This document shows positions 1-64,000 of a stretch of DNA of 64,000 bases, piece by piece; the stretch's first letter is position 1; the number at the start of each line of letters is the position of its first letter. The position numbers and the translations under genes were made by a program. The stretch spans positions 27,930-91,929 of the forward strand of contig JADFYH010000001.1 in the NCBI GenBank assembly GCA_015233135.1, in the 5' to 3' direction. Under the pieces are notes generated by a model. It had not been told where the DNA came from, did not search any database, and saw only the letters and a list, made by a program, of their open reading frames with translations. Source of the stretch: Deltaproteobacteria bacterium. GTDB lineage: Bacteria; UBA10199; JADFYH01.

Positions 1-331
1 ACAACTTTTTATACACCTTGTCTGCCTGAAGAAACTTTTTGGTTTTCCGATAGGCCATCCCCAGGTGAAGCTGTAAATCCATCTGTTCAGGATATTTCAC
101 AACGGCATCTTCCAGAAGGACAATCGCACGATCTCCCTGCCCATTATTGAGAGCAAGCACAGCGTTTTTAATAATTTCCCCAATTTCAGTTTTGGCTTCA
201 ATGCTTTGAGGTGCAATCGCATCTGGAAGACTTCCAGGATTCTGAAGACGTCCCCAGGCAAAAAGGACCAACAGTAATGGAACAAGGGTTACCAAAGTTA
301 ATTTCAATTTTTGATTTTGAAATAGTTTCAT
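1..331 (-). CDS. TPR-like secreted protein, N-terminal part only (gene runs off window start)
   Basis: Manual reverse translation from ATG (rc of 329-331) stays open to position 1: MKLFQNQKLKLTLVTLVPLLLVLFAWGRLQNPGS... Signal-peptide-like N-terminus then TPR-like helices. Not in the ORF track because it is truncated. Confidence 0.4.
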   Translation of the reverse strand, partial: MKLFQNQKLKLTLVTLVPLLLVLFAWGRLQNPGSLPDAIAPQSIEAKTEIGEIIKNAVLALNNGQGDRAIVLLEDAVVKYPEQMDLQLHLGMAYRKTKKFLQADKVYKKL

Positions 332-395
332 AGGCCGTGAGCAATTATTTTAACACGATAAGCAAAAAACCCAAGGAGAAAGGTCAAAAAAAAGG

Positions 396-430
396 CCCCG
401 TCGTAACGGAACCTTTTTTTCAGCTTCTAA
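396..430. terminator. Hairpin flanked by A-run and T-run (bidirectional intrinsic-terminator-like) downstream of the ccm operon
   Basis: aaaaaaaaggccccgtcgtaacggaaccttttttt; on the minus strand GGUUCCGU-UACG-ACGGGGCC stem followed by a U-run. Confidence 0.4.
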
Positions 431-453
431 AACAGTTGTATCAGTTTTTGGGT

Positions 454-570
454 CAAGGTTTTGAAATTGTTCCAGATTGAGGCGGGAGTCCATTCACCCG
501 GAAGGAGGCGTAGCAGACGCTACGTTGACTGACGGGGGAATGGCTCCCAACGAAGAGCTGGGACAATTAC
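454..570. repeat. Structured ~120 nt repeat element, copy 1 (family A)
   Basis: Near-identical to 5522-5636. Internal hairpin CGTAGC-AGAC-GCTACG and long-range pairing GGGAGTCCATTC / GAATGGCTCCC. Confidence 0.6.
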
Positions 571-611
571 GAAAGCTTGCTGGATTCGGCTACTGCCGAA
601 TCTAGGATTAG

Positions 612-1340
612 TTATTTGGGTGGAGTGCTGGTTGCCGCAAGGGCTTCATTCACTTTTTGAAGAAACATCTCCACCCGTGGACGTCCGGGATCATTCAGAT
701 TGGAAAATTTCATAAACTGATCCCAAGTCTCTTTGGCGCCCTTCCAATCTTGATTCTGAAACTGCACAATCCCCTTAAAGAGCAGGGCTTCTGGAAATTT
801 TGGATTAGATTTCAGGGCGGCATCGAATTCTTGGAGGGCTTTTTCTTTTTCCTGCATGGCGGAATCAGACATGCCCATATGCGTGAGGGCCTCGGAATTT
901 TTGGGATCGATTTGCAGGGCCTGTTCAGCCAGGTTAAAAACCATTTCGTAATCCTGGTTCTGTAAGGCCAGATGCCCCAGACGATTGAGGGCAGCGATAT
1001 CTTTTGGATTTTTATCAATGCGTTTTTTGAGGGCTTCCATCTCTTTTTCGTCTACTTTTCCAATAGAGGCCTTGGTGGATCCGCCAGGCCCAGACCCAGA
1101 CATAGGCTTTTTCATCATGCCTTCATCCCCTTCACGCGGACGAACTCCACCCACCAGACTCACAGCCACTCCAGCAACGAAGGCTGCAAGAAAAAGCACG
1201 AGGGCGGTCCGAGATAAAAAGCGCGATTTCTGGGTATTCCCCTGCGCCTTTTCTTTTCGTTCCAAAATGGCGGCAAAAATAGCAGCCATCAGCAAGGCCA
1301 AGGCACAGATAAAACCGACTAATGTTCCTGAAAGCGTCAT
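612..1340 (-). CDS. ccmI: Cytochrome c biogenesis factor CcmI/CycH-like (N-terminal TM + TPR repeats)
   Basis: N-terminal hydrophobic helix and C-terminal TPR repeats. Last gene of the ccm operon, 4-nt overlap with ccmH. Confidence 0.55.
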   Translation of the reverse strand: MTLSGTLVGFICALALLMAAIFAAILERKEKAQGNTQKSRFLSRTALVLFLAAFVAGVAVSLVGGVRPREGDEGMMKKPMSGSGPGGSTKASIGKVDEKEMEALKKRIDKNPKDIAALNRLGHLALQNQDYEMVFNLAEQALQIDPKNSEALTHMGMSDSAMQEKEKALQEFDAALKSNPKFPEALLFKGIVQFQNQDWKGAKETWDQFMKFSNLNDPGRPRVEMFLQKVNEALAATSTPPK

Positions 1341-1720
1341 ATAGAATTTTCTCTCCGTCTACGCAACTGGATCACAATCACAGCCCCTCCCCCAAGCAAT
1401 ACCAGAACGGGCAAAACCCAGATCGTCAGATTCATTCCCTGGGCCTTGGGTTTGAGCAAGATCCATTCACCGTAGCGCTCTTCAAAATATTTGGTAATTT
1501 CTTCATCACTTTTCCCCGCAGCCACCTGTTGCCTGATCACATCCATCATCTCATTGGCTAGGGTGGAGGGGGATTCCGAAACGGGAACTCCTCGACAGAC
1601 CGGACAACGAATTTGAGAACCCAGGCTTTTGATGCGCTCATTAGGATCGGTGGAGGGCTTGGCACAGGCAACGACAAGACCAAAAACGACCATCATTATG
1701 AGCTTCCAGAAAGATTTCAT
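1337..1720 (-). CDS. ccmH: Cytochrome c-type biogenesis protein CcmH/NrfF
   Basis: Signal/TM segment, QIRCPVCRG (LRCxxC-type) motif, C-terminal TM; operon context. Confidence 0.85.
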   Translation of the reverse strand: MKSFWKLIMMVVFGLVVACAKPSTDPNERIKSLGSQIRCPVCRGVPVSESPSTLANEMMDVIRQQVAAGKSDEEITKYFEERYGEWILLKPKAQGMNLTIWVLPVLVLLGGGAVIVIQLRRRRENSI

Positions 1721-2250
1721 GGTGTTCCCCCTGCGTTTTTGGAAAACAGCTGATCGAGCTGGCCCATGATAATTTCTGAGCTGAGTATCCCCGCGTGCTT
1801 GTAGCGAACCCTGCCTTGAGCATCTATAAAGAAAGTCTCGGGAACCCCTGAAACACCGTAATCAATCGCTGTTTTAAGTCCTGGATCCAGAAGAATAGGA
1901 ACACCTGGCCCATATTGGGTTATGAATTTCTTCGCATTCTCTGGGGTATCTTCATAAAGGATCGAATAAAAAGCTACCCCTTGAGGAGAGAGACGCTCAT
2001 AGGCCTGCTTCAAAAGATTATATTCCGCGGCGCAGGGGCCACACCAGGTCGACCAAAAATTAAGAATCAGGGGTTTGCCCCGGGCCATCTCCAAAGAAAT
2101 TTTTTTCCCATCTAAGCTGGTCAACTCAAAGGCCGACGCCTTTTTTTCCAAAATGACAGATGGCAAGTCGCGAGGATCTCGCTGGAGACTGAAATAAAGC
2201 AGGGCAATGGTGGGAACAAAAATAGCCAAAAAAATGAGGAGTTTTTTCAT
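1717..2250 (-). CDS. ccmG: Thiol:disulfide interchange protein CcmG/DsbE (thioredoxin fold)
   Basis: WSTWCGPC active site. Start moved to MKKLLIFLAIF (rc ATG at 2248-2250), 5 nt after the ccmF stop. Confidence 0.85.
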   Translation of the reverse strand: MKKLLIFLAIFVPTIALLYFSLQRDPRDLPSVILEKKASAFELTSLDGKKISLEMARGKPLILNFWSTWCGPCAAEYNLLKQAYERLSPQGVAFYSILYEDTPENAKKFITQYGPGVPILLDPGLKTAIDYGVSGVPETFFIDAQGRVRYKHAGILSSEIIMGQLDQLFSKNAGGTP

Positions 2251-2255
2251 AAAAT

Positions 2256-4214
2256 CTACTCTTTCTTTTTCCGACCCAGGGCCAAGGCCATAAAGCCTCC
2301 CGTCATCACCACGATACCCCCTATCCAAATCCATACCACCGCAGGAGTCAGGATGGCGTGGAGGGTAATCTTGGAGCCATTTTTTTCGAAACTCAAAAGA
2401 GTAAGATAGAGATCTTCCACCCCAGTAGAACGCACAGCGGGGCTACCAATGGGCTCATCTCTACCCGAATAGTAGTTCGACTGAGGAAAAAGCGAGCCCA
2501 AGGACTTGCCTTTGCTCGTAACGTCCACATCGGCCTTTACTTCATAACGCCTAGGGGTGTCTTCGCCGAAAATCTCTCGGAAGGTCAGGCTATAATCCCC
2601 AATGCTCGCCGACTGTCCCTTCTCGAGAATAATCATTCGGTCTTGCGCGTAGCTGCTGGAAATCGCCACCGCCACAATAATCATCAAGGCCCCAAAGTGT
2701 GCAACAAAGCCGCCATAACGGCGCGGGTTATCGGGAAAAAGCCTGAAGAATTCTGCAAGGCAAGAACTTTTTCTGTTCTGGGCCCGCAGCCTGGCCGTCT
2801 GAATCATTTCAATACACATCACAAAAAATGCAAAACTCGCCAGCGTGATCATTCCAACGACAAGGGGATGAGTTTTCCCCCACACGAAGCAAAGAGCCAG
2901 CGGAAGCAGAGCTAGGAGGGCCGGCCATTGGGCGGCCTTTACAAAGGCCTTGGCCTCTGTTTTTCTCCACGGCGTAATGAGCCCTATCCCCATCAGCAGG
3001 AGCATCATCCCCACAATGGGAATCGTCATTTGATTAAAATAAGGCTGACCAATCGAGATTCTTTTGCCTTGAACGGCTTCCACCACCAGCGGGTAGATGG
3101 TTCCTAAAAACACAACAAAGCAGAAGCTGACAAAAAGTAGATTGTTGAAGAGAAAAAGCACTTCGAGACTGAAGATATTTTCCACGCGTCCGGGATTACG
3201 AAATTTCGGTGCCTGCCACAAAAGGAGAGACAACGAGGTCGCCAGGATAACTGTCATGAAAATTAAAAAGTAGGGACCTACATGCGATTCGGTAAAAGAA
3301 TGGACACTGTCCAAGACTCCACTTCGGGTAAGAAAGGTTCCAAGCAGGGTGAGAAGAAAGGTGAGCACCGCAAGAATAAGATTCCAGACCGGCAACATCT
3401 TTCGTTTTTCCTGCACAATCATCGAGTGCACCAGCGCCGTTCCTGCAAGCCAGGGCATAAAACTCGCATTTTCTACGGGATCCCAGGCCCAGTAACCTCC
3501 CCAACCCAACACAGCGTAGGACCACCAGCCCCCCAAAACAATGGCCATCGAGAGAAAAGACCAGGCAAACAAGGCCCAGCGACGAGTCATTTCTATCCAC
3601 TGACCCGGTAGGTCTTGCTCGATCATCGCCGCAATGGCAAAGGCGAAGGGAATGGTAAAGCCGATATACCCCATATAAAGGAAAGGCGGATGGATGGACA
3701 TCAACCAGTGATTTTGCAGCAAGGGATTGGGGCCAGGTCCATTTTGTGGAACCGGGGAAACAGCAATAAAAGGATTGGAAGGAAGGGCCAGCAAAACAAA
3801 AAAGAAGAGCTCCACAAAAAGCAGCGTGATGCCAACCCAACACATTATTTTTTGCTCGCGCTCACGATAAAAGTAGATGCAAACCGCCGAATACGCCGAC
3901 AAGATCCATCCCCAAAAGAGAATGGAACCTGCCAGCGAACTCCAGAGAGAAATGGCGCTAATCCAACGCGGGGTCTCCAGACTTCCGACCTGCGCAACGT
4001 AGCTGACGCTGAAATCGTCGTTGAGCAAGGCATGCACCATCGCCAGATTGGCAAGGGTCATGAGAACAAAATTGGCGTAAACCGACGCCCGGGCGTAAGC
4101 CAAGGCCGTGTCATTTTCCAGTTTGCGTCCCAAAAAATAGAGCAGCATGCCGAAAACGCAGAAACCAATCGCCAGGGCAATGGAAATATTTCCAATGTAG
4201 ACAATGTAGTTCAT
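2256..4214 (-). CDS. ccmF: Cytochrome c heme lyase subunit CcmF
   Basis: 652 aa polytopic membrane protein with WGGYWAWDPVEN (WWD domain). Confidence 0.9.
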   Translation of the reverse strand: MNYIVYIGNISIALAIGFCVFGMLLYFLGRKLENDTALAYARASVYANFVLMTLANLAMVHALLNDDFSVSYVAQVGSLETPRWISAISLWSSLAGSILFWGWILSAYSAVCIYFYREREQKIMCWVGITLLFVELFFFVLLALPSNPFIAVSPVPQNGPGPNPLLQNHWLMSIHPPFLYMGYIGFTIPFAFAIAAMIEQDLPGQWIEMTRRWALFAWSFLSMAIVLGGWWSYAVLGWGGYWAWDPVENASFMPWLAGTALVHSMIVQEKRKMLPVWNLILAVLTFLLTLLGTFLTRSGVLDSVHSFTESHVGPYFLIFMTVILATSLSLLLWQAPKFRNPGRVENIFSLEVLFLFNNLLFVSFCFVVFLGTIYPLVVEAVQGKRISIGQPYFNQMTIPIVGMMLLLMGIGLITPWRKTEAKAFVKAAQWPALLALLPLALCFVWGKTHPLVVGMITLASFAFFVMCIEMIQTARLRAQNRKSSCLAEFFRLFPDNPRRYGGFVAHFGALMIIVAVAISSSYAQDRMIILEKGQSASIGDYSLTFREIFGEDTPRRYEVKADVDVTSKGKSLGSLFPQSNYYSGRDEPIGSPAVRSTGVEDLYLTLLSFEKNGSKITLHAILTPAVVWIWIGGIVVMTGGFMALALGRKKKE

Positions 4215-4672
4215 TTTGTATTTCCCTCAAGACCTTTCTCTTTTTTAAGTGAGCGATAGATCTCCTGGGGAATCATTCCTTCTTTGGGAGGACGATACTC
4301 ATTGCCGTGTTTGACCATCAGACGTTCTGCATTGAAGTGCCCATCCGCCTGCATGGAACCCTCCACCACCACCCCCATGCCTTCATGAAACATTTGCGGC
4401 GGGGTCTTGCTGCTGGTCACCCGTACTGAATTTTTATCATCTTTTACCGAAAAATTGAGGATATTGCCTTCCTGTTTTACCGAACCCTCCAGCACCACTC
4501 CTCCCAGGCGCACAGGGTTTCCAACGGCTGCCTGCCCCTTAGCCAGAACTTCGGTAGGCGTCACAAAATAAACCATATTTTGCTCCAGCCCTCCCCACAT
4601 GATATAGGCAATGGCCCCTGCGATGATGGCCACCGCCAGAAGACTAAAAATCTGTCGTCGTGAAAATTTCAT
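4211..4672 (-). CDS. ccmE: Heme chaperone CcmE
   Basis: MKFSRRQIFSLLAVAII... single TM plus OB-fold region ending HGNEYRPPK, as expected for CcmE. Start set to the internal Met (the listed ORF has a 53-aa spurious extension). Confidence 0.8.
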   Translation of the reverse strand: MKFSRRQIFSLLAVAIIAGAIAYIMWGGLEQNMVYFVTPTEVLAKGQAAVGNPVRLGGVVLEGSVKQEGNILNFSVKDDKNSVRVTSSKTPPQMFHEGMGVVVEGSMQADGHFNAERLMVKHGNEYRPPKEGMIPQEIYRSLKKEKGLEGNTK

Positions 4673-4793
4673 AGGGACGTCGCCTCGTTCTTCTTCACAG
4701 CTCTCCAGCGTATCCAGAGAGTTAAGCCGTAAAGACCGAAAGCAACCCAGGGCGCCGCATAGGCCGCTCGAATGTATTCCCAACCACCTTGAA

Positions 4794-5468
4794 TCATAGA
4801 AGCTCCTTCTTTCTTTCGGGAGGTAGCGCAAGCCTCTCCTCTAAAAGCGCCTCTCTCTTAGCGAGTCTCAGACGGAAAAACAAGAGGGCTAAACACATGG
4901 CCAAAAATGCAAAGGCAGAGAGCCGGAGAGAAACTACCATAGAAGGGGCCATCGTGTTTGGACTGGATTGAACCTGATGAAGCGAACGCCACCATTTCAC
5001 CGACAGGTAAACTAGGGGGACATTGAGAAAAATGAGGAAACCCACACTGGCCGCCACCTTGGCCCGGCGTTCTGGATCTGAAATGAGTTGTCTTAAAACC
5101 AGATAGCCCGAGTACATCACAAAAAGTAATGCCGTGGTCGTCAGTCGTGGGTCCCAGGTCCACCAAACTCCCCAGGTCGGTCTCCCCCAAAGGGAACCCA
5201 GAAGCAGGGCCAGGCCATTCATAAGCAAACCGATTTCGGCCGCGCAATAAGCAAAACGGTCCCATTTTTCTTTTTTGCGGATCAGATAAGCCACTGATCC
5301 TACGAAGCTAAGGGTAAAAAATAATAAGGCCATCCAGGCTGCAGGGACATGGACGAAAAGAATACGATAGACGTCGCCCATCATCCCATCCGCCGGAGCG
5401 ATAAACAATCCCCGATACTCAGCAAAACCCAGGAAGGCGACCACAAAAAGGGCAATAAGGATGTTCAT
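4794..5468 (-). CDS. ccmC: Heme exporter protein CcmC
   Basis: WGVWWTWDPRL tryptophan-rich motif in a polytopic membrane protein; start set at MNILIALF. Confidence 0.85.
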   Translation of the reverse strand: MNILIALFVVAFLGFAEYRGLFIAPADGMMGDVYRILFVHVPAAWMALLFFTLSFVGSVAYLIRKKEKWDRFAYCAAEIGLLMNGLALLLGSLWGRPTWGVWWTWDPRLTTTALLFVMYSGYLVLRQLISDPERRAKVAASVGFLIFLNVPLVYLSVKWWRSLHQVQSSPNTMAPSMVVSLRLSAFAFLAMCLALLFFRLRLAKREALLEERLALPPERKKELL

Positions 5469-5520
5469 GCGAAGACTCCCTAAACCTAGAAAAACAGGTT
5501 CAAATGCATTTTTCCCAGGG

Positions 5521-5646
5521 CAAGGGACTGAAATTGTTCCAGATTGAGGCGGAAGTCCATTCACCCGAAAGGAGACGTAGCCCAAGCTACGTTGACTGAC
5601 GGGGGAATGGCTCCCAACGAAAAGCTGGGGCAATTGCAGTCCCTTG
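5521..5646. repeat. Structured ~120 nt repeat element, copy 2 (family A), between ccmB and ccmC
   Basis: About 90% identical to 454-570. Closing stem AAGGGACTG...CAGTCCCTT. Inner hairpin loop changed (AGAC to CCAA) with the stem preserved. Confidence 0.6.
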
Positions 5647-5649
5647 TTG

Positions 5650-6324
5650 CTAAACTCGATCAAATAAGGTTTCGGCGAAAAGTGTAGATCCCAGAAAAAA
5701 TATGGTGTCAAATAAAATCAAAAGTTTAAGCCAGGCACGCTGTTGCCCAAAGAGATCATGGGCTAAAGATAAACTCGTCGCATTCACGGCGCACAAAAGA
5801 ACCGGAACCAGCATGGGAAAAAGCAGCAATGGCAAAAGCATCTGTGCCTCCCGAAAACTCGCGGTAAGCCCCGCGTAAAGTGTGCCGATACTTGCAATTC
5901 CCACACTGCCCAAGAAGAGGCAAAGGCCCAGCGAAAATGAAAGGTTTTGATCAAACAAAACAGCCATCAAGGGAAGCATCACGAGCTGGAGACAAAGAGT
6001 ATAGCTGAGATTCGTGAGAAATTTCCCCATGTATAGGGCACGAGGGTCTGTTCCCAAAAGAAGCAGACCTTCCCACTGCCCCTCTTCGGTTTCCTGGCGA
6101 AACGAGTGCGAAAGCGACAAAATGGAGGTAAAGAAAATCGAAAGCCAGAAAAGCCCCGGGGCCATTCGGCGCATGAGGTCTGGATCGACGCTTAAGGCGA
6201 AACTGAATAAAAGCAGCAACAAGACACCAAAGAGAATAATAGAAAGCAGGTTGTGCCCCTGTCGAAGTTCGGTCTTTAAGTCTTTTCGAAAAATGGCGCC
6301 TACCTGTTGTAAAAAAAGGCTCAT
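5650..6324 (-). CDS. ccmB: Heme exporter permease CcmB
   Basis: 224 aa, six hydrophobic segments; position between ccmA and ccmC. Confidence 0.8.
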   Translation of the reverse strand: MSLFLQQVGAIFRKDLKTELRQGHNLLSIILFGVLLLLLFSFALSVDPDLMRRMAPGLFWLSIFFTSILSLSHSFRQETEEGQWEGLLLLGTDPRALYMGKFLTNLSYTLCLQLVMLPLMAVLFDQNLSFSLGLCLFLGSVGIASIGTLYAGLTASFREAQMLLPLLLFPMLVPVLLCAVNATSLSLAHDLFGQQRAWLKLLILFDTIFFLGSTLFAETLFDRV

Positions 6325-7004
6325 ACAGGCACCCCGTCATAGCTGATTGTTCCGTCTGAAATCACCAACAATCGATGTGCATGCTGCTTCGCATGACGAG
6401 GGTCATGGCTCGAGAGGAGAATGGTCTTCCCCTGCTTTTGCCAATCCTGAATCAGGCCATCCAAGATTTGTCGGCCTTCATCGTCCAGGGTGGGGTGGGG
6501 CTCATCCAAAAGGTAGAGATCGGTTTTAGATTGTTGCAGCAGGAGTCTTGCGAGCACCACGCGTTTTTTATTTCCTTCGGACAATTGGCTGATACGACGG
6601 TGTTCGTAAGGCTGAATTTTCAATTTTTCCAACAACTTTTGAATTTCCATATCCACTGTAGAGGAAGGAATTCCCAAAAGGGTGGCCACCAGTCTTAAAT
6701 TTTCGCGAACGGTCAGGATATCGTAGAGTTGTTTTTCGTGACCCAAAAAACGAATTCGAGGTCGGATCTGAGCACGGTCCTCCTGCGCATCCAGACCCAA
6801 CACCTTGATGCTCCCTGTCGAATGCGAGAGCAAGGTCGCAATGAGTTTGATAAAAGTGGATTTACCGGACCCGTTTTTACCAAAAAGGGCAACGGTCTCA
6901 CCTTGAGGAATGCTCACATTGAGGCGACTTAAAACCCAACTCCGGCCATAGCGCTTTCCAGCCTCCAGCATCTCGATGGCATTCGGCTTTGCAGAAGACA
7001 TCAA
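6321..7004 (-). CDS. ccmA: Heme exporter ATP-binding protein CcmA
   Basis: Walker A GKNGSGKST, ABC signature LSEGNKKR, Walker B LYLLDEP. Confidence 0.85.
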   Translation of the reverse strand: MMSSAKPNAIEMLEAGKRYGRSWVLSRLNVSIPQGETVALFGKNGSGKSTFIKLIATLLSHSTGSIKVLGLDAQEDRAQIRPRIRFLGHEKQLYDILTVRENLRLVATLLGIPSSTVDMEIQKLLEKLKIQPYEHRRISQLSEGNKKRVVLARLLLQQSKTDLYLLDEPHPTLDDEGRQILDGLIQDWQKQGKTILLSSHDPRHAKQHAHRLLVISDGTISYDGVPV

Positions 7005-8254
7005 TCCCTCTCTTTTAGTGATGACTTCTTCTCATAACGAAGTTCTCCTGTTAGGACCCCAGTAGTTACTTTTGCAATCACAGTAAACATCAAAGCCCCT
7101 ATCGCGGCAATACCTAAGCACAAAACGACTTCGTCTAAATTTGGATAATACTCGGAAATCTCACCCAAAGGCGTGGGAATAAATCCGGGAATCACAAGGC
7201 CCATCCCCTTCTCTATCCACAGGCCTAAAATACACAGATGACAAGCAATCAGGAAAAGAACTTGATTGTTTCGGAACTGCTTAAAACTCACCAGCAACGC
7301 AGCAATAACATTCATGATCGTTGCCGGCCAGATAAACCAGATCAACAGGTGATGCCCTTTTAAACCAAAATAGAGATATTGGGCCGAGGCTGCATGCAGA
7401 GTTCCAGGATAGAGCTCCTTAAAAATTTCACACAAGAGGAGAAAAAGATTAATGGGCAGGGTCACTCGCATCACACTTTTCAAATAATCAAAGACCGTGC
7501 TCTTCACCGCTAGCTTCGTGTGGTAATTGACGGCAAGAAAAACTAAATAAAAAATTGCAGGGCCCACTGAAAAGGCGCTGATTATAAAACGGGGGGCCAG
7601 GATGGCTGTATTCCAAAAATAACGTGATCCTAAACCGGAAAGGAGAAAGGCCTCAGAAACCTGGATGCCAATCGCAAAGAACATCAAAACAAAAATAAGG
7701 GGATAGTATAAGTACCATTTTGTCTGCCGACCCATGTATCTCATATACAGAAGGTAGGCGGGGACATACAGGTTCAGGACAAAATAAATGTTAATGACCA
7801 CCACATCCCAAGCTAAAATAGAGCTGGGAAGATTTAAATGCCCTCCCATGAATGGGATCATGTGCAAGAAACGCTCGGGACGTCCAATATCGGTGATAAT
7901 GAAAAGAAGACACATGACAATGGCTGTAAATGCAAGCTGTTGCGCAAGAAGGACCACCTCTTTAATATCTTGATTACGATTAATATAGGCAGGAAAAACC
8001 AAAATGACCGCCGAGGCCGCCACGCCCACAAAATAGACAAAATTGGCAATCCCCAAGCCCCAGCTGACTTGATCCGACATATGAGTGACGATCAGCCCCT
8101 CAACCAATTGATGGTAGTAAAGCAGCCCTCCCCACCCAATCAAAGCCACAAGAAAACCCACCCAGAGGTAATAGAGCTTTCCCCCCTTAATGGCAAACCG
8201 GAACATCGATAACCAATAATTTAAATAGTTCCGCATAGTTCTCTTTCTCCTCAA
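7001..8254 (-). CDS. NrfD/PsrC-family polytopic membrane subunit (quinone-interacting)
   Basis: 417 aa with about 10 hydrophobic helices, translationally coupled to the FeS protein and ccmA. Confidence 0.65.
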   Translation of the reverse strand: MRRKRTMRNYLNYWLSMFRFAIKGGKLYYLWVGFLVALIGWGGLLYYHQLVEGLIVTHMSDQVSWGLGIANFVYFVGVAASAVILVFPAYINRNQDIKEVVLLAQQLAFTAIVMCLLFIITDIGRPERFLHMIPFMGGHLNLPSSILAWDVVVINIYFVLNLYVPAYLLYMRYMGRQTKWYLYYPLIFVLMFFAIGIQVSEAFLLSGLGSRYFWNTAILAPRFIISAFSVGPAIFYLVFLAVNYHTKLAVKSTVFDYLKSVMRVTLPINLFLLLCEIFKELYPGTLHAASAQYLYFGLKGHHLLIWFIWPATIMNVIAALLVSFKQFRNNQVLFLIACHLCILGLWIEKGMGLVIPGFIPTPLGEISEYYPNLDEVVLCLGIAAIGALMFTVIAKVTTGVLTGELRYEKKSSLKERD

Positions 8255-9288
8255 TCAAAAAAGTAATAGAATTGGGGCCTTGTATTCAGTTCTTCCTTCA
8301 AAACATAAACTCGCTTATGCTTCAAAATCTGAGACACTTCACTGTTCGGATCACGCAAATTTCCAAACTTCCGCGCCCCGGTTGGGCAGGCCTCAAGACA
8401 GGCCGGGTATTTTCCATTACGCGTTCTATGCAAGCAGAAAGTACATTTCTCCACCACGCCCTTCATCCGGATACGATTACTCAAATAGGATTGATTCGGA
8501 TTAATTTGATCGGCAGGAATACTCGGCTTGGTGAAGTTGAAGTGGCGGGCTTCGTAAGGACAAGCTGCCATACAGTAACGACAACCAATGCACCAATTGT
8601 AGTCAACCACCACGATTCCATCTGCTTCCTTCCAGGTAGCCTCCACCGGACAGGCCCTTACGCAAGGTGGATTACGACAATGCTGACATTGAACAGGGAG
8701 ATAAAACTTATCTTTCCGGGGAACCTCGGGAGGGTTGTAGTAACGGTCTCCTTCTACCAAATCAAAACTACCCGCCTCCATTTCTAAAACCGTGATGTAC
8801 TGGATCGCTGGATCCCGTGACTGATTGTTCTCCTTTACACAGGCCTCGACACATTTTCGATTTCCATTGCATCGGGTCAGACTTAGAAAATACGCAAATT
8901 CAACCTCTGGAATCGGAGGAGGATCCGTGATGGTCACATCCACCCCATAGGCAGCCTTCGTTTCATGCTCGATCCGTTTAAAAATTGCTTCCTTGTCCTT
9001 CGGGGTCAGCTCTTTGTAATGCTTCTGAAAAAACTCTGCGAAGGTAAAGGCCTCGGCCGGTTTTGAGCCTGCCAAAACTGCCGCTCCAGCTGCTGCGCCA
9101 GCTCCCTGGATAAAGGATCGTCGGGAAAACATTTTTCCAAAAAACCGATCTGTCAAAGCCTGAATTCTCTTCGTCGCTCTCTTCGGATTTGCGTTTTCAG
9201 AACTTTTCTCAGCGCTTGAGAAATTCTTAAAAAAACGCCCCATCCAGGCACGGAGTTTTGATCGTTCGGAATCCATCGGAGCACTCAT
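8251..9288 (-). CDS. Tat-exported 4Fe-4S ferredoxin-type subunit (NrfC/PsrB/HybA-like)
   Basis: Twin-arginine motif SRRSFIQGAGAAAGA; four Cys clusters CxxCxxCxxxCP (e.g. CQHCRNPPCVRACP, CIGCRYCMAACP). Confidence 0.8.
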   Translation of the reverse strand: MSAPMDSERSKLRAWMGRFFKNFSSAEKSSENANPKRATKRIQALTDRFFGKMFSRRSFIQGAGAAAGAAVLAGSKPAEAFTFAEFFQKHYKELTPKDKEAIFKRIEHETKAAYGVDVTITDPPPIPEVEFAYFLSLTRCNGNRKCVEACVKENNQSRDPAIQYITVLEMEAGSFDLVEGDRYYNPPEVPRKDKFYLPVQCQHCRNPPCVRACPVEATWKEADGIVVVDYNWCIGCRYCMAACPYEARHFNFTKPSIPADQINPNQSYLSNRIRMKGVVEKCTFCLHRTRNGKYPACLEACPTGARKFGNLRDPNSEVSQILKHKRVYVLKEELNTRPQFYYFFD

Positions 9289-9992
9289 CGAACTTCTCCT
9301 TCTTTTTGTTTCTGATCATGGAGCATCCAGGCAGGTTTCGGAGGTGGAGGCAGAGGCTTCATCGCTTCAACGTTGTAGGGACCATGGGGGTTATGACACT
9401 GGGTACAAAGATCAATCTTGCCTGCCCCATTCCACAGCCCTGTGCGGTGACCATGCATGTGAGCCTTCCAGTCATCCAGCTGAATGCCGTGACATTGTCC
9501 GCATATTCTGTAGGATTCGTTGAAGCTAACCAATTCACCCGAGTAAAGCCTGAGCTGATTGTATTGCCCTGGGTTATGGCAATTATGACACCAGTAATTT
9601 GGATCTTCCCGTACCCTTTGTTTCGGATGAATGGATGTGATGTTGAGATGCTCCTTCGTCAGCTGCCTTTTTTCCGTGTTGAAGTCTGTAGGAGCAGAAT
9701 GACACTCGGAACAAGGATACATCTCTATCGAGGGAGTCCTCTTAACTACCTCGTCGAGGTCCGAAATCTTCAGCTCTGTGAGAGCCAATTCTGAGAGCTG
9801 TAATTCCGAGAGTTTTGGTCCTGAGGGCTGTGATTCTGCGGGCTTTGATTCTGGGACCTGTGATGCCGGAGCAGGAGGAGCTGACTTTTTATTCACCGAC
9901 TTAGCCCCCCAGCTTTTCGACAGCGGACTAAAAATAAGAACTGAAACAAGCAGCACCCGAAAGAGTTTTCGATGACGACTCAACATGGACAT
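9285..9992 (-). CDS. Periplasmic tetraheme cytochrome c
   Basis: Signal peptide; four CxxCH motifs (CSECH, CHNCH, CGQCH, CTQCH); low-complexity LSELQLSELALTEL linker encoded by a degenerate tandem DNA repeat at about 9775-9870. Confidence 0.8.
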   Translation of the reverse strand: MSMLSRHRKLFRVLLVSVLIFSPLSKSWGAKSVNKKSAPPAPASQVPESKPAESQPSGPKLSELQLSELALTELKISDLDEVVKRTPSIEMYPCSECHSAPTDFNTEKRQLTKEHLNITSIHPKQRVREDPNYWCHNCHNPGQYNQLRLYSGELVSFNESYRICGQCHGIQLDDWKAHMHGHRTGLWNGAGKIDLCTQCHNPHGPYNVEAMKPLPPPPKPAWMLHDQKQKEGEVR

Positions 9993-10133
9993 CCCTTTTT
10001 TATTTTTCAGCGTTGCAGCTGAGAGACCCTGTAACTGCGGTCGCGCGAGTGACTAACATAACCTCAAACAGGATCTATGATCCGCATCATATTGCTCAGA
10101 TTATTTTTTTAGGCCAATTTCAAGGCAACGAAT

Positions 10134-10850
10134 ATGAATCCAAAAAAAATAACAAAAAAAAGTATTTCCTCTTTCTATCAACTTTTGGCCCCGGTCTTTG
10201 ATTTGCTGGACGGCTATTTCAGTTATGAGGTGAAGGGGCTTCAAAATATCTCTAAAAATAAAGCGGCCCTGCTCGTCATGAATCATGGAATCATTCCCTA
10301 CCATGGTTTTTTACTGGCCCGGCGATTGTATCGGGACGCCCATATTGCCCAGCGCAGCCTGGGAGCGGATTTCATTTTTGAGATCCCTTGTCTTCGAGAG
10401 CTTTTCATGGCGGGGGGCGCTCTTCCTGCAAGCCCCGAAAATGCCAGGAGGCTCTTGAAGGAAGGCCATCTGGTAACCCTTGCTCCAGGCGGAATTTACG
10501 AATCTTTGGTCACCCAGCCCGGGATGAAAAGAATTCCCTGGGAGCGGCATTTCGGATTTGCCAAACTTGCCTGTGAGCTTGGGGTGCCCGTCATTCCCAG
10601 CTATGCCCGGGGAATTGATCGGGTCTATTGGAATTCCAATTTTCTTTTGAGGATGCGGATCAAGATTTTGGAAAAGACACGATTTTCCATCCCTCTCTTT
10701 TTTGGATTGGGATTATTGCCCCTTCCCACACCCATCACTCATCGGATTGGAAAAGCCCTCTTTCCTCCTTCAGGAAAAGTAACTCGAAAAAAAGTCACCC
10801 AATTTCATACCCGAGTCCTTCGAGCGATGCAGAAGTTGAGAGACCAGTAA
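10134..10850 (+). CDS. Putative acyltransferase (lysophospholipid acyltransferase-like)
   Basis: LLVMNHGIIPYHG ... TLAPGGIYES pattern resembling PlsC-type acyltransferases; divergent from the cytochrome operon. Confidence 0.4.
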   Translation: MNPKKITKKSISSFYQLLAPVFDLLDGYFSYEVKGLQNISKNKAALLVMNHGIIPYHGFLLARRLYRDAHIAQRSLGADFIFEIPCLRELFMAGGALPASPENARRLLKEGHLVTLAPGGIYESLVTQPGMKRIPWERHFGFAKLACELGVPVIPSYARGIDRVYWNSNFLLRMRIKILEKTRFSIPLFFGLGLLPLPTPITHRIGKALFPPSGKVTRKKVTQFHTRVLRAMQKLRDQ

Positions 10851-10868
10851 CGCCCCAACTCGCTTTTG

Positions 10869-12104
10869 TCACTTTCCACTCGGAAAAAAATGTTTCGGCT
10901 CTGCAGGCTCCCATCCTCCGTGATGGCCTTTTTCGTAATATTTAGCTAGGGTGTCACGGGCGAGAGGGGTTCCAATATTTTCCAAGGCCCCGGCAATCAC
11001 ACTCACCATGGCAGGATCATGCTGGTTCAGCACTCGTTCCATCAGGGGAATGGCCTTTTCACTCTTGAGTTGCCCCAGGCAAGAGAAGGAATACATCCGC
11101 ACATAATAGCGTTTGTCCTGGCTGTATTTTAAACAAAGTTCTTCGGCCTTTGCTCCCCCCAAATCCCCCAAGGCCTCCAAAATCGAAGCGGTCTCTTTGT
11201 CGTCCGACCAGCTATTCAAGCGCGTTTCAAAAAGAGGAAGGGTATCCAGACGTCTATGCCGAGCTAAAATGGAGAGCAGAGCTGCTTGTAAATTGGGGCT
11301 AAGCTGTGAAAGCAACTTTGAATATTCGGTATAACTGAGCCCTTGTTGCGCAGCTTCCAAACGCTCCGCGCTTTGCAGACACACGGCATCCGGGCTCACG
11401 CAGACAAACTTTTTTAAAATCTGAAACTGTGTAGCCGAGGGATGGGCCGTAAAATATTTGACCAAGCTCAACTTGGCCCCCTCTGAAAAACCCTGTTTTA
11501 AAACCAGGAGGGAGAGTTTTTCCATCTCTTCTGAGTTCAAATCAAAGCCAGGCGAACGTTCAAAAAAACGCGCCAGATCTTCCTGAAGCCTTGCGGAAGC
11601 AGTTTGAAGCAAGGTCGAAAGTAAAATTTCTTTTTTCTTATTTTTTGCCTCGGATGAATCTTGATCGAGATAAGGCAAATAAGATTTGAGGAACTCCTGA
11701 TAAGCCTGTTGATCAGCGCTCTGAAGCAAGACAGATCCCTGTTTAAAGGCAGGGCTATAAACAACGCCCTTTTGAATGAGGGTTTGATAGGCCGAATATT
11801 TGGGGAGATCCTTCAAAAAAATCAGGATGGGCGTGTTGGGCGAAAACACCGAAACCGATTGGGGAAAAAGCGTTTCTTCAAAGAGAAGAATCTTTCCGCC
11901 TGCAATATTTCCACGAAAAAATTGCAGGGTTTTCAATTGGACTACATTTCCCTGAGGATTTTTTTCATGAGCCGTCACAGCCTCCACTTGGGCAGAAACA
12001 ATGTAGGGAGAACGCAGAAGGTCTTCAAAGCTGGGGGCTTGGGCAAAAAGAGAAAGAGGAAATAAAAAGAGGATGAGAAAAAATATTTTTTTCATGTGTC
12101 GCAA
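10869..12104 (-). CDS. Secreted HEAT/ARM-repeat protein, function unknown
   Basis: Signal peptide MKKIFFLILFLFPLSLFAQA; C-terminal HEAT-like repeats; 10 nt downstream of sat. Confidence 0.35.
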   Translation of the reverse strand: MRHMKKIFFLILFLFPLSLFAQAPSFEDLLRSPYIVSAQVEAVTAHEKNPQGNVVQLKTLQFFRGNIAGGKILLFEETLFPQSVSVFSPNTPILIFLKDLPKYSAYQTLIQKGVVYSPAFKQGSVLLQSADQQAYQEFLKSYLPYLDQDSSEAKNKKKEILLSTLLQTASARLQEDLARFFERSPGFDLNSEEMEKLSLLVLKQGFSEGAKLSLVKYFTAHPSATQFQILKKFVCVSPDAVCLQSAERLEAAQQGLSYTEYSKLLSQLSPNLQAALLSILARHRRLDTLPLFETRLNSWSDDKETASILEALGDLGGAKAEELCLKYSQDKRYYVRMYSFSCLGQLKSEKAIPLMERVLNQHDPAMVSVIAGALENIGTPLARDTLAKYYEKGHHGGWEPAEPKHFFPSGK

Positions 12105-12114
12105 AAGCTAACAC

Positions 12115-13314
12115 CTATTTCCTCATCGACTCAATCAAAATCCTCGCCACTTCAGGCCGTGAAAACTCAGGCGGTGGCAATTCCCCTTTGGAGAGTAGCT
12201 CTCGCACCTTGGTTCCCGAAAGCGCCACATGATTTTCTTTGTCATGAGGACAAGTCTTGGTCGAGGCCATGCCTTCGCATTTCTTGCAGTAGAAAGTATG
12301 GTCAAAAAACAGGGGAGTAATTGCCAATTCTTCTTTGTTAAAATTCTCAAAAATGAAATGCGCGTCAAAAGTGCCGTAGTAATTTCCCACACCGGCATGA
12401 TCGCGACCGACGATGAAATGCGAGCAGCCATAATTTTGACGGATTAAGGCATGGAAGATTGCCTCGCGAGGCCCCGCATAGCGCATCGCTGCGGGATTAA
12501 CGGCAAGTTGAGTACGGTTGGCAGGATAATAATTTTCAATGAGTTTTTCGTAGCATTTCATCCGCACCTCGGCCGGAATGTCGTCGCTCTTGGTGTCCCC
12601 CACGAGAGGATGGATGAGGAGTCCATCCACAATCTCCAAGGCACATTTGGTGAGATATTCGTGGGCGCGATGGATGGGATTACGCGTTTGAAAACCCACC
12701 ACGCGCTTCCATTTCTTTTCTGCAAATAAAGCGCGAAGTTGTGCGGGATCCAAACGGTATTGTAAAAAATGATCGTATTGAACTCGGTTGAGAACAGAGA
12801 CTTTCCCCGCCAAATACACTTCGCCTTGAGCATAAACCGCGGCAACACCCGGATGGGCGCCCTCTTCAGTTTTATAAACCTTTAAGGCCTCGTTTTTTTT
12901 ATTGGGTTCAAATTTTTCTTGGAGATGAAGAATAGCAAGAATTTCTCCCTCTGCCGAAAAAGCCCCCTCTCCCTTGAGGGGAGAGGGTTGGGGTGAGGGT
13001 GAAAACAACGCAATATCCTTCCCAATCTCATATTTTGCCGAATCTTCTTTTTTCACCGCCAGGGTAATAGGAATGGTCCACGCCAAACCATTCAAGAGCC
13101 GCATCTTTTCCACGACATTCTCATATTCCTTTTGGCCCATGAAGCCTTCCAGAGGAGAAAGCGCCCCACAGGCAATCATATCCAGATCACTCCTTTCGCG
13201 GGAATTGAGGACGATTTTGGGAAGTGCAGAAACTTGAGTGAGGGCTTTTTCTCTTTCGCTTCCAGTCAGGATACGAGAAATTAATTTTCCACCGTGTGGG
13301 GCTATCGCTGGCAT
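12115..13314 (-). CDS. sat: Sulfate adenylyltransferase (ATP sulfurylase)
   Basis: VGFQTRNPIHRAHE (QTRN and HxxH motifs) and GRDHAGVG motif; carries an in-frame repeat insertion (SPSPQPSPLKGEGAFSAEGE). Confidence 0.9.
   Translation of the reverse strand: MPAIAPHGGKLISRILTGSEREKALTQVSALPKIVLNSRERSDLDMIACGALSPLEGFMGQKEYENVVEKMRLLNGLAWTIPITLAVKKEDSAKYEIGKDIALFSPSPQPSPLKGEGAFSAEGEILAILHLQEKFEPNKKNEALKVYKTEEGAHPGVAAVYAQGEVYLAGKVSVLNRVQYDHFLQYRLDPAQLRALFAEKKWKRVVGFQTRNPIHRAHEYLTKCALEIVDGLLIHPLVGDTKSDDIPAEVRMKCYEKLIENYYPANRTQLAVNPAAMRYAGPREAIFHALIRQNYGCSHFIVGRDHAGVGNYYGTFDAHFIFENFNKEELAITPLFFDHTFYCKKCEGMASTKTCPHDKENHVALSGTKVRELLSKGELPPPEFSRPEVARILIESMRK
12962..13003. repeat. GC-rich palindromic repeat unit (family B) in-frame inside sat
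   Basis: ccccctctcccttgaggggagagggttggggtgagggtg; the same unit recurs at 22916, 31516, 35078, 36457 and as arms of the 16011, 18631 and 27084 elements. Confidence 0.7.
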
Positions 13315-13415
13315 AAAAACTCCATAAATCGAGGTTTGAAAATTGACGCGAAGAGTCTAAAGCATTTTTTACGAGGAGGAGTCAAGCGCTTGGAGGATTT
13401 CCAGTGTATACCTTC

Positions 13416-14534
13416 CTATCCCTTCAACTTCCTCCTCAAATTCGAAATCCCCAAAGCAGCCGTTCGTCCCAAGGCGGTATGGTAAAAATTCTTCATGGCA
13501 ACTTGCAGGCGGGACTTTCCGCCCACAAAATGGCGACCTTCCAGAGGGGTAAGTACCACATCAATTTGACGGATCCAGTTGGTAGAGAGTTTTTTGGCAC
13601 TTACTTTTTCGTAGAGGTAGGCATAGAGAGAAACAATTTCTTTGAGCTCCAAATTCCAACGCGCAGCAAGTTCGCTGTTCTCTTGAGGGGGAAAATAAGT
13701 AAGTAAGGGGAGCACACCCAAATCGGTAAGCACGTCTATGCCTTTTTGGGTAGAGGCATAGGGTTCCAGGCCGATTACCAAATGCGAGGTCACTGCACCA
13801 CCGGGAAACACCTTCACCGCATATTCCAGGGCCTCAAGGTATCTTTTTTGACGAATTCTTTTTTCTTTTTCGGGGTAGGTTTTGGCAAAGAGTTCGGGAT
13901 CAAACACGTCCAGGTCGTAATACACCATATCGGTACCCGCCGCATAAGTACGGTCTATCCAGGAATTTTTAGCCGGCGGCATAACGTCTGCTGAAATCAG
14001 CAAATTGAAGCGTTCACGAATTTTTTTAATAAGGGGTTCCAGCGTCTTCATTCCCCCATCTTCGGAAGTGGAAAAACCGGAAGAAATATGAATCATCTCG
14101 GCAGTGGCATGCTCCATCACCTTTTCCAGAGCTTCCAGGAAATCCTCATCCGTGTAAGGCGTTCCTTCCGGAACCGCCTTGCTGCCGCAATATTTACAAT
14201 CAAAACCGGATTTTGCAAAACGGCAAGGCCCCCGCGGAGCCGCTACCAGAAAGGCCCCGTGGGAGTGAAGGATGTCATGGATGAGATGCCCCGACTGGAC
14301 GCGCTCATCAAAGACGGGAGGACGCATCAATAATTTGACTTTGAGGGATTGATCTCGAAATTTCAGCTCAAACTCATTATTTGTTTCGACAACCTGATAA
14401 GAAGATTTTTCTTTTTGTGAAACCGTCACCCAGGTATTTTCAGGAAGGATGAGAATAATATCGTCATCCCAACCGGGCAAAGGTTGTATGCCTTGGGCAA
14501 AGAGATCAAGTTTGAGGAGGCCGATGTTGAGCAT
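13416..14534 (-). CDS. Conserved hypothetical protein with Cys-x9-Cys-x2-Cys motif (possible Fe-S / radical-SAM-like TIM barrel)
   Basis: 372 aa; PRGPCRFAKSGFDCKYCGS motif; lies between the MNT/HEPN pair and sat in the sulfur operon. Confidence 0.3.
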   Translation of the reverse strand: MLNIGLLKLDLFAQGIQPLPGWDDDIILILPENTWVTVSQKEKSSYQVVETNNEFELKFRDQSLKVKLLMRPPVFDERVQSGHLIHDILHSHGAFLVAAPRGPCRFAKSGFDCKYCGSKAVPEGTPYTDEDFLEALEKVMEHATAEMIHISSGFSTSEDGGMKTLEPLIKKIRERFNLLISADVMPPAKNSWIDRTYAAGTDMVYYDLDVFDPELFAKTYPEKEKRIRQKRYLEALEYAVKVFPGGAVTSHLVIGLEPYASTQKGIDVLTDLGVLPLLTYFPPQENSELAARWNLELKEIVSLYAYLYEKVSAKKLSTNWIRQIDVVLTPLEGRHFVGGKSRLQVAMKNFYHTALGRTAALGISNLRRKLKG

Positions 14535-14537
14535 GGG

Positions 14538-14930
14538 TTAGGGTTCTATTTTTTGAATCAGAATACTTAATGAATGGACAAATTTTTTCGCCGTCTCATA
14601 CACCTCATCCGCCACCATCACATTATAGGTGTGCGCTGTATTATTTCGATAAGAAAGATACTCAAACCATTGCTCTAATTCGGTTTCATCAATCCAACCC
14701 ACTTGAACGGAATCTCTAAACACTTGTTTAGGGCTAGGAGACAAGACTGCTTCCAACTCCAAGGCACGCTTTAAAATCTTCCAAGTCAATTCTAAACAAT
14801 ACTCAAAACGTTTGATCACTGAATCACGAACAAAAGAAGAGTAAGGTTGAGCTAAGGCTTCCTCTAAAGTGCATAAAGCTTGCTTCAACTGACTTAATCG
14901 AAGAGCGAATTGTTCTTCTTTTTCTTCCAT
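14538..14930 (-). CDS. HEPN-domain protein, HI0074 family (putative toxin of HEPN/MNT pair)
   Basis: YRNNTAHTYN (Rx4HxY HEPN motif); 37-nt overlap with the upstream nucleotidyltransferase gene. Confidence 0.75.
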   Translation of the reverse strand: MEEKEEQFALRLSQLKQALCTLEEALAQPYSSFVRDSVIKRFEYCLELTWKILKRALELEAVLSPSPKQVFRDSVQVGWIDETELEQWFEYLSYRNNTAHTYNVMVADEVYETAKKFVHSLSILIQKIEP

Positions 14931-15226
14931 ATCTGTACTTCCTTAAGAGCATAGGCTTTAAAATTCTCATCCACTTTTGAAAAATCGACCAAATCAATTT
15001 TTTGGGCGATGGGAAAGGCCTCTAATTGTTCACGCAAATTTGAAATTTCCAAATTGGACAAAATTTCCTCAGTAAAAAATCCAATATCATAATCGGAGAA
15101 TTTTTTTACCGAGTCGGCATGAGCCCGTGAACCAAACAAAAAAATATCGGCATCTTTCTCTTTAAAGAAATTGAGAATCTGCTTTTTGAGAAACTCTTTT
15201 ACTTCAGAAAAAGACTGCCAATTCAC
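14894..15226 (-). CDS. Minimal nucleotidyltransferase (MNT, HI0073 family; putative antitoxin)
   Basis: [22 protein letters not shown] (GS...DxD pol-beta NTase motif). Confidence 0.75.
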
Positions 15227-15501
15227 TTTCCACCCGCAATGGCAGGCACAATTGACAACTCATCGCCCGCTTTAAGAGGAGTAGCATCACTTTGCAGAAA
15301 GCGGATGTCTTCTTCATTCACATAAAAATTGACGAAGCGACGGAGACTTCCTTTTTCGTCGCAGAGACGATTATAAATTCCGGGATAGGCTTTCTCCAGG
15401 TTTTGGAGGGCTTCTTTGACGGTGCCTGCCTGTATTTGAACTTCACCCTGGTTTTGGGTGAGCTTTTGTAGGGGAGTGGGGATGCGTACTTTGACTGACA
15501 T
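15223..15501 (-). CDS. MoaD/ThiS-family sulfur-carrier protein with C-terminal GG-K
   Basis: 92 aa beta-grasp-like; ends ...VPAIAGGK; start chosen at MSVKVRI with AAGGAG RBS 7 nt upstream; adjacent to a JAMM protease. Confidence 0.65.
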
Positions 15502-15514
15502 GGTTTTCTCCTTC

Positions 15515-15988
15515 TTAAAGAGTGCGTAAACGAAATTTTTTCTCGCTATAATCCTTCTTCTCATCCTCCCAACTAAACAAGCTAGCCGCGACCGCCTTGC
15601 CTTCGCGGACGGAAACTACCACCCAATGTAAATTGGGATTATTAGGTTCGCCCCAAGGACCTGCCATCAATTTGTCTTCTTCAGAAAAATATACCTCATG
15701 ATCAGGGTGCGAATGGTAGATGACTTTAAACTCAAAGTCTTTGTCCGCAGCTTCTCTTTCGACAATGCTCACATCCTTAGGATCCATGTAGTAAGCATTT
15801 TTGCTGGTGCGCGAATACTTTTCAGGATCCTGGGCATGCAGTTCATCCTGAATATTTTTAATGGGAAAAAGCCCAATGGCATTGTGATGTTCTTTAGGGC
15901 CAATGAGAATCCCGCAGGCCTCACTGGGATAGGCCTTTTCGGTTTGAAGACAGATTTGTTTTAAAACGTATTCGGAAATAAAGGGCAT
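15515..15988 (-). CDS. JAMM/MPN+ metalloprotease (Mec+/HcyD-like)
   Basis: Canonical JAMM motif E...[14 protein letters not shown] (HxHx7Sx2D). Confidence 0.85.
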
Positions 15989-16010
15989 AGATATAGATAG
16001 CTTCTTTACT

Positions 16011-16108
16011 TCCCCCTCTTAAGCTAAGAGGGGGTTAGGGGGCGTTATGACCAATTGAATGCGATTGAACCATAACCCCTCCTACCTCCCCTTAGCTTAA
16101 GGGGAGGA
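16011..16108. repeat. Palindromic GC-rich miniature element (family B, full two-armed copy)
   Basis: ccccctcttaagctaagaggggg ttagggggcgttatgacc ... ggtcataacccctcc ... ccccttagcttaaggggagg; intergenic between the JAMM gene and the cysteine synthase gene. Confidence 0.7.
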
Positions 16109-16115
16109 AAGGTCA

Positions 16116-16997
16116 TTACAAATACCTCTCCCCTGAATCACAAAAAATCGTCACAATCACTCCTTCTTTTATTTGTTTTGCAATCTGATAGGCCCCCAGC
16201 AAATTGGCTCCTGCCGAGTGTCCCACCAGCATCCCTTCTTTTTTCGCCAGCGCTTCGCATAAGTCCCAAGCAGGTTCAGTGGCGATGGACAGTTTTTGGT
16301 CGTGCTCTGCTTCTTTGTATATTCCCGGCACAATCGAAGTAGGCATATGCTTCAAACCTTCCAAGCCATGGAGTGCATCTTCGGGTTCTACCGCAATCAC
16401 TTGAATCTTTGGATTGTAGGCCTTGAGCCGACGACCCGTTCCCATCAAGGTGCCACTGGTTCCTATCCCTGCCACAAAATGAGTGACACGACCTTGCGTT
16501 TGATTCCAGATTTCTAGCCCTGTCGTATCGTAATGCGCCTGAGGATTAAAGGGGTTGTTGTATTGATCGGGACAAAAATATTTATCCGGATTTTCTTTTT
16601 TTAATTTCTGCGCCAGGCGAATGGCCCCATCCGAGCCTTCCATCTCTGACGAAAAAGTCAGCTTGGCCCCGTAACTGAGGGCCACGGCTTTTCGCCGCGG
16701 GCTTACATTTCCAGGAACCACCAACTCCACCGGATAACCCAAGGCTGCACCAATCATCGCCAAGGCAATCCCGGTGTTTCCACTGGTGGGATCCATAATG
16801 ATTTTCCCTGGTCTGAGTTGGCCAGATTTTATTCCTTCCATCACCATACGCGCCGCAGGCCTGTCTTTGATGGAACCTCCGGGATTATAAAACTCCAGCT
16901 TCGCGTAAATTTCCACTTTGGGAAGTTCTTTTTCAAAGAATCGTACACGGTAGAGGGGGGTGTTGCCGATTAAGTCTAACATACCAACTTTGTTCAT
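16116..16997 (-). CDS. Cysteine synthase family PLP enzyme (CysK/CysM-like)
   Basis: GSIKDRPA PLP-lysine motif, SGNTGIALA glycine loop. Confidence 0.85.
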   Translation of the reverse strand: MNKVGMLDLIGNTPLYRVRFFEKELPKVEIYAKLEFYNPGGSIKDRPAARMVMEGIKSGQLRPGKIIMDPTSGNTGIALAMIGAALGYPVELVVPGNVSPRRKAVALSYGAKLTFSSEMEGSDGAIRLAQKLKKENPDKYFCPDQYNNPFNPQAHYDTTGLEIWNQTQGRVTHFVAGIGTSGTLMGTGRRLKAYNPKIQVIAVEPEDALHGLEGLKHMPTSIVPGIYKEAEHDQKLSIATEPAWDLCEALAKKEGMLVGHSAGANLLGAYQIAKQIKEGVIVTIFCDSGERYL

Positions 16998-17043
16998 AAT
17001 ATTTTAAACTTCGTTGCAGAAATTCTCTTTATGCAATGAAGCA

Positions 17044-17295
17044 CTATCCCGCCATCACATCCATATCTACAGGCTCAACACCTACTCCACGCGATTCAAA
17101 ATATTTAATCGCTTCTTCAATTCTTTCAGCTGTCCCTTCTAATTCCAGACCAATCAAACCAATTTCTTGCGTGACGGATGCCGTGCGAACATTGAAGCGA
17201 ACTTTATATTTATCGTACATGTCGCAGATGACGGCCTCAGTGGTTTTTGCTTTCGGGAAAGTAAGATAGATTTTTTTCTTAATATTGTTGGACAT
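17044..17295 (-). CDS. Small ACT/NIL-like domain protein
   Basis: About 83 aa MSNNIKKKIYLTFPK...; beta-alpha-beta pattern typical of small ligand-binding domains; start uncertain (three candidate Met). Confidence 0.35.
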   Translation of the reverse strand: MSNNIKKKIYLTFPKAKTTEAVICDMYDKYKVRFNVRTASVTQEIGLIGLELEGTAERIEEAIKYFESRGVGVEPVDMDVMAG

Positions 17296-17370
17296 AAATA
17301 TTTGATGGTTCGACAGGCTCACCATGTCCCCACGTGGGACACCCTGAGGCTCTCGAAGGGTCAACTCCGT

Positions 17371-18606
17371 TTATTTCTTCATCTGTCCCACCACTGCATC
17401 AAAATCGGCCAGCTTGGCATTAATCACGGTAGGGGCACCTACAAAATCGGCCACCGCTTCCTGGGTCTTCAAACCATTTCCAGTCACACACACCACTACC
17501 GATTCGTCTTTGGGAATTTTGCCTTGCTCAATCAATTTCTTGGCGGCCCCCAGGGTAACACCGCCCGCAGTCTCAGTAAAAATCCCAGTGGTTTCTGCTA
17601 GCAGTTTGATGGCTTCCACAATTTCGGGATCACTCACATCTTCGGCCCAGCCCCCCGTTTCTTTCATTGAACCCATGGCGTAAAACCCATCGGCAGGGTT
17701 ACCAATGGCCAGAGACTTCGCAATGGTGTTGGGTTTCACGGGTTTGAACAATTCCCAATCATTTTTGAGTGCGGTCGAAATGGGTGAACAACCCGTGGCC
17801 TGCCCCCCAAACACCTTACAGTTTGGCGCTTCAATCAAGCCCATCTTATGAAACTCTTTCATGGCCTTGTGGATTTTGGTGAGCAGAGAACCCGAGGCCA
17901 TCGGCACCACCACATTTTGGGGGGCCTTCCAACCCAATTGTTCCATGGTTTCGTAAAACAAACTCTTGGAACCTTCGGCATAAAAAGGACGGATATTAAT
18001 ATTCACAAAGGCCCATTTGTATTTCGCGGCAATCTCGCTGCACAGACGATTCACTTCATCGTAGGTGCCGCGGATACCGACCACATTTCCGCCAAACACC
18101 AGGGTTCCCAAAATCTTGCCAGCTTCCAGATCGTGGGGAATAAACACGTAGCTTTTAAGCCCTGCCCCGGCGGCATTGGCGGCGACCGAATTGGCGAGAT
18201 TCCCCGTGGAAGCGCAGGCAACGGTTTCAAATCCAAATTCCTTGGCCTTGGACAAAGCCACCGAAACGACGCGATCTTTGAAAGAAAGCGTAGGATAAGA
18301 AACCGCGTCATTTTTTATATAAAGTTCTTTCACACCCAATATCTTAGCCAGGCGATCGGCTTTTACGAGAGGTGTAAAACCGACATCACGACCCACCGTG
18401 GGCTCGCCATCAATCGGAAGCAGCTCGCGATAACGCCACATGTTTTTGGCGCGACTTTCAATTTTTTTGCGAGAGATATCTTTTTTGATTTCCTCGTAGT
18501 TGTAGTCCACTTCGAGCGGACCAAAACAGTATTCACACACATGCGTGGGAGTGACGGGATAAAGCTGGCCGCATTCGCGACATTTTAGGCCTTTGACGTA
18601 GGACAT
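17371..18606 (-). CDS. Threonine synthase-like PLP enzyme with N-terminal zinc ribbon
   Basis: CRECG...CEYC ribbon; SFKDR PLP-lysine motif; ThrC fold-type II; first gene after a SAM riboswitch. Confidence 0.8.
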   Translation of the reverse strand: MSYVKGLKCRECGQLYPVTPTHVCEYCFGPLEVDYNYEEIKKDISRKKIESRAKNMWRYRELLPIDGEPTVGRDVGFTPLVKADRLAKILGVKELYIKNDAVSYPTLSFKDRVVSVALSKAKEFGFETVACASTGNLANSVAANAAGAGLKSYVFIPHDLEAGKILGTLVFGGNVVGIRGTYDEVNRLCSEIAAKYKWAFVNINIRPFYAEGSKSLFYETMEQLGWKAPQNVVVPMASGSLLTKIHKAMKEFHKMGLIEAPNCKVFGGQATGCSPISTALKNDWELFKPVKPNTIAKSLAIGNPADGFYAMGSMKETGGWAEDVSDPEIVEAIKLLAETTGIFTETAGGVTLGAAKKLIEQGKIPKDESVVVCVTGNGLKTQEAVADFVGAPTVINAKLADFDAVVGQMKK

Positions 18607-18630
18607 TATTAAACACCTTCAGTTCATACT

Positions 18631-18732
18631 CCCCCTCTTAGGCTAAGAGGGGGTCAGGGGGCGTTATGGCAATTGGATTCAAAGTGACCATAAACCCTCC
18701 TAACCCCCTTCTTAGCTTCAAGAGAAGGGAAA
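18631..18732. repeat. Palindromic GC-rich miniature element (family B, full copy) in the 5' leader of the thrC-like gene
   Basis: ccccctcttaggctaagagggggtcagggggcgttatggc ... gaccataaaccctcctaaccccc ttcttagcttcaagagaaggg. Confidence 0.7.
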
Positions 18733-18754
18733 ATTAATTCATTCCCCCATTTTC

Positions 18755-18932
18755 ACGAAAAAAAACCCCTTCTTGGGTGATCTGTTCCAGAATCATTCAA
18801 GAAGAGGTTTTATACCGCTCTCTCCTTATCTACCCCGATTCTTCGGGATGGAATTAGCACCCGTCGAATTTTCAAATTCCGGGTTGCTGCAGGATCATCG
18901 GGCCATTTCCCTCACCTGCTCTGGATAAGACG
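18755..18932 (-). ncRNA. SAM-I (S-box) riboswitch with intrinsic terminator
   Basis: Minus-strand RNA: UCUUAUCCAGAGCAGGUGAGGGAAAUGGCCCGAUGAUCCUGCAGCAACC...GGUGCUAAUUCC...GAUAAGGAGA (P1 UCUUAUC/GAUAAGA), matching the S-box consensus. Followed by CCUCUUCUUG...CAAGAAGGGG hairpin plus U8 at 18753-18805. Confidence 0.8.
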
Positions 18933-19363
18933 CTCAAGTCTTTCACGTGTATTCGATGCGCGAAGCACTTGTCAAGAGGGCACTTTTGAGTTTTAAGGAT
19001 TTATGGATGGTAAAGATGAGTTCTTAAGCCCTGTGAGACAAGGCCTTGGAGAGACGCTGAGAAAAATTCTGGATGACATCTACTTTGGATTTTATTTGTT
19101 GCACCAAATCTCCCTCGCTGGGACCGGACTTCTTCTGCACCTGGGACAAAAAACGCAACACAATCTCTCGATCCGACAGGTTGTAACCCGCCTCGAGAAA
19201 CCTGTTTTTAATCAGATTGAGAGGTTCTTGGCGCTGCATGGCCCATTTATCGCCATAAAATCGATAATTTTGCACCCATTTTTTTAAGCACCCTTGATCA
19301 TTCTTAAAAAACTGTTATAGGCGCTATACTTATTCGCTCATCTTTAACATTAAGGAGTTTTCG

Positions 19364-19978
19364 ATGTCTTCGTTTTCAGAACCCAAAGCAAAAAATCTCA
19401 CCTGGCACCCAGGCAAACTCAGCAGTGGTCAACGAATTGAAAAACTTGGACAGAAAGGCGCTGTCCTTTGGTTGACGGGCCTTTCCGCCTCTGGAAAATC
19501 CACTGTCGCTCGCGAAGTGGAGCTGGCCCTGGTCGAAAACAGTAAAAATGCCTATGTGCTGGATGGAGACAATATTCGTCAGGGATTAAACTCAAATTTG
19601 GGATTTTCTCCCGAAGACCGCAAGGAAAACATCCGTCGAATTGGCGAAGTGGCCAAGCTTTTTTCCGAGGCCAATGTCATTACCCTTACCGCCTTCATTT
19701 CCCCTTATCAGGCCGACCGAGACCTGGCCCGAAAACTGGTGCCTGCCGGACAATTTTTTGAAATTTATTGCGCAGCCAGTGTGGAAGAATGTGAAGACCG
19801 CGACCCCAAAGGCCTGTATAAAAAGGCTAGAGCCGGAGAGATTAAAGAATTTACTGGAGTCTCTGCCCCTTACGAAGCCCCCGAAAAACCTGAATTGATT
19901 TTATACACCGGCAAGGAAACTCTGGAAGAAAGTACCAAAAAAGTGCTGGCTTTGCTGCAGGAGAAGGGGATTATTTAA
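19364..19978 (+). CDS. cysC: Adenylylsulfate (APS) kinase
   Basis: P-loop GLSASGKST, 204 aa, typical APS kinase length and motifs. Confidence 0.9.
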   Translation: MSSFSEPKAKNLTWHPGKLSSGQRIEKLGQKGAVLWLTGLSASGKSTVAREVELALVENSKNAYVLDGDNIRQGLNSNLGFSPEDRKENIRRIGEVAKLFSEANVITLTAFISPYQADRDLARKLVPAGQFFEIYCAASVEECEDRDPKGLYKKARAGEIKEFTGVSAPYEAPEKPELILYTGKETLEESTKKVLALLQEKGII

Positions 19979-19992
19979 TCGATTGAAAAAAA

Positions 19993-20748
19993 ATGGACAT
20001 CACTCCACAACTCCTCACCACCCTCGAAAAAATCTCCGATCCCAAAGATCTACTGAAGGAGATCTTCAGCCGCTTTGGAAATCGAGCCGCCATCGGAACC
20101 AGCGGACAGCTCACCGGATCGGTCCTGATTGACATGGCCTGCCAGACTGGGCTCAAACCTCGCATCTTCACCCTCGATACCCTCCGGCTTTTTCCGGAGA
20201 CCTACGAACTTTTTTCCGAGGTCGAAAAAAAATACGGGATTCAAATCGAAAAAGTCCACCCCGATCCCACAAAACTATCAGAAATGATTCGTGAGCATGG
20301 GGAGTATCTCTTTTTTGACAGTAAAGAAAAACAGGAACTCTGCTGTAACATCCGCAAAGTGGAACCCAACGAAAAAATGCTAGAGACCTTGGACGTATGG
20401 ATTACCGGTTTAAGAGCCGATCAATCCAGAGCCCGAGCGAGCACCGCAAAATTTGAAATTCAATCGCGTGGAGAAAACAAGCCTCCCCTTCTGAAAGTGG
20501 CCCCTTTGGTAGATTGGACGGAGAAGCAACTCCGCAACTATGCCACGCAACATCAAGTGCCCGTTCATCCATTACTCAACTGGAATCACGAAGGCTGGTA
20601 TTACGAATCGTTAGGCTGCATTTTATGCACCACCCCCATCGGACCCAACGAAGCCCGCCGTGCAGGGCGTTGGCGCTGGTTTAATGCGCTGGATCCAAAT
20701 GCAAACAAGGAATGTGGTCTGCATGGGCTGAAAAAAATCGGGAGATGA
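19993..20748 (+). CDS. cysH: Phosphoadenosine phosphosulfate (PAPS/APS) reductase
   Basis: PAPS reductase fold with C-terminal KECGLH motif. Confidence 0.85.
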   Translation: MDITPQLLTTLEKISDPKDLLKEIFSRFGNRAAIGTSGQLTGSVLIDMACQTGLKPRIFTLDTLRLFPETYELFSEVEKKYGIQIEKVHPDPTKLSEMIREHGEYLFFDSKEKQELCCNIRKVEPNEKMLETLDVWITGLRADQSRARASTAKFEIQSRGENKPPLLKVAPLVDWTEKQLRNYATQHQVPVHPLLNWNHEGWYYESLGCILCTTPIGPNEARRAGRWRWFNALDPNANKECGLHGLKKIGR

Positions 20749-21810
20749 TCATTGCCCTTTTTGATGGGCATTGAGAAAACTCCAGGTATCACAAGCAAAA
20801 GCAGAGGGAAGGGAATGCCCCTCAGGACTGCCACCACTACCACTTCGAATGTTTTCTGAAACCGTATATCCCGCTGCCGTTAACGCCGTAGACAAACTGC
20901 AGGAATAGTAAGGAGAAACAATGTCATCTTGGGCCCCATGGGCGATGTAGGCCGCAGGCTTGCGAGAGCTGGGAGGCGTGGCGGGTTGATCGGCAGAAGT
21001 ACAAGCCGCATTGCACTGAGCCCAGGTCATGGATCCACCCGGAGTGGAAGTAGACAGAGCAGAGCAACTGGTCCCCGAACCGGTAAAGGTGCAAGATCCA
21101 CGGTTGGCACAGGGAATGTTTCCGCCCGAATTCTCCGCAAAAGAAGCAACATTGGAATTGGTAAAGGCCACGAGCTCCGCAAAAAAGGCTCCATTCGAAT
21201 GGCCCAACACATGGATACGATTTGCATCGATATTGTAAGTAGAGCGGGCATAAGTGATGATAGAGTCCACCAGCTGCAAATCGGCATTGGTAGAAGTATT
21301 ATCCGTCAGATCCCAACCAGGTCCATCGCCATCGTAGTGATCAAAATTGGCCATCCCAATAGAATCTCGTGCATTGGGCGCTGCCAACACTATGCCTTGA
21401 GCCTGCGCCAATAAATCTGCAGAAGATTCACAAATGACATTCGCTCCGGTAGAACCCGTGCCATGCATTAAAATCAAAAGCGCCGGGCTAGTGCCACGAT
21501 TGGAAGGAGCATAAAAGGTAACCGTACGACCAGAAAAATGGGTGGTATCGGTGGTTGCACCCGCAATAACAGAAGTGTCTCCCGAACTTGTACAAAGGCT
21601 ACTCACACTGGTACAGCTAGCAGCACTCCCTCCGGTATTTCCCCCAGTATTTCCCCCAGTATTTCCTCCCGTATTTCCCCCTGTATTGGTATTGCCTCCT
21701 CCTGGAGCTGCTGTATCCGTAGTCGAATTGGAACCGGAACCTCCACAGGCTGCAAGGCTAAACGACAAGATCAGAGCAAGAATGTATCTTTTGAAGTAAA
21801 ACATGGCCAC
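20749..21810 (-). CDS. Secreted lipoprotein esterase (alpha/beta hydrolase, PHB-depolymerase/feruloyl-esterase-like)
   Basis: Lipobox LAACGG; low-complexity (GGNT)n linker; nucleophile elbow GHSNG; 12-nt tandem DNA repeat at about 21620-21690. Confidence 0.55.
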   Translation of the reverse strand: MAMFYFKRYILALILSFSLAACGGSGSNSTTDTAAPGGGNTNTGGNTGGNTGGNTGGNTGGSAASCTSVSSLCTSSGDTSVIAGATTDTTHFSGRTVTFYAPSNRGTSPALLILMHGTGSTGANVICESSADLLAQAQGIVLAAPNARDSIGMANFDHYDGDGPGWDLTDNTSTNADLQLVDSIITYARSTYNIDANRIHVLGHSNGAFFAELVAFTNSNVASFAENSGGNIPCANRGSCTFTGSGTSCSALSTSTPGGSMTWAQCNAACTSADQPATPPSSRKPAAYIAHGAQDDIVSPYYSCSLSTALTAAGYTVSENIRSGSGGSPEGHSLPSAFACDTWSFLNAHQKGQ

Positions 21811-21911
21811 CCCCCCCCACTGTAAAAGTTAAAAAAGGACACAGGGGTAATTATGCCATAGATATGAAATGTGAAAAGCAGAAAAGTATTTTTTTTAGGG
21901 CGCCTCTACGG

Positions 21912-23339
21912 TTACTCCCCCACCAAATCGTATTCCGCCGCTTCTACAATTTTCACCTCGCAAAAGTCCCCCACTCTCATTCCTTGAGAAGCTTTCACGT
22001 AGGTGATGCCATCAATTTCAGGGGCTTGAATACCAAGACGGGCCTCGAGGTAGCCTGGTTTTTCTTCGCTGATGCACTCCAGCAGGGCAGGCAAGGCTTT
22101 ACCAACCAGTCTTTTATTTTTTTTGAGCGAGATCCCTTGCTGCAAACTCATCAAGCGGTGAAATCGTTCATCTTTTTCTTCTGGGGCGATTTGACCCGGC
22201 AAGGCTGCGGCCAGAGTATCTTCTTCTGGAGAATATCTAAAAACACCCACATGATGAAATTCGTACTCTTTCACAAACTGATACAGCTCGTCAAATTCCG
22301 CCTTGGTCTCCCCGGGATAACCCACGATAAATGTGGTACGGATGGCAATCTCCGGTATAGCCTTTTTTAATTTTCCTAAAATTTGACGTACATATCGGGC
22401 AGGAGAACCTCGCTTCATGGAACGCATGACGCGGGCATTGATATGCTGCAAAGGCATGTCGACATATTTCACCAGATGCCCCGAATTGCGTAGGACAGCA
22501 ACCAAGCCGTCCGTAAACTCCAACGGGTACATGTAAAGCGGTCGAATCCAGAAATCGCCTTTGATCTGATCAAGCTCTTTCAACAGCCCAGTGAGATTTG
22601 TTCCGTCCCGAAGATCTTTTCCATATTCGTTTAAGTCCTGGGCAATGAGATTAAATTCCCTCACCCCTTTACCAAGCCCCTGCTGTACTTCGCGAACGAT
22701 GGAGGCAATGCGCCTGCTTTTCAAATCCCCGCGAATGTGGGGAATAATGCAAAAAGAACAGCGGTGAGAACAACCTTCGGAAATTTTCACATAACTAAAG
22801 TGCCCCGGCGTAGAAAGCACCCGTGGCAAATCCGGATCAGGCAAGATTTGGCGGCGGGTGGTGAAGGAGCTGAGATCGGAAGGGGTTTTGGATTCGGGGT
22901 GTTGGTTGATGAACAGGCGATCCCCCTCTCCCTGATGACCCTCCCCCTCCCTCAGTATCCTCCCAATCCGATCAAACTCCCCCAAACCCACAAAGGCGTC
23001 TATTTCCGGCAGCTCTGCCTCCAACTGCCTTGCATAACGCTGAGTCAGACAACCTGTCGCCACAAGCACCTTGCAGCGCGCCGTTTTCTTAAGCTCGGCC
23101 ATCTCTAAAATTTTATTAATCGATTCGGTTTTGGAATCTTCCACAAAACCGCAGGTATTCACAATCACCACATCGGCTTCTTGGGGATTGGCCGAAAAGG
23201 AAAAGCCCTCTTGCTTCAGAAAGCCCAGCATCATTTCGGCATCCACCAAATTCTTGGGGCAACCAAGGGAGATAAGGGAGATGATTTTTGAATTTTTTTC
23301 AGTCATCTTGATCTTTCGGATTCTGAAATTGGTGGACAT
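21912..23339 (-). CDS. rimO: Ribosomal protein S12 methylthiotransferase RimO (radical SAM MTTase)
   Basis: N-terminal SLGCPKNLVDAE, radical SAM CSHRCSFC, C-terminal TRAM; in-frame repeat insertion around EGEGHQGEGDRLF. Confidence 0.8.
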   Translation of the reverse strand: MSTNFRIRKIKMTEKNSKIISLISLGCPKNLVDAEMMLGFLKQEGFSFSANPQEADVVIVNTCGFVEDSKTESINKILEMAELKKTARCKVLVATGCLTQRYARQLEAELPEIDAFVGLGEFDRIGRILREGEGHQGEGDRLFINQHPESKTPSDLSSFTTRRQILPDPDLPRVLSTPGHFSYVKISEGCSHRCSFCIIPHIRGDLKSRRIASIVREVQQGLGKGVREFNLIAQDLNEYGKDLRDGTNLTGLLKELDQIKGDFWIRPLYMYPLEFTDGLVAVLRNSGHLVKYVDMPLQHINARVMRSMKRGSPARYVRQILGKLKKAIPEIAIRTTFIVGYPGETKAEFDELYQFVKEYEFHHVGVFRYSPEEDTLAAALPGQIAPEEKDERFHRLMSLQQGISLKKNKRLVGKALPALLECISEEKPGYLEARLGIQAPEIDGITYVKASQGMRVGDFCEVKIVEAAEYDLVGE

Positions 23340-23389
23340 AATAGATGGAATCTGAATGCAATAAGGCCGGGCTATAGCGAAAGATACTT

Positions 23390-24691
23390 ATGACGCAAGT
23401 TTATTTGTTCAGTAGGCAAAGGTCTTTGAGCGGCCAGGCGCCTATACAGGTGGCAGGTGGCCTTCCGGAGACAAACACACAACTTCGAGTGGTAGACAAC
23501 GACGGAAATCAGATTTTTGACGAGAGGGATTCCTATTTTTTTCAGGGAAGTCAGGGAGGGGGGTGGTCTCTCAGTGCCGAGCAGGGCCTGAGATTACTCA
23601 ATGTTTTTACGGATCCTAGAAATCTTTTCAATCATCATGAAACTTTAAAAATTGCTCACCAAGGCTTTAGCCCCGCTTCTTCTGAGCGATGGGCGAGGCT
23701 CAATAGCTTCAGTCAGATACGAGACTTAAATCCCTACGAAAGAGATTTGGGGTTCTTCAGAAGAGAGGCTTATTTTTGGTCTCCCTCCGGCGCGGTGAAT
23801 TATCGTTTCCTGAGCGGAGAACAAAGCTTTGGTCCACAAGAAAATTTGGCCTTTAGTGGGCTTGTTTCGGGATTATCCGGTATATGGAATGCTCTAAACG
23901 CAAACATGATTACACATCGACTTCTCGTTCGAACCACTCTTTTTGTGGGAATTTTTATGTTGGGTTCACGGGCCATCCATCCGCTTTTCATGTGGCAGAT
24001 GTATATGAGTAATTACCTGAACATGAATATAGGGAGTATGCATGAGGGATCTGTCTTGAGGGAACAGCTTAGGATTCTCGAACACCAAAATCCTCAATCG
24101 AGCAATCGGGCAGAACGCGTGCGTGGCAATATTCAAATGGGATTGGCCCGTTCTAGCCTGGCCGAAGATCATGCCTATTGGGGAATCACCTGGCCTTTTG
24201 CGTTGTTTGTGGGTGGTTTTGCAGATTCCAATTTTAGAAAGATCTGGCCTGCCCCCTGGAGAATGCCCAGACTCGGACCTATAAAAGAATATTTTTCCAT
24301 CCAGTCAAGTTCAAGTCTGGCCTATATCCGTCGCGGGCCTTCCCAATTTCTGCTTGCGGGACTTGCCGCTTATGGTCTGTACGAATTGGCCTTAAATTGG
24401 AATGCATTTTTCGGAGGGGCCCCCGAAAGCAGTTCAACGGGGAAGCTGATGGCGATTCCGACCGCTTTGCCCATCGTCCTATTTATTTTAGATTTGATGG
24501 AACGCGGCAGGCCCTTGCCTTGGGGAGTTTCTAACTGGATCCAGCTACACAGTTATTCGGCTGGAAAAATTGGTTTAGGGATTGGTGTTGCCTTGGCTGC
24601 AACGTCTATTTTGGGGTATGCCACCGGTTATTTTGATGAACGACATTCTCCTGTTTCTCGTTTTCGAGAGTTTTTTTCTCACAACTCGTAG
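23390..24691 (+). CDS. Hypothetical protein with C-terminal membrane segments
   Basis: 433-aa ORF, no recognisable motifs. Confidence 0.3.
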   Translation: MTQVYLFSRQRSLSGQAPIQVAGGLPETNTQLRVVDNDGNQIFDERDSYFFQGSQGGGWSLSAEQGLRLLNVFTDPRNLFNHHETLKIAHQGFSPASSERWARLNSFSQIRDLNPYERDLGFFRREAYFWSPSGAVNYRFLSGEQSFGPQENLAFSGLVSGLSGIWNALNANMITHRLLVRTTLFVGIFMLGSRAIHPLFMWQMYMSNYLNMNIGSMHEGSVLREQLRILEHQNPQSSNRAERVRGNIQMGLARSSLAEDHAYWGITWPFALFVGGFADSNFRKIWPAPWRMPRLGPIKEYFSIQSSSSLAYIRRGPSQFLLAGLAAYGLYELALNWNAFFGGAPESSSTGKLMAIPTALPIVLFILDLMERGRPLPWGVSNWIQLHSYSAGKIGLGIGVALAATSILGYATGYFDERHSPVSRFREFFSHNS

Positions 24692-24749
24692 TTTTTTATT
24701 GAGATTAGGGACCAATATTTTCTAGGCTCTAGTTAACAGAGGGGGGGCT

Positions 24750-25256
24750 ATGAAAATTCAAAGCTGGATGAATAATGTTTCAAAACCTGTCATTCACTTT
24801 TTTGGAATTGCTGACCCTGTTTTGTTTAAAAAATTACAGCAACAATTAGAATCGATGGAGCAGCAGTTGCAGATAAAACCACCGCTTGAGAGGGTTCCAT
24901 CCCCTAAAAAAAAATTTCCTCTTTTCGGTTATTTTAATTCGGATCCTGCCACTTTTTCAATACTGAAACAGTCTCTGAAAGATCGTTTTTCACTAAAAAC
25001 CTTTTCCAATTGGGAAAATGTGGTGAGGCATTTGTCAAAAAAACCCATGCCTTATTTTTTGGTTGATTTGTCTTCCATCGGAAGTCAGGGTTTAAAGGCC
25101 CTTAAATTGCTCCGTCAGAAAAGCCCGAGGACAAAAATAATGGCTCTTTCTAGTTATTTGAGCGCTGGATTGGCGCATATCATGCCTAAGCCCCTTATAT
25201 TTGAAGAAATTTTACAAAAACCCCTCAATGAAGAGCAGTTGAATAAACTGAGATGA
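24750..25256 (+). CDS. Hypothetical protein, possible degenerate CheY-like receiver domain
   Basis: PYFLVDLSS...KIMALSSY pattern faintly receiver-like. Confidence 0.25.
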   Translation: MKIQSWMNNVSKPVIHFFGIADPVLFKKLQQQLESMEQQLQIKPPLERVPSPKKKFPLFGYFNSDPATFSILKQSLKDRFSLKTFSNWENVVRHLSKKPMPYFLVDLSSIGSQGLKALKLLRQKSPRTKIMALSSYLSAGLAHIMPKPLIFEEILQKPLNEEQLNKLR

Positions 25257-25351
25257 AGTAAAAGATACAGACTTCCCCCTGAAGATACTTTATGCTAGGG
25301 ACGACTTCACGCTGAATCCATATTCATCCAAAATGCTAACTCGGAATAAAA

Positions 25352-26986
25352 ATGAAAAATCCTATTTTGATGCAATTAAAGGCCTATCAAGAAAGGTTTT
25401 TAAAAATATACGCAGGGTACTATCCCGTCACTGCCACCTCTCTTGGAGTTTATGAATACAACTCTAATTTCAGAGATTTCAGCGGAGGCGCGCTTAAGAA
25501 TTATTTGGCCGAACTGAAGGGGCTTGAAAAAGAACTCAATGATTTTAAAAACGATAAAGAGTTGTCCTTAGACGAATCGATGGATGCAGAACTTTTGGCA
25601 CGAAAGATCAAACTGGAACGCAAAGAGCTTCTTGAATTCGTTTATTTTGAACGTGATCCCAGCTTGTATGTGAGTGAGGCCTTGTACGGTCTCTGGTACT
25701 TATGGATGCGTCCCTTAGATGAAGGAGATCGCATTCAATCCCTTACCGATCGTATTGGCAAAATCCCTGCCTTGTTTGCACAGGCCAAAGAATTTTTAAA
25801 GGAACCCGCCAAGGTTTGGGTAGATTTGGCCCTGGATGAAATCAGTGGCCTGGAAAATTTTTTAGCGGAAACCTTGAAGAACCTCTCCCGTGTCAGTCCT
25901 GCCAAGGCAAAGTTGCAAGAGTTGGGAGAGGAAGCAGCCAAAGAAATTAAAAGTTTCAAAAAATTTCTTACTCTCAAGTTTGCCAAGGCCAAAGGCGATT
26001 ATGCGATTGGTAAAAAAAGTTTTGAAGAATTGCTAAAGCTTTATCATGGTTATTCTGAAAGTATTGCGGATATCGAAAAAATGGGTCAAAAAGCCCTAAA
26101 AGAAACCCAAAAAGAGATTACAGAGCTTTCGAAAAAAGTGAGTGGCAATGTCGCCTGGAAATCTTTTGTGGGCAAGCTGAAGAAAAAGCATCCTGCCTAT
26201 GTCGATTTGTTGCGCACTTATGAAGCCGAGGTGGAAAAACTGAAAGGCTTTCTGGTGCAAAATAAAATCGTCACCATTCCCAAATATGAATCTCTACGGG
26301 TGATGGATACACCGCTTTTCTCAAGGGCCACGGTTCCTATCGCGGCTTATATTGATCCTCCCTTATTTTCAAAAGATCGCACAGGAACTTTTTTTGTCAC
26401 TCCTCCCAAAAGCGCCAAAGACAGTGAGGCCTTGCAGGAGCACTGCTACGCGTCACTCTTAATTACCGCCTTGCACGAGGCCTATCCGGGACACCATTTG
26501 CAATTTGTCTATCAGGCCAATTTGAAAAGTCCTATCCGCAAACTCTTCAATTGTTCCAGCTATTACGAGGGTTGGGCCCTTTACTGCGAAGAAATGCTGG
26601 GCGAGCAGGGTTATTACAACGATGAAGTGAAAATTTTTCAGCTGAAAGATAAAATCTGGCGTGCCTGCCGCATTCTGGTGGATATCGGCCTGCATACCAA
26701 AAAGATGAGCATCGACGAAGCAGCCCGTTTTATTGCCAAGGAGACCCAGATGAGCCTGGAGTCCGCCAAGGCCGATGTGCGCTGGTACACGCAGCGTCCC
26801 ACCGTGCCACAATCGTATCTCAGCGGGATGCTGAAAATAAAAAGCCTGCGCGAAAAAGCCCAAAAGAAATGGGAGAAAAAATACAGTCTCAAGAAGTTTC
26901 ACGATTGGTTTTTAAAATTCGGTGCCATTCCCCTGGGTATGATTGAAGAGGCTTTGATGCAGGGTGGGGGAGAGACGGAGGAGTGA
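25352..26986 (+). CDS. DUF885-family protein (putative metallopeptidase)
   Basis: ALHEAYPGHHLQ motif characteristic of DUF885. Confidence 0.5.
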   Translation: MKNPILMQLKAYQERFLKIYAGYYPVTATSLGVYEYNSNFRDFSGGALKNYLAELKGLEKELNDFKNDKELSLDESMDAELLARKIKLERKELLEFVYFERDPSLYVSEALYGLWYLWMRPLDEGDRIQSLTDRIGKIPALFAQAKEFLKEPAKVWVDLALDEISGLENFLAETLKNLSRVSPAKAKLQELGEEAAKEIKSFKKFLTLKFAKAKGDYAIGKKSFEELLKLYHGYSESIADIEKMGQKALKETQKEITELSKKVSGNVAWKSFVGKLKKKHPAYVDLLRTYEAEVEKLKGFLVQNKIVTIPKYESLRVMDTPLFSRATVPIAAYIDPPLFSKDRTGTFFVTPPKSAKDSEALQEHCYASLLITALHEAYPGHHLQFVYQANLKSPIRKLFNCSSYYEGWALYCEEMLGEQGYYNDEVKIFQLKDKIWRACRILVDIGLHTKKMSIDEAARFIAKETQMSLESAKADVRWYTQRPTVPQSYLSGMLKIKSLREKAQKKWEKKYSLKKFHDWFLKFGAIPLGMIEEALMQGGGETEE

Positions 26987-27013
26987 GTTTTCTAAAAAAG
27001 TATTTGAGCAAAG

Positions 27014-27250
27014 TTCCCTCTCCCTTGAGGCATAGGTATCTACACATCTCAGCAAACTATTGGTTTTATTGACTCTGCTGTTCCTCCCCTTAAGCTAAGG
27101 GGAGGTTAGGAGGGGTTATGGAAGATCTTGCTGAACTCAAAAATACTGTAATTTGCACGGTTTTCCATAACTCCCCCAACCCCCTCTTAGCTTAAGAGGG
27201 GGCAATACCAAAAGATGTGTAGATACCTATGCCCTTGAGGGGAGGGGAAA
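27014..27250. repeat. About 240-bp near-perfect palindromic miniature element (family B core with long terminal inverted repeats)
   Basis: ccctctcccttgaggcataggtatctacacatct (27014-27050) mirrored by agatgtgtagatacctatgcccttgaggggagggg (27213-27250); core two-hairpin unit at 27084-27203. Confidence 0.75.
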
Positions 27251-27281
27251 ACCGCGTGATTACAATGTTTATACTTCGTTA

Positions 27282-27953
27282 ATGAGGCGTCAAATTTATA
27301 TGAGAAAAATTATTTACCAAATTTCGATTTTAGTCTTTTTTTCTTCTTCTCTCTACGCGAAATCCAATCTGCAGGCTGGTTTCCAAGGTCAAGCTCCCCT
27401 CAATCAAAACATTTACTTAGTCGTCAAAGGTGTTTTTGCCAGCCAGTCTCAGGCCGCGGAAACCAAAAAATTTATTCAACAGCTTCTTGTGCGCACCCCG
27501 GCGGATGGGATCATCGCATCGGACGACCTCAAGGATTTTCCTAAAGGCAAGTGGGTGGTCGCTTCGGCTTTTGATGATGAAAAAAAGGCAAAGTGGTGGC
27601 TGAGTTTTTCGGACCGCAATGCGAAACTTCCCCGCCCTTACGTGAAGAAAACCCAGATTTCACAAAATGCCCAGGCCCTTCCTTATTTCCCGGAAGCCGA
27701 GCGTCTGGGAGAAAAACGCTTTGCCTCCGAGCAAGAGATCTTGAATCAGATCGAGGCCTTTTCAGATGTGAGGAGTCTTAAAAAAGAGGCCAAAATCAAG
27801 TACCAGTTTACCAAATATCCTCGCAGTGAAGACATGCGCTATGAAGTGGAAATCCTGAAAGAGAAAAACGGAAGATTTATTTCCTACGATTTTGTAAAAG
27901 TGGATGCGGAAAATCCAAAACGCTATAGTCGATTTTTAGAAAAATTAAAATAG
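27282..27953 (+). CDS. Hypothetical secreted protein
   Basis: Signal peptide MRKIIYQISILVFFSSSLYA; no recognised domain. Confidence 0.35.
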   Translation: MRRQIYMRKIIYQISILVFFSSSLYAKSNLQAGFQGQAPLNQNIYLVVKGVFASQSQAAETKKFIQQLLVRTPADGIIASDDLKDFPKGKWVVASAFDDEKKAKWWLSFSDRNAKLPRPYVKKTQISQNAQALPYFPEAERLGEKRFASEQEILNQIEAFSDVRSLKKEAKIKYQFTKYPRSEDMRYEVEILKEKNGRFISYDFVKVDAENPKRYSRFLEKLK

Positions 27954-28357
27954 AGAGCTCCTAGACTTGCTGTGCTTCTTACACCCAACCAGAAACTGTT
28001 TTTGCTGACCAACCTGGGCCTTCAACTTCCAGAAAACAAGACTTTCAATTTGGAGGTAGTTCCCGAGGGACTCCTTTTCAGTCCCGCCTTCGGAGCAGGT
28101 TCACAAAATTGTGACTGCGCTTTATTAATCACGCGAGAGCGGGCTGAAATCTTAATGGGGAGTCTCTGCAGAAACGATAATTGGAGAACCTTTTCTCCTA
28201 TTTGGAGGCCGTCGGGCTGTCTCTCGGACACCAATCTTTTTAGAGAGACGCGTGCGGCCATCGCGCTCATCCAAGGAGCTGCTACTTATATAGATGCCCG
28301 CTTTCTACGAACCCACCGTTTGCAGATAGAAAATATTCGGCGGCAGTTCTTGCAAGA

Positions 28358-31081
28358 TTAAGCACCGCTGGCTTCTGGAGCCTCTTTTTCAAGGGGAAGA
28401 TAAGACGACAACCTGTTGAAACAGTGCAGCAGCTCATTTATTTTTTGAGGGGTGGCAAAGTTCGAATAAATTTTCAGGCCTCGCTTGCCCAATTCCTTTT
28501 CATGGCTTTTGAGTAAACCCAAGGCCTTAAAAGAGGCCATCGTATTTTGAAGAATAAATTGGCTCAGGCTTTCGGGTTTCGTAATTTCACCCTTTAAATA
28601 AAGGATATTTCCCCACTGTAAGATCTTGCCAATCAGATTCTTTTCTTCCCATTTTACAAAGGAGTTCAAGGCCAGAAATTCCAAGGCCAGACTATAGGCC
28701 TCACGAAGATCAGCAGAAAGTTCTGCCATAAATTCTAAGGTGATCCTGTTTTGAGGCATCCAATTTAAGCTCTTTAAGTCGGCCCAGGCTTCTTGAAAAG
28801 GAAGCTGCCCTACAAATTCAAAGGCAAATAACTCACTCAATCGGCTGTATTGTAGATGCAATTGATCTAAAAAAGTCTCCGAGGGAGTTTCGAGGACCTT
28901 CGGATTTTGAAGAAGGAGAAAGCTCAGCAAGCTGAGGTGTATCACATGCGTCATGAGGGAGTTTTTGTAGAAATTCAGGTGACTGCGATGCTGGGCCTCC
29001 ACCACGTAGAAGTTCTCCTTCCCGTCATGATGTTCGCTCACTAAACCCTGCTTCGTATAGCGTTTCAGACCTTGATGGATGGCAGGTAGATATTGATTTT
29101 GAAGGGCTTCTGAAAGATTTACGTTTCGAAGACGCAAGGCAGCTTGCAAATCTTCTAGACGGGCACAAATCTCCTCAAGGGAATGCCCTTTGAGCCGCGA
29201 AGCCAGGAGGGCCGCCGAAATCAGTGCAGGTGCGGTGACAATAGCACTTTGGTTGATCTCCTTAGAAATTTCCAAGGCGAGTTGCCTTACCCCCTTGCGA
29301 ATCTCTTCTTTTTCGGAAAGAGAACTGAATCCTTTTTTATCACTAAAGTCTTTTGCTGAGATGGGCTCGCCAAAGCGAACATAAATTTGCCCCGAGCGGT
29401 GTTTGAGATGTTTTCTGATTTTGAAGAGATCCAAAAAGCTTTCGCCTTTCTTTTGGGCCCCCTTGCTTTCACTAAAATAGCTTTGCTCCTCCAACACCTT
29501 TTCATAGGTGATGGAAATGGGCACAAAGATTAAATCTTCGTGTTGCTGTTCCAGAAAATTATCCATCAGAATGGAAAGCAGACCCGTCTTGGGCTGTTCC
29601 AGCTTTCCACTGCGCGAGCGGGTTCCTTCGATAAAAAACTCATGAAAATAACCTTCTGCCGTCAGGGCCTTGACGTAGGCCTTAAATAAAAGGGGATAAA
29701 GTTTATCGTCTCCAAAACTGCGTTTGATGAAATAGGCGCCTGATTTTCGAAAGACATAACCCATGGGCCAGAAAGAAAGATTTTCTCCCGCCGCCACCAT
29801 GGGCACCGACAGGCTGTGCGAATAAAAGACATAGGAAAGCAGCAGGTAATCGACATGAGAGCGATGAGAGGGGATGAGCACGATGGATGATTTTTTGGAC
29901 AGGTCCTTGATTTTTTGCAGCACCGCTTCATCCACCGAAAGCCCTTCGTAGACATGATTAAAAACCCAGCGCAGAAAAAAGGCCCATAAATCGATGTAGG
30001 TGTAATTGGGGTCGGCGACAATTTTTTCCAAAACCTTTTCGGCCTCCAAATAGAGAGAGTCCGTCGGAAGCCTTTTTTCCTGGGCCAGGGCCATTAAATC
30101 CTGCCTCAGAGTTTTGTCCTGGAGCACCAGATCGATCATTCGTTTTCTATCTTTCAAACGAGGACCGGTGATGGCCTTTTGCTCTTTGTGAAAGATTTGA
30201 TGCAATTCTTTTTGCAATACCTTCGCCTGGTCAAAAATATCTAACGACTGATGCCCCTTGATCCAGGCGCTCAGGGAGATGGGATTTCCGGTTTGTGCCA
30301 GGGCATGTTTTTTATAATGCCTGAAAAAGATGGCGAGTTTTCGTAAGGTGCCTGGATTTTCTCTTTCGCCAAATAAAATATCCACCAAAGAACGCTCTTC
30401 GCTGCCGGGCCGGTGATCATAAGCAAAGGTGAGGGGAATGAGGCATACTTCCTGATTCGCCTCCTCTTTCTCCAGTTCAAACTTTTGGACGCTTTCGAGC
30501 AAAGGCAACAGCACATCTTTCGATTGCAAATCCTTCGCGTCCAGATATTCGGGCAGATTTAAAAATAAAAAGGAAACTTCCTGCTTTAAATCCATCGCTA
30601 GGGGGGCCGACGATTTTTCCTGGATGTTCTGAAGATAATCTTCGGGAAACCCGCCATGGCTGTAGGCAAAATGGAGACGGGCAATTTTGTGAACAAAGAA
30701 TTTTTTGAGCGGCATCCACCAATACATGCGCAGCAGGTTGGCGCGTGTGGCGAGGGGCAGGTTTTCTTTTAAAAAAAGATGATTGAAAAAATTGTATTCC
30801 ACCTGACCCCAATTGCGCATCATATAAACCACAGGACCCTTTTGACTGGCTTGTCTGATTTTTTCCACATCCTGGGGATGAATTTGAATACGATTTAAAG
30901 ATCCTCGAAACATCAAACGGTGAAATAAATTAAATTTCTGAAGCATGGCCGAAACAAAGAGCGGTCCTGATTCTGCAATCCAGAGATTGAAGCGGTCGGG
31001 ATATTTTTTTTGAAAATGAAAATACAGAGGTCTGAGTAGGGTGGCAATGAAGAGGCGAAGGAAATGAGAAACGGTTTTCAT
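28358..31081 (-). CDS. plsB: Glycerol-3-phosphate O-acyltransferase PlsB
   Basis: 907 aa; acyltransferase motif I SHRSHVDY and motif III FIEGTRSRSGK. Confidence 0.85.
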   Translation of the reverse strand: MKTVSHFLRLFIATLLRPLYFHFQKKYPDRFNLWIAESGPLFVSAMLQKFNLFHRLMFRGSLNRIQIHPQDVEKIRQASQKGPVVYMMRNWGQVEYNFFNHLFLKENLPLATRANLLRMYWWMPLKKFFVHKIARLHFAYSHGGFPEDYLQNIQEKSSAPLAMDLKQEVSFLFLNLPEYLDAKDLQSKDVLLPLLESVQKFELEKEEANQEVCLIPLTFAYDHRPGSEERSLVDILFGERENPGTLRKLAIFFRHYKKHALAQTGNPISLSAWIKGHQSLDIFDQAKVLQKELHQIFHKEQKAITGPRLKDRKRMIDLVLQDKTLRQDLMALAQEKRLPTDSLYLEAEKVLEKIVADPNYTYIDLWAFFLRWVFNHVYEGLSVDEAVLQKIKDLSKKSSIVLIPSHRSHVDYLLLSYVFYSHSLSVPMVAAGENLSFWPMGYVFRKSGAYFIKRSFGDDKLYPLLFKAYVKALTAEGYFHEFFIEGTRSRSGKLEQPKTGLLSILMDNFLEQQHEDLIFVPISITYEKVLEEQSYFSESKGAQKKGESFLDLFKIRKHLKHRSGQIYVRFGEPISAKDFSDKKGFSSLSEKEEIRKGVRQLALEISKEINQSAIVTAPALISAALLASRLKGHSLEEICARLEDLQAALRLRNVNLSEALQNQYLPAIHQGLKRYTKQGLVSEHHDGKENFYVVEAQHRSHLNFYKNSLMTHVIHLSLLSFLLLQNPKVLETPSETFLDQLHLQYSRLSELFAFEFVGQLPFQEAWADLKSLNWMPQNRITLEFMAELSADLREAYSLALEFLALNSFVKWEEKNLIGKILQWGNILYLKGEITKPESLSQFILQNTMASFKALGLLKSHEKELGKRGLKIYSNFATPQKINELLHCFNRLSSYLPLEKEAPEASGA

Positions 31082-31115
31082 AAATAGTACGATGGGGTCA
31101 AGAATTTATTGGATT

Positions 31116-31916
31116 TCACTTCAACAAAGCCACCCAGCCCGTAGCAATCTGATGCGCCCAGCGACGCAGTCCGGGAAGGTATTTAAGCATGTCCGTCAAA
31201 ATTTGCCTGGGATTTAAACCGGCCGTGATAATTTCCTGTTCCCCAATTTCTACCCAGTTTCTCAGCATGCTATCGGTCATCTCCGGGTGAAATTGCAAAC
31301 CATACACCCGATCCATATAGCGAAACGCCTGGTTGATAAAAAGCGCAGAACCCGCCAGGCGCATGGCCCCGCTGGGAATATCAAACGTTTCCCCATGCCA
31401 TTGAAATAAAACGGAAGGAGAGGGAAGCATCCCAAAAATAGGATCTTTATTAGAAGCCGGCGCCAGAGTCAGCGGATACCAGCCGATTTCCCTCAGAATG
31501 TTTCCCTTCAATATTCCCCTCCCCCCCTGAGGGGGAGGGTGTCCGCCAGAGGCGGACGGGAGAGGGGCAGGAGGACCAGGGAGAGGGGTAGAAATAGAAT
31601 ACACCTTCGCCCCCAAAGCCTTCGCAATCAGCTGGGCCCCCAAACACACCCCTAAAAGGGGAAGCCGTAACTGAATGGCCTGGAGAATCATCTTCAACTC
31701 ATCGGCAATAAATTGAAGCTTAGCTCCATCGTTCGCACTCATAGAACCACCCATCAGGACAATGCCCGAATAATCGCAAAGCTCTTCATCGAGAGGAACT
31801 GGATCGCCCAAAAAAAGTTTTTTAGTGATGACCTGCTGGCCCGGTTTGTGGAACAAGGGCTCAAAGGCGCCAATGCCTTCGTGGGCTTCGTGTTGGAGGA
31901 CGAGTATTTTTTTCAT
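31116..31916 (-). CDS. Class I glutamine amidotransferase-like protein
   Basis: GVCLGAQL catalytic Cys region and HPE motif; in-frame Pro/Gly-rich insertion (PLPGPPAPLPSASGGHPPPQGGRG) from repeat DNA at 31516-31590; start set to MKKILVLQ. Confidence 0.65.
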   Translation of the reverse strand: MKKILVLQHEAHEGIGAFEPLFHKPGQQVITKKLFLGDPVPLDEELCDYSGIVLMGGSMSANDGAKLQFIADELKMILQAIQLRLPLLGVCLGAQLIAKALGAKVYSISTPLPGPPAPLPSASGGHPPPQGGRGILKGNILREIGWYPLTLAPASNKDPIFGMLPSPSVLFQWHGETFDIPSGAMRLAGSALFINQAFRYMDRVYGLQFHPEMTDSMLRNWVEIGEQEIITAGLNPRQILTDMLKYLPGLRRWAHQIATGWVALLK

Positions 31917-32236
31917 GGGTGTTCCATCCAAAAGCGAAGGGAGTCCGGACAAAGTTCAAAACCATTAGGCCAGGCCAAGGCACCCGATTCAACAAAACAT
32001 TTCTCAAAAATCCCTCCTCTGAGGACCTCTGCAGCCAGACCCTTTGGATGTAAAAAAAGGTGTTGAAGCGAAACAGCAGCTTTACATCCATCTTGAAATA
32101 ATAAGCTCACTTGAAAATTTTCCAAGCTTACCTTCAAAATCTTTTGAACACTATTTCCTAAAGAGACCGGGGTGATTCTTACTTTTCCAGCCCTTGTATT
32201 CTTTTTGACGTCTTGTTTTCTTGCGCGAGTTGCCAT
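31913..32236 (-). CDS. Hypothetical small protein (DUF2442-like?)
   Basis: 107-aa ORF, 4-nt overlap with the GATase start. Confidence 0.3.
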   Translation of the reverse strand: MATRARKQDVKKNTRAGKVRITPVSLGNSVQKILKVSLENFQVSLLFQDGCKAAVSLQHLFLHPKGLAAEVLRGGIFEKCFVESGALAWPNGFELCPDSLRFWMEHP

Positions 32237-32278
32237 GCTCTCCTCAATTCAAGAAATGCAGCGATGATAGGCATAAAA

Positions 32279-32665
32279 TTATTTTCTTCGCTTGGGCTTC
32301 AACTTCTTCAACCTCACCGAGGGCATTCTTTTCAGTTTTTGATTTTTGGGGTCAATATCAATCCCCACCGATTCTAAAGCAGTCACCCCCAAAATGGGTT
32401 CAGTGCCAGGATCTCCAAAGATAATGGTACCTCCAACAATTTCTCCCATAAACTCTATATCACCCGTTGTAATGTCCATTTTTATTTCACTTCCATCCCC
32501 CAGTTCATAAGTGCGCTGAGATTTAGGCTTGAGTCCTATAGCTTCTAAATGATCTCGCGGGACCAGAGAATCGATCGCTCCACTATCCACAAGGAAAAGC
32601 CCTTCCCAAGATTTTTTTGGATTTGCTGGATTGCGAATGGTAACTGTGACATGTGTGGCGCCCAT
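32279..32665 (-). CDS. Retropepsin-like (clan AA) aspartyl protease
   Basis: FLVDSGAIDSLV, a D-S-G-A catalytic motif in a 128-aa protein with a basic C-terminal tail. Confidence 0.55.
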   Translation of the reverse strand: MGATHVTVTIRNPANPKKSWEGLFLVDSGAIDSLVPRDHLEAIGLKPKSQRTYELGDGSEIKMDITTGDIEFMGEIVGGTIIFGDPGTEPILGVTALESVGIDIDPKNQKLKRMPSVRLKKLKPKRRK

Positions 32666-32691
32666 AAAATACTCCCTTATCCATGAGGATA

Positions 32692-33006
32692 CTAATATTC
32701 TTCCCGTTCCAAAAGCTCAATCTCAGGAAAAATTTCTTTCAGCAAAGCTTCCCAGTATTGAGGGCGCTGGGTTTCCTCGATTTTAATTAAAACTTGAAAT
32801 TCTTTATAAAGGACTCGATGGTTTTCATCGTCGATAAACCAATTGAGTAATATACAAATTTTTTCTCCTGTATTGAGATCGTAAGAATAATACTCCCCAT
32901 AATGATCGCTAATTCTTCCAACAGGACTTACTGGAACGATCTTGTTTAATTCAAGATACAATACCTCAACATCACCTTTTTTTAACCCATACAAATCGTA
33001 GATCAT
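32692..33006 (-). CDS. Hypothetical protein
   Basis: 104-aa ORF, co-directional with its neighbours. Confidence 0.3.
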   Translation of the reverse strand: MIYDLYGLKKGDVEVLYLELNKIVPVSPVGRISDHYGEYYSYDLNTGEKICILLNWFIDDENHRVLYKEFQVLIKIEETQRPQYWEALLKEIFPEIELLEREEY

Positions 33007-33014
33007 ACTTCCAC

Positions 33015-34160
33015 CTATTTCTTAAGAAAATTGATATAGTACCCTCTCTGCGAAAGAGTTGCTTCAGAATCATAAATCACAAAAGTAACTTCTCTCTGAA
33101 AATAATTTTTTAATTCTAGAGTCAATTGATGTAGCCCTAGCTTTTCTGAATAATTGGGCTCTAAAGGCCATGTTCGTCTTCTGCTTGCAAGAGGCGCTCT
33201 CACTTCCTTCGCCCTCTCAAAAATCTCCTTCCCCGAAATAGAAAAATCAAAATCGCTTCGTTTCACTGCATCAAAAGCATGACCCAGTCTAAAATTCTTC
33301 CCTGTCACCGCACTCCCAAACAGGTGAGCTTTGGCTTCCGGAAACCCTGCTTCTGCAAGGGCTTGATGGATCTTATTCCCCACCACCTCAAATTCCGCAA
33401 CATCTTTAAATCCATGGGGTAACTTTGAAAGTGCCTTAAATTTGGAAATATCCCCTATCGCCCCAATCTCACCCAACTCCCCAATCTTCCCCACTTTTGC
33501 AACAGGAGCAATCAAAGTCGCAACTTCAAAAGCAATCGAGCCTTTCCCTTCATCACTATTCCATTTTTCCTGATACTGCTGTTTAACCCCTTCCCAAGTC
33601 TGCAAGGGATGCAAGGCCATGTTGCCCAAGCCTTCCAGAGGCTTCATGCCTGGCATCATTCGGAGATTTTCTTTGAAATTTTCCTTTGCCCCTTCCCAGG
33701 TTTTGTTCTGTTCCGCGTGATAACCAAAATGTTCCCATTCTTTTTTGAAAGAATCGTAAATATTTTCTAAAGGAGAAAGTGAGACCACCCCCTTAATCAT
33801 TTCTCCAGGGCCATCGATAAAAAATCCTTTTAAAAAATGGGTGGCTCGTTTTCTTAACTCGGAAGTATTTGCATCCCAAGCGCTTTTTCGTTTTTCGAGA
33901 GCAGAAAAACCCTTTTGCATGTCCTGACTAAAAAAAGGAGAGCCTTGTTGCCTTTCTTTTATTTCCTGAGCCTGAGAATCATCAATTTCAGTCTCTACTT
34001 TTGCAGAGAAGGTCGAGGGCTTGATTTCTTTTAAATTGGATCGGAGGAGTGCTTGTGTCATAGCTTGTGGAAAAAGCAGGAGCTGTGCCAAAAAATTAAA
34101 ACTTGAAATTGAAGCACTTACAAAAATGAAAAAAATGAGCGGCATCCGATTTTCAGACAC
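33015..34160 (-). CDS. Hypothetical secreted protein with C-terminal nucleotidyltransferase-like motif
   Basis: Signal peptide; HLFGSAVTGKNF...SDFDFSISG resembles the pol-beta NTase GS...DxD motif. Confidence 0.3.
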   Translation of the reverse strand: MSENRMPLIFFIFVSASISSFNFLAQLLLFPQAMTQALLRSNLKEIKPSTFSAKVETEIDDSQAQEIKERQQGSPFFSQDMQKGFSALEKRKSAWDANTSELRKRATHFLKGFFIDGPGEMIKGVVSLSPLENIYDSFKKEWEHFGYHAEQNKTWEGAKENFKENLRMMPGMKPLEGLGNMALHPLQTWEGVKQQYQEKWNSDEGKGSIAFEVATLIAPVAKVGKIGELGEIGAIGDISKFKALSKLPHGFKDVAEFEVVGNKIHQALAEAGFPEAKAHLFGSAVTGKNFRLGHAFDAVKRSDFDFSISGKEIFERAKEVRAPLASRRRTWPLEPNYSEKLGLHQLTLELKNYFQREVTFVIYDSEATLSQRGYYINFLKK

Positions 34161-34164
34161 GAGT

Positions 34165-35646
34165 ATGAAAACAAAACAAAAGATTTACACCCTCACCCTA
34201 CCCTCTTCCCTCTCCCAACTCCGCTCTACCCTCCTCCCTTGGTACCAGCAGCACAAGCGCAGTCTACCTTGGCGCCAGACGAAAGACCCATACAAAATCT
34301 GGCTTTCCGAAATCATGTTACAGCAAACGCAAGTCACCACCGTGATTGATTACTATCAGCGTTTTCTAAAAAAATTCCCTACCTTGGAGAGTTTGGCTAA
34401 GGCTAAAGAACAAGACGTGCTCACCCTGTGGTCAGGGCTGGGCTACTACAGCCGAGCCAAAAATCTGCAAAAAGCCGCCCAAAAAATTGTTCAAAACTAT
34501 CATGGAATTTTTCCAAACGATCCGGCTGAAATGCTCAAACTCCCGGGCATAGGCCTCTACACTCGAGGTGCCATTGCCAGTATTGCCTTTGATTTGCCGG
34601 TGGCTTTGGTGGATGGAAATGTGATTCGCGTGTATTCCAGATTACTCGCACTTGCGGGATCGCCTTCGGACGCAAAATTTGTGAAGGAAATTTGGAGAGT
34701 GGCGGAGGGGGTGATTGAGAAGTTAGACGTGAGACGTGAGACGAAAGAAGTAAAAAGTAAAACTGAAAAAAACCCAGGTCTTTCGTCTCACCTCTCACGT
34801 CTCACGTCTTCCCCTCCCCATTCCCCTGGCGACTTCAACCAGGCCCTCATGGAACTGGGCGCCACGATTTGCAGCCCAAAAAATCCCAGCTGTCTGATTT
34901 GCCCACTTCAAAAATGTTGTGAAGGAAAATTACTGGGCCCTGAAAATTTCCCGGAGAAGAAAAAGAGGACGAAAACGAAGGAAATGACGCGCGTAGTGTG
35001 GGTGATGCTGGAGCATGAGAAAGGGTGCAGATGCATTTTACCTCACCCTGACCCTTTCCTCAAGAAGGAAGCAGAATCCCCTCTCCCTCGAGGGGAGAGG
35101 GCCGGGGTGAGGGTGATAAATCAACTGGACCCCCACTGCAAAATCCAACTGATTCAAGACCCCAATACCCGTTGGCACAAGGGCTTGTGGCAGTTGCCTG
35201 GGGAATGGGAGGAGGGAAGAGGAAAAAGGAAAGAGGGAAGAGGGGAGAAGGGAGAAGGGAGACGTGAAACGAAAGACGTAAAAAGTGAAATGGGAAAAAG
35301 CTCCCATCTTCCGTCTCACCTCTTACGTCTCACACCTCACGTCTTACCCCTCCCCTCCTTCACCCACCACATAACCCATCATAAAATAAAGGTTTTGCCG
35401 TATTTGGTAAGAAAGTTAGAAGTAAGTCGTGAAACGAAAGACGTAAGACGGAAGACGAAAGAAGTGAGACGTGAAACGGGAAAAACATTTCCTCTTCCGT
35501 CTCACATCTCACATCTCACATCTCACGCATCTCCCCTCACGTCCCTCCCCCTCCCCCAGGCCCTAAAACTCCCCCTCCCCGCCCCGGACAAGAAAATTTT
35601 AAATTTCTTGCGAGAATTTATGGATAAAGGCAGGGCATCTAAATGA
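34165..35646 (+). CDS. mutY: Adenine DNA glycosylase MutY with multiple in-frame repeat insertions
   Basis: LPWRQTKDPYKIWLSEIMLQQTQV; HhH-GPD region; 4Fe-4S cluster CSPKNPSCLICPLQKCC; C-terminal NUDIX-like region split by three inserted segments (VRRETKEVKS..., GRRETKDVKS..., SRETKDVRRKTKEVRRETGK...). Confidence 0.8.
   Translation: MKTKQKIYTLTLPSSLSQLRSTLLPWYQQHKRSLPWRQTKDPYKIWLSEIMLQQTQVTTVIDYYQRFLKKFPTLESLAKAKEQDVLTLWSGLGYYSRAKNLQKAAQKIVQNYHGIFPNDPAEMLKLPGIGLYTRGAIASIAFDLPVALVDGNVIRVYSRLLALAGSPSDAKFVKEIWRVAEGVIEKLDVRRETKEVKSKTEKNPGLSSHLSRLTSSPPHSPGDFNQALMELGATICSPKNPSCLICPLQKCCEGKLLGPENFPEKKKRTKTKEMTRVVWVMLEHEKGCRCILPHPDPFLKKEAESPLPRGERAGVRVINQLDPHCKIQLIQDPNTRWHKGLWQLPGEWEEGRGKRKEGRGEKGEGRRETKDVKSEMGKSSHLPSHLLRLTPHVLPLPSFTHHITHHKIKVLPYLVRKLEVSRETKDVRRKTKEVRRETGKTFPLPSHISHLTSHASPLTSLPLPQALKLPLPAPDKKILNFLREFMDKGRASK
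34725..34812. repeat. ACGTGAGACG-type palindromic element (family C) in-frame in mutY
   Basis: agacgtgagacgtgagacgaaagaag ... tctttcgtctcacctctcacgtctcacgtct. Confidence 0.7.
35260..35349. repeat. Family C palindromic element, second copy in mutY
   Basis: gagacgtgaaacgaaagacgtaaaaagtgaaatgggaaaaagctcccatcttccgtctcacctcttacgtctcac. Confidence 0.7.
35407..35530. repeat. Family C palindromic element, third copy in mutY (with ctcacat x3)
   Basis: aagtcgtgaaacgaaagacgtaagacggaagacgaaagaagtgagacgtgaaacgg ... ccgtctcacatctcacatctcacatctcacgc. Confidence 0.7.
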
Positions 35647-36065
35647 CCTTAAAACTGACAAGTCTTACAAAAGCAATTGAATCGCTGGCAAAATCTGTTC
35701 AAGTTATTTCCTCTCCAAAACAGATGGAAGCGCTGACTCCTGAAGCACGAGAGACCATCCAATCGGGTGTCATTCAAAACTTTGAAGTCGCTTATGAACA
35801 AGCCTGGAAGATGATGAAACGCTGGATTGAAAACAATGTCGGGAGCACTGTGGTGGATGGCGTCAGTCGCAGAGAACTTTTTCGTTTAGCGGCTGAATCC
35901 CAATTGATTCAGGATGTCGATTTGTGGATGAGTTTTCATCAGGCAAGAAATGAAACTTCACACACTTATGACGGTGAGATTGTCGAAGAAGTGTTGGAAA
36001 TAGCTTCTCGCTTTTTGCTGGAAGTCAAAAATCTTTATTCCTATCTGGAAAAACACAATGATTGA
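35643..36065 (+). CDS. HEPN-domain protein, HI0074 family (second pair)
   Basis: QARNETSHTYD Rx4HxY motif; 4-nt overlap with the mutY stop, 8-nt overlap with the downstream MNT gene. Confidence 0.75.
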   Translation: MTLKLTSLTKAIESLAKSVQVISSPKQMEALTPEARETIQSGVIQNFEVAYEQAWKMMKRWIENNVGSTVVDGVSRRELFRLAAESQLIQDVDLWMSFHQARNETSHTYDGEIVEEVLEIASRFLLEVKNLYSYLEKHND

Positions 36066-36375
36066 TTTGCCCCAAACTACCCTTAAAACCATCCAAAATA
36101 TTCTCAAAACCCGGCTTCCCCAAGCGGAAGTGCGCGCCTTTGGTTCGCGGGTGATGGGAACAGCTAAACCCTACTCCGATCTCGATTTAGTCATTCTAGA
36201 CTCCCAAAAATTAGGCCTGAACACCCTGGCTACACTAAAAGAGGCCTTTCAAGAATCCAATATACCCATTCGTGTGGATGTTCTGGATTGGAACGCCATT
36301 AGCCCCGAATTTCGGGAAGTGATTGAGAAAAAGTACGAAATCCTTCAAAAATCAGAAAATCACAAAAAATTTTAA
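36058..36375 (+). CDS. Minimal nucleotidyltransferase (MNT, HI0073 family), second pair
   Basis: AFGSRVMGTAKPYSDLDLVILD. Confidence 0.75.
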   Translation: MIDLPQTTLKTIQNILKTRLPQAEVRAFGSRVMGTAKPYSDLDLVILDSQKLGLNTLATLKEAFQESNIPIRVDVLDWNAISPEFREVIEKKYEILQKSENHKKF

Positions 36376-36456
36376 AAAACTTAGCAACATTTCTGAAGAA
36401 GTGACGAAAATGGAGAAGTTGACAATTTAGCCTTGTTGGATAGGGCTATTTCAAAA

Positions 36457-36497
36457 TCCCCTCTCCTTACGAAGGAGAGGGTTAGGGTGAGGTCTTA
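36457..36497. repeat. Family B short unit, intergenic
   Basis: cccctctccttacgaaggagagggttagggtgaggtc. Confidence 0.6.
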
Positions 36498-36558
36498 ATT
36501 GGATGCAATTTGATCTCAATTGAGACCTTCTTCCAACTCAAATACCTGGGGAGGTATT

Positions 36559-39500
36559 ATGTTTCGTTCTTCCAAAAAAACTTTCTTCCTACTCTTACTC
36601 TTCACTCTTCACTCTTCGCTCTTTTCTCCCCTCGCCCAGGCAAGACAGAACTGGTTTGACTCCCTGAAAGATTTTTTCAAACAACAAATTGGTTCTGTGG
36701 ATTTCAATATAAAACCTAACTCGACACAAAATCTCAATCCTGTCCAAAACACCTCTTTCGATCCCAGAATACGATTAAATCCCAACGTTATTTTCGATCC
36801 AAGCCTGTTGAGAGATGGCCCTACTCCCATGGAACCCTTTCGTTTGAATCCCGCTACGGCTTATGATCCTGTCCACCAGCGGTATTTGGTGGTTTGGGAA
36901 CAGAAACCTGCCCTGGATAGCAGTGAAATTCATGCCCAGTATTACAGTCGGGAAGGAGTGGCTCAGGGCACGGACCTGCTCGTCAGTACTGCCCGACCTA
37001 CTCAGGGTTGTTTGTACTCAGGCTTTCATAGCGATCGCCCTAATCTAACCCCGCTCAGCGAAGACAATTGCAAAGAGGCACGCAATCCTTCTGTGGCTTA
37101 TAGCAATGGGAAATTTTTAATCCTCTGGGAACTGGGCGGAACCGCGCCTTATGCCTATAACGCTCACTATATAACTGAAATGCGCGATGGACATTCTGTA
37201 CTCGTCCGTACCGACGAAGCCCCCACGGTGAATGAGGAAGGAAAGGTATTTTCTAACATCATCGCAAAAATGGTAAATGCCGACGACAGCCTAAGCCCTG
37301 CAAACCCCATGGGGCATGATAATAATTGGGATGAAGGCATTTTAATCTCCCAGTTCAACGTCTCGGTCAATCAGGATTATGTCTATAACGCAACCACTCG
37401 CCATTGGGATGCCTTTAACCCTGCAACAGCTACCGATATGGATGTGCAGGCCTGGTGGGTCTCCAAAAATCCAAAGGTTGCCGCTTTAACTCATGCGGGA
37501 GCCAGCGATCCTACGGGCTTTGTGGTGACTTGGGATTCCAACCGGGAATTCACCGATTGCCGCGAACCTATACGCCGCGCTTCCACGGGAGTTTTTGCCC
37601 GTTATATCGATGAAAATTTCCTGGGGCAAATTCCCAGAGGCAGCGCTAATCCCAACAAACCGGTCATCCCCATCAGTCGCGACGTTTCGGGAGATCCCAC
37701 AACCACACCCGATCACCGTTGCAGCGGAGATGTGCAAGAAGCCAAAAAACCCAAATTGGCCGTGGCAGCTTCGAATGATGTCGTGCTGACTTACGAAAGC
37801 ACAACGGCCAGTTTCCCCAACGCAACCGGCACGCCGACGCGCACACCCACTCGCATTGGTCTCAAAAAATTAAGTTTCTCCAATATACAAGGGATGAGCC
37901 ACGAGAATAGCAGCAGCGATTTTGGAATTATCTTTCCTTCGACAGGCACAGAAAATCAGCAAAATCCGGATCTCCTTACTTATCGCAATCAAGTCGTGTT
38001 GGCCTATGATGACGCAAGCTCCATCTATCTTCAAAAATTTAATACCAGTCCTGCTTTATCGGCCACTTGCCCCATGGGGATGCCGACTTGCAGCCCTGTT
38101 CGTCTGGGGATGGAAGGCGATGCCGCGAAAACCAAACCTGTACTCGGAAGCAATTTAAATGGATCGGCCTGCCCCATGGCCCCTGCAGGGATGGAGACGG
38201 CCTGCAGACCCGACACCCTGGGCCTGAGTTATCTGGAAGCGGACAATGTGAAATTAGCCTTCCTGGATGCGGACAGCAATTTCAGCCCCGCTCGTCCCCC
38301 CGTCACTTTATCTTCCGGATCTACGACTAATGTGCCTGGGGCACTCGCCAGCAACGGCGTGGATTTCTTTGGCGCCTGGACGGGTGTTGCCGCTCATCGC
38401 ACCAATATCTTCACGAGCGCCAGCCCCACCTTGGCAGCTCTCGTTGCTCCCACTTTAGTCACACCCAATGTGGATGCCAATTTACCCAGCACCACGGTAG
38501 ATTTTTCCTGGTCGCATCCCGGTGGAACTGGGATTCAATATACCTTACAACTGGCCCCCATGGGATCGACCTTGGCAGATGTTGCCAGTTGTCAAAATGT
38601 CTCCACGACGATGTGTCGAGTCTCTACAGGTCTAAGCTTCGGCCAAAGCTATCAATGGCGTGTCAAAGCAGTAGACAGTCGATATAGAGGACGTGAAATT
38701 TTTTCGACGGAAACCAGAACCTTCAGACTCTCTGTGGATGCCTTACCCGCACCCGTACTAATTTCTCCAGCAGCCGATGCCTCCCTCACCTCGAACAGCG
38801 TTGATTTCTCATGGTCGCATCCCGGCGGAGCTGGCATTCAATACACCTTGCAACTGGGACAGGGGGGCATGCCCGCAACCGATGTCCCTACTTGCCAAAA
38901 CATCACTGCCCTCACTTGCCGTGTGAGTGGACTGACTTTTGGACAGAGCTACCAATGGCGAGTGACCGCTCGCGACAGCACCATGCCTTTGCGCACTTCC
39001 GTTTCTGCCGAAACCCGAAGCTTTAATTTAGCGGTAGAAGTTCTGGCCCCCCCTGTTTTAATCAGCCCTGTCACTACACCCGTGGGCAGCCCTCTCACTT
39101 CCAACGCCATGGACTTCAGTTGGACTCATCCCGGTGGCGCAGGAATTCAATACACCTTGCAGCTTTCTCCCACGGGAATGGATCTGGTGGATGTCCCCAC
39201 TTGTCAAAACATCACTGCCCTCACCTGTCACGTCAGCGGGCTGATGTGGGGACAGACCTATCAATGGCGAGTCACCGCTCGAGACAGCACCATGCCCTTG
39301 CGCACTTCCGTTTCTGCGGAGATGAGAACCTTTACCCTCATCGGTATTTTAGCGGCCCCTATGCTGGTCTCCCCTGATAACGCCGCAACTCTCAGCACAA
39401 ACTCCGTCACCCTGCAATGGGCCGCCATGACACCCAGACCCGGCCTGGTCTACGATGTGTTTGTAGATGACATCACAACAAGCGGCAGCAGCACCCCCTT

Positions 39501-40803
39501 CGCCCGACAAACAGGCCTCAGCGGAAACAGCGCCGCAATCACAGGATTACTCGGCAGTCACGATTATCGCTGGTGGGTAGTGGCAAGAGATTCGACAGCG
39601 ATGAGAATCGAATCGGACATGAGAAGAGATTTTCATGTGAACGATTTGAACCCACCGAGTGCCCCCGGACTCGCCGCCCAACCCGCAAACGGCGTCACCT
39701 GGGCACCCACAAGACTCTACTTAAGCTGGACCGCTTCCACCGATATAGACCCGGGTGATAGCATTACAGGCTACGACGTGTACTTCGTCGAAGGCACAAC
39801 CGTACCCAGCGATGCCTGCCCCTACAAACGCGTCAGCACAAGCACCACCAACTTCATCATCCAAGCCAGCACCGATGGAAGAGCCACGTATGTGCCCGAT
39901 ATGACTGCACCTGCTGGTTTAACCTGCAGCATGACCTCAGGTGGTACACGCCCGATTTATTTACAAGCGCCAGACACAGGCATGACGAGTCGCGCGTACG
40001 CCTGGAAAATCTGTTCAGTAAATAACCATAATTTGAGAAGCTGCAGTGAAGTAAGACAATTTAACACAGATGATAGCGTGGTGGGTTGGTGGAGATTTGA
40101 TGAAAGCCCGACAGGACCTGTTTGCCCAGCCGGCCTAGGCGGAGTTACTGCGCTCGGCGGTGATGTGGGTGAAACGGTATGTGATTATTCAGGGAAGGGA
40201 AATCATGGGGTTCCTCATGGAAGCCCGGTGTGGTTGCCTCCCGTGACGGGAGGTATGGCGGGGGTTTTGGGTGGGGCTTTGCAGTTTGATGGGGTGGATG
40301 ATAAAGTGACGGTGGATAATTCTACACAGTTAAACCCTATCTCATTTTCCATACAATCTAATACTAGGGTTATATTGCCTACAATGGGCGAAGAAGGAGT
40401 AATTGATAAAAGGTTTGGGGGGTATGGATACAATTTAAGATTTTCTGGAAGTTCTTTTCCAATGCAAGTGGAGTTTAGAATAAAATCAGATGGTCCATCG
40501 GAAGATGCTGAAATATCTGGTGGTATAATACGATCTGAACTTTACACTCTCATTGGCACATATAACCATGTCACAAGAACAATTTCTTTATATAAAAACA
40601 ATTCTCTGACAGGAAATCACATAGTGGATGCACCATTCGTGAGAACATCCCCGTCCACCGGGCCTATAGTCATTGGAGAACGTTCATTCACTGGAACTTC
40701 TCCTAGTTCTTTCACCGGGAGCATTGATGAAGTATTATTATATTCTAAATCGCTTATTGGGAGTGAAGCAATTAATAATCTTGAATCTGTTAATTTACCA
40801 TAA
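36559..40803 (+). CDS. Large secreted protein with tandem FN3-like domains and C-terminal LamG/concanavalin-like domain
   Basis: GGGGAGG RBS then MFRSSKKTFFLLLLFTLHSSLFSPLAQA signal peptide. Three near-identical ~100-aa repeats (VDFSWSHPGGxGIQYTLQL...QSYQWRV) and one diverged copy. C-terminal GGALQFDGVDDKVTVDNS LamG-like region. Confidence 0.65.
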   Translation: MFRSSKKTFFLLLLFTLHSSLFSPLAQARQNWFDSLKDFFKQQIGSVDFNIKPNSTQNLNPVQNTSFDPRIRLNPNVIFDPSLLRDGPTPMEPFRLNPATAYDPVHQRYLVVWEQKPALDSSEIHAQYYSREGVAQGTDLLVSTARPTQGCLYSGFHSDRPNLTPLSEDNCKEARNPSVAYSNGKFLILWELGGTAPYAYNAHYITEMRDGHSVLVRTDEAPTVNEEGKVFSNIIAKMVNADDSLSPANPMGHDNNWDEGILISQFNVSVNQDYVYNATTRHWDAFNPATATDMDVQAWWVSKNPKVAALTHAGASDPTGFVVTWDSNREFTDCREPIRRASTGVFARYIDENFLGQIPRGSANPNKPVIPISRDVSGDPTTTPDHRCSGDVQEAKKPKLAVAASNDVVLTYESTTASFPNATGTPTRTPTRIGLKKLSFSNIQGMSHENSSSDFGIIFPSTGTENQQNPDLLTYRNQVVLAYDDASSIYLQKFNTSPALSATCPMGMPTCSPVRLGMEGDAAKTKPVLGSNLNGSACPMAPAGMETACRPDTLGLSYLEADNVKLAFLDADSNFSPARPPVTLSSGSTTNVPGALASNGVDFFGAWTGVAAHRTNIFTSASPTLAALVAPTLVTPNVDANLPSTTVDFSWSHPGGTGIQYTLQLAPMGSTLADVASCQNVSTTMCRVSTGLSFGQSYQWRVKAVDSRYRGREIFSTETRTFRLSVDALPAPVLISPAADASLTSNSVDFSWSHPGGAGIQYTLQLGQGGMPATDVPTCQNITALTCRVSGLTFGQSYQWRVTARDSTMPLRTSVSAETRSFNLAVEVLAPPVLISPVTTPVGSPLTSNAMDFSWTHPGGAGIQYTLQLSPTGMDLVDVPTCQNITALTCHVSGLMWGQTYQWRVTARDSTMPLRTSVSAEMRTFTLIGILAAPMLVSPDNAATLSTNSVTLQWAAMTPRPGLVYDVFVDDITTSGSSTPFARQTGLSGNSAAITGLLGSHDYRWWVVARDSTAMRIESDMRRDFHVNDLNPPSAPGLAAQPANGVTWAPTRLYLSWTASTDIDPGDSITGYDVYFVEGTTVPSDACPYKRVSTSTTNFIIQASTDGRATYVPDMTAPAGLTCSMTSGGTRPIYLQAPDTGMTSRAYAWKICSVNNHNLRSCSEVRQFNTDDSVVGWWRFDESPTGPVCPAGLGGVTALGGDVGETVCDYSGKGNHGVPHGSPVWLPPVTGGMAGVLGGALQFDGVDDKVTVDNSTQLNPISFSIQSNTRVILPTMGEEGVIDKRFGGYGYNLRFSGSSFPMQVEFRIKSDGPSEDAEISGGIIRSELYTLIGTYNHVTRTISLYKNNSLTGNHIVDAPFVRTSPSTGPIVIGERSFTGTSPSSFTGSIDEVLLYSKSLIGSEAINNLESVNLP
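38460..39360. repeat. Three tandem ~310-bp near-identical DNA repeats encoding the FN3-like modules
   Basis: Recurring ttctcatggtcgcatcccggcggagctggcattcaatacaccttgcaactgg and ccatgcctttgcgcacttccgtttctgc segments. Confidence 0.7.
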
Positions 40804-42005
40804 ATATTTAGTTTAAAATAAGTAATAATAGCTGTGATTGGGAACAACCAAAATTGATAATATATAATGTTATTAAACAAGCTAGAAAATAAAACTATTA
40901 TAATAATATAATTTAAAAAGTCAGTTATTATTTCTCTTAAAATAATACCTTTACTCGATAATTGCCTTTTAATTTTAAAATAAAAAAAACTGAAAAATGT
41001 AAAAAAAACTAAAGAAAAAATTAACCCAAAACTTACAAATGTAAGTAATACAGATGAGTCGATTGGTAATGAGAAAGCATCAAAACCAATTCCAAGCACT
41101 GGGTGTTCAAAAAACAGATTAAACCCAAATTGAGCGGAATTCAGCCTAGCCAAAGCCGAACCATCACTATCCATATTCTCTAGCTTTCCTGAAAAATAAA
41201 CCAATTTCTCAGGAAATACCAATGCAGAAAAAATTAAAACCAATAGAGCTGTTCCCGCAATAATAATGTTACCTTTTTTAAATTTAAATAAACTATAAGG
41301 GGATATTTTTTTTAGAAAAAAAGGAATTAAAATTAAAAAGAGAGTTCCAATGCCACTTCTCGATCCAGTCAATAGGATAGTAATTAAGAATATATATACA
41401 ATTAATAGATAAATAATTTTATTTGTTAATTTATATAAATATTTACCTATCAAAACAGGAATACATGCTATTGAAGCGTAATAATTTGGATCAAAATAAG
41501 CAGAAATAAATCTTGCACTATGGGGATCGCCTTCAAAGGCAATTCCATGGGCATTTAAAAACAACCAAAACTCTGCAGAATCCGGAAAATATATATATAT
41601 AACAAGACTGACAAAAAACAATACGATATACGCACATATAATTAAGTTACAAAACTCGACCGAGTTACATTTGTAAGTTTTAAAAAAGAAATACCCTGCA
41701 ATTGTACCCGATAGAAGAATAGATACAACCCTTAGATAATATAATAAGGATGTAATGGAAAAACCATAAGCAGAAGTCCCATACAAATAAGAAATGGACA
41801 AAATAAATAATATTAATAACCAGCTTTTCACTATCTTAATAATTAGTCTTGTATAAAACGAATAGAAAAATAATACTGCATATAATAGGACTTCTGTGAA
41901 TAACAGATTATTACTATGCAAATTAGTCAACGAAAGGTTAACTATTCTTGGCAAATTTCCAATGCTCAGATAAATAAATATGGTTATAAATACGATATAT
42001 CTCAT
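40617..42005 (-). CDS. Polytopic membrane protein, O-antigen polymerase/ligase (Wzy/WaaL)-like
   Basis: About 12 hydrophobic helices, AT-rich island composition. The 3' end (40617-40803) overlaps the convergent large-protein gene, so this tail may be fortuitous read-through. Confidence 0.45.
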   Translation of the reverse strand: MRYIVFITIFIYLSIGNLPRIVNLSLTNLHSNNLLFTEVLLYAVLFFYSFYTRLIIKIVKSWLLILFILSISYLYGTSAYGFSITSLLYYLRVVSILLSGTIAGYFFFKTYKCNSVEFCNLIICAYIVLFFVSLVIYIYFPDSAEFWLFLNAHGIAFEGDPHSARFISAYFDPNYYASIACIPVLIGKYLYKLTNKIIYLLIVYIFLITILLTGSRSGIGTLFLILIPFFLKKISPYSLFKFKKGNIIIAGTALLVLIFSALVFPEKLVYFSGKLENMDSDGSALARLNSAQFGFNLFFEHPVLGIGFDAFSLPIDSSVLLTFVSFGLIFSLVFFTFFSFFYFKIKRQLSSKGIILREIITDFLNYIIIIVLFSSLFNNIIYYQFWLFPITAIITYFKLNIYGKLTDSRLLIASLPISDLEYNNTSSMLPVKELGEVPVNERSPMTIGPVDGDVLTNGASTM

Positions 42006-42062
42006 TTTTTATTATTGTTGAATTATTTCACTTTTGCCTTATTATACACCAAGAGACATGTT

Positions 42063-43142
42063 ATGCAATCTATCGCTATTGACGTTCGGATGATCAATTC
42101 ATCCGGTATTGGCACTTATTTACAAAACCTAATCCCATTAGTCATTTCCAATTATCCAAAGATAATTTTTTATCTCCTTGGCAACAAAGAAAAATTAGAA
42201 AAATATCAAAAATTAAAAAACGTCAATGTAGTTAATTTCAAATCGCCTATATACTCTATTATCGAACAATTTGAGTTTTTTAAAAAAACTCCGGAAAAAG
42301 CATCTCTCTTTTGGTCACCGCACTACAATATACCACTATTTTTTAAAGGTAAATTAATGGTAACGGTACATGATGTTTTTCATTTAGCAATGCCTCAATT
42401 TGTTTCTGGACTGGATAAAAAATTATACGCAAAATTCATGTTAAATGCCGTAAGTAAAAAAGCAGACACTATAATTTTCAATTCCAATTTTACTTCTAAT
42501 GAATGGTCGCGTTTAATGAAAAAAAACAGAGGAAAAACTTGCATTACTTATTTAGGTATTTCGAAACCATTTTTATCAGTTTATAAAAAAAACAACCCGC
42601 ACAATAATCCTTTCTTATTATATGTAGGTAATGTTAAGCCACATAAAAATTTAGCATGCCTCATAAAAGCATTTACCTTAATAATGGATTCAATCCCCCA
42701 TGATTTAGTCATTGTTGGTAAAAAAGATGGCTTTATTACTAATGATAAAAATATAATTCAAGAAACAAGGCTATTGGGAGACAGAATTTTTTTTACAGGT
42801 CAAATTGATGACAATTTGTTAAAACAATATTATGCTCATGCAAGCATAATGGTTCATCCATCACTGTATGAAGGGTTTGGCTTTACACCACTTGAAGCTA
42901 TGGCTACTTCTTGTCCTGTTATAGTTTCTAAAGTTGCTTCATTACCTGAAATTTGCTCTGATGCAGCTTTATACTTTAACCCTTATAACTTTAAAGAGTT
43001 GGCAGATCTAATCATTAATTTATTAAATGACAAAAAGCTTCAGGAAGTAATGCGTGCAAAAGGTTTGGAACAAGCAAAAAAGTTCACTTGGGAACAAACC
43101 TTAAAAGAAACGTGCCAAGTGATTGACAGATTATTGCAATAA
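42063..43142 (+). CDS. Glycosyltransferase family 1 (GT4-type)
   Basis: C-terminal [13 protein letters not shown]-x7-E motif; start set at MQSIAID. Confidence 0.8.
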
Positions 43143-43175
43143 TTTAAAGTTCTGTTAGAAAGAATTTAACAATAA

Positions 43176-44096
43176 ATGGGTACCATTCCTCAAACCAACA
43201 TAGAAAAAAATATTTTTATAACTGGTGCTTCAGGCTTTATTGGATTGTCACTTCTACAACTTTTAAAAGAACAACAGTGCTATAATGTAAAAGCATTAGT
43301 AAGAAAATCTTCAAATATAAAATTATTACATAATAATATTGAATATACGTATGGTGATATTCGTAATTTTGATGAATTACAGAACTCTCTTAACGGCGTA
43401 GATATAGTTATTCATTTAGCAGCTTGTAAGGCAGATGAAAAAGAAAGTTATAACGTAAATGTTGAGGGTGCTAAAAACTTAATAAAAGCTTGTAAAATAA
43501 ATGGTGTTCAAAAAATTATTAATGTTAGCACTCAATCTGCTCTTTTTAAAAAGAGAGGCATTTATGGTGAAACAAAGTTACAAGCTGATAAGTTATTCGA
43601 AGCATCTGGTTTAAATGTTGTTACTCTATATCCAAGTCTTGTTTATGGCTCAGATAAAACTGGAGTATTCTTAAAACTCATTAAACAAATATCAAGTCTA
43701 CCTTTTATTCCTATTCTTGGGAATGGGAAGACTATTTTCCAACCCATATATGTTGAAGATATATCAAAAGTAATTTTATCTTGTATGATTCATGGGCCCT
43801 TAAAAAATTACTATGAGGTTGGTAGCGCCACACCTTTCACCTATGATGAAATTATTGATAAGCTACAAGCACATCTTTGCTTATCTAAGATAAAAGTTCA
43901 TATCCCTTGGTTTTTAGGCTATTATGCCGCCCGTTTAATGAATATATTTTCACCTTCTCCTGCCGTTACCGTAAGTAACACACTTGGTTTATGTTCTAAA
44001 AATATTCGATCATTTGACATACAGCCTATTTTAACAGATTTAAACGTAAAACCTTTGTCTTTCGAAAAAGGCTTAAAAATTATTTTTAAAAATTAA
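43176..44096 (+). CDS. NAD-dependent epimerase/dehydratase (extended SDR)
   Basis: ITGASGFIG Rossmann motif, YxxxK region. Confidence 0.75.
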   Translation: MGTIPQTNIEKNIFITGASGFIGLSLLQLLKEQQCYNVKALVRKSSNIKLLHNNIEYTYGDIRNFDELQNSLNGVDIVIHLAACKADEKESYNVNVEGAKNLIKACKINGVQKIINVSTQSALFKKRGIYGETKLQADKLFEASGLNVVTLYPSLVYGSDKTGVFLKLIKQISSLPFIPILGNGKTIFQPIYVEDISKVILSCMIHGPLKNYYEVGSATPFTYDEIIDKLQAHLCLSKIKVHIPWFLGYYAARLMNIFSPSPAVTVSNTLGLCSKNIRSFDIQPILTDLNVKPLSFEKGLKIIFKN

Positions 44097-44112
44097 TTAA
44101 CAGGGGAAACTT

Positions 44113-45693
44113 ATGTTTATAATTGTGGGCTCTGGTCCGTCTGGAGTTGCTTGCGCCTTAGGCTTATTAGAAATGAATAAAAATGTACTAATGATTGACG
44201 TGGGTATTTCTTTAGAAAATGAAAAAAAAACATTGGTTAAGAAAATGTCATCTTTAAATAAAAATGCATGGCAACCTGAATGGTTAGATTCTTTTAAAGA
44301 AAAACAAAAAACCAGTATTAAAGGAATAAATAAAAAAAATGTATATGGGTCAGATTTTCCTTACCGATTAAACTCTTCTTTAAATAACACAATATTTAAA
44401 AACGCCACTGGTTATATTTCTAATGCTGAGGGGGGCTTAAGTAATGTTTGGGGAGGGGCAATATTACCATACACTTCTCGAGACACTCAGAGTTGGCCAT
44501 TTCATATCTCTAGATTAAACCCACACTATAATTCATTACTATCTTATATAGATTACTCTCATGAAGGTGATAATTTTCTGGATATGTTTGATTTTAAATT
44601 TCAAAAATCTGAATCCAGCCTAAAACTAAGTCAACAAGCGCAGTGTTGCGTAGATTGTTTAAATAAATATAAAAAACAACTTTTAGATACGGGGATTATA
44701 TTCTCTAAAGCTACATTAGCTACTAAAGTAAGTAGTGATTCTAAAAATGGATGCATTTATTGTGGTTTATGCCTACATGGATGTCCCTACGGATATATTT
44801 ATAATTCCTTTTCAACTATTGAGATTTTAAAGAAAAATAAAAACTTTAAATTTTTAAAAGGACTATGCGTCCAATCAATAATAGAGAATAATAATCAAGT
44901 CGTAATTTCGGCTTTAACAGAAGAAGGAAAGATAAAAGAATTATCCGCAGAACGAGTTTATTTAGCCTGCGGCCCTTTAGCAACGGCTAAAGTTATCCTT
45001 ACATCACAAGGGAGAGTTAATGAACCAATAATAATGAAAGATTCACAATATTTTCTATTACCTATTACATTTTCAAAAATTATAAGAAATGTTCATAATG
45101 AAGAATTGTATACTCTAGCTCAATTATTCATTGAATTATACGATTCGAAAATTAGCCCACATAACATACACCTACAACTTTATTCTTATAACGATTTAAT
45201 ATCTGATTTTTTTGAAAAGAAAGTTCCTTTTTCTAGGTGGCTAAAATCTATTAAAGAAATATTAATCTCCAGAATTGGGATTATACAAGGTTATTTACAC
45301 TCAGATGACTCGTCTCATATTGAGGTATCTTTAAAAAAACATCATAAATTAACAAATTTGTATATAAATGGTTTCATTTCACCTAACCCTAAAAAAGTTA
45401 TTAAGAAACTTATTTACAAAGTTAAACAAAATAAAGTTATGTTAGGCTTTAATCCAATCCAAACACTGTTAAGCATTGGTCTTCCTGGGCAAGGTTGGCA
45501 CACTGGCTCCACTTTCCCAATGAAAGAAATAACTCTCAATCTTAACGAAAGTGACATTTATGGCAGACCGCACGAGTATAAAAGAACGCACATCGTTGAT
45601 TCATCGGTACTCCCTTCTATTCCAGCAACTACAATCACCTTTTCGGTAATGGCAAATGCACACCGAATTGCTATAGAATCATCAAATTTATAA
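44113..45693 (+). CDS. FAD-dependent oxidoreductase, GMC-like
   Basis: N-terminal IIVGSGPSGVACA dinucleotide-binding motif; C-terminal HIVDSSVLPS...ANAHRIA GMC-type motif. Confidence 0.55.
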   Translation: MFIIVGSGPSGVACALGLLEMNKNVLMIDVGISLENEKKTLVKKMSSLNKNAWQPEWLDSFKEKQKTSIKGINKKNVYGSDFPYRLNSSLNNTIFKNATGYISNAEGGLSNVWGGAILPYTSRDTQSWPFHISRLNPHYNSLLSYIDYSHEGDNFLDMFDFKFQKSESSLKLSQQAQCCVDCLNKYKKQLLDTGIIFSKATLATKVSSDSKNGCIYCGLCLHGCPYGYIYNSFSTIEILKKNKNFKFLKGLCVQSIIENNNQVVISALTEEGKIKELSAERVYLACGPLATAKVILTSQGRVNEPIIMKDSQYFLLPITFSKIIRNVHNEELYTLAQLFIELYDSKISPHNIHLQLYSYNDLISDFFEKKVPFSRWLKSIKEILISRIGIIQGYLHSDDSSHIEVSLKKHHKLTNLYINGFISPNPKKVIKKLIYKVKQNKVMLGFNPIQTLLSIGLPGQGWHTGSTFPMKEITLNLNESDIYGRPHEYKRTHIVDSSVLPSIPATTITFSVMANAHRIAIESSNL

Positions 45694-45711
45694 TAATATC
45701 ACGAGTCAAAC

Positions 45712-46887
45712 TTATTTATGCGGCAATTTTAATACATTAATAAAGAAACTACCAAATATAATTTGAAAACCGAGTGCCAACATCATTGCCGCAGGAATTA
45801 CCATTCGAAGACTGTCTGGATATGAAATAATCCCAAACTTATAATGCTTCCAATAAAGTATACTTTTAACTAACAGTGCAAATCCAATTACCACAAAAGA
45901 CAATCCAGTTAAAATTCCTATTTCAAGATTTGAAAAAATATCGATATATTTAGTATTAACTTCATTAGGCAGTAGGCCGACAGATTTAGTAAAAATTTTT
46001 GTAAAAAATGAAAAATAGATAAGTTGAAAACCGATAATCATAGAGATAGATGAAAAGAGAAGAGTATTAGTATCCAAAACAACTTCACCTAAATGTATTG
46101 GGCTCTTTAATAACAATAATGTTAAAAACAGCCCTATAATAACAAGTAAAATTCCTGGAGTTAAAAAAAGCCACTTCGGACTGAAAAGTAACATAAATCT
46201 TAAATGCCTCCACCCATCTCTCCAACTTCTAAGATGAGGGGGTCTATCTCTACCATCCTTATACAAAGTAATTGGAGTTTGAGAGATTTTCATTTTTAAA
46301 AGAGTAGCTTTAATAACCATTTCAGAAGCAAATTCCATACCTGTTGTTTTTAAATTCATTTCATCAAATGCAGATTTATGAAAACCTCTAAGCCCACAAT
46401 GAAAATCGACAACATTAGATTTGAAAAAAATTCTACCAATTGTACTCAAAATAGGATTTCCAATCCATCTGTGTTTCCAAGGCATAGCACCCGGCATTAT
46501 TTTTCCACCGCCTCTTGGCATACGACACCCCATTACCAACTGATTCCCTTTTCTTAACTCTTCCACGATAGGGTAGATAGAACTAAAATCATAACTGTCA
46601 TCCGCATCTCCCATGATAATTAAAGATCCATTGGCAACAGCGATACCACCCATAAGTGCTGCGCCATACCCTTTTTGTTTAACATCAACAACTTTTGCAC
46701 CTAATTGTCTGGCGAGTTTTTGAGACCCATCAGTACTACCATTGTCTGCAATGATAATTTCACCTTGAATTTTATTTTTTTGTAAAGCAATTTTGGCCTT
46801 TTCTATACAAGGAGCCAGAGTCATGACCTCGTTCAAACAAGGCAACACAATCGATAATTCTAAATTTGATTCATTTGATGTCTGCAT
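45712..46887 (-). CDS. GT2 polyprenyl-phosphate glycosyltransferase (GtrB/ArnC-like) with C-terminal TM helices
   Basis: LSIVLPCLNE, ADNGSTDGS, MGDADDSYD (DxD); two to four C-terminal hydrophobic helices. Confidence 0.75.
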   Translation of the reverse strand: MQTSNESNLELSIVLPCLNEVMTLAPCIEKAKIALQKNKIQGEIIIADNGSTDGSQKLARQLGAKVVDVKQKGYGAALMGGIAVANGSLIIMGDADDSYDFSSIYPIVEELRKGNQLVMGCRMPRGGGKIMPGAMPWKHRWIGNPILSTIGRIFFKSNVVDFHCGLRGFHKSAFDEMNLKTTGMEFASEMVIKATLLKMKISQTPITLYKDGRDRPPHLRSWRDGWRHLRFMLLFSPKWLFLTPGILLVIIGLFLTLLLLKSPIHLGEVVLDTNTLLFSSISMIIGFQLIYFSFFTKIFTKSVGLLPNEVNTKYIDIFSNLEIGILTGLSFVVIGFALLVKSILYWKHYKFGIISYPDSLRMVIPAAMMLALGFQIIFGSFFINVLKLPHK

Positions 46888-48407
46888 CAGGTGTCTCCGA
46901 TTTTAAGTTTGGTATCTTTAAAATAAACTGCAGAAATCCATAAAATCCATATAGAGATAAGCGATACACACAAAAACTTTATTTTTTCTGGATTTGGTAA
47001 TTTCTTTGAATATTTATCATTTAACTCACCTGAAGATTCAGTAGATAAAAAAATCATCCTAGACAAACCGGTCATCGGAAAAATTTGTTTTGAAAGAACA
47101 TTTATCTGTTCATTATTTAATCTTATTCTAAAAATCTGATTACCATTAATTTTAGTTAATAATACTCCCCACGCAAAGAATGGAGGATAAAATTGAGGCT
47201 GCCAGTATGGCAAGGTATTATAATTAACGGTAGATGGAGTTACTTGAGAGGGAGGTAAAAGATAGTTTGATACAATAAGATTGTGCCTATAATTTATTGT
47301 AGGAAAAAATAATATGATTAAAAACAACATTGCACAAATAAATCTTTTTTTATTTTTTTGATACAGAATAAACAAACAATCTGAAATTTCTGGAATCAAT
47401 GATAGTAGGAATGGAAAAATAAGCCTGTTACCCGCTATCCCATTTGCCCCATGCCAAAATGGGAAAAAACCAAAAAACATAAAAAGAAAAATAATAGCGG
47501 TATATTTATAAATAGCTTTTTTAAATATGGATCTAAACATAATTGGGAGAGCTATCAAAGGAAAAGTCCACAGAATTCCATAAGAAAAACTAAATAAGGC
47601 TTTAAATAAATTACTTATCGCAGTAACAAACATTATATTTCCAGAGTTTTCCATCTGATCTGTGTAAAATTCCAAATGTCCAAAATTGACAGAATGTTTA
47701 AAATAAAACCACATACTTAATAGAGAAAGAAAAACTGTAAAATACTTAGATATAAAACTTTTTCGAACAGATGGGGGCATTTTAATTATGAGTTCTGTTA
47801 GAGTAATTAAACAAAAAATAATGGAGTATGTCTTGATAGAAACCATTAAAAAATCTAGGACAGCAATGCTAAATGGATCAAATTTAGACAAAAGATTAAA
47901 TGAACTATCGGTATAAAATAATCGAATTACTAGCAACAAACAGAGAGTATTTTCTATAAAACCACCTGTCAAAAAACTTATACCATAGCTCCCTACCCAA
48001 ATTAATAATAGAACCGACAGTGATACAGAAATACTTTTACTTCTTTGAAAAAGATAATTAAAAGAAATCACTAAAGCAAAAAAAATAACCCCCACCTGCA
48101 AATAACTCATAGCCCACTCTCGAACCATATCGTTCTTCAAGAAAGGGATAGCCTTGCTAATCACATCTAGTATATACGAATAACCACTCTGCATAAAAAA
48201 CCAAAATAAACGATGTGTAAACCATCCATCTAGTGAAGAATTGAGAGTGAAATTTGACCAAGAATAATTATATATTTTAAATTGTTGAACTGAAAGACAG
48301 ACAGCACCTTCATCTCCTCCACATTTTCCACGACTCACTGCAATAGAAGTTAGAACACATAAAAAGATAAATATATAATAATTTATATTTCTAGTTTTGG
48401 AGGACAT
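46887..48407 (-). CDS. GT-C-type polytopic membrane glycosyltransferase (ArnT/GtrC-like)
   Basis: 506 aa, many TM helices, immediately downstream of the GtrB-like GT2 (start/stop overlap). Confidence 0.45.
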   Translation of the reverse strand: MSSKTRNINYYIFIFLCVLTSIAVSRGKCGGDEGAVCLSVQQFKIYNYSWSNFTLNSSLDGWFTHRLFWFFMQSGYSYILDVISKAIPFLKNDMVREWAMSYLQVGVIFFALVISFNYLFQRSKSISVSLSVLLLIWVGSYGISFLTGGFIENTLCLLLVIRLFYTDSSFNLLSKFDPFSIAVLDFLMVSIKTYSIIFCLITLTELIIKMPPSVRKSFISKYFTVFLSLLSMWFYFKHSVNFGHLEFYTDQMENSGNIMFVTAISNLFKALFSFSYGILWTFPLIALPIMFRSIFKKAIYKYTAIIFLFMFFGFFPFWHGANGIAGNRLIFPFLLSLIPEISDCLFILYQKNKKRFICAMLFLIILFFPTINYRHNLIVSNYLLPPSQVTPSTVNYNTLPYWQPQFYPPFFAWGVLLTKINGNQIFRIRLNNEQINVLSKQIFPMTGLSRMIFLSTESSGELNDKYSKKLPNPEKIKFLCVSLISIWILWISAVYFKDTKLKIGDT

Positions 48408-48437
48408 ATCATTAAGATGTTTGAATTATTAATAGGA

Positions 48438-48779
48438 TTACTCTAATTGGGCCTTCCAATTTTTAGAAAAAAACAAAGCCTTATCATCAATCATAATATC
48501 GCATCGAGGTTTTCCCATATATAATTCATGAAATTTAACACCCCAAGCTTTTAATTGATTTAAAGTTAAACTATACCCCTCTTTATACACCTTTATAATA
48601 TCATTATTATTTCTACCCATAAATCGCGATGTATAGAAATTTATTTTATGACCTTTCTCATAAAGTTTATTGATTAACTCAATAGCGTCTTTAAAAGGAG
48701 TCAAATTTTCGTAATCCCCCTCACATTGAGAACATATTGTGCCATCAATATCAAATAGGAATGTCTTTAACTGAGCCAT
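48438..48779 (-). CDS. HAD-superfamily phosphatase (small, GmhB-like context)
   Basis: Motif I FLFDIDGTI; 113 aa. Confidence 0.55.
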   Translation of the reverse strand: MAQLKTFLFDIDGTICSQCEGDYENLTPFKDAIELINKLYEKGHKINFYTSRFMGRNNNDIIKVYKEGYSLTLNQLKAWGVKFHELYMGKPRCDIMIDDKALFFSKNWKAQLE

Positions 48780-49435
48780 GATTGAAAATCAGAAATAAAT
48801 TGGTTTACCGAGGCGGTTGTTTGGGGATGTGCACACATTTTAGAAACAATTTTGTAACCGGCCGTAACTATGTGCGCGCCTTTATTCCAAGAACTTACGA
48901 TATCTTCTTCCCTTCGTATACTTCCCACAATGATTTCACAATTTAATTTAGATTGATTTAAAAAAGTTGCCACCTTTTCTATCACATTCAAAGGGTACCC
49001 ACTTACATCGAGCAGACGATTATAAAACAAAGATACATATTTTGCTCCCGCCAATGCAGCCAGCATCATTTGAGATTCCGAGAAGCAACAAGTGCAATTT
49101 ACTGGAATCCCTTTTTTTGATAGCTCTGATATTACTTCAAGTTCATCCCAGCCAATAGGAACTTTGATAGCAATATTTTTGTAGTCCAGCTTTTCATAAA
49201 ATTCTAACCCTTGTGATATCATTTCAGAAGGCTTGGTAGCAAACACTTCAACACTAATAGGTAAACCATCATTATATTTTTTTGTGAGAGAGATTATTTT
49301 TTTAATATGCCCTAAAAAATCAGACTTAGGTTCTTTTGAAATAATAGATGGATTAGTTGTAATACCCGACACGATCCCTTTTTTTAAAGAATCCTCAATT
49401 TCACTAAGATTTGCTGTATCGATAAATAATTTCAT
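48767..49435 (-). CDS. Fructose-6-phosphate aldolase / transaldolase (TalC/Fsa family)
   Basis: MKLFIDTANLSEI...GITTNPSI, the hallmark N-terminus of the Fsa/TalC subfamily. Confidence 0.8.
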   Translation of the reverse strand: MKLFIDTANLSEIEDSLKKGIVSGITTNPSIISKEPKSDFLGHIKKIISLTKKYNDGLPISVEVFATKPSEMISQGLEFYEKLDYKNIAIKVPIGWDELEVISELSKKGIPVNCTCCFSESQMMLAALAGAKYVSLFYNRLLDVSGYPLNVIEKVATFLNQSKLNCEIIVGSIRREEDIVSSWNKGAHIVTAGYKIVSKMCAHPQTTASVNQFISDFQSWLS

Positions 49436-49447
49436 AGGTTACCTTTC

Positions 49448-50290
49448 TTAAGAATCTACATGTTGATAAGTATTACCATCTTCTACAAGATGAGAATCTT
49501 TGTCGTCATCTTTTGTAGAAACTTCTATAATGACTGAATCTTCTAAACCCATTCTACAATGCATTAAACCGACAGGTATCACAAAGGCATCACCAGGATT
49601 CAAGATAAGAGATTTATTCTCAGCCCTTCCTACTCTGACACCCACCTTCACCAAACCAGACTGTAAAAAATAAGCCTCTTTTTTCTTACAATGAAATTCC
49701 ATACTGCCCCGACTGCCCGCCTTTAGAACTATTCGTTTAGCTGCATAATCATCGCTTAAAATACTCTCTATAGAGCCCCAATACTTTTCTCTATAATCAA
49801 AAGTATGTTTAATATTAACTTCGGTTTTTTTTTCAGAAAAATCTTCTACTTGAAGTTTTACAGAAGAAGGCGCTGGTTCAAGACAATAAACATCTTCTTT
49901 ACTTGCTGAATCTCCAAAAAAATAAACTACACTTTTTTCAAAAGAATAAAGACTATGGGCAATCATCTTTGGTATCTGAAATACATCTCCTTTCTTGAGA
50001 AGATGCCACTTGGTATTTCCATCTTTTTCTATAATTTTTAAAACTACCAAACCTTCTTCTACAAAAATAGCCCCGTTTACACTTCTGTATAATTTTAATT
50101 GAGTAGATTTATGTGGAATTAAGTTTAATTGTCTCAAGCAAAACTCTGACTCAGACACAATATCCAATTCATAACCAGAGGGCGTTAATTGCTTAGAGGC
50201 TGTCAACACTCTATTAATTGAATCAAAACTTAATCCATATTCAGACATTGGATTGGCCATAATATTTTGATTTTCCATGCTTTCTTTCAA
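49448..50290 (-). CDS. Bicupin protein (putative sugar isomerase/epimerase)
   Basis: Two cupin-like beta-barrel motifs (G..H...H and PxG..H patterns); AT-rich island. Confidence 0.35.
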   Translation of the reverse strand: MKESMENQNIMANPMSEYGLSFDSINRVLTASKQLTPSGYELDIVSESEFCLRQLNLIPHKSTQLKLYRSVNGAIFVEEGLVVLKIIEKDGNTKWHLLKKGDVFQIPKMIAHSLYSFEKSVVYFFGDSASKEDVYCLEPAPSSVKLQVEDFSEKKTEVNIKHTFDYREKYWGSIESILSDDYAAKRIVLKAGSRGSMEFHCKKKEAYFLQSGLVKVGVRVGRAENKSLILNPGDAFVIPVGLMHCRMGLEDSVIIEVSTKDDDKDSHLVEDGNTYQHVDS

Positions 50291-50933
50291 AGTGTTTTAT
50301 AAACAGTTGAGAATTGGGCTTACTTTCGCCCTTACTTAGTAACAGCGTCTTAAATGCCAAACGAGCTACTTGCTCTACTATATACGAGTTTTCATAAGCT
50401 TGTTGTATATTCTTTCCCCAAGCAAATACCCCATGACTTTCAATGAGGGCAGCAGGGATTTCAAGCATATTTACTTTTTTTTCCTGAAAATAAGCTATAA
50501 TTCTCTGACCAATACTTACCTCATAATTTTCATTAATCTCATTATCAGTAAAATTTCCAATCACTGGAACATCACTTTTAAAATAATCCGCATGAGTTGT
50601 ACCTAAAATTGGAATAGGCATTTTCGCCTGAGCAAATGCAGTAGCATAAGGCGAATGAGTATGAATAACGGCTCCAATTTCATTGGAACCTTTATACAAC
50701 TCCAAATGAGTGGGTGTATCCACAGAAGGCTTATACTGACCAACAAAACCACCTTCCAAATTTACTTTTACAATTTTTTCTGGAGTAAGATCTTTAAAAG
50801 ATACACCAGAGGGCTTAATGTAGATATGTTTTCTATCTGGTTCAATTGCGCTTGCATTTCCCCAAGTTAAAACAACTAAACCGGATTGAATAAGCTCTTG
50901 GTTAATTCTTACAACTTCATTTATAATAGACAT
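50241..50933 (-). CDS. Class II aldolase/adducin-family protein (fuculose-1-P aldolase / ribulose-5-P 4-epimerase-like)
   Basis: GAVIHTHSPYATAFA metal-binding His motif. Confidence 0.75.
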   Translation of the reverse strand: MSIINEVVRINQELIQSGLVVLTWGNASAIEPDRKHIYIKPSGVSFKDLTPEKIVKVNLEGGFVGQYKPSVDTPTHLELYKGSNEIGAVIHTHSPYATAFAQAKMPIPILGTTHADYFKSDVPVIGNFTDNEINENYEVSIGQRIIAYFQEKKVNMLEIPAALIESHGVFAWGKNIQQAYENSYIVEQVARLAFKTLLLSKGESKPNSQLFIKHFERKHGKSKYYGQSNV

Positions 50934-50943
50934 AGAAAAATCA

Positions 50944-51924
50944 TTATTTAAGATTTGAAATATACTCGTTTAATTCAGATTTTAAAGGAGGCTTAGTTCC
51001 TTTTTTAGTTACTGACAAACCCGCCCAACAATTAGCTAAAAAAAGCGACTCTTCAGGATACGATAAAGGATTACTCAAAGAAAACGATGCAAGGAATGAA
51101 TCTCCAGCGCTACAAGGATCAACCTCTTCAACCTTTATGGAAGAGACAAAGAATGTTTCTCGATTTTTTTCTTTTAAGAACGCACCTTGATTACCCAACG
51201 TAAGACAAATACTAGAGTTTAGTAACGCACTCAGCTTAGTTAAATCTTGTTGTGGATTAAAATTCTGCAAAACTTGATTAGCCTCTTTTAAATTTAAACA
51301 AATATAATCCGAACCGGCATAGTTCAAGTGGTTAGATTCCCGTTGAGACACTTGAGAGCTTGCGAATACAGGTACTTTAAACTTAAAAGACAAATCATTA
51401 ATACTCTTTGCAAGAAAATTACTTATCATTCCATGACGATAATCCACCAGAAGCAACAAATCGAAACTTGAAATGTTTTTTTCTATATAAGCTATAATTT
51501 CTTTTTCAACTTGAGATTCAATTTCAGTATTATCAATTTGATCAAACTGCAAAAGCTTATAACCATCTACCCAAAATCTTTTTTTAACTGTCGTACATTT
51601 ATTTGCAATTTTAATTTTATGGAAATTTAATTTAGGATGAGACCACTCGTCATAATATTTACCAGCAAGATCTTCACCTATAACAGACACAAACGTTACC
51701 TGAGCACCCAGCTCCAGAAGATTTGTCACCACACAACTAGCGCCACCAAAGGAACACTCAGTTTTTTCTTCTCGAGCAACAATAGTAGGCGTTTCAGCAG
51801 ATTTACCGATAGCATGACCATATACATATATATCTAGTATAGAATCGCCTATTACTAAAACTTTTTTATTACCAAATTCTTTGACTATTTGAGACAAAAT
51901 ATTTTTATTTATAACTTTTCCCAT
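50944..51924 (-). CDS. PfkB-family sugar kinase resembling HldE domain I (heptose 7-phosphate kinase)
   Basis: VLVIGDSILDIYVYG, SFGGASCV, DPCSAGDSFLA, ANCWAGLSVTKKGT. Confidence 0.7.
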   Translation of the reverse strand: MGKVINKNILSQIVKEFGNKKVLVIGDSILDIYVYGHAIGKSAETPTIVAREEKTECSFGGASCVVTNLLELGAQVTFVSVIGEDLAGKYYDEWSHPKLNFHKIKIANKCTTVKKRFWVDGYKLLQFDQIDNTEIESQVEKEIIAYIEKNISSFDLLLLVDYRHGMISNFLAKSINDLSFKFKVPVFASSQVSQRESNHLNYAGSDYICLNLKEANQVLQNFNPQQDLTKLSALLNSSICLTLGNQGAFLKEKNRETFFVSSIKVEEVDPCSAGDSFLASFSLSNPLSYPEESLFLANCWAGLSVTKKGTKPPLKSELNEYISNLK

Positions 51925-52799
51925 GTCTCTTTTTCTTTAATTTTTTTCAGAGTCTGAGTAGTAGAATATCCCTCAATAAAAGGGAAAATTTTTACTTCAA
52001 CCTGTTCGGGAATCGCATCTCTTATTTTCACTTCCTGAGCAGTCCACTCTCCACCTTTTACCACTACATCAGGCAATATTTGTTCGATAATATTTTTTGT
52101 TTTAACATCATCAAAAATAATAACCTCATCTACTTCTTGAATAGACTCCAGAAGCTTTTTTCTATCTCCTTCAGAATTAATAGGTCGACTTGGTCCCTTC
52201 AACTCCTTCACTGCTCTATCGGAATTTATACCCACAATTAATTTTGACCCTAAGCTTTTTGCAAATTTTATTAGCTCTATATGTCCCGTATGAAGAACGT
52301 CAAACACACCATTGGTAAATACAATTTTACCAGGTCTGTGATAACTTATTCTCTCTACCCTTTTTACATGGCGACCTTCACCAAAGGGTGTATCTAACCA
52401 CATATCCACAATCTGAGTTGTAACTTCCAGCGAAGTAATCCAAGCACCTAGACACAACACATTCGAATCATTATGTTCTCTACACTTGGGAGCACTTTCC
52501 AAATTATGGATGAGAGCAGCTCTTACATTAGGGAAACGATTTGCCATTATACTCATCCCAACCCCGGTACCACAAACAAGTATCCCTTTACTCACATCCC
52601 TTTTATTGACAATTTGACCAAGTTGACTGGCGTAATCCGTATAATCTACTTTTTTATTAATGTCGTAAGGACCTAAATCGATGCAATTGTATGATTTTTC
52701 TTTAAGATAAGAATGGATTATTTTTTTTAGCTCAATACCATTATGGTCTGAGGCGATAACAATATTTTTTTCTTCATTGCTCATCAAAAACTCCGACAA
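51909..52799 (-). CDS. Fusion of RpiB/LacAB-family sugar-phosphate isomerase and HldE domain II-like nucleotidyltransferase
   Basis: N-terminus IVIASDHNGIELKK...CGTGVGMSIMANR (RpiB fold); C-terminus FTNGVFDVLHTGHIELIKFAKSLGSKLIVGINSDRAVKELKGPSRPI...VVKGGEW (cytidylyltransferase-like, close to HldE adenylyltransferase). Confidence 0.75.
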   Translation of the reverse strand: MSEFLMSNEEKNIVIASDHNGIELKKIIHSYLKEKSYNCIDLGPYDINKKVDYTDYASQLGQIVNKRDVSKGILVCGTGVGMSIMANRFPNVRAALIHNLESAPKCREHNDSNVLCLGAWITSLEVTTQIVDMWLDTPFGEGRHVKRVERISYHRPGKIVFTNGVFDVLHTGHIELIKFAKSLGSKLIVGINSDRAVKELKGPSRPINSEGDRKKLLESIQEVDEVIIFDDVKTKNIIEQILPDVVVKGGEWTAQEVKIRDAIPEQVEVKIFPFIEGYSTTQTLKKIKEKETWEKL

Positions 52800-52880
52800 T
52801 TGAGAAGGCTTTTTCAGGTATAAAATCTTTTAGGGCCTGTACCTAGTTTACCAACTAGGATCAAGCATAAAAATTGCCCA

Positions 52881-54086
52881 TTAAAGCAGATTTAAAGAAG
52901 CTTCATAGACCTTATAAACATCAATATTTTGAACACATTCCATCTCAAGACATCCTTTACTTAGATAGCAAGGGCTGCAAGGTGTAGGATAAGAAATGAA
53001 CATATTTTTATCGGAAGGGGGTCTCCATTGAAAAACATTAGTAATACCATGACCAATAATCACACATGGCTTATCAAAAGCCGAAGCTATATGGGCTATT
53101 ACAGAATCAGCACAAATCACAAGGTCTGCAAGATAAACCGCTGAAACAAACTCTTGCCAATTGAATTGATTGCACAGGTTTAAACAATTAGAAAAACCCT
53201 CAATTGCTTTCTGAATATTGATATTTTCTCTCGCTCCAGCCCCTGTAAAAAGAATGGTATATTTCTGATCTTTAAAAAGATTTATCAACTGACTCCATTT
53301 TGTCAGTGGCCACTCTTTAATACTTGCACCAGAACCAATATGAAAAACTATATAGGCATTTGCCTCAAATCCACATACCTTTAGTTTTTTTAACAAATAA
53401 TTTAAATCTTCATAGCTTACTTTTAGAGAAGGCCTTAATTTTTCAACATCCAGTTTTTTTGAAAAAGTGAATTCTAATAAATCAATATGATATTGTGCGA
53501 CAGGCTGATTTTTTTCTTTCCAGTCGAGGGAGTGAGTAAGAAGGTTTTTAAATCCTCCACTCGAGTATCCTGTGCGAATAGGAATATTTGCTTTCCAAAT
53601 TAGAGGGATTGAATTTGGGAAATAATAATACAGATCAATTGCGACATCATAATGAATTGACCGAATTTCACTCAGAGCTTTTTTACGACTAAAATAATAT
53701 TGTTTTATTTTTTCAAATAAATTCTTTGAGGATCGATTTAGCTTCCAATGATCAAAAGTATGAATCCAATCGACTTGAGGATTATGCTCGATTATTTGTT
53801 TAGCCCAGCTTCCTACTAGAAAACCTATCTTTGCATTAGGATAGTTTTTTTTAATTATTGGAATAATAGAAGTGGCAATAACAACATCACCAAGATGAGA
53901 AATATTACAGATAAGAGCAGCGTTAAAATAATTTAACCTTGGGCTTTGCTTTGACTTTTTTAGGATTTTAATTTTAAAAAGATAATTAGTAAAAATAAGG
54001 AGGAAATAAAGAATACGGTTTCTTACTAAAAACTTCCCACTTAAAGGAGATGTTTTTCGACTACCTATCATTTCTTTACCACACAA
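52881..54086 (-). CDS. Glycosyltransferase family 9 (LPS heptosyltransferase-like)
   Basis: NISHLGDVVIATSIIP...FHIGSGASIKEWPL...LADLVICADSVIAHIASAFDKP typical GT9 layout. Confidence 0.7.
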   Translation of the reverse strand: MCGKEMIGSRKTSPLSGKFLVRNRILYFLLIFTNYLFKIKILKKSKQSPRLNYFNAALICNISHLGDVVIATSIIPIIKKNYPNAKIGFLVGSWAKQIIEHNPQVDWIHTFDHWKLNRSSKNLFEKIKQYYFSRKKALSEIRSIHYDVAIDLYYYFPNSIPLIWKANIPIRTGYSSGGFKNLLTHSLDWKEKNQPVAQYHIDLLEFTFSKKLDVEKLRPSLKVSYEDLNYLLKKLKVCGFEANAYIVFHIGSGASIKEWPLTKWSQLINLFKDQKYTILFTGAGARENINIQKAIEGFSNCLNLCNQFNWQEFVSAVYLADLVICADSVIAHIASAFDKPCVIIGHGITNVFQWRPPSDKNMFISYPTPCSPCYLSKGCLEMECVQNIDVYKVYEASLNLL

Positions 54087-54814
54087 AGTAAATTAGCTGA
54101 GTATATCCCCCCCATACTATCTCCGTTGGCAATCAACATATAGGCTTTAATGCACGGCTTAACCAAAAAATTCCACAACAGTCTTCTTATCATACTGATT
54201 GGTCCATGAACATATGGGGGCAACTCAAAAAATGAAAAATTGGGACTAAATCCTGATAACAACAAACTTTGTCTTAAACTAGACAGTGTATACGCACGCT
54301 TATGGGTAATATCACCATAGGTATGTACTGATATAGGACATATAGCATTCGGAACCTGTATCAGCAGCACTCCTCCGGTTTTCAACGCTACAAAACAAGC
54401 ACGTAATAGATTTATTGAATCCTCCAGATCTATATGTTCGAGAATATCACAAGCAATAATTGTATCGTAAACAGACGTTTTATCTTCTAAAAATGAAAAA
54501 GCATCCGCTAAAAAAATATCGTCCAATCCTAACTTCTCCTTAGCATATACAACTTGCTCTTCACTTATATCTATACCTAACAATTCGGTAAACCCATTTT
54601 CCTTTAATGCCTTTAAATACCTCCCGTATCCACAGCCTATCTCTATAATTTTGGATTTCTTATCATGAGGCAAATGAGGTAGAAGAAACTTTTCAAAATA
54701 TCCCCGACTCCACTCAGTTAACGACTCTTCATTAGTATCAACCAACATTGCAGTCGAAGTATACTTTTTGAAAAATCTCTCATTATCAATTATTTTAGAT
54801 GTATTTTGGATCAT
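54068..54814 (-). CDS. Class I SAM-dependent methyltransferase
   Basis: IIEIGCGYGRYL motif I, DTIIACDILEH motif. Confidence 0.7.
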   Translation of the reverse strand: MIQNTSKIIDNERFFKKYTSTAMLVDTNEESLTEWSRGYFEKFLLPHLPHDKKSKIIEIGCGYGRYLKALKENGFTELLGIDISEEQVVYAKEKLGLDDIFLADAFSFLEDKTSVYDTIIACDILEHIDLEDSINLLRACFVALKTGGVLLIQVPNAICPISVHTYGDITHKRAYTLSSLRQSLLLSGFSPNFSFFELPPYVHGPISMIRRLLWNFLVKPCIKAYMLIANGDSMGGIYSANLLCVVKK

Positions 54815-54815
54815 A

Positions 54816-55799
54816 TTATTTAATCTTCACAACACGAGATTTAATAAACTTATAAATAAAGCTTATTGGAGCCTTTGGGATTAATAATAAAGGCACGCAA
54901 ACTCCCCAAAAAATAAAATATTTTTTATAATAAGGAAACATAAGTACAAATAATCCATTAGTGCTCTTGTTATCTCTTATTTTTACGAGAATATCGTGAA
55001 CAACAAACTCTTTAATAATTCTACATTGAGCTTTATTAACTGCTTTTAAGGTATATCCTATATATTTAAGCTTATTTAGAATCAGCGACATTCCTATTAC
55101 ATTGTATTTATACCAATCGTACCCCCCTGAGTTGTTCCCTCTATTGCAAACCACAGGAATAGGATTATAAATCACATTACATTTTGGAAAGAGACCATAG
55201 TAAGCCGCATAAACCTGTGGATATCCATAGTCCAGAAAAAAATCGTACTCTTTATCTGGGCGCTTAATAAAACAAGACTTTTTAAAAACAAGTGAAGACA
55301 CATAACCTAAATGTATACCAAATTTTGATAAAATATCGTTAGGATTGCTGAACGTTTCCTCAGATTGTATCCTAAAAAAAAAATTCTTTATTAATTTCGA
55401 AAAATCTTTTGACCAAACAGAATAGTTATTTATCACTAGATCATAATTGAGTTTTATATATTGCATAATTATGCCAATGGCGTTTTTGGTAACTTTATCA
55501 TCATCCCCTAAAATCCAAATATATTTACCTGCAACTCTTTTTGTTAGAGAGCGTACATTTCTTTCGGCACCTATATTTTCTTCATTCCTGTAGTAAGTAA
55601 TGAAAGGAAATGAAATTAAATAAGCCCTTACCATTTTATCTGTTCCATCCATACTAGCATTATCGGAAATAATGATTTCTATTTCCGATTCAAAGTCTTT
55701 TATAGATTCTATTACACTATCTAAACATTCCCTTAACATAAATGCTCTATTGTAGGTAGGGATACATATAGACAACAAAATTTCTGGATTAGAGTTCAT
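54816..55799 (-). CDS. Glycosyltransferase family 2
   Basis: LSICIPTYNRAFML, DNASMDGT, DDD. Confidence 0.75.
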   Translation of the reverse strand: MNSNPEILLSICIPTYNRAFMLRECLDSVIESIKDFESEIEIIISDNASMDGTDKMVRAYLISFPFITYYRNEENIGAERNVRSLTKRVAGKYIWILGDDDKVTKNAIGIIMQYIKLNYDLVINNYSVWSKDFSKLIKNFFFRIQSEETFSNPNDILSKFGIHLGYVSSLVFKKSCFIKRPDKEYDFFLDYGYPQVYAAYYGLFPKCNVIYNPIPVVCNRGNNSGGYDWYKYNVIGMSLILNKLKYIGYTLKAVNKAQCRIIKEFVVHDILVKIRDNKSTNGLFVLMFPYYKKYFIFWGVCVPLLLIPKAPISFIYKFIKSRVVKIK

Positions 55800-55814
55800 T
55801 TATTTTAAATAAAA

Positions 55815-56690
55815 TTACATAACCTCGCGTTTTTTCAAACCCCAAGGCTTGTTTATTTTAGGTGATAGAAATGGAAATACATTTTTCAATGCTAATTTTA
55901 AAAATTTAGGAGTGCTACTCTTCATTTTTTTTAATATACGCCCTTTTGCTGAACTTTGAATCTCTCCTGTAAATGCTGTTGTGTAGAATTTTTGTGTAGG
56001 TATTTTATCAGAAGAGGAGTCTGTAATTTTCTCGGCAACAAAAAAAGTCCCCAGAGAGTTATTAGAAGCTATTACTGTATAGTATTCCCAGGGCATTTCA
56101 TAAAAAGTCCATTTTGTATCTGGATCGTATTTACTATGCTCAAATAATAATGCCTGCATATTTATAAACTTATTTTCGCCATAAAAATCATAAAACAAAG
56201 TTGGGCTAAATTGATAAAAACCATGCTGAACCATGTTGTTAGTAGGTGAAAAATGTAACACTCTACCACCATTCTTTAACATCAAACTTATACTTTTAAA
56301 TACTTCTCTAATATTAAAAACATGCTCCGAAGTACCTCCATCAATTATTAAATCAAACTTATTATATAAGTTAGGCGGAACAGGAAAATTCAAATCTTGA
56401 ATCAACTCTGCACCTTCCATATCACTCACATCCATAGACATTACGTTTTTTACCCCTAATAAATCAAAAAAATACCTCTCATCAAGCTGAGCAGTTTCAC
56501 AGCCTATAGGCTTTCTGAATAAAATTGAATTATCACCAAAAATAGGACTTAAAGACTCTTTTTGAAAAGCTTTCAACACTTCAGAAGTTGAAACATATAT
56601 ATTTTGCCTACCTAATGTAAGCACACTCTCAAAAGGTCTCTTTTTATACTCTCGTAATATCATTCTTAAACTAGGATATAACAACCCCAT
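55815..56690 (-). CDS. Hypothetical protein (possible methyltransferase-like fold)
   Basis: 291-aa ORF in an operon with GT genes; no firm motif. Confidence 0.3.
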   Translation of the reverse strand: MGLLYPSLRMILREYKKRPFESVLTLGRQNIYVSTSEVLKAFQKESLSPIFGDNSILFRKPIGCETAQLDERYFFDLLGVKNVMSMDVSDMEGAELIQDLNFPVPPNLYNKFDLIIDGGTSEHVFNIREVFKSISLMLKNGGRVLHFSPTNNMVQHGFYQFSPTLFYDFYGENKFINMQALLFEHSKYDPDTKWTFYEMPWEYYTVIASNNSLGTFFVAEKITDSSSDKIPTQKFYTTAFTGEIQSSAKGRILKKMKSSTPKFLKLALKNVFPFLSPKINKPWGLKKREVM

Positions 56691-56698
56691 AACCCCTC

Positions 56699-58048
56699 CT
56701 AAGCTTCAGCATGCCATTCTCTCCTATATTCATAAAAGATACTTGTTGTCCACGGCATAATTACTATTGCATTGATAATTAAATACGAACTTACAGCTCC
56801 AATAGGACCAAACTTACTTCCATAAAACCACACACACAATCCAATCAATAAGCTACCAACAACAGACATTCCGGTTAGAACCTCTTTTTTATGGGCTCTT
56901 AAATATGCTGCTTCACAAAGAGTGATATGAAAAAATATAGTCGCTAGTGAAAACACGACAACCTCTTTGATAGGCAACAATCTATCTAAAATTTTTATGT
57001 GATTTAGTTTTAAAATTATTAGTAATGAACTAAATAAGGACACCACAAACATAAGCACAAAAAATGATTTTATAGAATTTCTAAACCAAATTTTATCCAA
57101 AGATTTATATTCTTTCTTTGCTATCAAAATTCCAAAGCTTGGTATTTTTATTTGAATCCAAGCTATTCCAATATTTTGAATAGCACCAACTATTTGCCAA
57201 GTTAAACCCATTTGCCCAGCTACAACAGGCCCATAATAATGAAACATTACTGGATTGAATAATGAAAATGAAAAGTAATTTACTAAGCCCGCCAACGCAA
57301 GCCTTGATTGCATTGGTAGAACTTCTTCTTTCCAATTTATTACATCGGTTTGCTTAGTTCTATATATAGATTTAATAAAATTTTTATACTTAATTAATAA
57401 AGCTAGATTACATAAAAGTAAAAAAACTGGTTGTGCTAAGGATGCCCATAATTTTGCCTTTAATCCTAGTAATATACAAAAGGCAATACTGCCTAAAACT
57501 CCCTGGATAAACCTATATTTATATAAAGTTTTTAGTTGATTACAACCTTCGAGAATAGAAATTATTGGTAGCAAAAATAACTGCAGGGCAGAGAGAGCGA
57601 CTAAAACCAACCACGGAAATAACCAAATATTTAATCCCTCGTAATGCGATTTAGAAAAAAATAAAACTCCTATAATGCTTACTATTGCTAAGAATAAAAT
57701 AGAGACCACGAGATACCATCTTACAGTTAACTGAAATAAACTTTTCAACCTCGATAAGTTTGTTTTTTCTCCAATAATATATCCTTGATCATCAAAGTTA
57801 AGGTTAGACCATTCATGACTAGCAAATTGAATGATGACAGTACTGAATGCGAGTTCAAAAAAAATTTGAAGCCCTACCAAGCTACTAAAAGTATAGTAAA
57901 AGCCCTGCAATTTAGGCTCTAAATACTTGTATATGAAAAATATGGTAAGAGGACCAGAAAAAACAGACCAAATTCTGGAGGAAAGATAAATTACAAGAGT
58001 ATAATCAACTTCGAAAAACTTTAAAATTTTTCTTATGAAAAAAATCAC
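56699..58048 (-). CDS. Polysaccharide flippase (Wzx/MOP superfamily)-like membrane protein
   Basis: 449 aa, about 12 TM helices, polysaccharide locus context. Confidence 0.55.
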   Translation of the reverse strand: MIFFIRKILKFFEVDYTLVIYLSSRIWSVFSGPLTIFFIYKYLEPKLQGFYYTFSSLVGLQIFFELAFSTVIIQFASHEWSNLNFDDQGYIIGEKTNLSRLKSLFQLTVRWYLVVSILFLAIVSIIGVLFFSKSHYEGLNIWLFPWLVLVALSALQLFLLPIISILEGCNQLKTLYKYRFIQGVLGSIAFCILLGLKAKLWASLAQPVFLLLCNLALLIKYKNFIKSIYRTKQTDVINWKEEVLPMQSRLALAGLVNYFSFSLFNPVMFHYYGPVVAGQMGLTWQIVGAIQNIGIAWIQIKIPSFGILIAKKEYKSLDKIWFRNSIKSFFVLMFVVSLFSSLLIILKLNHIKILDRLLPIKEVVVFSLATIFFHITLCEAAYLRAHKKEVLTGMSVVGSLLIGLCVWFYGSKFGPIGAVSSYLIINAIVIMPWTTSIFYEYRREWHAEA

Positions 58049-58956
58049 AAAATAGAAGTAGCCACTTTAATGATATTTTCTATTGATAAACCATACAAAG
58101 ATCGAAGGGCCATCTGCGATGCTGCTATTGTTTGAACTTTCCTATCCAATTTAATGGGCATAAAACGCACGTAAAAGCTCTCCTGCATCAAAACTTCAGA
58201 TACCACTGAAGCTAACCCACCTTCCCCATGTTCTTCGATAGTTATAATTTTTTTTGTTTTAATAATTGACTGCAAAATACTATCAACATCTAGAGGGGAA
58301 ATAGTATGGGCACTAAGCACCTCAACTGAAATTTTTCTACTTTCAAGGTGTTGTACAGCTTGCATGGCTAGATCAAGAACTCCGCCTGTAGTAATAAATG
58401 TAACATCCGTTCCTTTTTTTACTCTTATAATTTTACCAATTTGAAAGTCTGGAATATCTTGATAAACAATTGGCTCGCCAGCTTTACCTAAACGCAAGTA
58501 ACACGGGCCATTCCATTTTACCATTGCTTCAGTAGCAAGCTGAGTTTCAACAGGATCACCCGGAGCAATCACTGTCATATTTGGTAATACACGCATTAAC
58601 GCTAAATCTTCTATTCCATGGTGCGTATACCCTTGTGTGCTATATGTAAAACCACCTCCTACCGAGACTATTTTTACGTTAGCATTATGATAGCAAACAT
58701 CATTTCTAATTTGCTCTAAACATCTAACTACAGGAAAATTTGCAATCGAATAAGTAAATACAGTTTTACCAGACAATGCCAAGCCTGCCGCGACTCCAGT
58801 CATATTCTGTTCCGCAACCCCTACGTTAATAAAACGACTTGGAAACTTCTCTATAAATGGTTCCAAAACAGAAAAACCTAAATCACCGCATAACAAGAAT
58901 ATGTTTTCATCATGCTCGGCCAACTCACACAATGTTTTTACAAAAGTGTTTCTCAC
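58045..58956 (-). CDS. Transketolase, C-terminal (pyrimidine-binding) subunit of split transketolase
   Basis: VGVAEQNMTGVAAGLALSGK...GGGFTYSTQGYTHHG. Confidence 0.85.
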   Translation of the reverse strand: MRNTFVKTLCELAEHDENIFLLCGDLGFSVLEPFIEKFPSRFINVGVAEQNMTGVAAGLALSGKTVFTYSIANFPVVRCLEQIRNDVCYHNANVKIVSVGGGFTYSTQGYTHHGIEDLALMRVLPNMTVIAPGDPVETQLATEAMVKWNGPCYLRLGKAGEPIVYQDIPDFQIGKIIRVKKGTDVTFITTGGVLDLAMQAVQHLESRKISVEVLSAHTISPLDVDSILQSIIKTKKIITIEEHGEGGLASVVSEVLMQESFYVRFMPIKLDRKVQTIAASQMALRSLYGLSIENIIKVATSIL

Positions 58957-59765
58957 TGCAAATCTAGCTCCTTTAATGCTTTTTCTAATTGCTCAATATT
59001 AGGTGATTTATAATGCCACTCCAGCTTATCCTCCATGAAACTAACTCCTTTACCTTTAACTGTATGAGCAATTACTACGCTGGGCTTACCTTTATTAAAG
59101 GGAATTAACTTAAAAACATCTTCAATTTCTTTATGAGAATGACCATCAATTTCTTTCACTACCCAACCAAAAGACTCAAACTTGGATTTTAATGGCTCTA
59201 AGTCTAAGACGTCTTTCACAGTACCAAAGCTTTGTATCTTATTATAATCAACAATTAAAATGAGGTTATCCAACTTTTGATGAGGAGCAAAAAGAATAGC
59301 TTCCCAATTTGATCCTTCGTCCAACTCTCCATCACTGACTAAAGTGAAAACACGATAATCTAAAGAATCTGCCTTTCCAGCTAGAGCCATACCACACGCA
59401 ATAGGTAATCCATGACCTAATGAGCCAGTTGAGACCTCTACTCCAGGCACATAGTGGCTGATATGACCCATTAACCTAGAGCCATCTTCACAGTAAGTAT
59501 CAAGCTCCTCTTTTGGAAAGAAATCTAACTCACCAAGCAAGGCATACATAATTGCTGCAGCATGTCCTTTACTTAAAATAAATCTATCACGATTTTTATT
59601 TTTTATATCAGCAGGCGAGATTCTAAGAACTGTAGTGTACAACACTGAAATAATATCAGCCATAGAGAAACAACTTCCCACATGAGAAGCCTTTGATTTA
59701 TGAACCATTTCAAGAGTTTTTTTTCTTATTTTTTTAGATAAGATTAACGAATTATTAGTTAGCAT
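58953..59765 (-). CDS. Transketolase, N-terminal (TPP-binding) subunit of split transketolase
   Basis: GHISHYVPGVEVSTGSLGHGL, GELDEGSNWEA. Confidence 0.85.
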   Translation of the reverse strand: MLTNNSLILSKKIRKKTLEMVHKSKASHVGSCFSMADIISVLYTTVLRISPADIKNKNRDRFILSKGHAAAIMYALLGELDFFPKEELDTYCEDGSRLMGHISHYVPGVEVSTGSLGHGLPIACGMALAGKADSLDYRVFTLVSDGELDEGSNWEAILFAPHQKLDNLILIVDYNKIQSFGTVKDVLDLEPLKSKFESFGWVVKEIDGHSHKEIEDVFKLIPFNKGKPSVVIAHTVKGKGVSFMEDKLEWHYKSPNIEQLEKALKELDLQ

Positions 59766-60681
59766 TAAGCTTTCCTCTATACCAATCCACCGTCTTTTTT
59801 ATACCATATTCTAATTTTGTTTTTGGATACCAATTAATGGTTGATTTTATTTTTGTAATATCTGCTTGCAGATGCATTACTTGATCTTCACGATAGGGAA
59901 CTTCTCCAAATTTAAGCTTTATATTTTTATCAATATATACCGAAATCATTTCGACAATATTTTTTATACTCTGCACTTTACCTGAACCCAAATTAAAAAC
60001 ACCTTCAGCTTTTTGATTAATACCTAATTGATAAATTGCCTCAACAGCATCTTCAACATACAAATAATCCCACAGCTGTTCACCCAAAGTAAGCTTAGGA
60101 ATTTTTTTATTTAAAAGCTGATTTATAACTGAAGGCAACATCCAATACTCATGATCCATAGGACCATAAGTTGAAAACACTCTGACCCATACTAGTTTTG
60201 AATTACACAATTTAGATAATTGAGAAGCAATTAACTGAACAGATAATTTAACTGTACCATACAGAGTTGTAGGGGAGGTCAAATCCTCTTCTTTTGCTAT
60301 TCTATTTAAAGGACCATATTCTGCTTGAGAACCTAAAATAACCCATCTTTTACAATCTGCTTTATGACAAATAGAGAGTAAGTCGAAAGTACTCTTTAGA
60401 TTTGAAGTTACTTGAGCAAAGTCATTTCTTGAATTATTGGCAACACCTGACCAACCTAGATGAAATAACACTTCTGGTTTAAATTTAAAAATTTCTTGTT
60501 CAAGATTTTCTATAGAGAAGTAATCACAAGTGAGTACTTTAATTTTATCTAAACACGCACCAATTCTCCAAAAATCAGAATTCGGACCAGCTACTAATAA
60601 TAACTCATGTTTATTTTTGCAGAGTAATTTTACCAAATATGAACCAATGAATCCTGTTCCGCCAGTGATCAACATTCTCAT
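59755..60681 (-). CDS. NAD-dependent epimerase/dehydratase
   Basis: ITGGTGFIGSYLVKLL. Confidence 0.75.
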   Translation of the reverse strand: MRMLITGGTGFIGSYLVKLLCKNKHELLLVAGPNSDFWRIGACLDKIKVLTCDYFSIENLEQEIFKFKPEVLFHLGWSGVANNSRNDFAQVTSNLKSTFDLLSICHKADCKRWVILGSQAEYGPLNRIAKEEDLTSPTTLYGTVKLSVQLIASQLSKLCNSKLVWVRVFSTYGPMDHEYWMLPSVINQLLNKKIPKLTLGEQLWDYLYVEDAVEAIYQLGINQKAEGVFNLGSGKVQSIKNIVEMISVYIDKNIKLKFGEVPYREDQVMHLQADITKIKSTINWYPKTKLEYGIKKTVDWYRGKLNAN

Positions 60682-61928
60682 GCCAAAAGCTCCAACATAG
60701 ATACAAGCTTACCACCCTTTTGCAGATAGTCTTTAAGCTCTCTTTTTATTTCATCTAAATATCCAAACGAAAATACAATCACCTCATCCACAAAATTTTG
60801 TAATAAATATTCAGGTGAAACTATGGGAACATGAGTATTTGGCGTAAGAAAACCATGAAAGCTAGCATTTTTATCACATAAAAAATTAATCTCTTTATGA
60901 GTGAGGCCCGACATGGCTAAAGTCATAACACCCCGCCCCCCCCCACCATAGCCAGCAAATTTAAATCCGTCAGATATTTTACTTTGTACATAAGATCTCA
61001 TCTTGGAATAAGATTTTGCAACTTTTTGAGCAAATTCTTCATAGATTTTATATTGCTTAAGATAAGTAAAATCAGCGCAGAAAGAAACACTTTCATCGGA
61101 TTTGTGAGAAGAATTATTGAGGGCTGCAGCCACTAGAAGAGAATTTCCTCTTCTAAGTTTTTCAGGAACCAGATCTGTGCTAAGAAGTTTAAATCCAAAT
61201 CGTTCTAAGGTTTCTTTAATTGTTAAGGGAGTCATGTAAATAGAATGCTCATGTTCAAACAGACAAGTTTCACATCGAGCAATAATTTTAGATAAGTCAT
61301 GTATCTCTATAATGAGAACCCCTTTATTTGGATCCAAAATTCTTTTTACTGATTCAAGGAATTGTTTAGGTTGAGGTAAATGATCGAAGGTATAGGTGAG
61401 TAACACCACTTGAGCAGGTAAAAACTCTTTTGGAATTTGATCAATTGTTTCTGCATTAAACAAAGTTTGAATTGTAGGCACATCTCGTTCTTTGGACAAA
61501 TTTGTAAGTTCTGCAGAAGGTTCAATACCCAACACTTTCATTTTTTTTTGCTTAAAATATTTTAATTGCTCGCCATCGCCTGATCCAATTTCAATAACAT
61601 GATCGCCTTCGCGCAATTCAAATTTATTAAAAGTATTATCAGACAACATTTTCATAAAACTTCTTGTAAACTCCGAGCTTGAAGAAGTGTATTTATAGTC
61701 CCGATAGTATTCTTGTACTTCCACATCATGTAATGTTTGTGTAACTTTGCACTCTTCACAAAAAAACAGGTCAATTGGATATGAAAATTCCGTTCCAACT
61801 TTAGCAGGTGTTATGATTTGATCGGTAAAAGGCATATCATCAAAAGTTAAAAAATTCTTGAGGGATGAAGAATTACAAATTCGACAACGTTCGTTCTTTT
61901 GAATATTAATTTTCATGTTAAAACCCAT
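60678..61928 (-). CDS. NDP-sugar C-methyltransferase-like (Zn-ribbon + class I MTase + C-methyltransferase C-terminal domain)
   Basis: CRICNSSS...CEECK zinc ribbon, VIEIGSGDGEQL motif I, architecture of TylC3-type sugar C-methyltransferases. Confidence 0.65.
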   Translation of the reverse strand: MGFNMKINIQKNERCRICNSSSLKNFLTFDDMPFTDQIITPAKVGTEFSYPIDLFFCEECKVTQTLHDVEVQEYYRDYKYTSSSSEFTRSFMKMLSDNTFNKFELREGDHVIEIGSGDGEQLKYFKQKKMKVLGIEPSAELTNLSKERDVPTIQTLFNAETIDQIPKEFLPAQVVLLTYTFDHLPQPKQFLESVKRILDPNKGVLIIEIHDLSKIIARCETCLFEHEHSIYMTPLTIKETLERFGFKLLSTDLVPEKLRRGNSLLVAAALNNSSHKSDESVSFCADFTYLKQYKIYEEFAQKVAKSYSKMRSYVQSKISDGFKFAGYGGGGRGVMTLAMSGLTHKEINFLCDKNASFHGFLTPNTHVPIVSPEYLLQNFVDEVIVFSFGYLDEIKRELKDYLQKGGKLVSMLELLA

Positions 61929-61936
61929 GTCTTCCC

Positions 61937-63025
61937 TTAGTTTTTTTCTGTGACATATTTGAACTCCTGATATATTTTGACTTGTTCTAGAGAAAAAAAC
62001 CTTATATCTTCACCTATAGCCAATTTTTTATACCAAGCCACTATCCAGTTTAATGTAATCTCTAAATTCAACCTTGACTTCCAACCCAAAACAGATCGGG
62101 ATTTGGATGAATCTAACTTTAAATAAGCTGCCTCATGCGCTTGATCAGCACCATCCACCACCCACTCAATATTTGCCCCCCACATTTTACATAACTTATC
62201 CACTATCCAAGATACTGGCTTTGCATCTTCATCCACTGGACCAAAATTAAAAGCTTCTGCAAACTTTCCCTTACTTTCATAAAGTTTTTGAGCAAGCAAG
62301 AGGTATCCACATAAGGGTTCCAGAACATGCTGCCAAGGTCGAATAGCCTCAGGGTTGCGTATGATGGGTTTTTCATTTTGCAATAAAGACTTCATTATAT
62401 CTGGGATTAAACGATCTTCGGACCAATCACCACCACCAATTACATTACCTGCGCGAGCCGAGGCTAAAGCGACGCCATGTTTTTGATAATCATTTAAATT
62501 AAAAAAAGAGTTCCGATAAGCAGAAACAACTAACTCCGCACAACCTTTACTATTGCTGTAGGGATCATATCCTCCCATGGGTTCATTTTCTCGATAAGAC
62601 CAAATCCATTCTTTGTTTTCGTAGCACTTGTCACTTGTCACAACTACAATAGCCCTAAGTGAATCACAATAACGGGCTGCTTCAAGTACATTGACTGTGC
62701 CCATCACATTAGTCGAATAAGTTTCAATAGGATTTTTATAAGAATATCGTACCAATGGCTGAGCTGCCATATGAATGACAATTTCAGGTTTTTCTTCTAA
62801 CAAAACTTTCTTAAGCTTTTCAAAATCGCGAACATCTTCGTAGAATGTTTTTACGCTTTTATCTAAAGCAGCTAATTTAAAAAGAGAAGGCTCTGTTGGA
62901 GGGGGTAGAGAATATCCCACAATATTAACATTCAAATTTTGCAAAAACAAACAAAGCCAACTTCCTTTAAAACCGGTATTTCCGGTAATTAAAACTTTTT
63001 TATTTTTCCAAAAATCTAAATCCAT
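61937..63025 (-). CDS. rfbG: CDP-glucose 4,6-dehydratase
   Basis: VLITGNTGFKGSWLCLFL, YSNSKGCAEL (YxxxK). Confidence 0.85.
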   Translation of the reverse strand: MDLDFWKNKKVLITGNTGFKGSWLCLFLQNLNVNIVGYSLPPPTEPSLFKLAALDKSVKTFYEDVRDFEKLKKVLLEEKPEIVIHMAAQPLVRYSYKNPIETYSTNVMGTVNVLEAARYCDSLRAIVVVTSDKCYENKEWIWSYRENEPMGGYDPYSNSKGCAELVVSAYRNSFFNLNDYQKHGVALASARAGNVIGGGDWSEDRLIPDIMKSLLQNEKPIIRNPEAIRPWQHVLEPLCGYLLLAQKLYESKGKFAEAFNFGPVDEDAKPVSWIVDKLCKMWGANIEWVVDGADQAHEAAYLKLDSSKSRSVLGWKSRLNLEITLNWIVAWYKKLAIGEDIRFFSLEQVKIYQEFKYVTEKN

Positions 63026-63793
63026 TTACCAAACTTTCCATGGTGCCTTACCCGAGGCCCAGAGCTCTTCTAAGTGGTTTTTATCTCTCAATGTATCCAT
63101 AGGCTGCCAAAAACCTTGGTGCTTGAAAGCTGAAAGCTGGCCTTCTTCAACTAACTTTTCTAAAGGTTCCCTTTCCCAAATTGACTCATCCCCTTTTATA
63201 TATCCAAAAACCTTCGGAGAAAGCACAAAAAAACCTCCATTAATCCAAGCCCCGTCGCCTTGGGGTTTTTCTTCAAAACTTTCAATCTTATTTTCTAAAA
63301 TCTTAATGGAACCAAATCTACCTGGAGGCTGAGTGGCAGTCAGGGTTGCAAGAGTTTTTTGTTTTTTGTGAAAATCAATCAAACTAGATATATTCACACT
63401 TGATAAGCCATCCCCGTAAGTGAAACAAAAATCTTCGTCCCCCAGATAATTTTGAACTCTCTTCAAACGCCCACCCGTCATTGTGTTTTCACCTGTATCT
63501 ACTAATGTTATCTTCCATGGTTCAGAGCTATTTTGATGTACTTCCATTTTGTTACTACTCATATCGAAAGTAACATCTGAGTTATACAAAAAATAGTTGG
63601 CAAAATATTCTTTAATTACATAACCTTTATAACCACAACAAATTATAAAATCATTAGCCCCATATGCAGAATATAACTTAAGTATATGCCATAATATTGG
63701 CTTAGCACCAACTTCTATCATAGGCTTGGGCTTTAAGTGCGTCTCCTCTGATATACGAGTACCCAACCCCCCCGCTAAAATTACTACTTTCAC
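63026..63793 (-). CDS. rfbF: Glucose-1-phosphate cytidylyltransferase
   Basis: MKVVILAGGLGTRISEET...KPKPMIEVGAKPILWHIL; GTG start overlapping the upstream stop (GTGA). Confidence 0.85.
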   Translation of the reverse strand: MKVVILAGGLGTRISEETHLKPKPMIEVGAKPILWHILKLYSAYGANDFIICCGYKGYVIKEYFANYFLYNSDVTFDMSSNKMEVHQNSSEPWKITLVDTGENTMTGGRLKRVQNYLGDEDFCFTYGDGLSSVNISSLIDFHKKQKTLATLTATQPPGRFGSIKILENKIESFEEKPQGDGAWINGGFFVLSPKVFGYIKGDESIWEREPLEKLVEEGQLSAFKHQGFWQPMDTLRDKNHLEELWASGKAPWKVW

Positions 63794-64000
63794 GCAAAAC
63801 TCCCAAGCTTTTCCTTCAACTGCTCAACCTCTACCGTTTTTTTACCCAACACTCTTTCTAGTTCGGCAATGTATTCTTGATAATTGTTTTGAGTTAGGGG
63901 GGAGGATTCCGGGGGTAGGACAGAAGTCTTTTTAGACTTTCCATTCAACTGCTTTTTCCATAAAAACAACTGACTTGCTGATATATCGTGTTTGCGGGCA
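63790..64000 (-). CDS. C-terminal part of an unknown ORF running off the window end
   Basis: Manual translation: ...QNNYQEYIAELERVLGKKTVEVEQLKEKLGSFA stop; heptad-like leucine spacing. Confidence 0.25.
   Translation of the reverse strand, partial: ARKHDISASQLFLWKKQLNGKSKKTSVLPPESSPLTQNNYQEYIAELERVLGKKTVEVEQLKEKLGSFA

Follow-up and report, generated by a model that had tools for sequence, protein, structure and literature searches.

Two 126-nt rod-like hairpins in a 64,000-nt stretch of DNA from a Deltaproteobacteria bacterium (hereafter the window) belong to an unannotated, multi-copy family of structured repeats that spans several phyla. Both are located in or beside a cytochrome c maturation (ccm) operon, and comparison with related genomes indicates that they are probably recent, lineage-specific insertions and not a conserved ccm control element. 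The explanation that we favor, as roughly an even call, is that the two loci belong to a dispersed family of long structured hairpins, which is present in multiple copies and spreads to permissive positions between genes.

Two hairpin copies in a ccm operon

Copy 1 occupies positions 454–579 and copy 2 positions 5521–5646, both on the + strand, with covariance-model scores of 108 and 104 bits, respectively. Copy 1 is found in the 3' region of the operon, 32 nt past the stop codon of the last ccm gene (612–1340, − strand), which encodes a TPR-containing CcmH/CcmI-like protein. Copy 2 fills the gap between ccmB (5650–6324, −) and ccmC (4794–5467, −, ATG at 5467), leaving 3 nt to the ccmB stop codon and 53 nt to the ccmC ATG. 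The genes were placed with the ORF map of the window, and their orthologues carry PF23914, PF03379 and PF01578, respectively. A repeat search of the window returned a direct repeat at 451–568 and 5518–5635 with 90% identity; the full unit is 126 nt per copy and aligns without gaps, with 17 differences between the copies. Only the hairpin is repeated, as the flanks of the copies are no more alike than shuffled sequence (p about 0.27). Short + strand ORFs run over the copies (477–605 and 5544–5687), but the differences between the copies are solely amino-acid-changing and the ORFs are not kept in homologues from other genomes. The first-pass annotation had reported two structured copies of about 120 nt and about 90% identity, not predicted as coding, one of them between ccmB and ccmC, and the present analysis bears this out while extending each copy to 126 nt.

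The genes flanking both copies are all on the − strand and the strand of the element that folds well is the + strand, so that the element runs antisense to the operon. The antisense placement is a detail absent from the first-pass annotation. With the covariance model, two copies were detected in the 64-kb window, 5 kb apart and both in or next to the ccm operon. A third match at 27312–27419 (11.8 bits) was rejected, as it shows no fold and sits in a gene start. No U tract that would mark an intrinsic terminator or attenuator follows the hairpin on either strand. A terminator scan flagged just an internal sub-hairpin and a separate hairpin at 580–605.

A covarying fold with strand bias

As RNA, the + strand is predicted to fold at −73.7 kcal/mol in copy 1 and −72.7 kcal/mol in copy 2. 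The corresponding z-scores are −10.3 and −7.8, and none of 200 shuffled sequences folded as well. A second calculation gave minimum free energies of −69.7 kcal/mol with 48 pairs for copy 1 and −69.4 kcal/mol for copy 2. The foot of the unit is CAAGG...CCUUG. Copy 2 has a perfect outer stem, CAAGGGACUG / CAGUCCCUUG, atop an 11-bp stem, AAUUGUUCCAG / CUGGGGCAAUU, and both copies contain the long-range helix GGGAGUCCAUUC / GAAUGGCUCCC. The 5' half of a basal internal loop, AUUGAGGCGG, is identical in copy 1 (476–485, +) and copy 2 (5543–5552, +), and the 3' half reads CCAACGAAGAGC in copy 1 (547–558, +) and CCAACGAAAAGC in copy 2 (5614–5625, +); the pair U478-G555 within this loop in copy 1 is U-A in copy 2. 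A K-turn was considered for the basal loop and rejected on inspection, since its G-A order beside the closing stem departs from that of the consensus. The apical module of copy 1 (501–532, +) has the arrangement GA-AG-GA-(GGCGUAGC AGAC GCUACGUU)-GA-CU-GA, in which an 8-bp hairpin (507–526, loop at 515–518) is flanked on both sides by GA/GA mismatch pairs. The module of copy 2 (5568–5599, +) contains GACGUAGC-CCAA-GCUACGUU, with the loop CCAA at 5582–5585. Three of the four loop bases thus differ between AGAC and CCAA while the stem is retained, with one apical G-U pair of copy 1 changed to A-U. A hairpin with a variable loop and a kept stem in both copies, a long-range helix and a closing stem in copy 2 had all been described in the first-pass annotation, and each was recovered.

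The fold is kept at 14 of the 15 sites, paired or unpaired, at which copies 1 and 2 were compared as differing. Three compensatory double changes were observed (459/574, UA to GC; 460/573, UA to AU; 461/572, UA to CG), along with four wobble-compatible single changes, one repair, one break and five changes at unpaired bases. For 12 family members taken together, pairing holds in 95.7% of cells, and both partners vary in 12 of 17 pairs; these values were reached by none of 500 shuffles, and slid controls were 40–64% paired. Compensatory changes also distinguish the copies within locus L008, described below. The first-pass annotation had read the stem-preserving variation as selection on RNA structure and had named further copies lacking compensatory changes as the mark of a plain DNA repeat. 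The stems of the family members covary, in agreement with the original reading.

All 11 instances fold 8–21 kcal/mol better on the AUUGAGGCGG strand than on its complement, and G-U pairs number 51 on the former vs 20 on the latter. Together with the covariation, these data support a structured element whose fold is selected on one strand. Because one strand folds consistently better and carries the excess of G-U pairs, the data point to a single-stranded form as the one that matters, most likely RNA and possibly single-stranded DNA.

Family members in other genomes

A two-half pattern of the basal loop retrieved 16 DNA stretches from public genomes and metagenomes. About seven to eight of these loci (L004, L005, L006, L008, L010, L011, L012 and L014) have the same rod, with stems that begin exactly at the loop halves. 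The remaining eight to nine matches (L001–L003, L007, L009, L013, L015 and L016) were set aside, as they lack the hairpin and are probably coding sequence. By eye L004 looked like a chance match; the covariance model and its stems show it to be a genuine member. The covariance model also detected two further copies in L008, giving three copies within 2 kb. Since the search pattern demanded both loop halves, the invariance of the loop in L004–L014 arises largely by construction. The sole test of loop conservation is provided by the two additional L008 copies, and both vary: their 5' half is AUCAAGGCGG instead of AUUGAGGCGG, and in L008B the 3' half changes jointly with its 5' partner to CACAACGCAGAG. 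Eight of 11 instances also have the apical hairpin bracketed by GA/GA, a feature that was not part of the search pattern.

Members range from 105 to 170 nt. They were found in Bacteroidota, a Thermodesulfobacteriota-like metagenome-assembled genome (MAG), a gammaproteobacterium and three rRNA operons, whose 16S-23S spacers carry the element in sense orientation; in L012, two matches are arranged in tandem inside the spacer. Other settings are an Fe-S/DUF1858 operon, a kinase gene pair, an enoyl-CoA hydratase gene and a NUDIX gene. Relative to the neighboring genes, six of the 11 instances are antisense and five are sense. Copies abut or overlap the stop codons of neighboring genes, including convergent genes, and one L008 copy is interrupted by another small insertion. 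Searches of viral contigs with the loop pattern (two gap ranges) and of plasmids and phages with copy 1 (blastn) gave no matches. The loop halves showed no likeness to the rRNA segments in L010–L012 outside the elements themselves, and a full-text literature search for the loop strings returned just unrelated PCR primers.

Possible relationship to Flavo-1

When the whole window was searched against Rfam in gathering mode, neither copy matched and the sole match was a SAM riboswitch elsewhere. A search of this kind had been proposed in the first-pass annotation; no family reaches its threshold at either locus. At E<=10, Flavo-1 (RF01705) was the only bacterial RNA family matched by both window copies. 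The matches cover the full model on the same strand, with scores of 20.6 bits (copy 1) and 23.9 bits (copy 2), roughly half of the 42 bits at which the gathering threshold is set. Other matches at E<=10 were to hairpin-like miRNA models and terminator fragments and were treated as chance, and the Flavo-1 model had no match at E<5 in the L008, L010 and L014 members.

The Flavo-1 RNA motif (Weinberg et al., 2010; PMC2864571) has multiple copies per genome, can face either way with respect to transcription units and has no known function (PMC9723704). The present family behaves likewise, being multi-copy (two in the window, three in L008), of mixed orientation and without a fixed gene. The Flavo-1 seed appears to have the same layout: P1, A-UU-GNAGC-GG on the 5' side, A(A/G)CGNA(A/U)AGC on the 3' side and an apical hairpin of variable length. 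We compared basal loops using GAU(U/A)GNAGCGG ... A(A/G)CGNA(U/A)AGC closing a variable hairpin as the Flavo-1 signature. In this sub-threshold match, the window loop GAUUGAGGCGG ... CAACGAAGAGC agrees with the Rfam consensus at 17 of 20 nt on the 5' side and 10 of 15 nt on the 3' side, and one member of the seed alignment has exactly GAUUGAGGCGG. In contrast, the GGA/guA 3x3 loop of Flavo-1 is replaced by G-C pairs in the present family, whose outer and apical stems are much longer (105–170 nt in total vs about 76 nt) and which, unlike Flavo-1, also occurs outside Bacteroidota and Spirochaetota. Common descent of the two families is plausible. The Desulfotalea-1 motif (Weinberg et al., 2010), which is not in Rfam and was described as 'near rRNA operons', was rejected as a relative; its sequence, read from the alignment, is short and unrelated.

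Presence and absence in related genomes

In five relatives (L018–L022), the gap between ccmB and ccmC is 1–6 nt long, and in the closest relative (L017) an unrelated pair of G/C-rich palindromes occupies it. These short gaps and the different repeat in L017 are the grounds on which we read the window copies as probable lineage-specific insertions. The same pattern was observed for L008, whose relatives L025–L027 lack the element, with corresponding gaps of 34 and 4 nt in L026. In L025, the gaps corresponding to the L008 copies are occupied by other hairpins that differ from the element.

A dispersed and probably mobile repeat

The family would spread into permissive sites, namely directly after stop codons, within operons and in rRNA spacers. 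Its members share a strand-specific fold in which the outer stem is long and variable, the basal internal loop (AUUGAGGCGG / CCAACGAAGAGC) is rich in purines, the second stem is short and covaries, and GA/GA mismatches bracket the apical hairpin. The conserved noncanonical loops may be where a putative conserved partner makes contact, be it the copying machinery or a protein bound by the element. In the ccm mRNA, the complementary hairpin could act as an incidental barrier or processing site between ccmAB and ccmC-I. Mobility is suggested by the presence/absence and copy patterns. No transposase, reverse transcriptase or HUH enzyme linked to the element was found, nor was a transposase present among the ORFs sampled in the 64-kb window and the 8–22 kb loci. 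The insertion borders showed no target motif in common, and direct repeats of the kind left by MITEs as target-site duplications were absent from the borders of copy 1, copy 2, L008A–C and L006. The search recovered no empty/filled pair of near-identical sites.

In several respects, the family resembles the ERIC, Correia and RUP repeats. These too are imperfect palindromes of about 100–170 nt with many copies per genome, which occupy transcribed intergenic sites, including operons, in both orientations, place a hairpin in the host transcript and vary in presence between close relatives. The present elements differ in having no sequence similarity to them and in spanning several phyla, and neither a target-site duplication nor a related full-length IS was found in the loci sampled. 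They also have conserved asymmetric internal loops, the G-U strand bias and compensatory changes, which argue for selection on a single-stranded fold and not just on terminal inverted repeats.

Alternative explanations

The copies might instead be independently transcribed sRNA genes on the + strand whose products work in trans, perhaps with the GA-rich loops binding or sequestering a protein, or they might produce a cis-antisense RNA that pairs with the ccm mRNA and triggers its cleavage between ccmB and ccmC. We regard this possibility as somewhat unlikely. It would account for the strand-specific, G-U-biased fold, the compensatory changes both within one genome and among the L008 copies, and the sense orientation in highly transcribed rRNA spacers. 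The two conserved noncanonical modules are of a type usual in protein-binding RNAs, and Flavo-1, the closest relative, is classed as an sRNA by Rfam. However, the unit ends at the foot of the hairpin without shared upstream sequence, no sigma-70 promoter precedes either window copy, a consistent U-tract terminator is missing, copies overlap the stop codons of convergent genes and a disrupted copy is tolerated in L008. An sRNA family had been suggested in the first-pass annotation; the multi-copy family stands, and its reading as sRNA genes is weakened by the hairpin-only unit, the missing sigma-70 promoter and the stop-codon overlaps. The compensatory changes between copies would be expected if each copy is itself under selection, which suits a working RNA gene better than an inert insertion, although under the dispersed-repeat explanation the copies could descend from different selected source copies.

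Quite unlikely, in our estimate, is a single-stranded DNA element in which the folded hairpin is recognized by an HUH/Y1-type enzyme and copied without an RNA stage, as for REP/BIME with RAYT, IS200/IS605 ends and integron attC sites. A strand-specific hairpin with conserved unpaired bases is consistent with such an element, as are same-orientation copy clusters, and G-T and tandem G-A are the mismatches best tolerated in DNA too. REP/BIME sequences are likewise strand-specific hairpins that cluster after stop codons and between operon genes without target-site duplications, and they can stabilize upstream mRNA. Yet REPs are genus-specific palindromes of 20–40 nt with a 5' GTAG motif, whereas the window element is 126 nt long with the foot CAAGG...CCUUG, and the family as a whole is 3–5 times longer than REPs and has two internal noncanonical modules. 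The ends of the window copies are CAAGG / CCTTG and not the RYYYAAC ... GTTRRRY of attC, and the genes around them form a conserved ccm operon that relatives possess without the element. None of the loci retrieved contained a gene for RAYT, TnpA or an integrase. Nor does orientation follow the direction of replication consistently: the motif strand is the sense strand of rRNA operons, which usually run with replication, and in the window it is the C-rich one, with a negative GC skew. Finally, the size of the G-U excess suits RNA better.

The first-pass annotation had also considered an operon-internal processing or attenuation element. We give a very low probability to the hairpin as a dedicated cis-acting element that fixes the CcmAB : CcmC-I ratio, whether through processing, attenuation or differential stability. 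The proposal draws on the location of both copies at the same operon and nowhere else in the 64 kb, and on the complement, which is present in the ccm mRNA and still folds at −48 to −62 kcal/mol; hairpins of the REP and ERIC types can change how stable the upstream part of an mRNA is. However, the strand under selection runs antisense to the ccm mRNA, so the copies do not appear to be designed ccm regulators. The covariance model detected no copy in 100 kb of ccm regions from six relatives (L017–L022), and thus no element in the same position and sense in orthologous operons, and the same element occurs in unrelated gene contexts and rRNA spacers. The solo end of a guide-RNA transposon (TnpB or IscB omega RNA, or IS110 bridge RNA), another early suggestion, would match the multi-copy, structured unit of about 120–130 nt but has a negligible probability, given that the neighbors are ccm genes with no transposase, tnpB, iscB or IS110 gene or IS end adjacent, that Rfam gave no HEARO match even at E<=10, that the internal loops are conserved across phyla and not programmable, and that no guide segment is free because the 5' and 3' ends of the rod pair.

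Implications

An extended proposal, which we consider unlikely, is that the family is a multi-phylum structured RNA class that Rfam lacks and that may make up a superfamily together with Flavo-1. Its two purine-rich noncanonical modules would be bound by a conserved protein, encoded by the cell or by the element, and the RNA would be made at high level from rRNA spacers and spread via an RNA intermediate in either orientation. If true, it would be a bacterial analogue of SINE-like retro-repeats or an abundant unrecognized ribonucleoprotein.

For annotation, the ccmB-ccmC gap of this organism is probably best read as a repeat insertion and not as a ccm regulatory RNA, and the different repeat at the L017 junction marks this gap as a permissive insertion site. 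More broadly, the analysis adds a well-supported, covarying structured family to unannotated bacterial intergenic DNA, in at least three phyla and in rRNA spacers, and ties it tentatively to Flavo-1, which is among the most abundant Rfam 'sRNA' families and has had no known function since 2010. The rRNA spacers, operon-internal gaps and stop-codon-adjacent sites provide concrete places to probe the roles of these hairpins.

Two copies of a rod-like hairpin in the ccm region

The repeat finder returned a direct repeat at 451–568 and 5518–5635 (two copies in the window, 90% identity). By sequence reading and alignment, the full unit is 126 nt long and lies at 454–579 (copy 1) and 5521–5646 (copy 2), with 17 differing positions in a gap-free alignment. 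Folded as RNA, the + strand forms in each copy a single rod-like hairpin of −73.7 (copy 1) and −72.7 kcal/mol (copy 2), with z-scores of −10.3 and −7.8, respectively; none of 200 dinucleotide shuffles was equally stable. All of the helices named in the first-pass annotation were found when both loci were folded and aligned: the apical hairpin CGUAGC-N4-GCUACG (loop AGAC in copy 1, CCAA in copy 2), the helix GGGAGUCCAUUC / GAAUGGCUCCC, and the long closing stem of copy 2. The stem-preserving variation that it described was borne out as well. Between the two copies, the outer stem carries three compensatory double changes (UA to GC, UA to AU, and UA to CG), accompanied by four wobble-compatible single changes, one repair (G.G to G-C), one break (G-C to A.C), and five changes at unpaired positions. 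Past the foot of the hairpin, similarity between the flanks of the copies was not above that of shuffled sequence (p ~0.27 on each side), which confines the repeat to the hairpin. No third copy was detected in the 64-kb window with a covariance model; a weak match at 27312–27419 does not fold and was rejected as a copy.

The genes neighboring both copies are all on the − strand and, in the ORF map, follow the order ccmA (6321–7004), ccmB (5650–6324), ccmC (ATG at 5467), ccmD, ccmE, ccmF (2256–4214), ccmG, ccmH, and a gene for a TPR CcmH/I-like protein (612–1340) that ends the operon. Copy 2 sits between ccmB and ccmC, starting 3 nt past the ccmB stop codon and ending 53 nt ahead of the ccmC ATG, and copy 1 follows the last ccm stop codon at a distance of 32 nt. 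In both copies it is the + strand, the antisense strand of the operon, that folds best, such that the ccm mRNA would carry the complement, the less stable strand. Upstream of the two copies, a simple scan detected no sigma-70 promoter, and no U tract is present 3′ of the hairpin. A separate 11-bp hairpin, CTGGATTCGGCTACTGCCGAATCTAG, occupies 580–605 (+), in the stretch that divides copy 1 from the last ccm stop codon; by scan it is terminator-like on the + strand.

Searched with the covariance model, the ccm regions of relatives (L017–L022, 100 kb) contained no copy of the element. The ccmB–ccmC gap is 1–6 nt in L018/L019, L020, and L021/L022 (CcmF identities of 73, 68, and 65%, respectively). 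We read the window copies as insertions and not as a conserved part of the ccm operon. In L017, the closest relative (81%), the gap measures 138 nt and holds a pair of unrelated G/C-rich palindromes, which also occur between ccmE and ccmF of that locus and are of one family with repeats elsewhere in the window. These REP-like palindromes (e.g. CCCCTCTCCCTTGAGGGGAGAGGGTTGGGGTGAGGG and TCCCCCTCTTAAGCTAAGAGGGGGTTAGGGGG) have several window copies in both orientations, located by the repeat finder at 12964–13005, 35078–35119, and 36458–36499, and at 16007–16089, 18630–18708, and 27173–27207. In L020, two opposite-strand genes with no Pfam match on record are found between ccmE and ccmF (8495–9908), another sign that the ccm operon junctions of this lineage tolerate insertions.

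Comparison with Flavo-1

Neither copy matched any Rfam 15 family in gathering mode. At E≤10, the Rfam check of both loci did return Flavo-1 (RF01705), full-length and on the same strand, at 20.6 bits for copy 1 and 23.9 bits for copy 2, below the gathering threshold of 42 bits. The match is carried by the basal internal loop, which reads CCAGAUUGAGGCGGAAGUCC ... CCAACGAAAAGCUGG in the element and CCcGAUuGaAGcGGAAauCC ... guAgCGgAaAGCggG in the Flavo-1 consensus. In the Flavo-1 seed alignment, a variable apical hairpin is enclosed by the same arrangement, and one seed member has exactly GAUUGAGGCGG (Weinberg 2010, supplement). Flavo-1 has no known function. Other members of the family described here (L008, L010, and L014) gave no Flavo-1 match at E<5. 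Since the scores fall short of the threshold and these members are unmatched, we rejected Flavo-1 membership; the resemblance to Flavo-1 is one of the basal loop.

The same hairpin occurs in several phyla

Public genomes and metagenomes were scanned with a pattern consisting of the two loop halves with a free gap between them, which returned 16 DNA stretches. Nine of these lack the hairpin and resemble everyday sequence that is probably coding. Seven loci were counted as having the rod of the window copies, its stems starting exactly at the loop halves: L004 from Cocleimonas (Gammaproteobacteria), L005 from Phaeodactylibacter (Bacteroidota), L006 from Bacteroidales, L008 from a 'Deltaproteobacteria' MAG in which neighboring proteins have Thermodesulfobacteriota relatives, and the metagenome contigs L010, L011, L012 (two tandem copies), and L014. 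The family spans several phyla and is absent from Rfam. The covariance model, built from five sequences, recovered every rod-bearing locus of the pattern scan and added two further copies in L008.

In a 12-sequence alignment that was fitted to the model itself, 95.7% of cells are paired and both sides change in 12 of 17 pairs, values reached by none of 500 shuffles; sliding the partners by 1–3 columns lowers pairing to 40–64%. Invariance of the loop sequence was imposed by the search pattern. Variation outside that constraint is seen in the two model-found L008 copies, which have the loop AUCAAGGCGG / CACAACGCAGAG, with the loop pair U-G changed to C-G and the closing pair G-C to A-U. An apical hairpin of 6–8 bp bracketed by GA/GA, which the pattern did not impose, is present in 8 of 11 instances (in copy 1, AG-GA-[GGCGUAGC...GCUACGUU]-GA-CU). 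The strand bearing AUUGAGGCGG is more stable than its complement in all 11 instances, by 8–21 kcal/mol, and G-U pairs summed over them number 51 on that strand vs 20 on the complement. The fold is real and under strand-specific selection.

The genomic settings of these copies are diverse. Three of the loci, L010, L011, and L012, carry the element in sense orientation inside the 16S–23S spacer of rRNA operons, where tRNA-Ile(GAT) or tRNA-Ala(UGC) follows it after a few to ~25 nt. The L010 and L011 spacers are homologous and their element copies differ by compensatory changes; the L012 spacer carries two identical tandem copies with a 123-nt period (2277–2506) upstream of tRNA-Ala. L008/L023 has three copies within 2 kb, in intergenic gaps of an Fe-S/DUF1858/Mrp operon and all antisense to the genes. 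Relatives of this operon lack the element; in L026 the corresponding gaps measure 34 and 4 nt. An insertion of ~110 nt interrupts the 3′ loop of the third L008 copy (~1580–1700, read on the − strand). This insertion ends in GCCACA...TGTGGC, has a similar sequence ~250 nt away, and represents another small repeat family of that genome. The L006 element is antisense to its neighboring genes and those of L005 and L004 are sense. The stop codon of an adjacent gene lies 3 nt from copy 2 and 12 nt from the L005 element, and is overlapped by two L008 copies (L008A and L008B) and by that of L006.

Other features of the window

GC content falls sharply from 0.44–0.51 to 0.31–0.36 across ~40000–64000. 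Genes for a Wzy-type O-antigen ligase/polymerase and for GT4 glycosyltransferases lie in this low-GC part, which probably represents a surface-polysaccharide cluster or island and alternatively may come from a chimeric MAG contig. A SAM-I riboswitch (RF00162, 80.6 bits) was found at 18823–18931 (−), upstream of the − strand ORF 17371–18606. Repeats of ~300 nt at 38482–39334 (families D2, D3, and D7) fall within a 1427-aa ORF (36520–40803) with fibronectin type III domains; they are repeated protein domains and were rejected as a nucleic-acid element.

Discussion

The presence of the element is lineage-specific and at non-orthologous sites, and its copies cluster, include a tandem duplicate, tolerate disruption, and are found in mixed orientation to host genes. 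In these respects its behavior resembles that of intergenic hairpin repeats of the ERIC, Correia, or REP type. Our leading reading, held with about as much doubt as confidence, is a structured repeat, dispersed and probably mobile, that is recognized in single-stranded form. Recognition would proceed via the conserved purine-rich loops. RNA is the favored single-stranded form because of the G-U excess and the sense-strand copies in rRNA spacers. Our confidence goes no higher because we found no mobilizing enzyme, target-site duplication, or target motif for the element, and because compensatory changes between copies within one genome also fit sRNA genes. That the copies are functional sRNA genes is a possibility to be taken seriously, if a rather unlikely one. 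An ssDNA or HUH-type element, for which the single strand would be DNA, appears distinctly improbable. We consider a dedicated ccm regulator more doubtful still; the operon-internal processing or attenuation element proposed in the first-pass annotation is not supported, given an antisense best-folding strand and the element's absence from the ccm operons of relatives L017–L022. The proposed solo transposon-end guide RNA can practically be dismissed: the fold offers no guide segment that is free, its loops are conserved and not programmable, and neither copy adjoins an IS gene.

The value of the element, which we read as a dispersed structured repeat, lies in its clean anatomy, its broad but patchy distribution, and its rRNA-spacer copies. 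With all three, the long-unexplained Flavo-1-type hairpins become easier to study.

Follow-up and report, generated by a model that had tools for sequence, protein, structure and literature searches.

The window, a 64-kb stretch of deltaproteobacterial DNA, carries GC-rich repeats of the intrastrand-triplex/hairpin type, and copies of one family of these, family A, have probably landed in genes and persisted there as passengers. Family A is the BoxC / PIT / TMECO intrastrand-triplex motif, which is long known and spread across phyla. The repeats are real and non-random, yet they represent neither a single family nor a novel one.

Repeat families in the window

The sequence CCCCTCTCCC, allowing at most one mismatch, is matched 23 times in the window compared to 3.5 ± 1.9 times in shuffles, with none of 100 shuffles scoring as high. 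The published triplex pattern occurs in full twice against 0.00 expected, and a third family A copy (36458) lies two substitutions from it. The original prediction placed a single repeat unit at eight or more sites, and seven of the eight listed (12964, 16010, 18629, 27081, 31514, 35078 and 36458) are genuine hairpin/triplex-type units, as also supported by single-strand folding z-scores of −2.1 to −6.4. The remaining site, at 22916 in rimO, was rejected as a unit, as it shares only a 10-mer and two G-blocks and forms no hairpin (MFE 0, z +1.4). Nor do the sites belong to one family, since they split into families A and B with differing sequences. The triplex-type units measure 37-45 nt singly and ~100 nt as doublets and have homopyrimidine/homopurine stems.

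Family A units consist of CCCTCTCCC-N5-GGGAGAGGG-N3-GGGTGAGGG, as found at 12964 in sat, at 35078 in mutY and, in a degenerate form with the two substitutions, at 36458 (36457..36496, plus strand, intergenic between ORFs 36058-36375 and 36520-40803). In addition, a composite in a glutamine amidotransferase (GATase) gene belongs to this family with the CCCTCTCCC stem. In a pattern search, the units in sat (12965) and mutY (35079) matched exactly the published consensus, 5'-CCCTCNCCC N3-6 GGGNGAGGG N3 GGGNGAGGG (PMC4666352). The novelty implied by the original prediction is therefore lost, as what it describes is the BoxC / PIT / TMECO motif, present in E. coli and many phyla and on record since the 1990s (PMC4666352, PMC5100583; Bachellier et al., 1990s; Hoyne et al. 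2000; Holder et al. 2015, PMC4666352; Kaplan et al. 2016, PMC5100583). Triplex formation has been observed in vitro only, with oligonucleotides from E. coli; in vivo, none was detected. BLAST searches with the sat unit gave matches in 5403 of 5426 E. coli genomes, at a median of 16 places per genome, and the exact core of 30 specified bases was found at at least 120 loci in species genomes of many phyla, including Proteobacteria, Dehalococcoidia, Verrucomicrobia, Planctomycetes, Bacillota, Armatimonadetes and others. That phyla share an exact 34-nt core is not what would be expected of a repeat that is purely selfish and drifting.

Family B has CCCCCTCTT / CCTCCCCTT stems and invariably forms inverted doublets. 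As predicted, its two-armed palindromes at 16011, 18631 and 27084 are intergenic, and none is assigned to a strand. The first (16010..16110; folding z −6.4, stops in six of six frames) joins a CCCCCTCTT unit to a CCTCCCCTT unit between the JAB gene (15515-15988) and a PALP gene (16116-16997), while the second (18629..18732), with a degenerate second unit, lies between a SAM riboswitch aptamer (18823-18931, minus strand) and the start of a PALP gene (17371-18606). The third (27081..27207) is located within a MITE-like element of ~200 nt (27032-27231), which has perfect 19-nt terminal inverted repeats and is flanked by a 9-nt direct repeat, CCCTTGAGG (27023-27031 and 27232-27240). This element interrupts a family-A-like hairpin, TCCCTCTCCC-TTGA-GGGGAGGGG (27015..27247, likewise unstranded). 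The third segment of family B co-varies with the stem, AAGAGGGGG being paired with GGGGGAGTT or GGGGGCGTT, and AAGGGGAGG with GGAGGGGTT. With its core present in 96 metagenome contigs of GC 0.35 to 0.69, family B is a sister triplex-type family of family A, of the same architecture and likewise widespread.

In-frame copies in sat, the GATase gene and mutY

The four genes predicted to host units (sat, rimO, GATase and mutY) all have intact ORFs, and catalytic residues are conserved in sat, GATase and mutY, in agreement with the prediction that the hosts are not frameshifted pseudogenes. Likewise, the inserted length is a multiple of three at each genic copy, namely +45 (sat), +93 (GATase) and ~+117 nt (mutY doublet).

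In sat (12115-13314, minus strand), a net insertion of 45 nt or 15 codons (12954..12998, plus strand; family A core 12964-13001) encodes SPQPSPLKGEGAFSA. The segment is missing from all ten aligned orthologs as a 15-aa gap, including those 88% and 85% identical, and a 45-nt gap opens when its DNA is aligned with the empty sites L121 and L122. The protein comprises 399 aa, compared to 384-385 aa for almost every ortholog listed (a few reach 390, 406 and 476 aa), the motifs QTRNPIHRAHE and GRDHAG are invariant columns of the ortholog alignment, and the insert is positioned at a turn of 2-4 residues in two solved homologs.

The class-I glutamine amidotransferase gene (31116-31916, minus strand) carries the composite family-A-like segment (31491..31598, plus strand), a net gain of 93 nt (31 aa) built from a CCCTCCCCC/GGGGGAGGG hairpin, a second hairpin, GTCCGCC/GGCGGAC, and two GGGAGAGGGG blocks. 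The site spans 5-6 residues in the 67%-identical ortholog P0361 (234 aa), in six further homologs and in homologs from the PDB, and the catalytic Cys91, His210 and Glu212 are invariant in the alignment.

The largest load, one doublet, three long palindromes and one half-unit, is found in mutY (34021/34165-35646, plus strand), annotated at NCBI as 'hypothetical protein'. Its insertion of ~117 nt or 39 aa (35023..35139, plus strand; folding z −3.8) is a gap in all eight aligned orthologs and forms an inverted doublet of a degenerate unit in minus orientation (35040-35072) and an intact family A unit (35078-35116) with the loop TCGA and loop 2 CCG, encoding ...SPLPRGERAGVRV... Three long palindromes of a further family, C, also lie in frame on the plus strand. 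The first (34704..34826; z −7.9), with a purine-rich arm, a loop and a pyrimidine-rich arm, follows the HhH-GPD domain in a loop where orthologs carry other palindromic inserts, and the others are situated in the C-terminal NUDIX-like domain (35207..35360) and the C-terminal domain (35409..35560). The palindromes at 34704-34826, 35207-35360 and 35409-35560 and the degenerate partner at 35040-35072 had been overlooked. The protein thus has 493 aa versus ~355-390 aa in orthologs, with four gap blocks in the alignment; Glu49, Asp150 and the four Fe-S cysteines are invariant, and Pfam no longer detects the C-terminal NUDIX_4 domain. In the mutY model, the low-confidence segments 179-269, 287-320, 351-390 and 418-456 coincide with the inserts and the flanking conserved strands are predicted better, yet low confidence at inserts is partly automatic, since they are gaps in the model alignments. 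Both structure models were built from 9-11 sequences each and are poor (mean pLDDT 45.7 and 56.7).

Insertion was also rejected for the rimO segment, as the protein equals its closest ortholog, P0242, in length. The linker segment EGEGHQGEGDR (22916..22960, minus strand) is not an inserted unit and at most a decayed remnant. In the orthologs P0262, P0274 and P0304, the same linker does contain intact inserts of this repeat. The expected in-frame insertions adding Pro/Gly/Glu-rich loops were thus confirmed by ortholog alignments for sat, GATase and mutY, where Pro/Ser/Gly/Glu-rich segments stand in place of a turn or linker, but not for rimO.

Frame compatibility is linked to genic occupancy. 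Family A units are stop-free in 3-5 of the six frames (4-5 for the two intact copies), whereas family B units are open in none and are never genic in the window, as stops in all six frames make read-through impossible. In exactly the frame used by the mutY unit, a TTGA loop, the usual form, would introduce a stop, which its TCGA loop avoids. Genes are not favoured as sites, since three of eight triplex-type insertion events are genic in a window with a coding share of 92%.

Similar insertions recur elsewhere. In a metagenomic relative (JGI 3300055273), both mutY and rimO contain inverted doublets that are independent and keep the reading frame. Among 510 homologs of the four genes, 8 include peptides encoded by the repeat, grouped around the rimO linker and the mutY loop. 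In other (alpha-/gamma-)proteobacteria, the same core is also found in frame within genes of the HsdM, DnaE2 and ABC-ATPase types.

Persistence and spread of the genic copies

Each unit pairs a pyrimidine stem with a complementary purine stem, and the latter is mirrored by a third segment rich in G/T. Such short, non-coding, structure-defined repeats would multiply inside genomes as single units or inverted doublets, and some family A copies have entered genes in this deltaproteobacterial lineage. They are probably tolerated and persist as passengers because the net length change is divisible by three, the unit is stop-free in most frames, the Pro/Ser/Gly/Glu/Arg-rich peptides (PSPQPSPxxGEG or SPLPxGERxGVR) are likely flexible, and surviving copies sit in turns or linkers between conserved secondary-structure elements, allowing the enzymes to stay working. 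Both the neutrality of the genic copies and their mode of copying are what we infer from sequence. A Pfam scan of ~33 ORFs of the 64-kb window revealed no mobilising enzyme and no transposases.

The only filled/empty junction reconstructed, that of sat (n = 1), has ambiguous boundaries and is compatible with two readings: insertion beside GAAAA with a 5-nt repeat (12956-12960 and 13001-13005), or the exchange of 9 nt at the middle of a small palindrome, ATTTTC-N4-GAAAAT, for a 54-nt segment. The latter would suit a possible, if tentative, scenario in which copies are gained and lost without a dedicated transposase, through errors made in replicating or repairing non-B DNA (template switching, gene conversion from another copy, slippage at hairpins/triplexes), genic copies being rare survivors. 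Consistent with this, alleles of the polymorphic E. coli locus gntP-fimH differ by replacement (81 nt versus 12 nt) and not by clean insertion, the mutY loop and rimO linker hold differing palindromic elements in different lineages, and Holder et al. reported an excess of small deletions and changes near the motifs with no mobile-element link (PMC4666352). However, such errors alone do not explain identical 34-nt cores at new, unrelated sites in distant phyla, and there is no direct evidence of a conversion tract from a donor copy.

It appears unlikely that the units are of REP/REPIN type and mobilised by a RAYT (IS200/IS605-like Y1 transposase) whose gene lies elsewhere in the genome, copies being excised and integrated as single-stranded hairpins beside a short target word. 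The units are indeed short imperfect palindromes, single or as inverted doublets folding into long hairpins, and neither terminal inverted repeats nor longer target duplications were seen at triplex-type units. Immediately 5' of the sat copy is a GAAAA word, and the copy terminates in GAAAA as well. The mutY insert has GAAAAA at one border and AAAAT at the opposite one, and in copies of the window, the relative, E. coli and Dehalococcoidia the third segment is succeeded by a (T)GAAA(A/T) tail. Yet this junction evidence is ambiguous (n = 1-2), just two flanking positions are conserved among 131 copies from many taxa, a conserved GTAG-type head is missing, and no Y1 transposase is among the ORFs scanned in the window. 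We know of no RAYT linked to BoxC in E. coli.

It is more doubtful still that the genic copies are functional, as regulatory DNA/RNA structures (pausing, recombination/mutation hot spots), as a mutY contingency locus modulating mutation rate, or as selected protein modules. The exceptional load of mutY, its independent targeting in relatives and the association of the motifs with local genomic instability in E. coli could point this way, and it could be speculated that G-rich tracts are oxidation targets, as MutY repairs A:8-oxoG mispairs. However, the host functions are unrelated (sulfate activation, amidotransferase, DNA repair), the inserts occupy non-conserved turns and linkers and are missing from almost all orthologs, previous studies detected neither promoter nor terminator nor regulatory activity in the E. 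coli elements, and losing an in-frame palindrome would restore a shorter protein instead of inactivating it. Finally, ancestral low-complexity linkers, decaying pseudogenes or an assembly artefact are highly improbable: the rimO segment is merely a linker of ordinary length, and mutY has its NCBI name and undetected NUDIX_4 domain, but for sat, GATase and mutY these readings are largely refuted by segments wholly missing in the closest orthologs (sat 88% and 85%, GATase 67%), open frames and conserved catalytic residues, and the units are shorter than the assembler k-mer and recur in independent contigs of the relative.

Comparison with known repeat systems

Like the ORF-compatible MITEs (intragenic ERIC, Coxiella QMITE1, Anabaena MITEs; PMC10969869), the units are small non-autonomous repeats able to form in-frame fusions. 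Those MITEs have terminal inverted repeats and target duplications, seen here only at the separate 200-nt element (27032-27231) and not at triplex-type units. With REP/REPIN elements and their RAYTs, the units share short imperfect palindromes, high copy number, single or inverted-doublet arrangement (long hairpins) and a mainly intergenic location, but they lack a GTAG head, no RAYT was seen in the window, and they have a strict purine/pyrimidine strand asymmetry and a third mirror segment, missing in REPs, as well as in-frame genic copies.

Rickettsia palindromic elements (RPEs) are ~100-150 bp long, not of the GC-rich triplex type and, to our knowledge, restricted to Rickettsia. They too are palindromic repeats in frame in unrelated housekeeping genes with intact hosts, insert at sites compatible with the protein fold and encode a recurring peptide (Ogata et al. 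2000, summarised in PMC10969869). The units here differ in being 37-45 nt long and cross-phylum, with homopyrimidine/homopurine stems, and in a genic share below coding density. The predicted RPE-like behaviour holds, within a known repeat class. Its supposed rarity outside Rickettsia does not, as in-frame intragenic small repeats are not confined to this genus: intragenic ERIC, QMITE1 and others are listed in a review (PMC10969869), and the core is in frame in other proteobacteria.

The closest likeness in sequence is to BoxC/PIT/TMECO, with a 9-nt C-rich stem, a loop, GGGAGAGGG, a 3-nt loop (TTR or CCG) and GGGTGAGGG; loop 2 is TTG or CCG here, corresponding to E. coli types A and B. Both occur as single units and as inverted pairs uniting the two loop types, the mutY copy pairing A-like and B-type loop units in inverted orientation as in E. 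coli, whose copies show direct BLAST similarity to the units here, and both have a very broad taxonomic range and no associated transposase. The host here, by contrast, is an uncultured deltaproteobacterium with 47% GC, and the composite GATase copy has an extra hairpin in loop 2. Moreover, all E. coli copies are intergenic (PMC4666352, PMC5100583), whereas three of five family A events here are genic, in frame and presumably translated, and such in-frame copies, as seen in three intact housekeeping genes, have not been described for E. coli.

Repeat units, their families and the class they belong to

The palindromic repeats of the window were originally predicted to form a single family of at least eight units, yet reading of the eight sites listed together with a repeat finder divides them into two sequence families, and with the longer palindromes in mutY two to three families are present instead of one. 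With up to one mismatch allowed, the window has 23 copies of CCCCTCTCCC as opposed to 3.5 +/- 1.9 in dinucleotide-preserving shuffles, and the strong copies are all confined to 12.9-36.5 kb. Family A units have the form CCCCTCTCCC-TTGA/TCGA-GGGGAGAGGG-TT/CC-GGGGTGAGGGTG and are found at 12964 and 35078, with a degenerate copy at 36458 and a composite relative at 31514-31590. Family B units read TCCCCCTCTT-AAGC-TAAGAGGGGG-TTA-GGGGGCGTTATG or, as a variant, TCCTCCCCTT-AAGC-TAAGGGGAGG-TTA-GGAGGGGTTATG, and invariably occur as two inverted units spanning ~100-130 nt end to end (16010, 18629 and 27081). Their architecture is that of family A: the third segment is a mirror image of the purine stem and changes along with it. 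The family B core is present in 96 metagenome contigs with a GC content from 0.35 to 0.69. The units and doublets fold as single strands far better than shuffles do (z -2.1 to -6.4), including the doublets at 16010, 18629, 27081 and 35040 (z -3.8 to -6.4). The exception is the site in rimO (22916-22960, minus strand), which has only a 10-mer in common with the units and no hairpin (MFE 0, z +1.4), leaving seven of the eight predicted sites as real. At gathering thresholds, no Rfam family covers the units, the sole match in the window being a SAM riboswitch. Likewise, no CRISPR arrays and no T-runs after the hairpins were found in the window, and the triplex-type units display no terminal inverted repeats apart from their own hairpin.

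To our knowledge, catalogues of BoxC, PIT and triplex motifs date back to the 1990s, and neither a function nor a mode of spread has been established for these repeats. The triplex motif TMECO was defined by Holder et al. 2015 as 5'-CCCTCNCCC N3-6 GGGNGAGGG N3 GGGNGAGGG and is the element formerly named BoxC and PIT (PMC4666352). The window contains two exact matches to this pattern (12965-12998 and 35079-35112) versus 0.00 expected by chance, while the copy at 36459 matches with two substitutions. The second loop is TTG in the sat copy, TTA in the 36458 copy and CCG in the mutY copy, corresponding to types A and B of E. coli BoxC. The mutY doublet is an inverted pair of a degenerate TCA-type (A-like) unit and a CCG (B) unit, and inverted pairs in E. 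coli likewise combine both types. Using blastn, the sat unit (12950-13015) finds matches in 5403 of 5426 complete E. coli genomes at a median of 16 places per genome, with 1869 records having their best place at 95-99% identity. No annotated feature lies under the E. coli matches listed, and the core of one copy read directly is identical to that of the window unit. In addition, a scan with the exact pattern using one genome per species identified at least 120 loci, and hosts of the core among the matches listed include Variovorax, Methylobacterium, Enterobacteriaceae, Dehalococcoidia, Verrucomicrobia, Planctomycetes, Bacillota, Armatimonadetes, myxobacteria and others. Across these taxa, the flanks of the core show just two conserved positions besides a frequent (T)GAAA(A/T) tail.

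Given the TMECO pattern match, the similarity to E. coli copies, the spread across phyla and the architecture of family B, the repeats belong to a known and very widespread class and are neither a lineage-specific novelty nor a new class of element. As a rarity, the unit does not compare with Rickettsia palindromic elements. Formation of a triplex has been demonstrated by CD and NMR for E. coli oligonucleotides only (PMC4666352). For the window units, folding covers the hairpin part, while the class II purine-motif triplex is a prediction compatible with the mirror-symmetric third segment and with its co-variation with the stem in family B. In Dehalococcoidia MAGs (loci L004, L026, L076, L077, L084, L093, L107 and L112), the core forms part of a longer repeat that is specific to this lineage and conserved in its flanks (cagggtcttttaattct ... 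tgaaatc), and in Methylobacterium it belongs to another, different longer repeat. The core therefore appears to be a shared module of otherwise unrelated repeats.

Several other elements surround the repeats. One is a MITE-like element of ~200 nt (27032-27231) whose terminal inverted repeats of 19 nt (CATAGGTATCTACACATCT / AGATGTGTAGATACCTATG) are perfect; it shows a direct repeat of 9 nt (CCCTTGAGG) and carries a family B doublet inside. It sits in the loop of a family-A-like hairpin (27015-27247) and splits it; taking the element out restores TCCCTCTCCC-TTGA-GGGGAGGGG. The family B doublet at 18629 separates the aptamer of a SAM-I riboswitch (18823-18931, minus strand, 80.6 bits) from the start codon of a PALP-family gene (17371-18606), occupying the expected place of the riboswitch expression platform. 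The window stems from a 162,140-bp contig of an NCBI MAG labelled "Deltaproteobacteria bacterium" (locus tags HQM15_, proteins MBF0491182.1 and MBF0491207.1), and its 10-40 kb part encodes a sulfur-assimilation cluster and housekeeping genes. Two HepT-like/nucleotidyltransferase-substrate-binding proteins, each beside a small ORF, are encoded at 14538-14930, within the sulfur cluster, and at 35643-36065, directly after mutY; in MNT-HepT toxin-antitoxin pairs, HepT is the toxin. Four to five tandem copies of a 12-nt repeat (CAGTATTTCCCC-like) are found at 21621-21687 near the N-terminus of an alpha/beta-hydrolase-like ORF (20749-21810). Just before the end of a 1427-aa fn3/LamG ORF (36520-40803), GC content falls abruptly from ~47-55% to ~30-35%, and the low-GC stretch at 40000-64000 looks like a surface-polysaccharide island, as it encodes glycosyltransferases, sugar epimerases/dehydratases, a heptosyltransferase and a C-methyltransferase. 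No triplex-type units were found in this stretch.

Copies within housekeeping genes

The original prediction placed single units in frame within sat, rimO, a class-I glutamine amidotransferase (GATase) gene and mutY. All four reading frames are indeed open, and functional residues are conserved in sat, GATase and mutY. Comparison with orthologs identifies the segments in these three as insertions, with net lengths that are multiples of three (45 nt in sat, 93 nt in GATase and ~39 aa for the mutY doublet), while the segment in rimO does not change the length of the protein.

The protein encoded by sat (12115-13314, minus strand) is 399 aa long versus 384-385 aa in nearly all of the 120 orthologs listed, and its functional motifs are conserved. 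All ten aligned orthologs lack SPQPSPLKGEGAFSA, including those 88% and 85% identical, and at the DNA level the two closest lack the 45 nt corresponding to 12954-12998. Two solved ATP sulfurylases have a turn of 2-4 residues between two aligned blocks at this position. An AlphaFold model of the protein was too poor for judging surface exposure (11 sequences, mean pLDDT 45.7), and alignment to the solved homologs was used in its place. In the GATase (31116-31916, minus strand), 36 residues stand in place of 5-6 in a 67%-identical ortholog, in six further homologs and in homologs of solved structure, a net gain of 31 aa. The insert lies between the helix following the catalytic Cys and the conserved (K)EIGW strand, and the Cys/His/Glu triad is conserved.

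MutY (34021/34165-35646, plus strand) carries a heavy load. The protein comprises 493 aa (541 from the first TTG) versus ~355-390 aa in orthologs and shows four gap blocks in alignment. One of these is the family A doublet at 35023-35139, while the other three are family C palindromes of 125-155 nt with a purine-rich and a pyrimidine-rich arm (34704-34826, 35207-35360 and 35409-35560; core GACGTGAGACG / CGTCTCACGTC). These were not part of the original prediction and are all in frame; within the window they are restricted to mutY, which also has a half-unit at 34186-34216. At the first family C site, a peptide of similar appearance (REVRRDFKL...) is seen in three orthologs (P0124, P0126 and P0129). 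MutY retains both catalytic residues, Glu and Asp, and all four Fe-S cysteines. A structural model displays confident conserved blocks parted by segments of low confidence at the positions of the four inserts and so lends weak support to their placement in loops, as the alignment is shallow and the inserts are themselves gaps in it. In NCBI, MutY (34021-35646, 493 aa) is named 'hypothetical protein HQM15_00310', and the C-terminal NUDIX_4 domain present in nearly all orthologs listed is not detected by Pfam; both are probably due to the family A inserts and the three longer palindromes. The ~2 kb between GATase and mutY (31953-34020) has a GC content of 0.41, a strong negative GC skew and three ORFs, one with weak aspartyl-protease matches and one of 381 aa without a Pfam match. 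This stretch may be an insertion, as GATase and mutY are adjacent in a related contig (L123, 9243-9947 and 10001-11215).

The rimO segment EGEGHQGEGDR aligns without length change to a 76%-identical ortholog and was rejected as an insertion. Yet, three other orthologs (P0262, P0274 and P0304) carry repeat-encoded inserts in exactly this linker, and the segment could possibly be a decayed remnant of a repeat.

Frame compatibility and recurrence in other genomes

Whether a family is found within genes follows its stop content. Intact family A units have no stop in four to five of the six frames and are found in genes, while in family B units, TAA and TAG words within and next to the loop close every one of the six frames, and these units are intergenic only. 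The mutY copy is read in the single forward frame closed by the common TTGA loop, its own loop being TCGA. The two frames used yield the recurring peptides PSPQPSPxxGEG and SPLPxGERxGVR, both of which are also found in a relative (JGI metagenome 3300055273). Three of the eight triplex-type events are genic in a region that is 92% coding, a pattern expected if landing in a gene is usually lethal and the survivors are frame-compatible and in tolerant loops. Stop content by frame provides a simple and testable rule for which repeat families are able to enter genes, and in-frame inserts account for odd Pro/Ser/Gly/Glu-rich loops during annotation.

In the same relative, represented by two contigs, GATase and mutY lie side by side as opposed to ~2 kb apart, and in-frame inverted doublets are found in mutY (L123, 10572-10654) and rimO (L124, 10377-10460) at sites unlike those of the window. 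In total, 8 of 510 homologs of sat, GATase, mutY and rimO contain repeat-encoded peptides. ORFs spanning the motif at the at least 120 genome loci were checked at the lower-GC loci, as genomes above ~63% GC are full of spurious long open frames. Beyond this lineage, three Pfam-confirmed genes contain the exact core in frame; they encode an HsdM methylase (L066, gammaproteobacterial MAG), a DnaE2-like polymerase (L090, alphaproteobacterial MAG) and, in the same MAG as the latter, an ABC ATPase that is interrupted by several units in tandem (L105). Though uncommon, in-frame occupancy is therefore not unique to the window organism. The ABC-transporter ATPase (MFD01689.bin.1.1, CAWFPF010000001.1, 1328001-1336000) is a more extreme case than any window copy, as a ~110-aa insert of tandem units (SPSPLGEGHPASAPSPLREGH... 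ending SPLGERVGVRG) splits its ABC_tran domain.

Mode of spread and comparison with known repeats

Reconstructing insertion junctions is hard in fast-evolving intergenic DNA, but feasible for genic copies, as coding DNA offers alignable empty sites in orthologs. At the empty sat site, both close relatives have the small palindrome ATTTTC-TCCA/TCCT-GAAAAT. The filled site allows two readings, a 45-nt insertion flanked by GAAAA or 54 nt in place of 9 nt; the latter arises because the codon following the insert shares none of its three bases with the orthologs. A target-site duplication of 5 nt (GAAAA) was considered and is weakened both by this changed codon and by the (T)GAAA tail being part of the element in many taxa; the junction holds a repeat of 5 nt at most with ambiguous boundaries. 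A pan-genome search in E. coli for a clean pair of filled and empty sites found gntP-fimH alleles of 81 nt versus 12 nt. As these differ by replacement, they neither confirm nor exclude target duplication. Both sets of junction data fit an IS200/RAYT-like single-strand route beside a short word, and they fit template switching or gene conversion at non-B DNA as well. No transposase or RAYT (Y1) was found among the ~33 window ORFs scanned against Pfam, the window covering 64 kb of the 162-kb contig. A classic MITE with fixed-length duplication does not fit, given the short, ambiguous repeat in sat and the replacement in E. coli; terminal inverted repeats with a fixed-length target duplication, the marks of such transposase-dependent elements, are seen only in the element at 27032-27231 and not in the triplex-type units.

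It could be speculated, although we consider it rather unlikely, that BoxC-type motifs are actively copied and colonise coding DNA in several phyla, recurrently at the same permissive sites, acting as a cross-phylum RPE-like generator of protein loops. Sites occupied recurrently are the inter-domain linker of rimO and the loop after the HhH-GPD domain of mutY. Under active copying, the sat junction would be an insertion beside GAAAA in the middle of a small palindrome, and genic pairs of filled and empty sites such as sat would be the first usable junctions for the spread of a 30-year-old orphan repeat.

In E. coli, copies are always intergenic in both published surveys (PMC4666352, PMC5100583), a location that is descriptive and not a structural requirement, whereas the sat, GATase and mutY copies lie inside intact ORFs. 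A literature search of open-access papers found no published description of intragenic BoxC/TMECO copies. What is new here is the in-frame occupancy of intact housekeeping genes by the BoxC class, the heavy load of mutY, and a rule that ties the presence of copies in genes to frame compatibility. REP and REPIN sequences are short imperfect palindromes, often in inverted doublets with a long hairpin, and the window doublets are likewise arranged. A REP or REPIN system would further be expected to include a matching RAYT gene for a Y1 transposase, typically with the repeats on either side. Rickettsia palindromic elements (RPEs) are about 100-150 bp long with Rickettsia as their host range, while the window units span 37-45 nt in a deltaproteobacterial MAG and have a core common to E. 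coli BoxC and many phyla. The window element is thus not related to RPEs by size or host range, and it belongs to the known BoxC class. What is retained of the RPE-like interpretation is the behaviour: as RPEs insert in frame into intact protein-coding genes at fold-compatible sites, so do the repeats in sat, GATase and mutY, though not in rimO, as seen in the ortholog alignments.

Follow-up and report, generated by a model that had tools for sequence, protein, structure and literature searches.

In Wolinella succinogenes, methionine is reportedly made by a thiocarboxylate-dependent pathway, HcyS-HcyD-HcyF-MetY, described by Krishnamoorthy and Begley in 2011 (a study cited in PMC5764234). Its ThiS-like carrier is said to bear a C-terminal extension that is removed by a JAMM protease, and its thiocarboxylate to be the sulfur donor for homocysteine; the homocysteine-forming enzyme, MetY, is reportedly of fold-type I and uses O-acetylhomoserine, and the Hcy genes are said to be linked to sulfate assimilation genes. 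In Mycobacterium tuberculosis, the E1 is encoded away from the CysO-CysM-Mec module. CysM uses O-phosphoserine together with CysO (PMC12910592). As related in PMC12172450 and bioRxiv 10.1101/2024.10.14.618325, Hasebe et al. (2024, Appl Environ Microbiol 90:e01247-24) found that Streptomyces albulus MetM, a ThrC homolog, acts with thiocarboxylated MetO to convert O-phosphohomoserine to homocysteine. The same sources place a SAM riboswitch upstream of metM and name Mec and MoeZ as helper enzymes.

SAM-I riboswitch and gene order

The window, that is, the whole stretch of 64,000 nucleotides that was analyzed, carries on its minus strand a riboswitch followed by genes for ThrC-like, NIL, CysM-like, JAMM, ThiS, MNT, HEPN, and variant radical SAM proteins and sat, with intergenic spacing of -37 to 127 nt. 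The features are as follows.

18823..18931, minus strand, SAM-I riboswitch aptamer (S-box; RF00162 match and minimum free energy fold)
18758..18810, minus strand, intrinsic terminator in the expression platform (14-bp stem followed by U8; folding)
17371..18606, minus strand, MetM-like homocysteine synthase candidate, ThrC-family PLP enzyme (PALP 227 bits; TIGR00260 278 bits)
17044..17295, minus strand, free-standing NIL-domain protein, 83 aa (PF09383 50 bits)
16116..16997, minus strand, CysM-like cysteine synthase, fold-type II PLP enzyme (PALP 232 bits)
15515..15988, minus strand, JAMM/MPN+ metalloprotease, Mec/HcyD-like (Prok-JAB 69 bits)
15223..15501, minus strand, CysO/MetO-type ThiS-family sulfur carrier (PF02597 59 bits)
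14894..15226, minus strand, MNT nucleotidyltransferase (Polbeta/NTP_transf_2; MntA model 40 bits, below cut-off)
14538..14930, minus strand, HEPN, HI0074-type nucleotidyltransferase substrate-binding protein with RNNTAH motif (PF08780 99 bits; TIGR01987 87 bits, cut-off 55.8)
13416..14534, minus strand, variant radical SAM protein (NF045502 149 bits, cut-off 125)
12115..13314, minus strand, sat, ATP sulfurylase (PF01747 338 bits; PUA_2 175 bits; NF003166 563 bits)
10869..12104, minus strand, HEAT-repeat protein, 10 nt downstream of sat (HEAT_2 42 bits)
19364..19978, plus strand, cysC, APS kinase (PF01583 226 bits)
19993..20748, plus strand, cysH, PAPS/APS reductase (PF01507 125 bits)

An earlier sequence-only reading had proposed a packed, co-directional gene string, and HMM searches gave family support for every gene that it named; its family assignments stood, except that what it had called an unknown Cys-motif protein is the variant radical SAM protein (NF045502). 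The divergent cysC-cysH pair that it had placed from 19364 was likewise recovered by the PF01583 and PF01507 matches. Divergent cysC sits outside the riboswitch-controlled transcript, an arrangement also seen in two related loci (L001 and L005). For the NIL and ThiS genes, internal ATGs are the most likely start codons; the products are then 83 and 92 aa long, as are their homologs. No terminator-like sites were found in the intergenic gaps by a simple terminator scan covering loops of 3-8 nt only. The HEAT-repeat gene, whose product has a hydrophobic, signal-peptide-like N terminus and no obvious pathway role, is possibly the last of the transcript; L005 and L001 also have a homolog, farther from sat on the downstream side. 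In the sat gene itself, a palindromic element at 12965-12987 adds an in-frame insertion of ~15 aa.

The aptamer matched RF00162 (SAM) at 18931..18823 of the minus strand with 80.6 bits (gathering score 44.4; E 2.2e-17) over the full model (1-108), the only Rfam match in the 64 kb window, and its four-way junction was reproduced by minimum free energy folding. Downstream, folding gave the terminator hairpin (18810..18758, z-score -3.6) and a 9-bp antiterminator alternative, in which the P1 3' strand (18831..18822) pairs with the terminator 5' arm at a duplex energy of -10.6 kcal/mol. The SAM-I aptamer and terminator proposed for this strand from the letters alone are thus borne out. At high SAM, the ligand would bind the aptamer, P1 would form, and the terminator would fold and halt transcription; at low SAM, the P1 3' strand would pair with the terminator 5' arm and the entire gene string would be transcribed. 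We compared 83 related loci, from UBA10199, Zetaproteobacteria, Verrucomicrobiota, Nitrospirota, Omnitrophota, Planctomycetota, and Thermodesulfobacteriota, and a riboswitch homolog lies upstream of the orthologous ThrC-like gene in 52 of them; none was found in the other 31, some of which have truncated upstream sequence.

The ThrC-like enzyme

The ThrC-like protein is labeled "threonine synthase" in public records, and exceeds the cut-off of the thrC equivalog model TIGR00260 (278 versus 167 bits); no second thrC is visible within the 64 kb window. It could on these grounds be a housekeeping threonine synthase, with the riboswitch tuning flux at the O-phosphohomoserine branch point and ThiS and JAB serving something else, but the comparative data make this scarcely credible. 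The ThrC-like gene has a ThiS gene downstream in 71/78 loci (within 300 nt in 58/78), and the SAM riboswitch precedes it in 52/83. The nearest solved structures are true ThrCs, yet they match at only 149-186 bits and over residues 57-406 only, and the protein has an additional four-Cys zinc ribbon at its N terminus; C9, C12, C24, C27, and K110 are invariant. In Nitrospirota, a canonical short ThrC (TIGR00260 325-331 bits) stands beside the MetM-like ortholog, and because an ordinary thrC adjoins it there, the family is a paralog and not the housekeeping enzyme. MetM is frequently misannotated as threonine synthase according to the GapMind preprint (bioRxiv 10.1101/2024.10.14.618325).

The protein is most likely of MetM type, an assignment that rests on family, synteny, and regulation. 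As far as the S. albulus system is set out in the two sources above, the likeness takes in a ThrC-homologous PLP enzyme with a ThiS-family carrier in its operon, a SAM riboswitch upstream, reliance on a JAMM protease (there Mec) and on an E1 (there MoeZ), and the threonine synthase misannotation. A SAM riboswitch before a "threonine synthase" is therefore no longer paradoxical, since the MetM/MetO precedent makes homocysteine. The window differs in that sat is in the same transcript, that the host is an uncultivated "Deltaproteobacteria"/UBA10199-like lineage, and that conserved NIL and variant radical SAM partners are present, which neither PMC12172450 nor bioRxiv 10.1101/2024.10.14.618325 mentions. 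In addition, the carrier gene is not adjacent to the ThrC-like gene but placed after a CysM-JAB module, so that two PLP enzymes apparently draw on a single carrier gene.

The sulfur carrier, its protease, and the CysM-like enzyme

The carrier is the only ThiS-like open reading frame in the window. Its C terminus reads ...AIAGGK, so that Gly-Gly becomes terminal only once the last residue has been removed; the adjoining JAMM protein shows a Glu (SEACG) and the 14-residue motif HxH-x7-S-xx-D. Among solved structures, M. tuberculosis CysO (3DWG_C) matches best, at E 9e-17 and over its full length, and 4N6E_B, a ThiS/MoaD-family protein of a thiosugar pathway, comes second. The CysM-like protein reaches 362 bits with TIGR01138 (cysM), under the cut-off of 394, and its gene is adjacent to the JAB gene in 9/9 related loci that have both.

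The resemblance to the M. tuberculosis system (3DWG; PMC12910592) thus lies in the full-length CysO alignment, in a CysM-family enzyme adjoining a JAMM protease, and in an E1 (MoeZ) located elsewhere, a location that for the window's genome is presumed. Unlike in M. tuberculosis, the module here is within a SAM-riboswitch operon alongside a homocysteine branch, and the carrier runs one residue past Gly-Gly at its C terminus (GGK). The CysM-like protein also matches E. coli/Salmonella CysM best (236 bits, versus 178 bits for M. tuberculosis CysM, 3DWG_A), and its alignment stops ~20 residues short of the M. tuberculosis chain end. Because of this closeness to the sulfide/thiosulfate-using enterobacterial CysM and the shorter C terminus, use of the carrier by the CysM-like enzyme is less certain than by the MetM-like enzyme.

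The sequence-only reading had seen no E1-like activator, in agreement with our tblastn search of the 64 kb window with two operon-encoded ThiF-type E1s of relatives, which found none (best E 0.07). A ThiF-type E1 follows in 19/59 related loci; it is the more distant relatives that have a MoeB/ThiF-type E1 in the operon, whereas close relatives with the same operon likewise have none, and its absence is for that reason not anomalous.

It is also important to consider that both PLP enzymes might use free sulfide or thiosulfate, with ThiS and JAB being a co-located SAMP/Urm1-like modifier or a carrier for a cofactor (Moco or a thio-cofactor). The E1-free window and the enterobacterial affinity of the CysM-like protein would suit this, as would the carrier's best NCBIfam match, SAMP1, although it falls under the cut-off (52.9 versus 60 bits). 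We nevertheless regard it as unlikely. The tight ThiS-MetM spacing holds across phyla, the carrier's best solved relative is a CysO complexed with CysM, and MetM/MetO has been demonstrated biochemically in Streptomyces, as stated in PMC12172450 and bioRxiv 10.1101/2024.10.14.618325. Moreover, such operons contain ThiS::NIL (9 loci), ThiS::ThiF (2 loci), and ThiS::Sat (L006) fusions, in all of which the ThiS part is N-terminal and ends in GG.

NIL and radical SAM partners

A gene order like that of the window, MetM-NIL-CysM-JAB-ThiS-(rSAM-DASS)-Sat, was found in L001, L002, L005, and L087, and the MetM-NIL-CysM-JAB-ThiS core, without the radical SAM and DASS genes, in L004 and L029. The NIL gene is downstream of the MetM-like gene in 50/74 loci, and in the nine ThiS::NIL fusions the NIL domain comes after the GG of ThiS. 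Sequence search found no solved relative of the NIL protein. The C2 domain of MetN is presumably the Pfam NIL domain. In the MetNI importer, this C2 domain binds intracellular L-methionine and shuts the transporter, a process known as transinhibition (PMC6233128), and on this model NIL may sense methionine; the NIL domain here differs in having no attached ATPase, and ligand binding by it is putative. The most likely role of NIL is that of a regulatory or adaptor subunit that binds a small ligand of the methionine type. A further parallel is DUF39 (MA1821) with a NIL-ferredoxin protein (MA1822) in methanogens and Desulfovibrio (PMC5764234), where a noncanonical homocysteine-forming enzyme likewise has a NIL partner, genetically required or conserved. 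The window operon, however, has neither a DUF39 protein nor a ferredoxin domain, and its NIL is free-standing or, in relatives, C-terminally fused to ThiS.

The variant radical SAM protein has a beta-rich N-terminal domain and a Cx8CxxC motif of three Cys only, which is kept among homologs down to 32% identity. Its AF2 model (pLDDT 86.6) gave generic fold matches only (PylB, LipA, and BioB; TM about 0.43). The family is rare: of 1.84 billion cluster representatives, 47 matched at E<=1e-30. Every context examined was a ThiS/JAB/ThiF/Sat cluster, often with a DASS symporter adjacent or fused. These contexts suggest an accessory of thiocarboxylate/sulfate-assimilation clusters, linked to sulfate uptake and assimilation.

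The MNT-HEPN pair

From its composition and distribution, the MNT-HEPN pair looks like an inserted toxin-antitoxin-type module, co-transcribed with the operon and not a part of the pathway. Its resemblance to the HI0073/HI0074 and MntA/HepT (type VII) modules consists in adjacent small MNT and HEPN proteins with GS...DxD and Rx4H motifs; it differs in its location within a biosynthetic operon, where its reading frames overlap or abut, and its scores are under the MntA and HepT equivalog cut-offs. The pair might instead function in the pathway, MNT adenylylating the carrier C terminus in place of an E1 or working with the radical SAM protein. Its position, between JAB/ThiS and the radical SAM gene, is exactly that of a ThiF-type E1 in L017 and L085, its genes overlap or abut their neighbors, and in L085 an MNT-HepT pair adjoins the radical SAM homolog. 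This last observation slightly weakens the reading of a pure insertion, but that pair is of a different subfamily and on the opposite side of the radical SAM gene. A pathway role is also at odds with the lack of the pair in every related locus whose downstream sequence reaches far enough (59 of 59, with otherwise near-identical operons among them) and with its GC content (MNT 34%, HEPN 38%), about 10-15 points under that of the neighboring genes (44-50%). A second, paralogous pair lies next to mutY in the same window (35643-36375), and both proteins match the HI0073/HI0074 and MntA/HepT families, including the GSx11DxD and Rx4H motifs. Taken together, we judge a pathway function highly improbable and favor the inserted module.

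Proposed pathway and its relation to known systems

From the RNA element, gene families, conserved synteny, and fusions observed here, we infer that this is probably a SAM-repressed sulfur amino acid operon, working via a protein thiocarboxylate and producing homocysteine and cysteine. Sat, together with CysC and CysH from the divergent gene pair, would initiate sulfate reduction. The 64 kb window contains no gene for sulfite reductase, homoserine kinase, or methionine synthase. The JAMM protease would cut the C-terminal Lys off the CysO/MetO-like carrier, exposing Gly-Gly, and an E1 of the MoeB/MoeZ/ThiF type, from another part of the genome, would adenylate the carrier, leading to its thiocarboxylate. 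With the ThrC-like (MetM-type) enzyme, this thiocarboxylate would replace the phosphate of O-phosphohomoserine to give homocysteine, and the CysM-like enzyme would carry out the same replacement at the beta position of O-phosphoserine or O-acetylserine to give cysteine. Like Mec of M. tuberculosis, the protease probably also splits the carrier adduct to set the amino acid free.

ThiS/JAB/E1 cassettes elsewhere serve thiolated-product pathways, and the product here could be a thio-cofactor, a thio-sugar, or a siderophore such as thioquinolobactin. The radical SAM enzyme and the carrier's second-best solved relative, 4N6E_B, count toward such a product, but it is very unlikely given the conserved SAM-I riboswitch control, PLP enzymes of the ThrC and CysM families, linkage to sat, cysC, and cysH, and an operon free of scaffold-building genes.

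Homocysteine and cysteine thus remain the preferred products, and the sequence-only reading of a SAM-riboswitch operon built around a ThiS/MoaD carrier, a JAMM protease, and two PLP enzymes, with a thiocarboxylate route, holds as the best one. Its likening of the locus to HcyS/MetY does not, because no MetY-type enzyme is present. The window operon shares with the Wolinella system the carrier extension with a JAMM protease, the sulfate assimilation linkage, and, as proposed here, a thiocarboxylate that donates the sulfur of homocysteine, but it has no HcyF-type E1, and in place of the MetY-type gene, it encodes a fold-type II ThrC homolog that presumably uses O-phosphohomoserine. Nor is the combination undescribed, as had been claimed, since MetM/MetO of S. 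albulus is already published, and in the account given by PMC12172450 and bioRxiv 10.1101/2024.10.14.618325 the core chemistry was described in 2024. What is new is the conserved NIL partner and the rare Cx8CxxC radical SAM partner, and, apparently, the merging of the methionine and cysteine branches around the window's only carrier gene.

Riboswitch and Operon Layout

The gene string is headed by a full-length match to the SAM-I riboswitch family, RF00162 (minus strand, 18931..18823), which is the sole Rfam match in the 64-kb window; it scores 80.6 bits against a gathering threshold of 44.4 (E 2.2e-17, model positions 1-108 of 108). The sequence-only reading had placed a SAM-I aptamer and terminator here, and both were borne out, the latter as a 14-bp hairpin followed by eight U. 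Its order of genes also held, with family support throughout. However, the NIL and ThiS frames are most likely shorter than it had them, and its unknown Cys-motif protein is a variant radical SAM protein. The divergent cysC-cysH pair was found as proposed.

Features of the riboswitch-led operon and its surroundings
19364-20748, divergent from the operon: APS kinase and PAPS reductase
18810..18758, minus: terminator hairpin, 14 bp then eight U; z-score -3.6 versus shuffles
18606-17371, minus: ThrC-like PALP enzyme with an N-terminal four-Cys ribbon
17295-17044, minus: NIL-domain protein
16997-16116, minus: CysM-like PALP enzyme
15988-15515, minus: Prok-JAB metalloprotease (Prok-JAB, 69 bits), HxH-x7-S-xx-D intact as read in the translation
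15501-15223, minus: ThiS-family carrier, C terminus AIAGGK
15226-14894, minus: MNT
14930-14538, minus: HEPN
14534-13416, minus: variant radical SAM protein
13314-12115, minus: ATP sulfurylase (sat)
12104-10869, minus: HEAT-repeat protein

Intergenic spacing within the operon runs from -37 to 127 nt, and a simple scan limited to loops of 3-8 nt picked up nothing resembling a terminator between the genes. The minimum-free-energy fold of the leader recovers the four-way junction P1-P4. In a partial transcript ending at the 3' arm of the terminator hairpin, the 3' strand of P1, AGAUAAGGAG (18831..18822), pairs instead with the 5' arm of the terminator over 9 bp (duplex -10.6 kcal/mol), forming an antiterminator. 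By these predicted folds the leader is a classical S-box "off" design, in which terminator and antiterminator are mutually exclusive. The first gene of the string starts ~150 nt past the riboswitch platform. A simple sigma-70 scan found no convincing promoter for the riboswitch; a TTGACA starts at 18975 on the minus strand, without a good -10.

Two further features of this region were noted. A MITE/REP-like element of ~100-120 nt occurs in three copies in the window (18631-18729 and 16012-16107, minus; 27081-27203, plus), each flanked by two GC-rich palindromes, CCTCCCCTTAAGCTAAGGGGAGG ... CCCCCTCTTAGCTTAAGAGGGGG; the palindrome occurs three times in the window against zero expected by chance. 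One copy lies in the leader, somewhere between the riboswitch terminator and the first start codon, and another between the CysM-like and JAB genes, where they might affect the stability or processing of the operon mRNA. An 83-aa ORF (19275-19024, minus) separates the riboswitch from the promoter region of the divergent cysC. It matched no family, and the related loci contain no homologue; in one of these (L001) DCC1-like and DUF4202 genes occupy its position. The ORF may not be a gene.

The ThrC-Like Enzyme and Its Family

The ThrC-like protein scores 227 bits with PALP and 278 bits with TIGR00260, and its PLP lysine, K110 (SFKDR), was invariant in 12 homologues. The public record identical to it (P0001, 100%) is named "MAG: threonine synthase [Deltaproteobacteria bacterium]," and its best 120 database homologues are all close relatives with uninformative names. 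There are at least 595 relatives among species-representative genomes, the best 80 being 63-83% identical and drawn from UBA10199-type "Deltaproteobacteria," Zetaproteobacteria, Verrucomicrobiota, Nitrospirota, Nitrospinota, Omnitrophota, Planctomycetota including Brocadia (anammox), Thermodesulfobacteriota, and others.

We took the loci of these best 80 relatives, together with four found via protein look-ups, called their ORFs, and searched them with the window proteins (related loci, designated by L numbers). Of the 78 loci that extend far enough, 71 have a co-directional ThiS-like gene downstream, no more than 300 nt away in 58 of the 78, and a NIL gene lies downstream in 50 of 74. ThrC-like, ThiS, and NIL, in that order, is the most frequent arrangement, and a ThiF/MoeB-type E1 is encoded downstream in the operon in 19 of 59 loci. 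Seven SAM riboswitches confirmed by Rfam served to build a covariance model, and with it a SAM-I riboswitch was found in 52 of 83 loci, immediately in front of either the ThrC-like gene or a PALP gene that precedes it.

It is possible to read the first gene as an ordinary orthologous threonine synthase, an outcome that the sequence-only reading had itself allowed for and that the database name would suggest. The related loci argue otherwise. In seven Nitrospirota-type loci (L046, L083, L054, L058, L059, L076, and L079), a short second ThrC directly follows the trio of MetM-like, ThiS, and NIL genes (for example, L046 11906-12967 and L083 4513-5601). These canonical ThrC proteins are 353-362 aa long, and the two examined score 325-331 bits with TIGR00260, better than the window protein, and lack the zinc ribbon. 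Against solved threonine synthases, the window protein aligns at only 149-186 bits and over residues 57-406 only. Because a canonical ThrC adjoins it in Nitrospirota and because of this modest fit, the family is, as judged from sequence and gene order, a threonine synthase paralogue associated with a sulfur carrier and with SAM sensing. Since the short ThrC directly follows the trio, two putative O-phosphohomoserine consumers would stand side by side in the Nitrospirota-type loci.

A threonine synthase homologue that works with a sulfur carrier has been characterized. According to two papers that cite Hasebe et al. 2024 (PMC12172450; bioRxiv 10.1101/2024.10.14.618325), this enzyme, MetM of Streptomyces albulus, forms homocysteine from O-phosphohomoserine by means of the carrier MetO in its thiocarboxylate form, helped by the protease Mec and the E1 MoeZ. 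These papers also state that MetM is often misannotated as threonine synthase (bioRxiv 10.1101/2024.10.14.618325) and that a SAM riboswitch lies upstream of metM (PMC12172450). The window shares three features with this system, namely, a ThrC homologue, a ThiS-family carrier in its operon, and a SAM riboswitch, a likeness of parts and arrangement.

Carrier, CysM-Like Enzyme, and Activation

The carrier is encoded in the same operon as the ThrC-like enzyme and ends in Gly-Gly followed by Lys (GGK). Its best match among solved structures is M. tuberculosis CysO (3DWG_C, E 9.4e-17, residues 1-91 on 1-93). M. tuberculosis CysM uses O-phosphoserine and CysO (PMC12910592), and the second half of the operon resembles the CysO/CysM/Mec system in having a CysO-like carrier, a CysM-family enzyme, and an adjacent JAMM protease. 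The CysM-like and JAB genes are adjacent in all nine related loci having both; the JAB protein itself matched generic MPN proteins only. The CysM-like enzyme scores 362 bits with TIGR01138 against a cut-off of 394, and it aligns better to E. coli CysM, at 236 bits, than to its M. tuberculosis counterpart (178 bits), whose chain runs ~20-23 residues beyond its C terminus in the alignment. Because it is nearer E. coli CysM and ends earlier, it can be called carrier-dependent with less confidence than the MetM-like enzyme.

The idea of thiocarboxylate-based sulfur amino acid synthesis put forward from the sequence was essentially right. The apparent paradox of a SAM riboswitch before such genes is already explained by MetM/MetO, published in 2024, and by CysO/CysM/Mec. 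The inclusion of the HcyS/MetY paradigm (the Wolinella HcyS/HcyD/HcyF/MetY type) did not survive: both PLP enzymes of the operon are PALP proteins of fold type II rather than MetY, and no other PLP-enzyme family was detected among the nine operon proteins.

The 64-kb window has no MoeZ/ThiF-type E1 to activate the carrier. The sequence-only reading had remarked on this absence, and it was borne out by tblastn, for which the E1 proteins encoded in the L017 and L012 operons were the queries (best E 0.07). The close relatives with the same gene order (L001, L002, L005, and L087) also lack an E1 within 10 kb, whereas others (L017, L018, L085, L086, and Zetaproteobacteria) keep one inside the operon, that of L017 being confirmed as MoeB/MoeZ/UbaA type. 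For these reasons the carrier's activator is most likely encoded elsewhere in the source genome.

Gene fusions in the related loci bear on carrier maturation. The carrier is always N-terminal, with AIAGG at the junction, in ThiS::NIL fusions (nine loci: L010, L017 at 11275-11790, L018, L024, L027, L028, L036, L068, and L080), ThiS::ThiF fusions (L039 and L051), and a ThiS::Sat fusion (L006 12986-14410; L006 is a complete MAG genome, and its ThrC-like protein shares 79% identity with that of the window). Among unfused carriers, 32 stop exactly at GG and the rest have short tails such as the window's Lys. The N-terminal position and the AIAGG junction imply release by JAMM proteolysis, and by analogy tailed or fused precursors would have to be cut in JAMM fashion before the Gly-Gly carboxylate is free. 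There is a published precedent, cited in PMC11237513, in which a JAMM protease cleaves a MoaD-MoaE fusion. The fusions also link the carrier functionally to its E1, to sulfate activation, and to NIL.

NIL and Variant Radical SAM Proteins

The NIL domain is familiar mainly as MetN's C-terminal C2 domain. In MetN, the C2 domain binds L-methionine, leading to transinhibition (PMC6233128), and the NIL-ferredoxin protein MA1822 is a partner in the DUF39 homocysteine pathway (PMC5764234). A sequence search found no solved relative of the window's NIL protein. Free-standing NIL proteins have no conserved Cys (one Cys in the window protein, none in that of L017), so a role as ligand sensor or adaptor is more plausible, on sequence grounds, than one in sulfur relay. 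PMC12172450 and bioRxiv 10.1101/2024.10.14.618325 make no mention of NIL beside MetM/MetO, and our literature search returned nothing further that was specific to NIL with ThiS, JAB, or threonine synthase or to a SAM riboswitch with a sulfur carrier.

The radical SAM protein has only three Cys, in a Cx8CxxC arrangement (C104, C113, and C116) kept down to 32% identity, and departs from the canonical CX3CX2C motif. It nevertheless scores 36.9 bits against 29.5 with PF04055 and 149 against 125 with NF045502 ("variant_rSAM"). The core of its AF2 model (pLDDT 86.6) gave generic Foldseek matches to PylB, LipA, BioB, NifB, and MiaB (TM ~0.43, E 1e-6 to 1e-4), and the beta-rich N-terminal domain (residues 1-98) gave no Foldseek match. 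The family is small: a word-indexed search found 64 proteins, and of 1.84 billion cluster representatives, 47 matched at E<=1e-30, rising to 371 when the limit was relaxed to E<=1e-10. All of the contexts examined are thiocarboxylate or sulfate-assimilation clusters.

Gene contexts of radical SAM (rSAM) homologues in related loci
L001, L002, L005, and L087: ThiS, rSAM, DASS symporter, with Sat further downstream
L017: JAB, ThiF, rSAM, DASS, Usp, CysH, Sat
L085: PALP, JAB, ThiF, rSAM
L086: ThiF, MetM-like, ThiS, PALP, NIL, ThiF fragment, rSAM, Sat
L012 16159-18798 (also L009, L013, and L025), Zetaproteobacteria: rSAM::DASS (Na_sulph_symp) fusion, 879 aa, rSAM N-terminal

The Zetaproteobacteria fusion gene, which Mariprofundus also has, is flanked by a sulfite reductase::TusA-like fusion on one side and cysH on the other; the window itself has neither a sulfite reductase nor a DASS transporter. 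The radical SAM gene is dispensable in some close relatives (L004 and L006). Because the protein lacks auxiliary cluster cysteines, sulfur insertion of the LipA or BioB type is unlikely. Our guess is that through it the pathway is coupled either to the uptake or reduction of sulfate or to SAM status.

Neither NIL nor the variant radical SAM protein appears in the accounts of MetM/MetO and CysO/CysM systems consulted. We tentatively suggest, as a reading with rather less than even chances, that both are real, undescribed parts of the thiocarboxylate system. NIL would sense methionine or homocysteine and, as a cap or adaptor, gate JAMM maturation of the carrier or MetM activity. The radical SAM protein would supply a new step by which sulfur loading of the carrier is coupled to the uptake or reduction of sulfate or to SAM status.

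The MNT-HEPN Pair

The two genes between the carrier and the radical SAM protein belong to Polbeta/NTP_transf_2 (MNT) and NTase_sub_bind/HepT-like (HEPN) families (TIGR01987, 87 bits against 55.8). The MntA and HepT equivalog models score 40 and 28.7 bits, below the cut-off of 60, and the translations contain RNNTAH (of Rx4-6H type, HEPN) and GS...DYD (MNT) motifs, as in HI0073/HI0074 and MntA/HepT modules. A similar pair was found in none of 59 related loci; in otherwise collinear operons, ThiS is followed directly by the radical SAM gene with nothing between. The GC content of MNT and HEPN is 34-38%, against 44-50% in their neighbors, and a second, paralogous HEPN-MNT pair in reversed gene order lies by the mutY-like gene (35643-36375, plus; NTase_sub_bind, 122 bits). 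The absence from relatives, the low GC, the paralogous pair, and the toxin-antitoxin motifs together point to an inserted toxin-antitoxin-type module. The possibility that MNT stands in for the missing E1 was judged unlikely, the pair being absent from 59 of 59 related loci.

In L085, an MNT-HepT pair of another subfamily (9528-10155) lies directly downstream of a radical SAM homologue (39% identity) in the PALP-JAB-ThiF-rSAM cluster. This is a second, independent meeting of MNT-HEPN with this rare radical SAM gene, which may be coincidental or reflect a link as yet unexplained. Such pairs could simply be frequent in these loci; the window has two in its 64 kb, but three MNT-HEPN pairs used as queries against 1.3 Mb of related loci returned only the L085 pair itself, which gave this no support.

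Other Features of the Window

The window's Sat is 399 aa long, against 384-389 in relatives, and contains an extra SPSPQPSPLKGEG stretch, which a perfect hairpin (12965-12987) encodes. The mutY-like ORF (34695-35554) contains a family of 146-nt repeats with inverted arms, translated as RRETKDVK... and SHLxSHLxRLTS.... With an amidotransferase gene (31116-31952), these are cases of in-frame palindromic or repeated DNA inside coding genes. On the minus strand at 612-9992, a cytochrome c maturation cluster (CcmA-H-like, with a thiol:disulfide oxidoreductase) precedes genes for an NrfD-like membrane protein, a 4Fe-4S protein with a TAT signal, and a multihaem cytochrome c; this looks like a respiratory quinone-interacting complex without obvious link to the operon. 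Genes of sugar-nucleotide, glycosyltransferase, methyltransferase, transketolase-like, and flippase-like types form a long series at 41916-63793, which is by eye AT-richer than the sulfur operon and is probably an O-antigen or polysaccharide cluster. A secreted protein of 1427 aa with internal repeats is encoded at 36520-40803.

Proposed Pathway and Significance

The chemical steps of the pathway proposed here are all drawn from characterized homologous systems, and the direct basis for it consists of the RNA element, the protein families, synteny, and fusions. At low SAM, the antiterminator would form and the operon would be transcribed; at high SAM, transcription would end at 18758. Sat, CysC, and CysH would begin sulfate reduction, with an unlinked sulfite reductase. 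JAB would trim the carrier to Gly-Gly, and an unlinked E1 would adenylate it, with sulfide then giving the thiocarboxylate. From this, the MetM-like enzyme would convert O-phosphohomoserine to homocysteine and the CysM-like enzyme would make cysteine; JAB would probably also hydrolyze the carrier-amino acid adduct.

Three aspects appear to be new. Methionine and cysteine branches seem to be merged behind one riboswitch around the window's only carrier gene, an order seen in 7 of 83 loci and also in L087. The ThrC-like/ThiS/NIL cassette is very widespread in uncultivated phyla. NIL and the rare variant radical SAM protein are conserved, unexplained partners.

The operon is a compact design in which a single SAM riboswitch is predicted to turn off sulfate activation, cysteine synthesis, and homocysteine synthesis, with one carrier gene. 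Two leads into the system are the NIL partner, which roughly two thirds of loci encode and some encode as a fusion following the GG of the carrier, and a rare radical SAM protein tied to DASS transporters. Reading this "threonine synthase" family as MetM changes reconstructions of methionine prototrophy in many uncultivated lineages.
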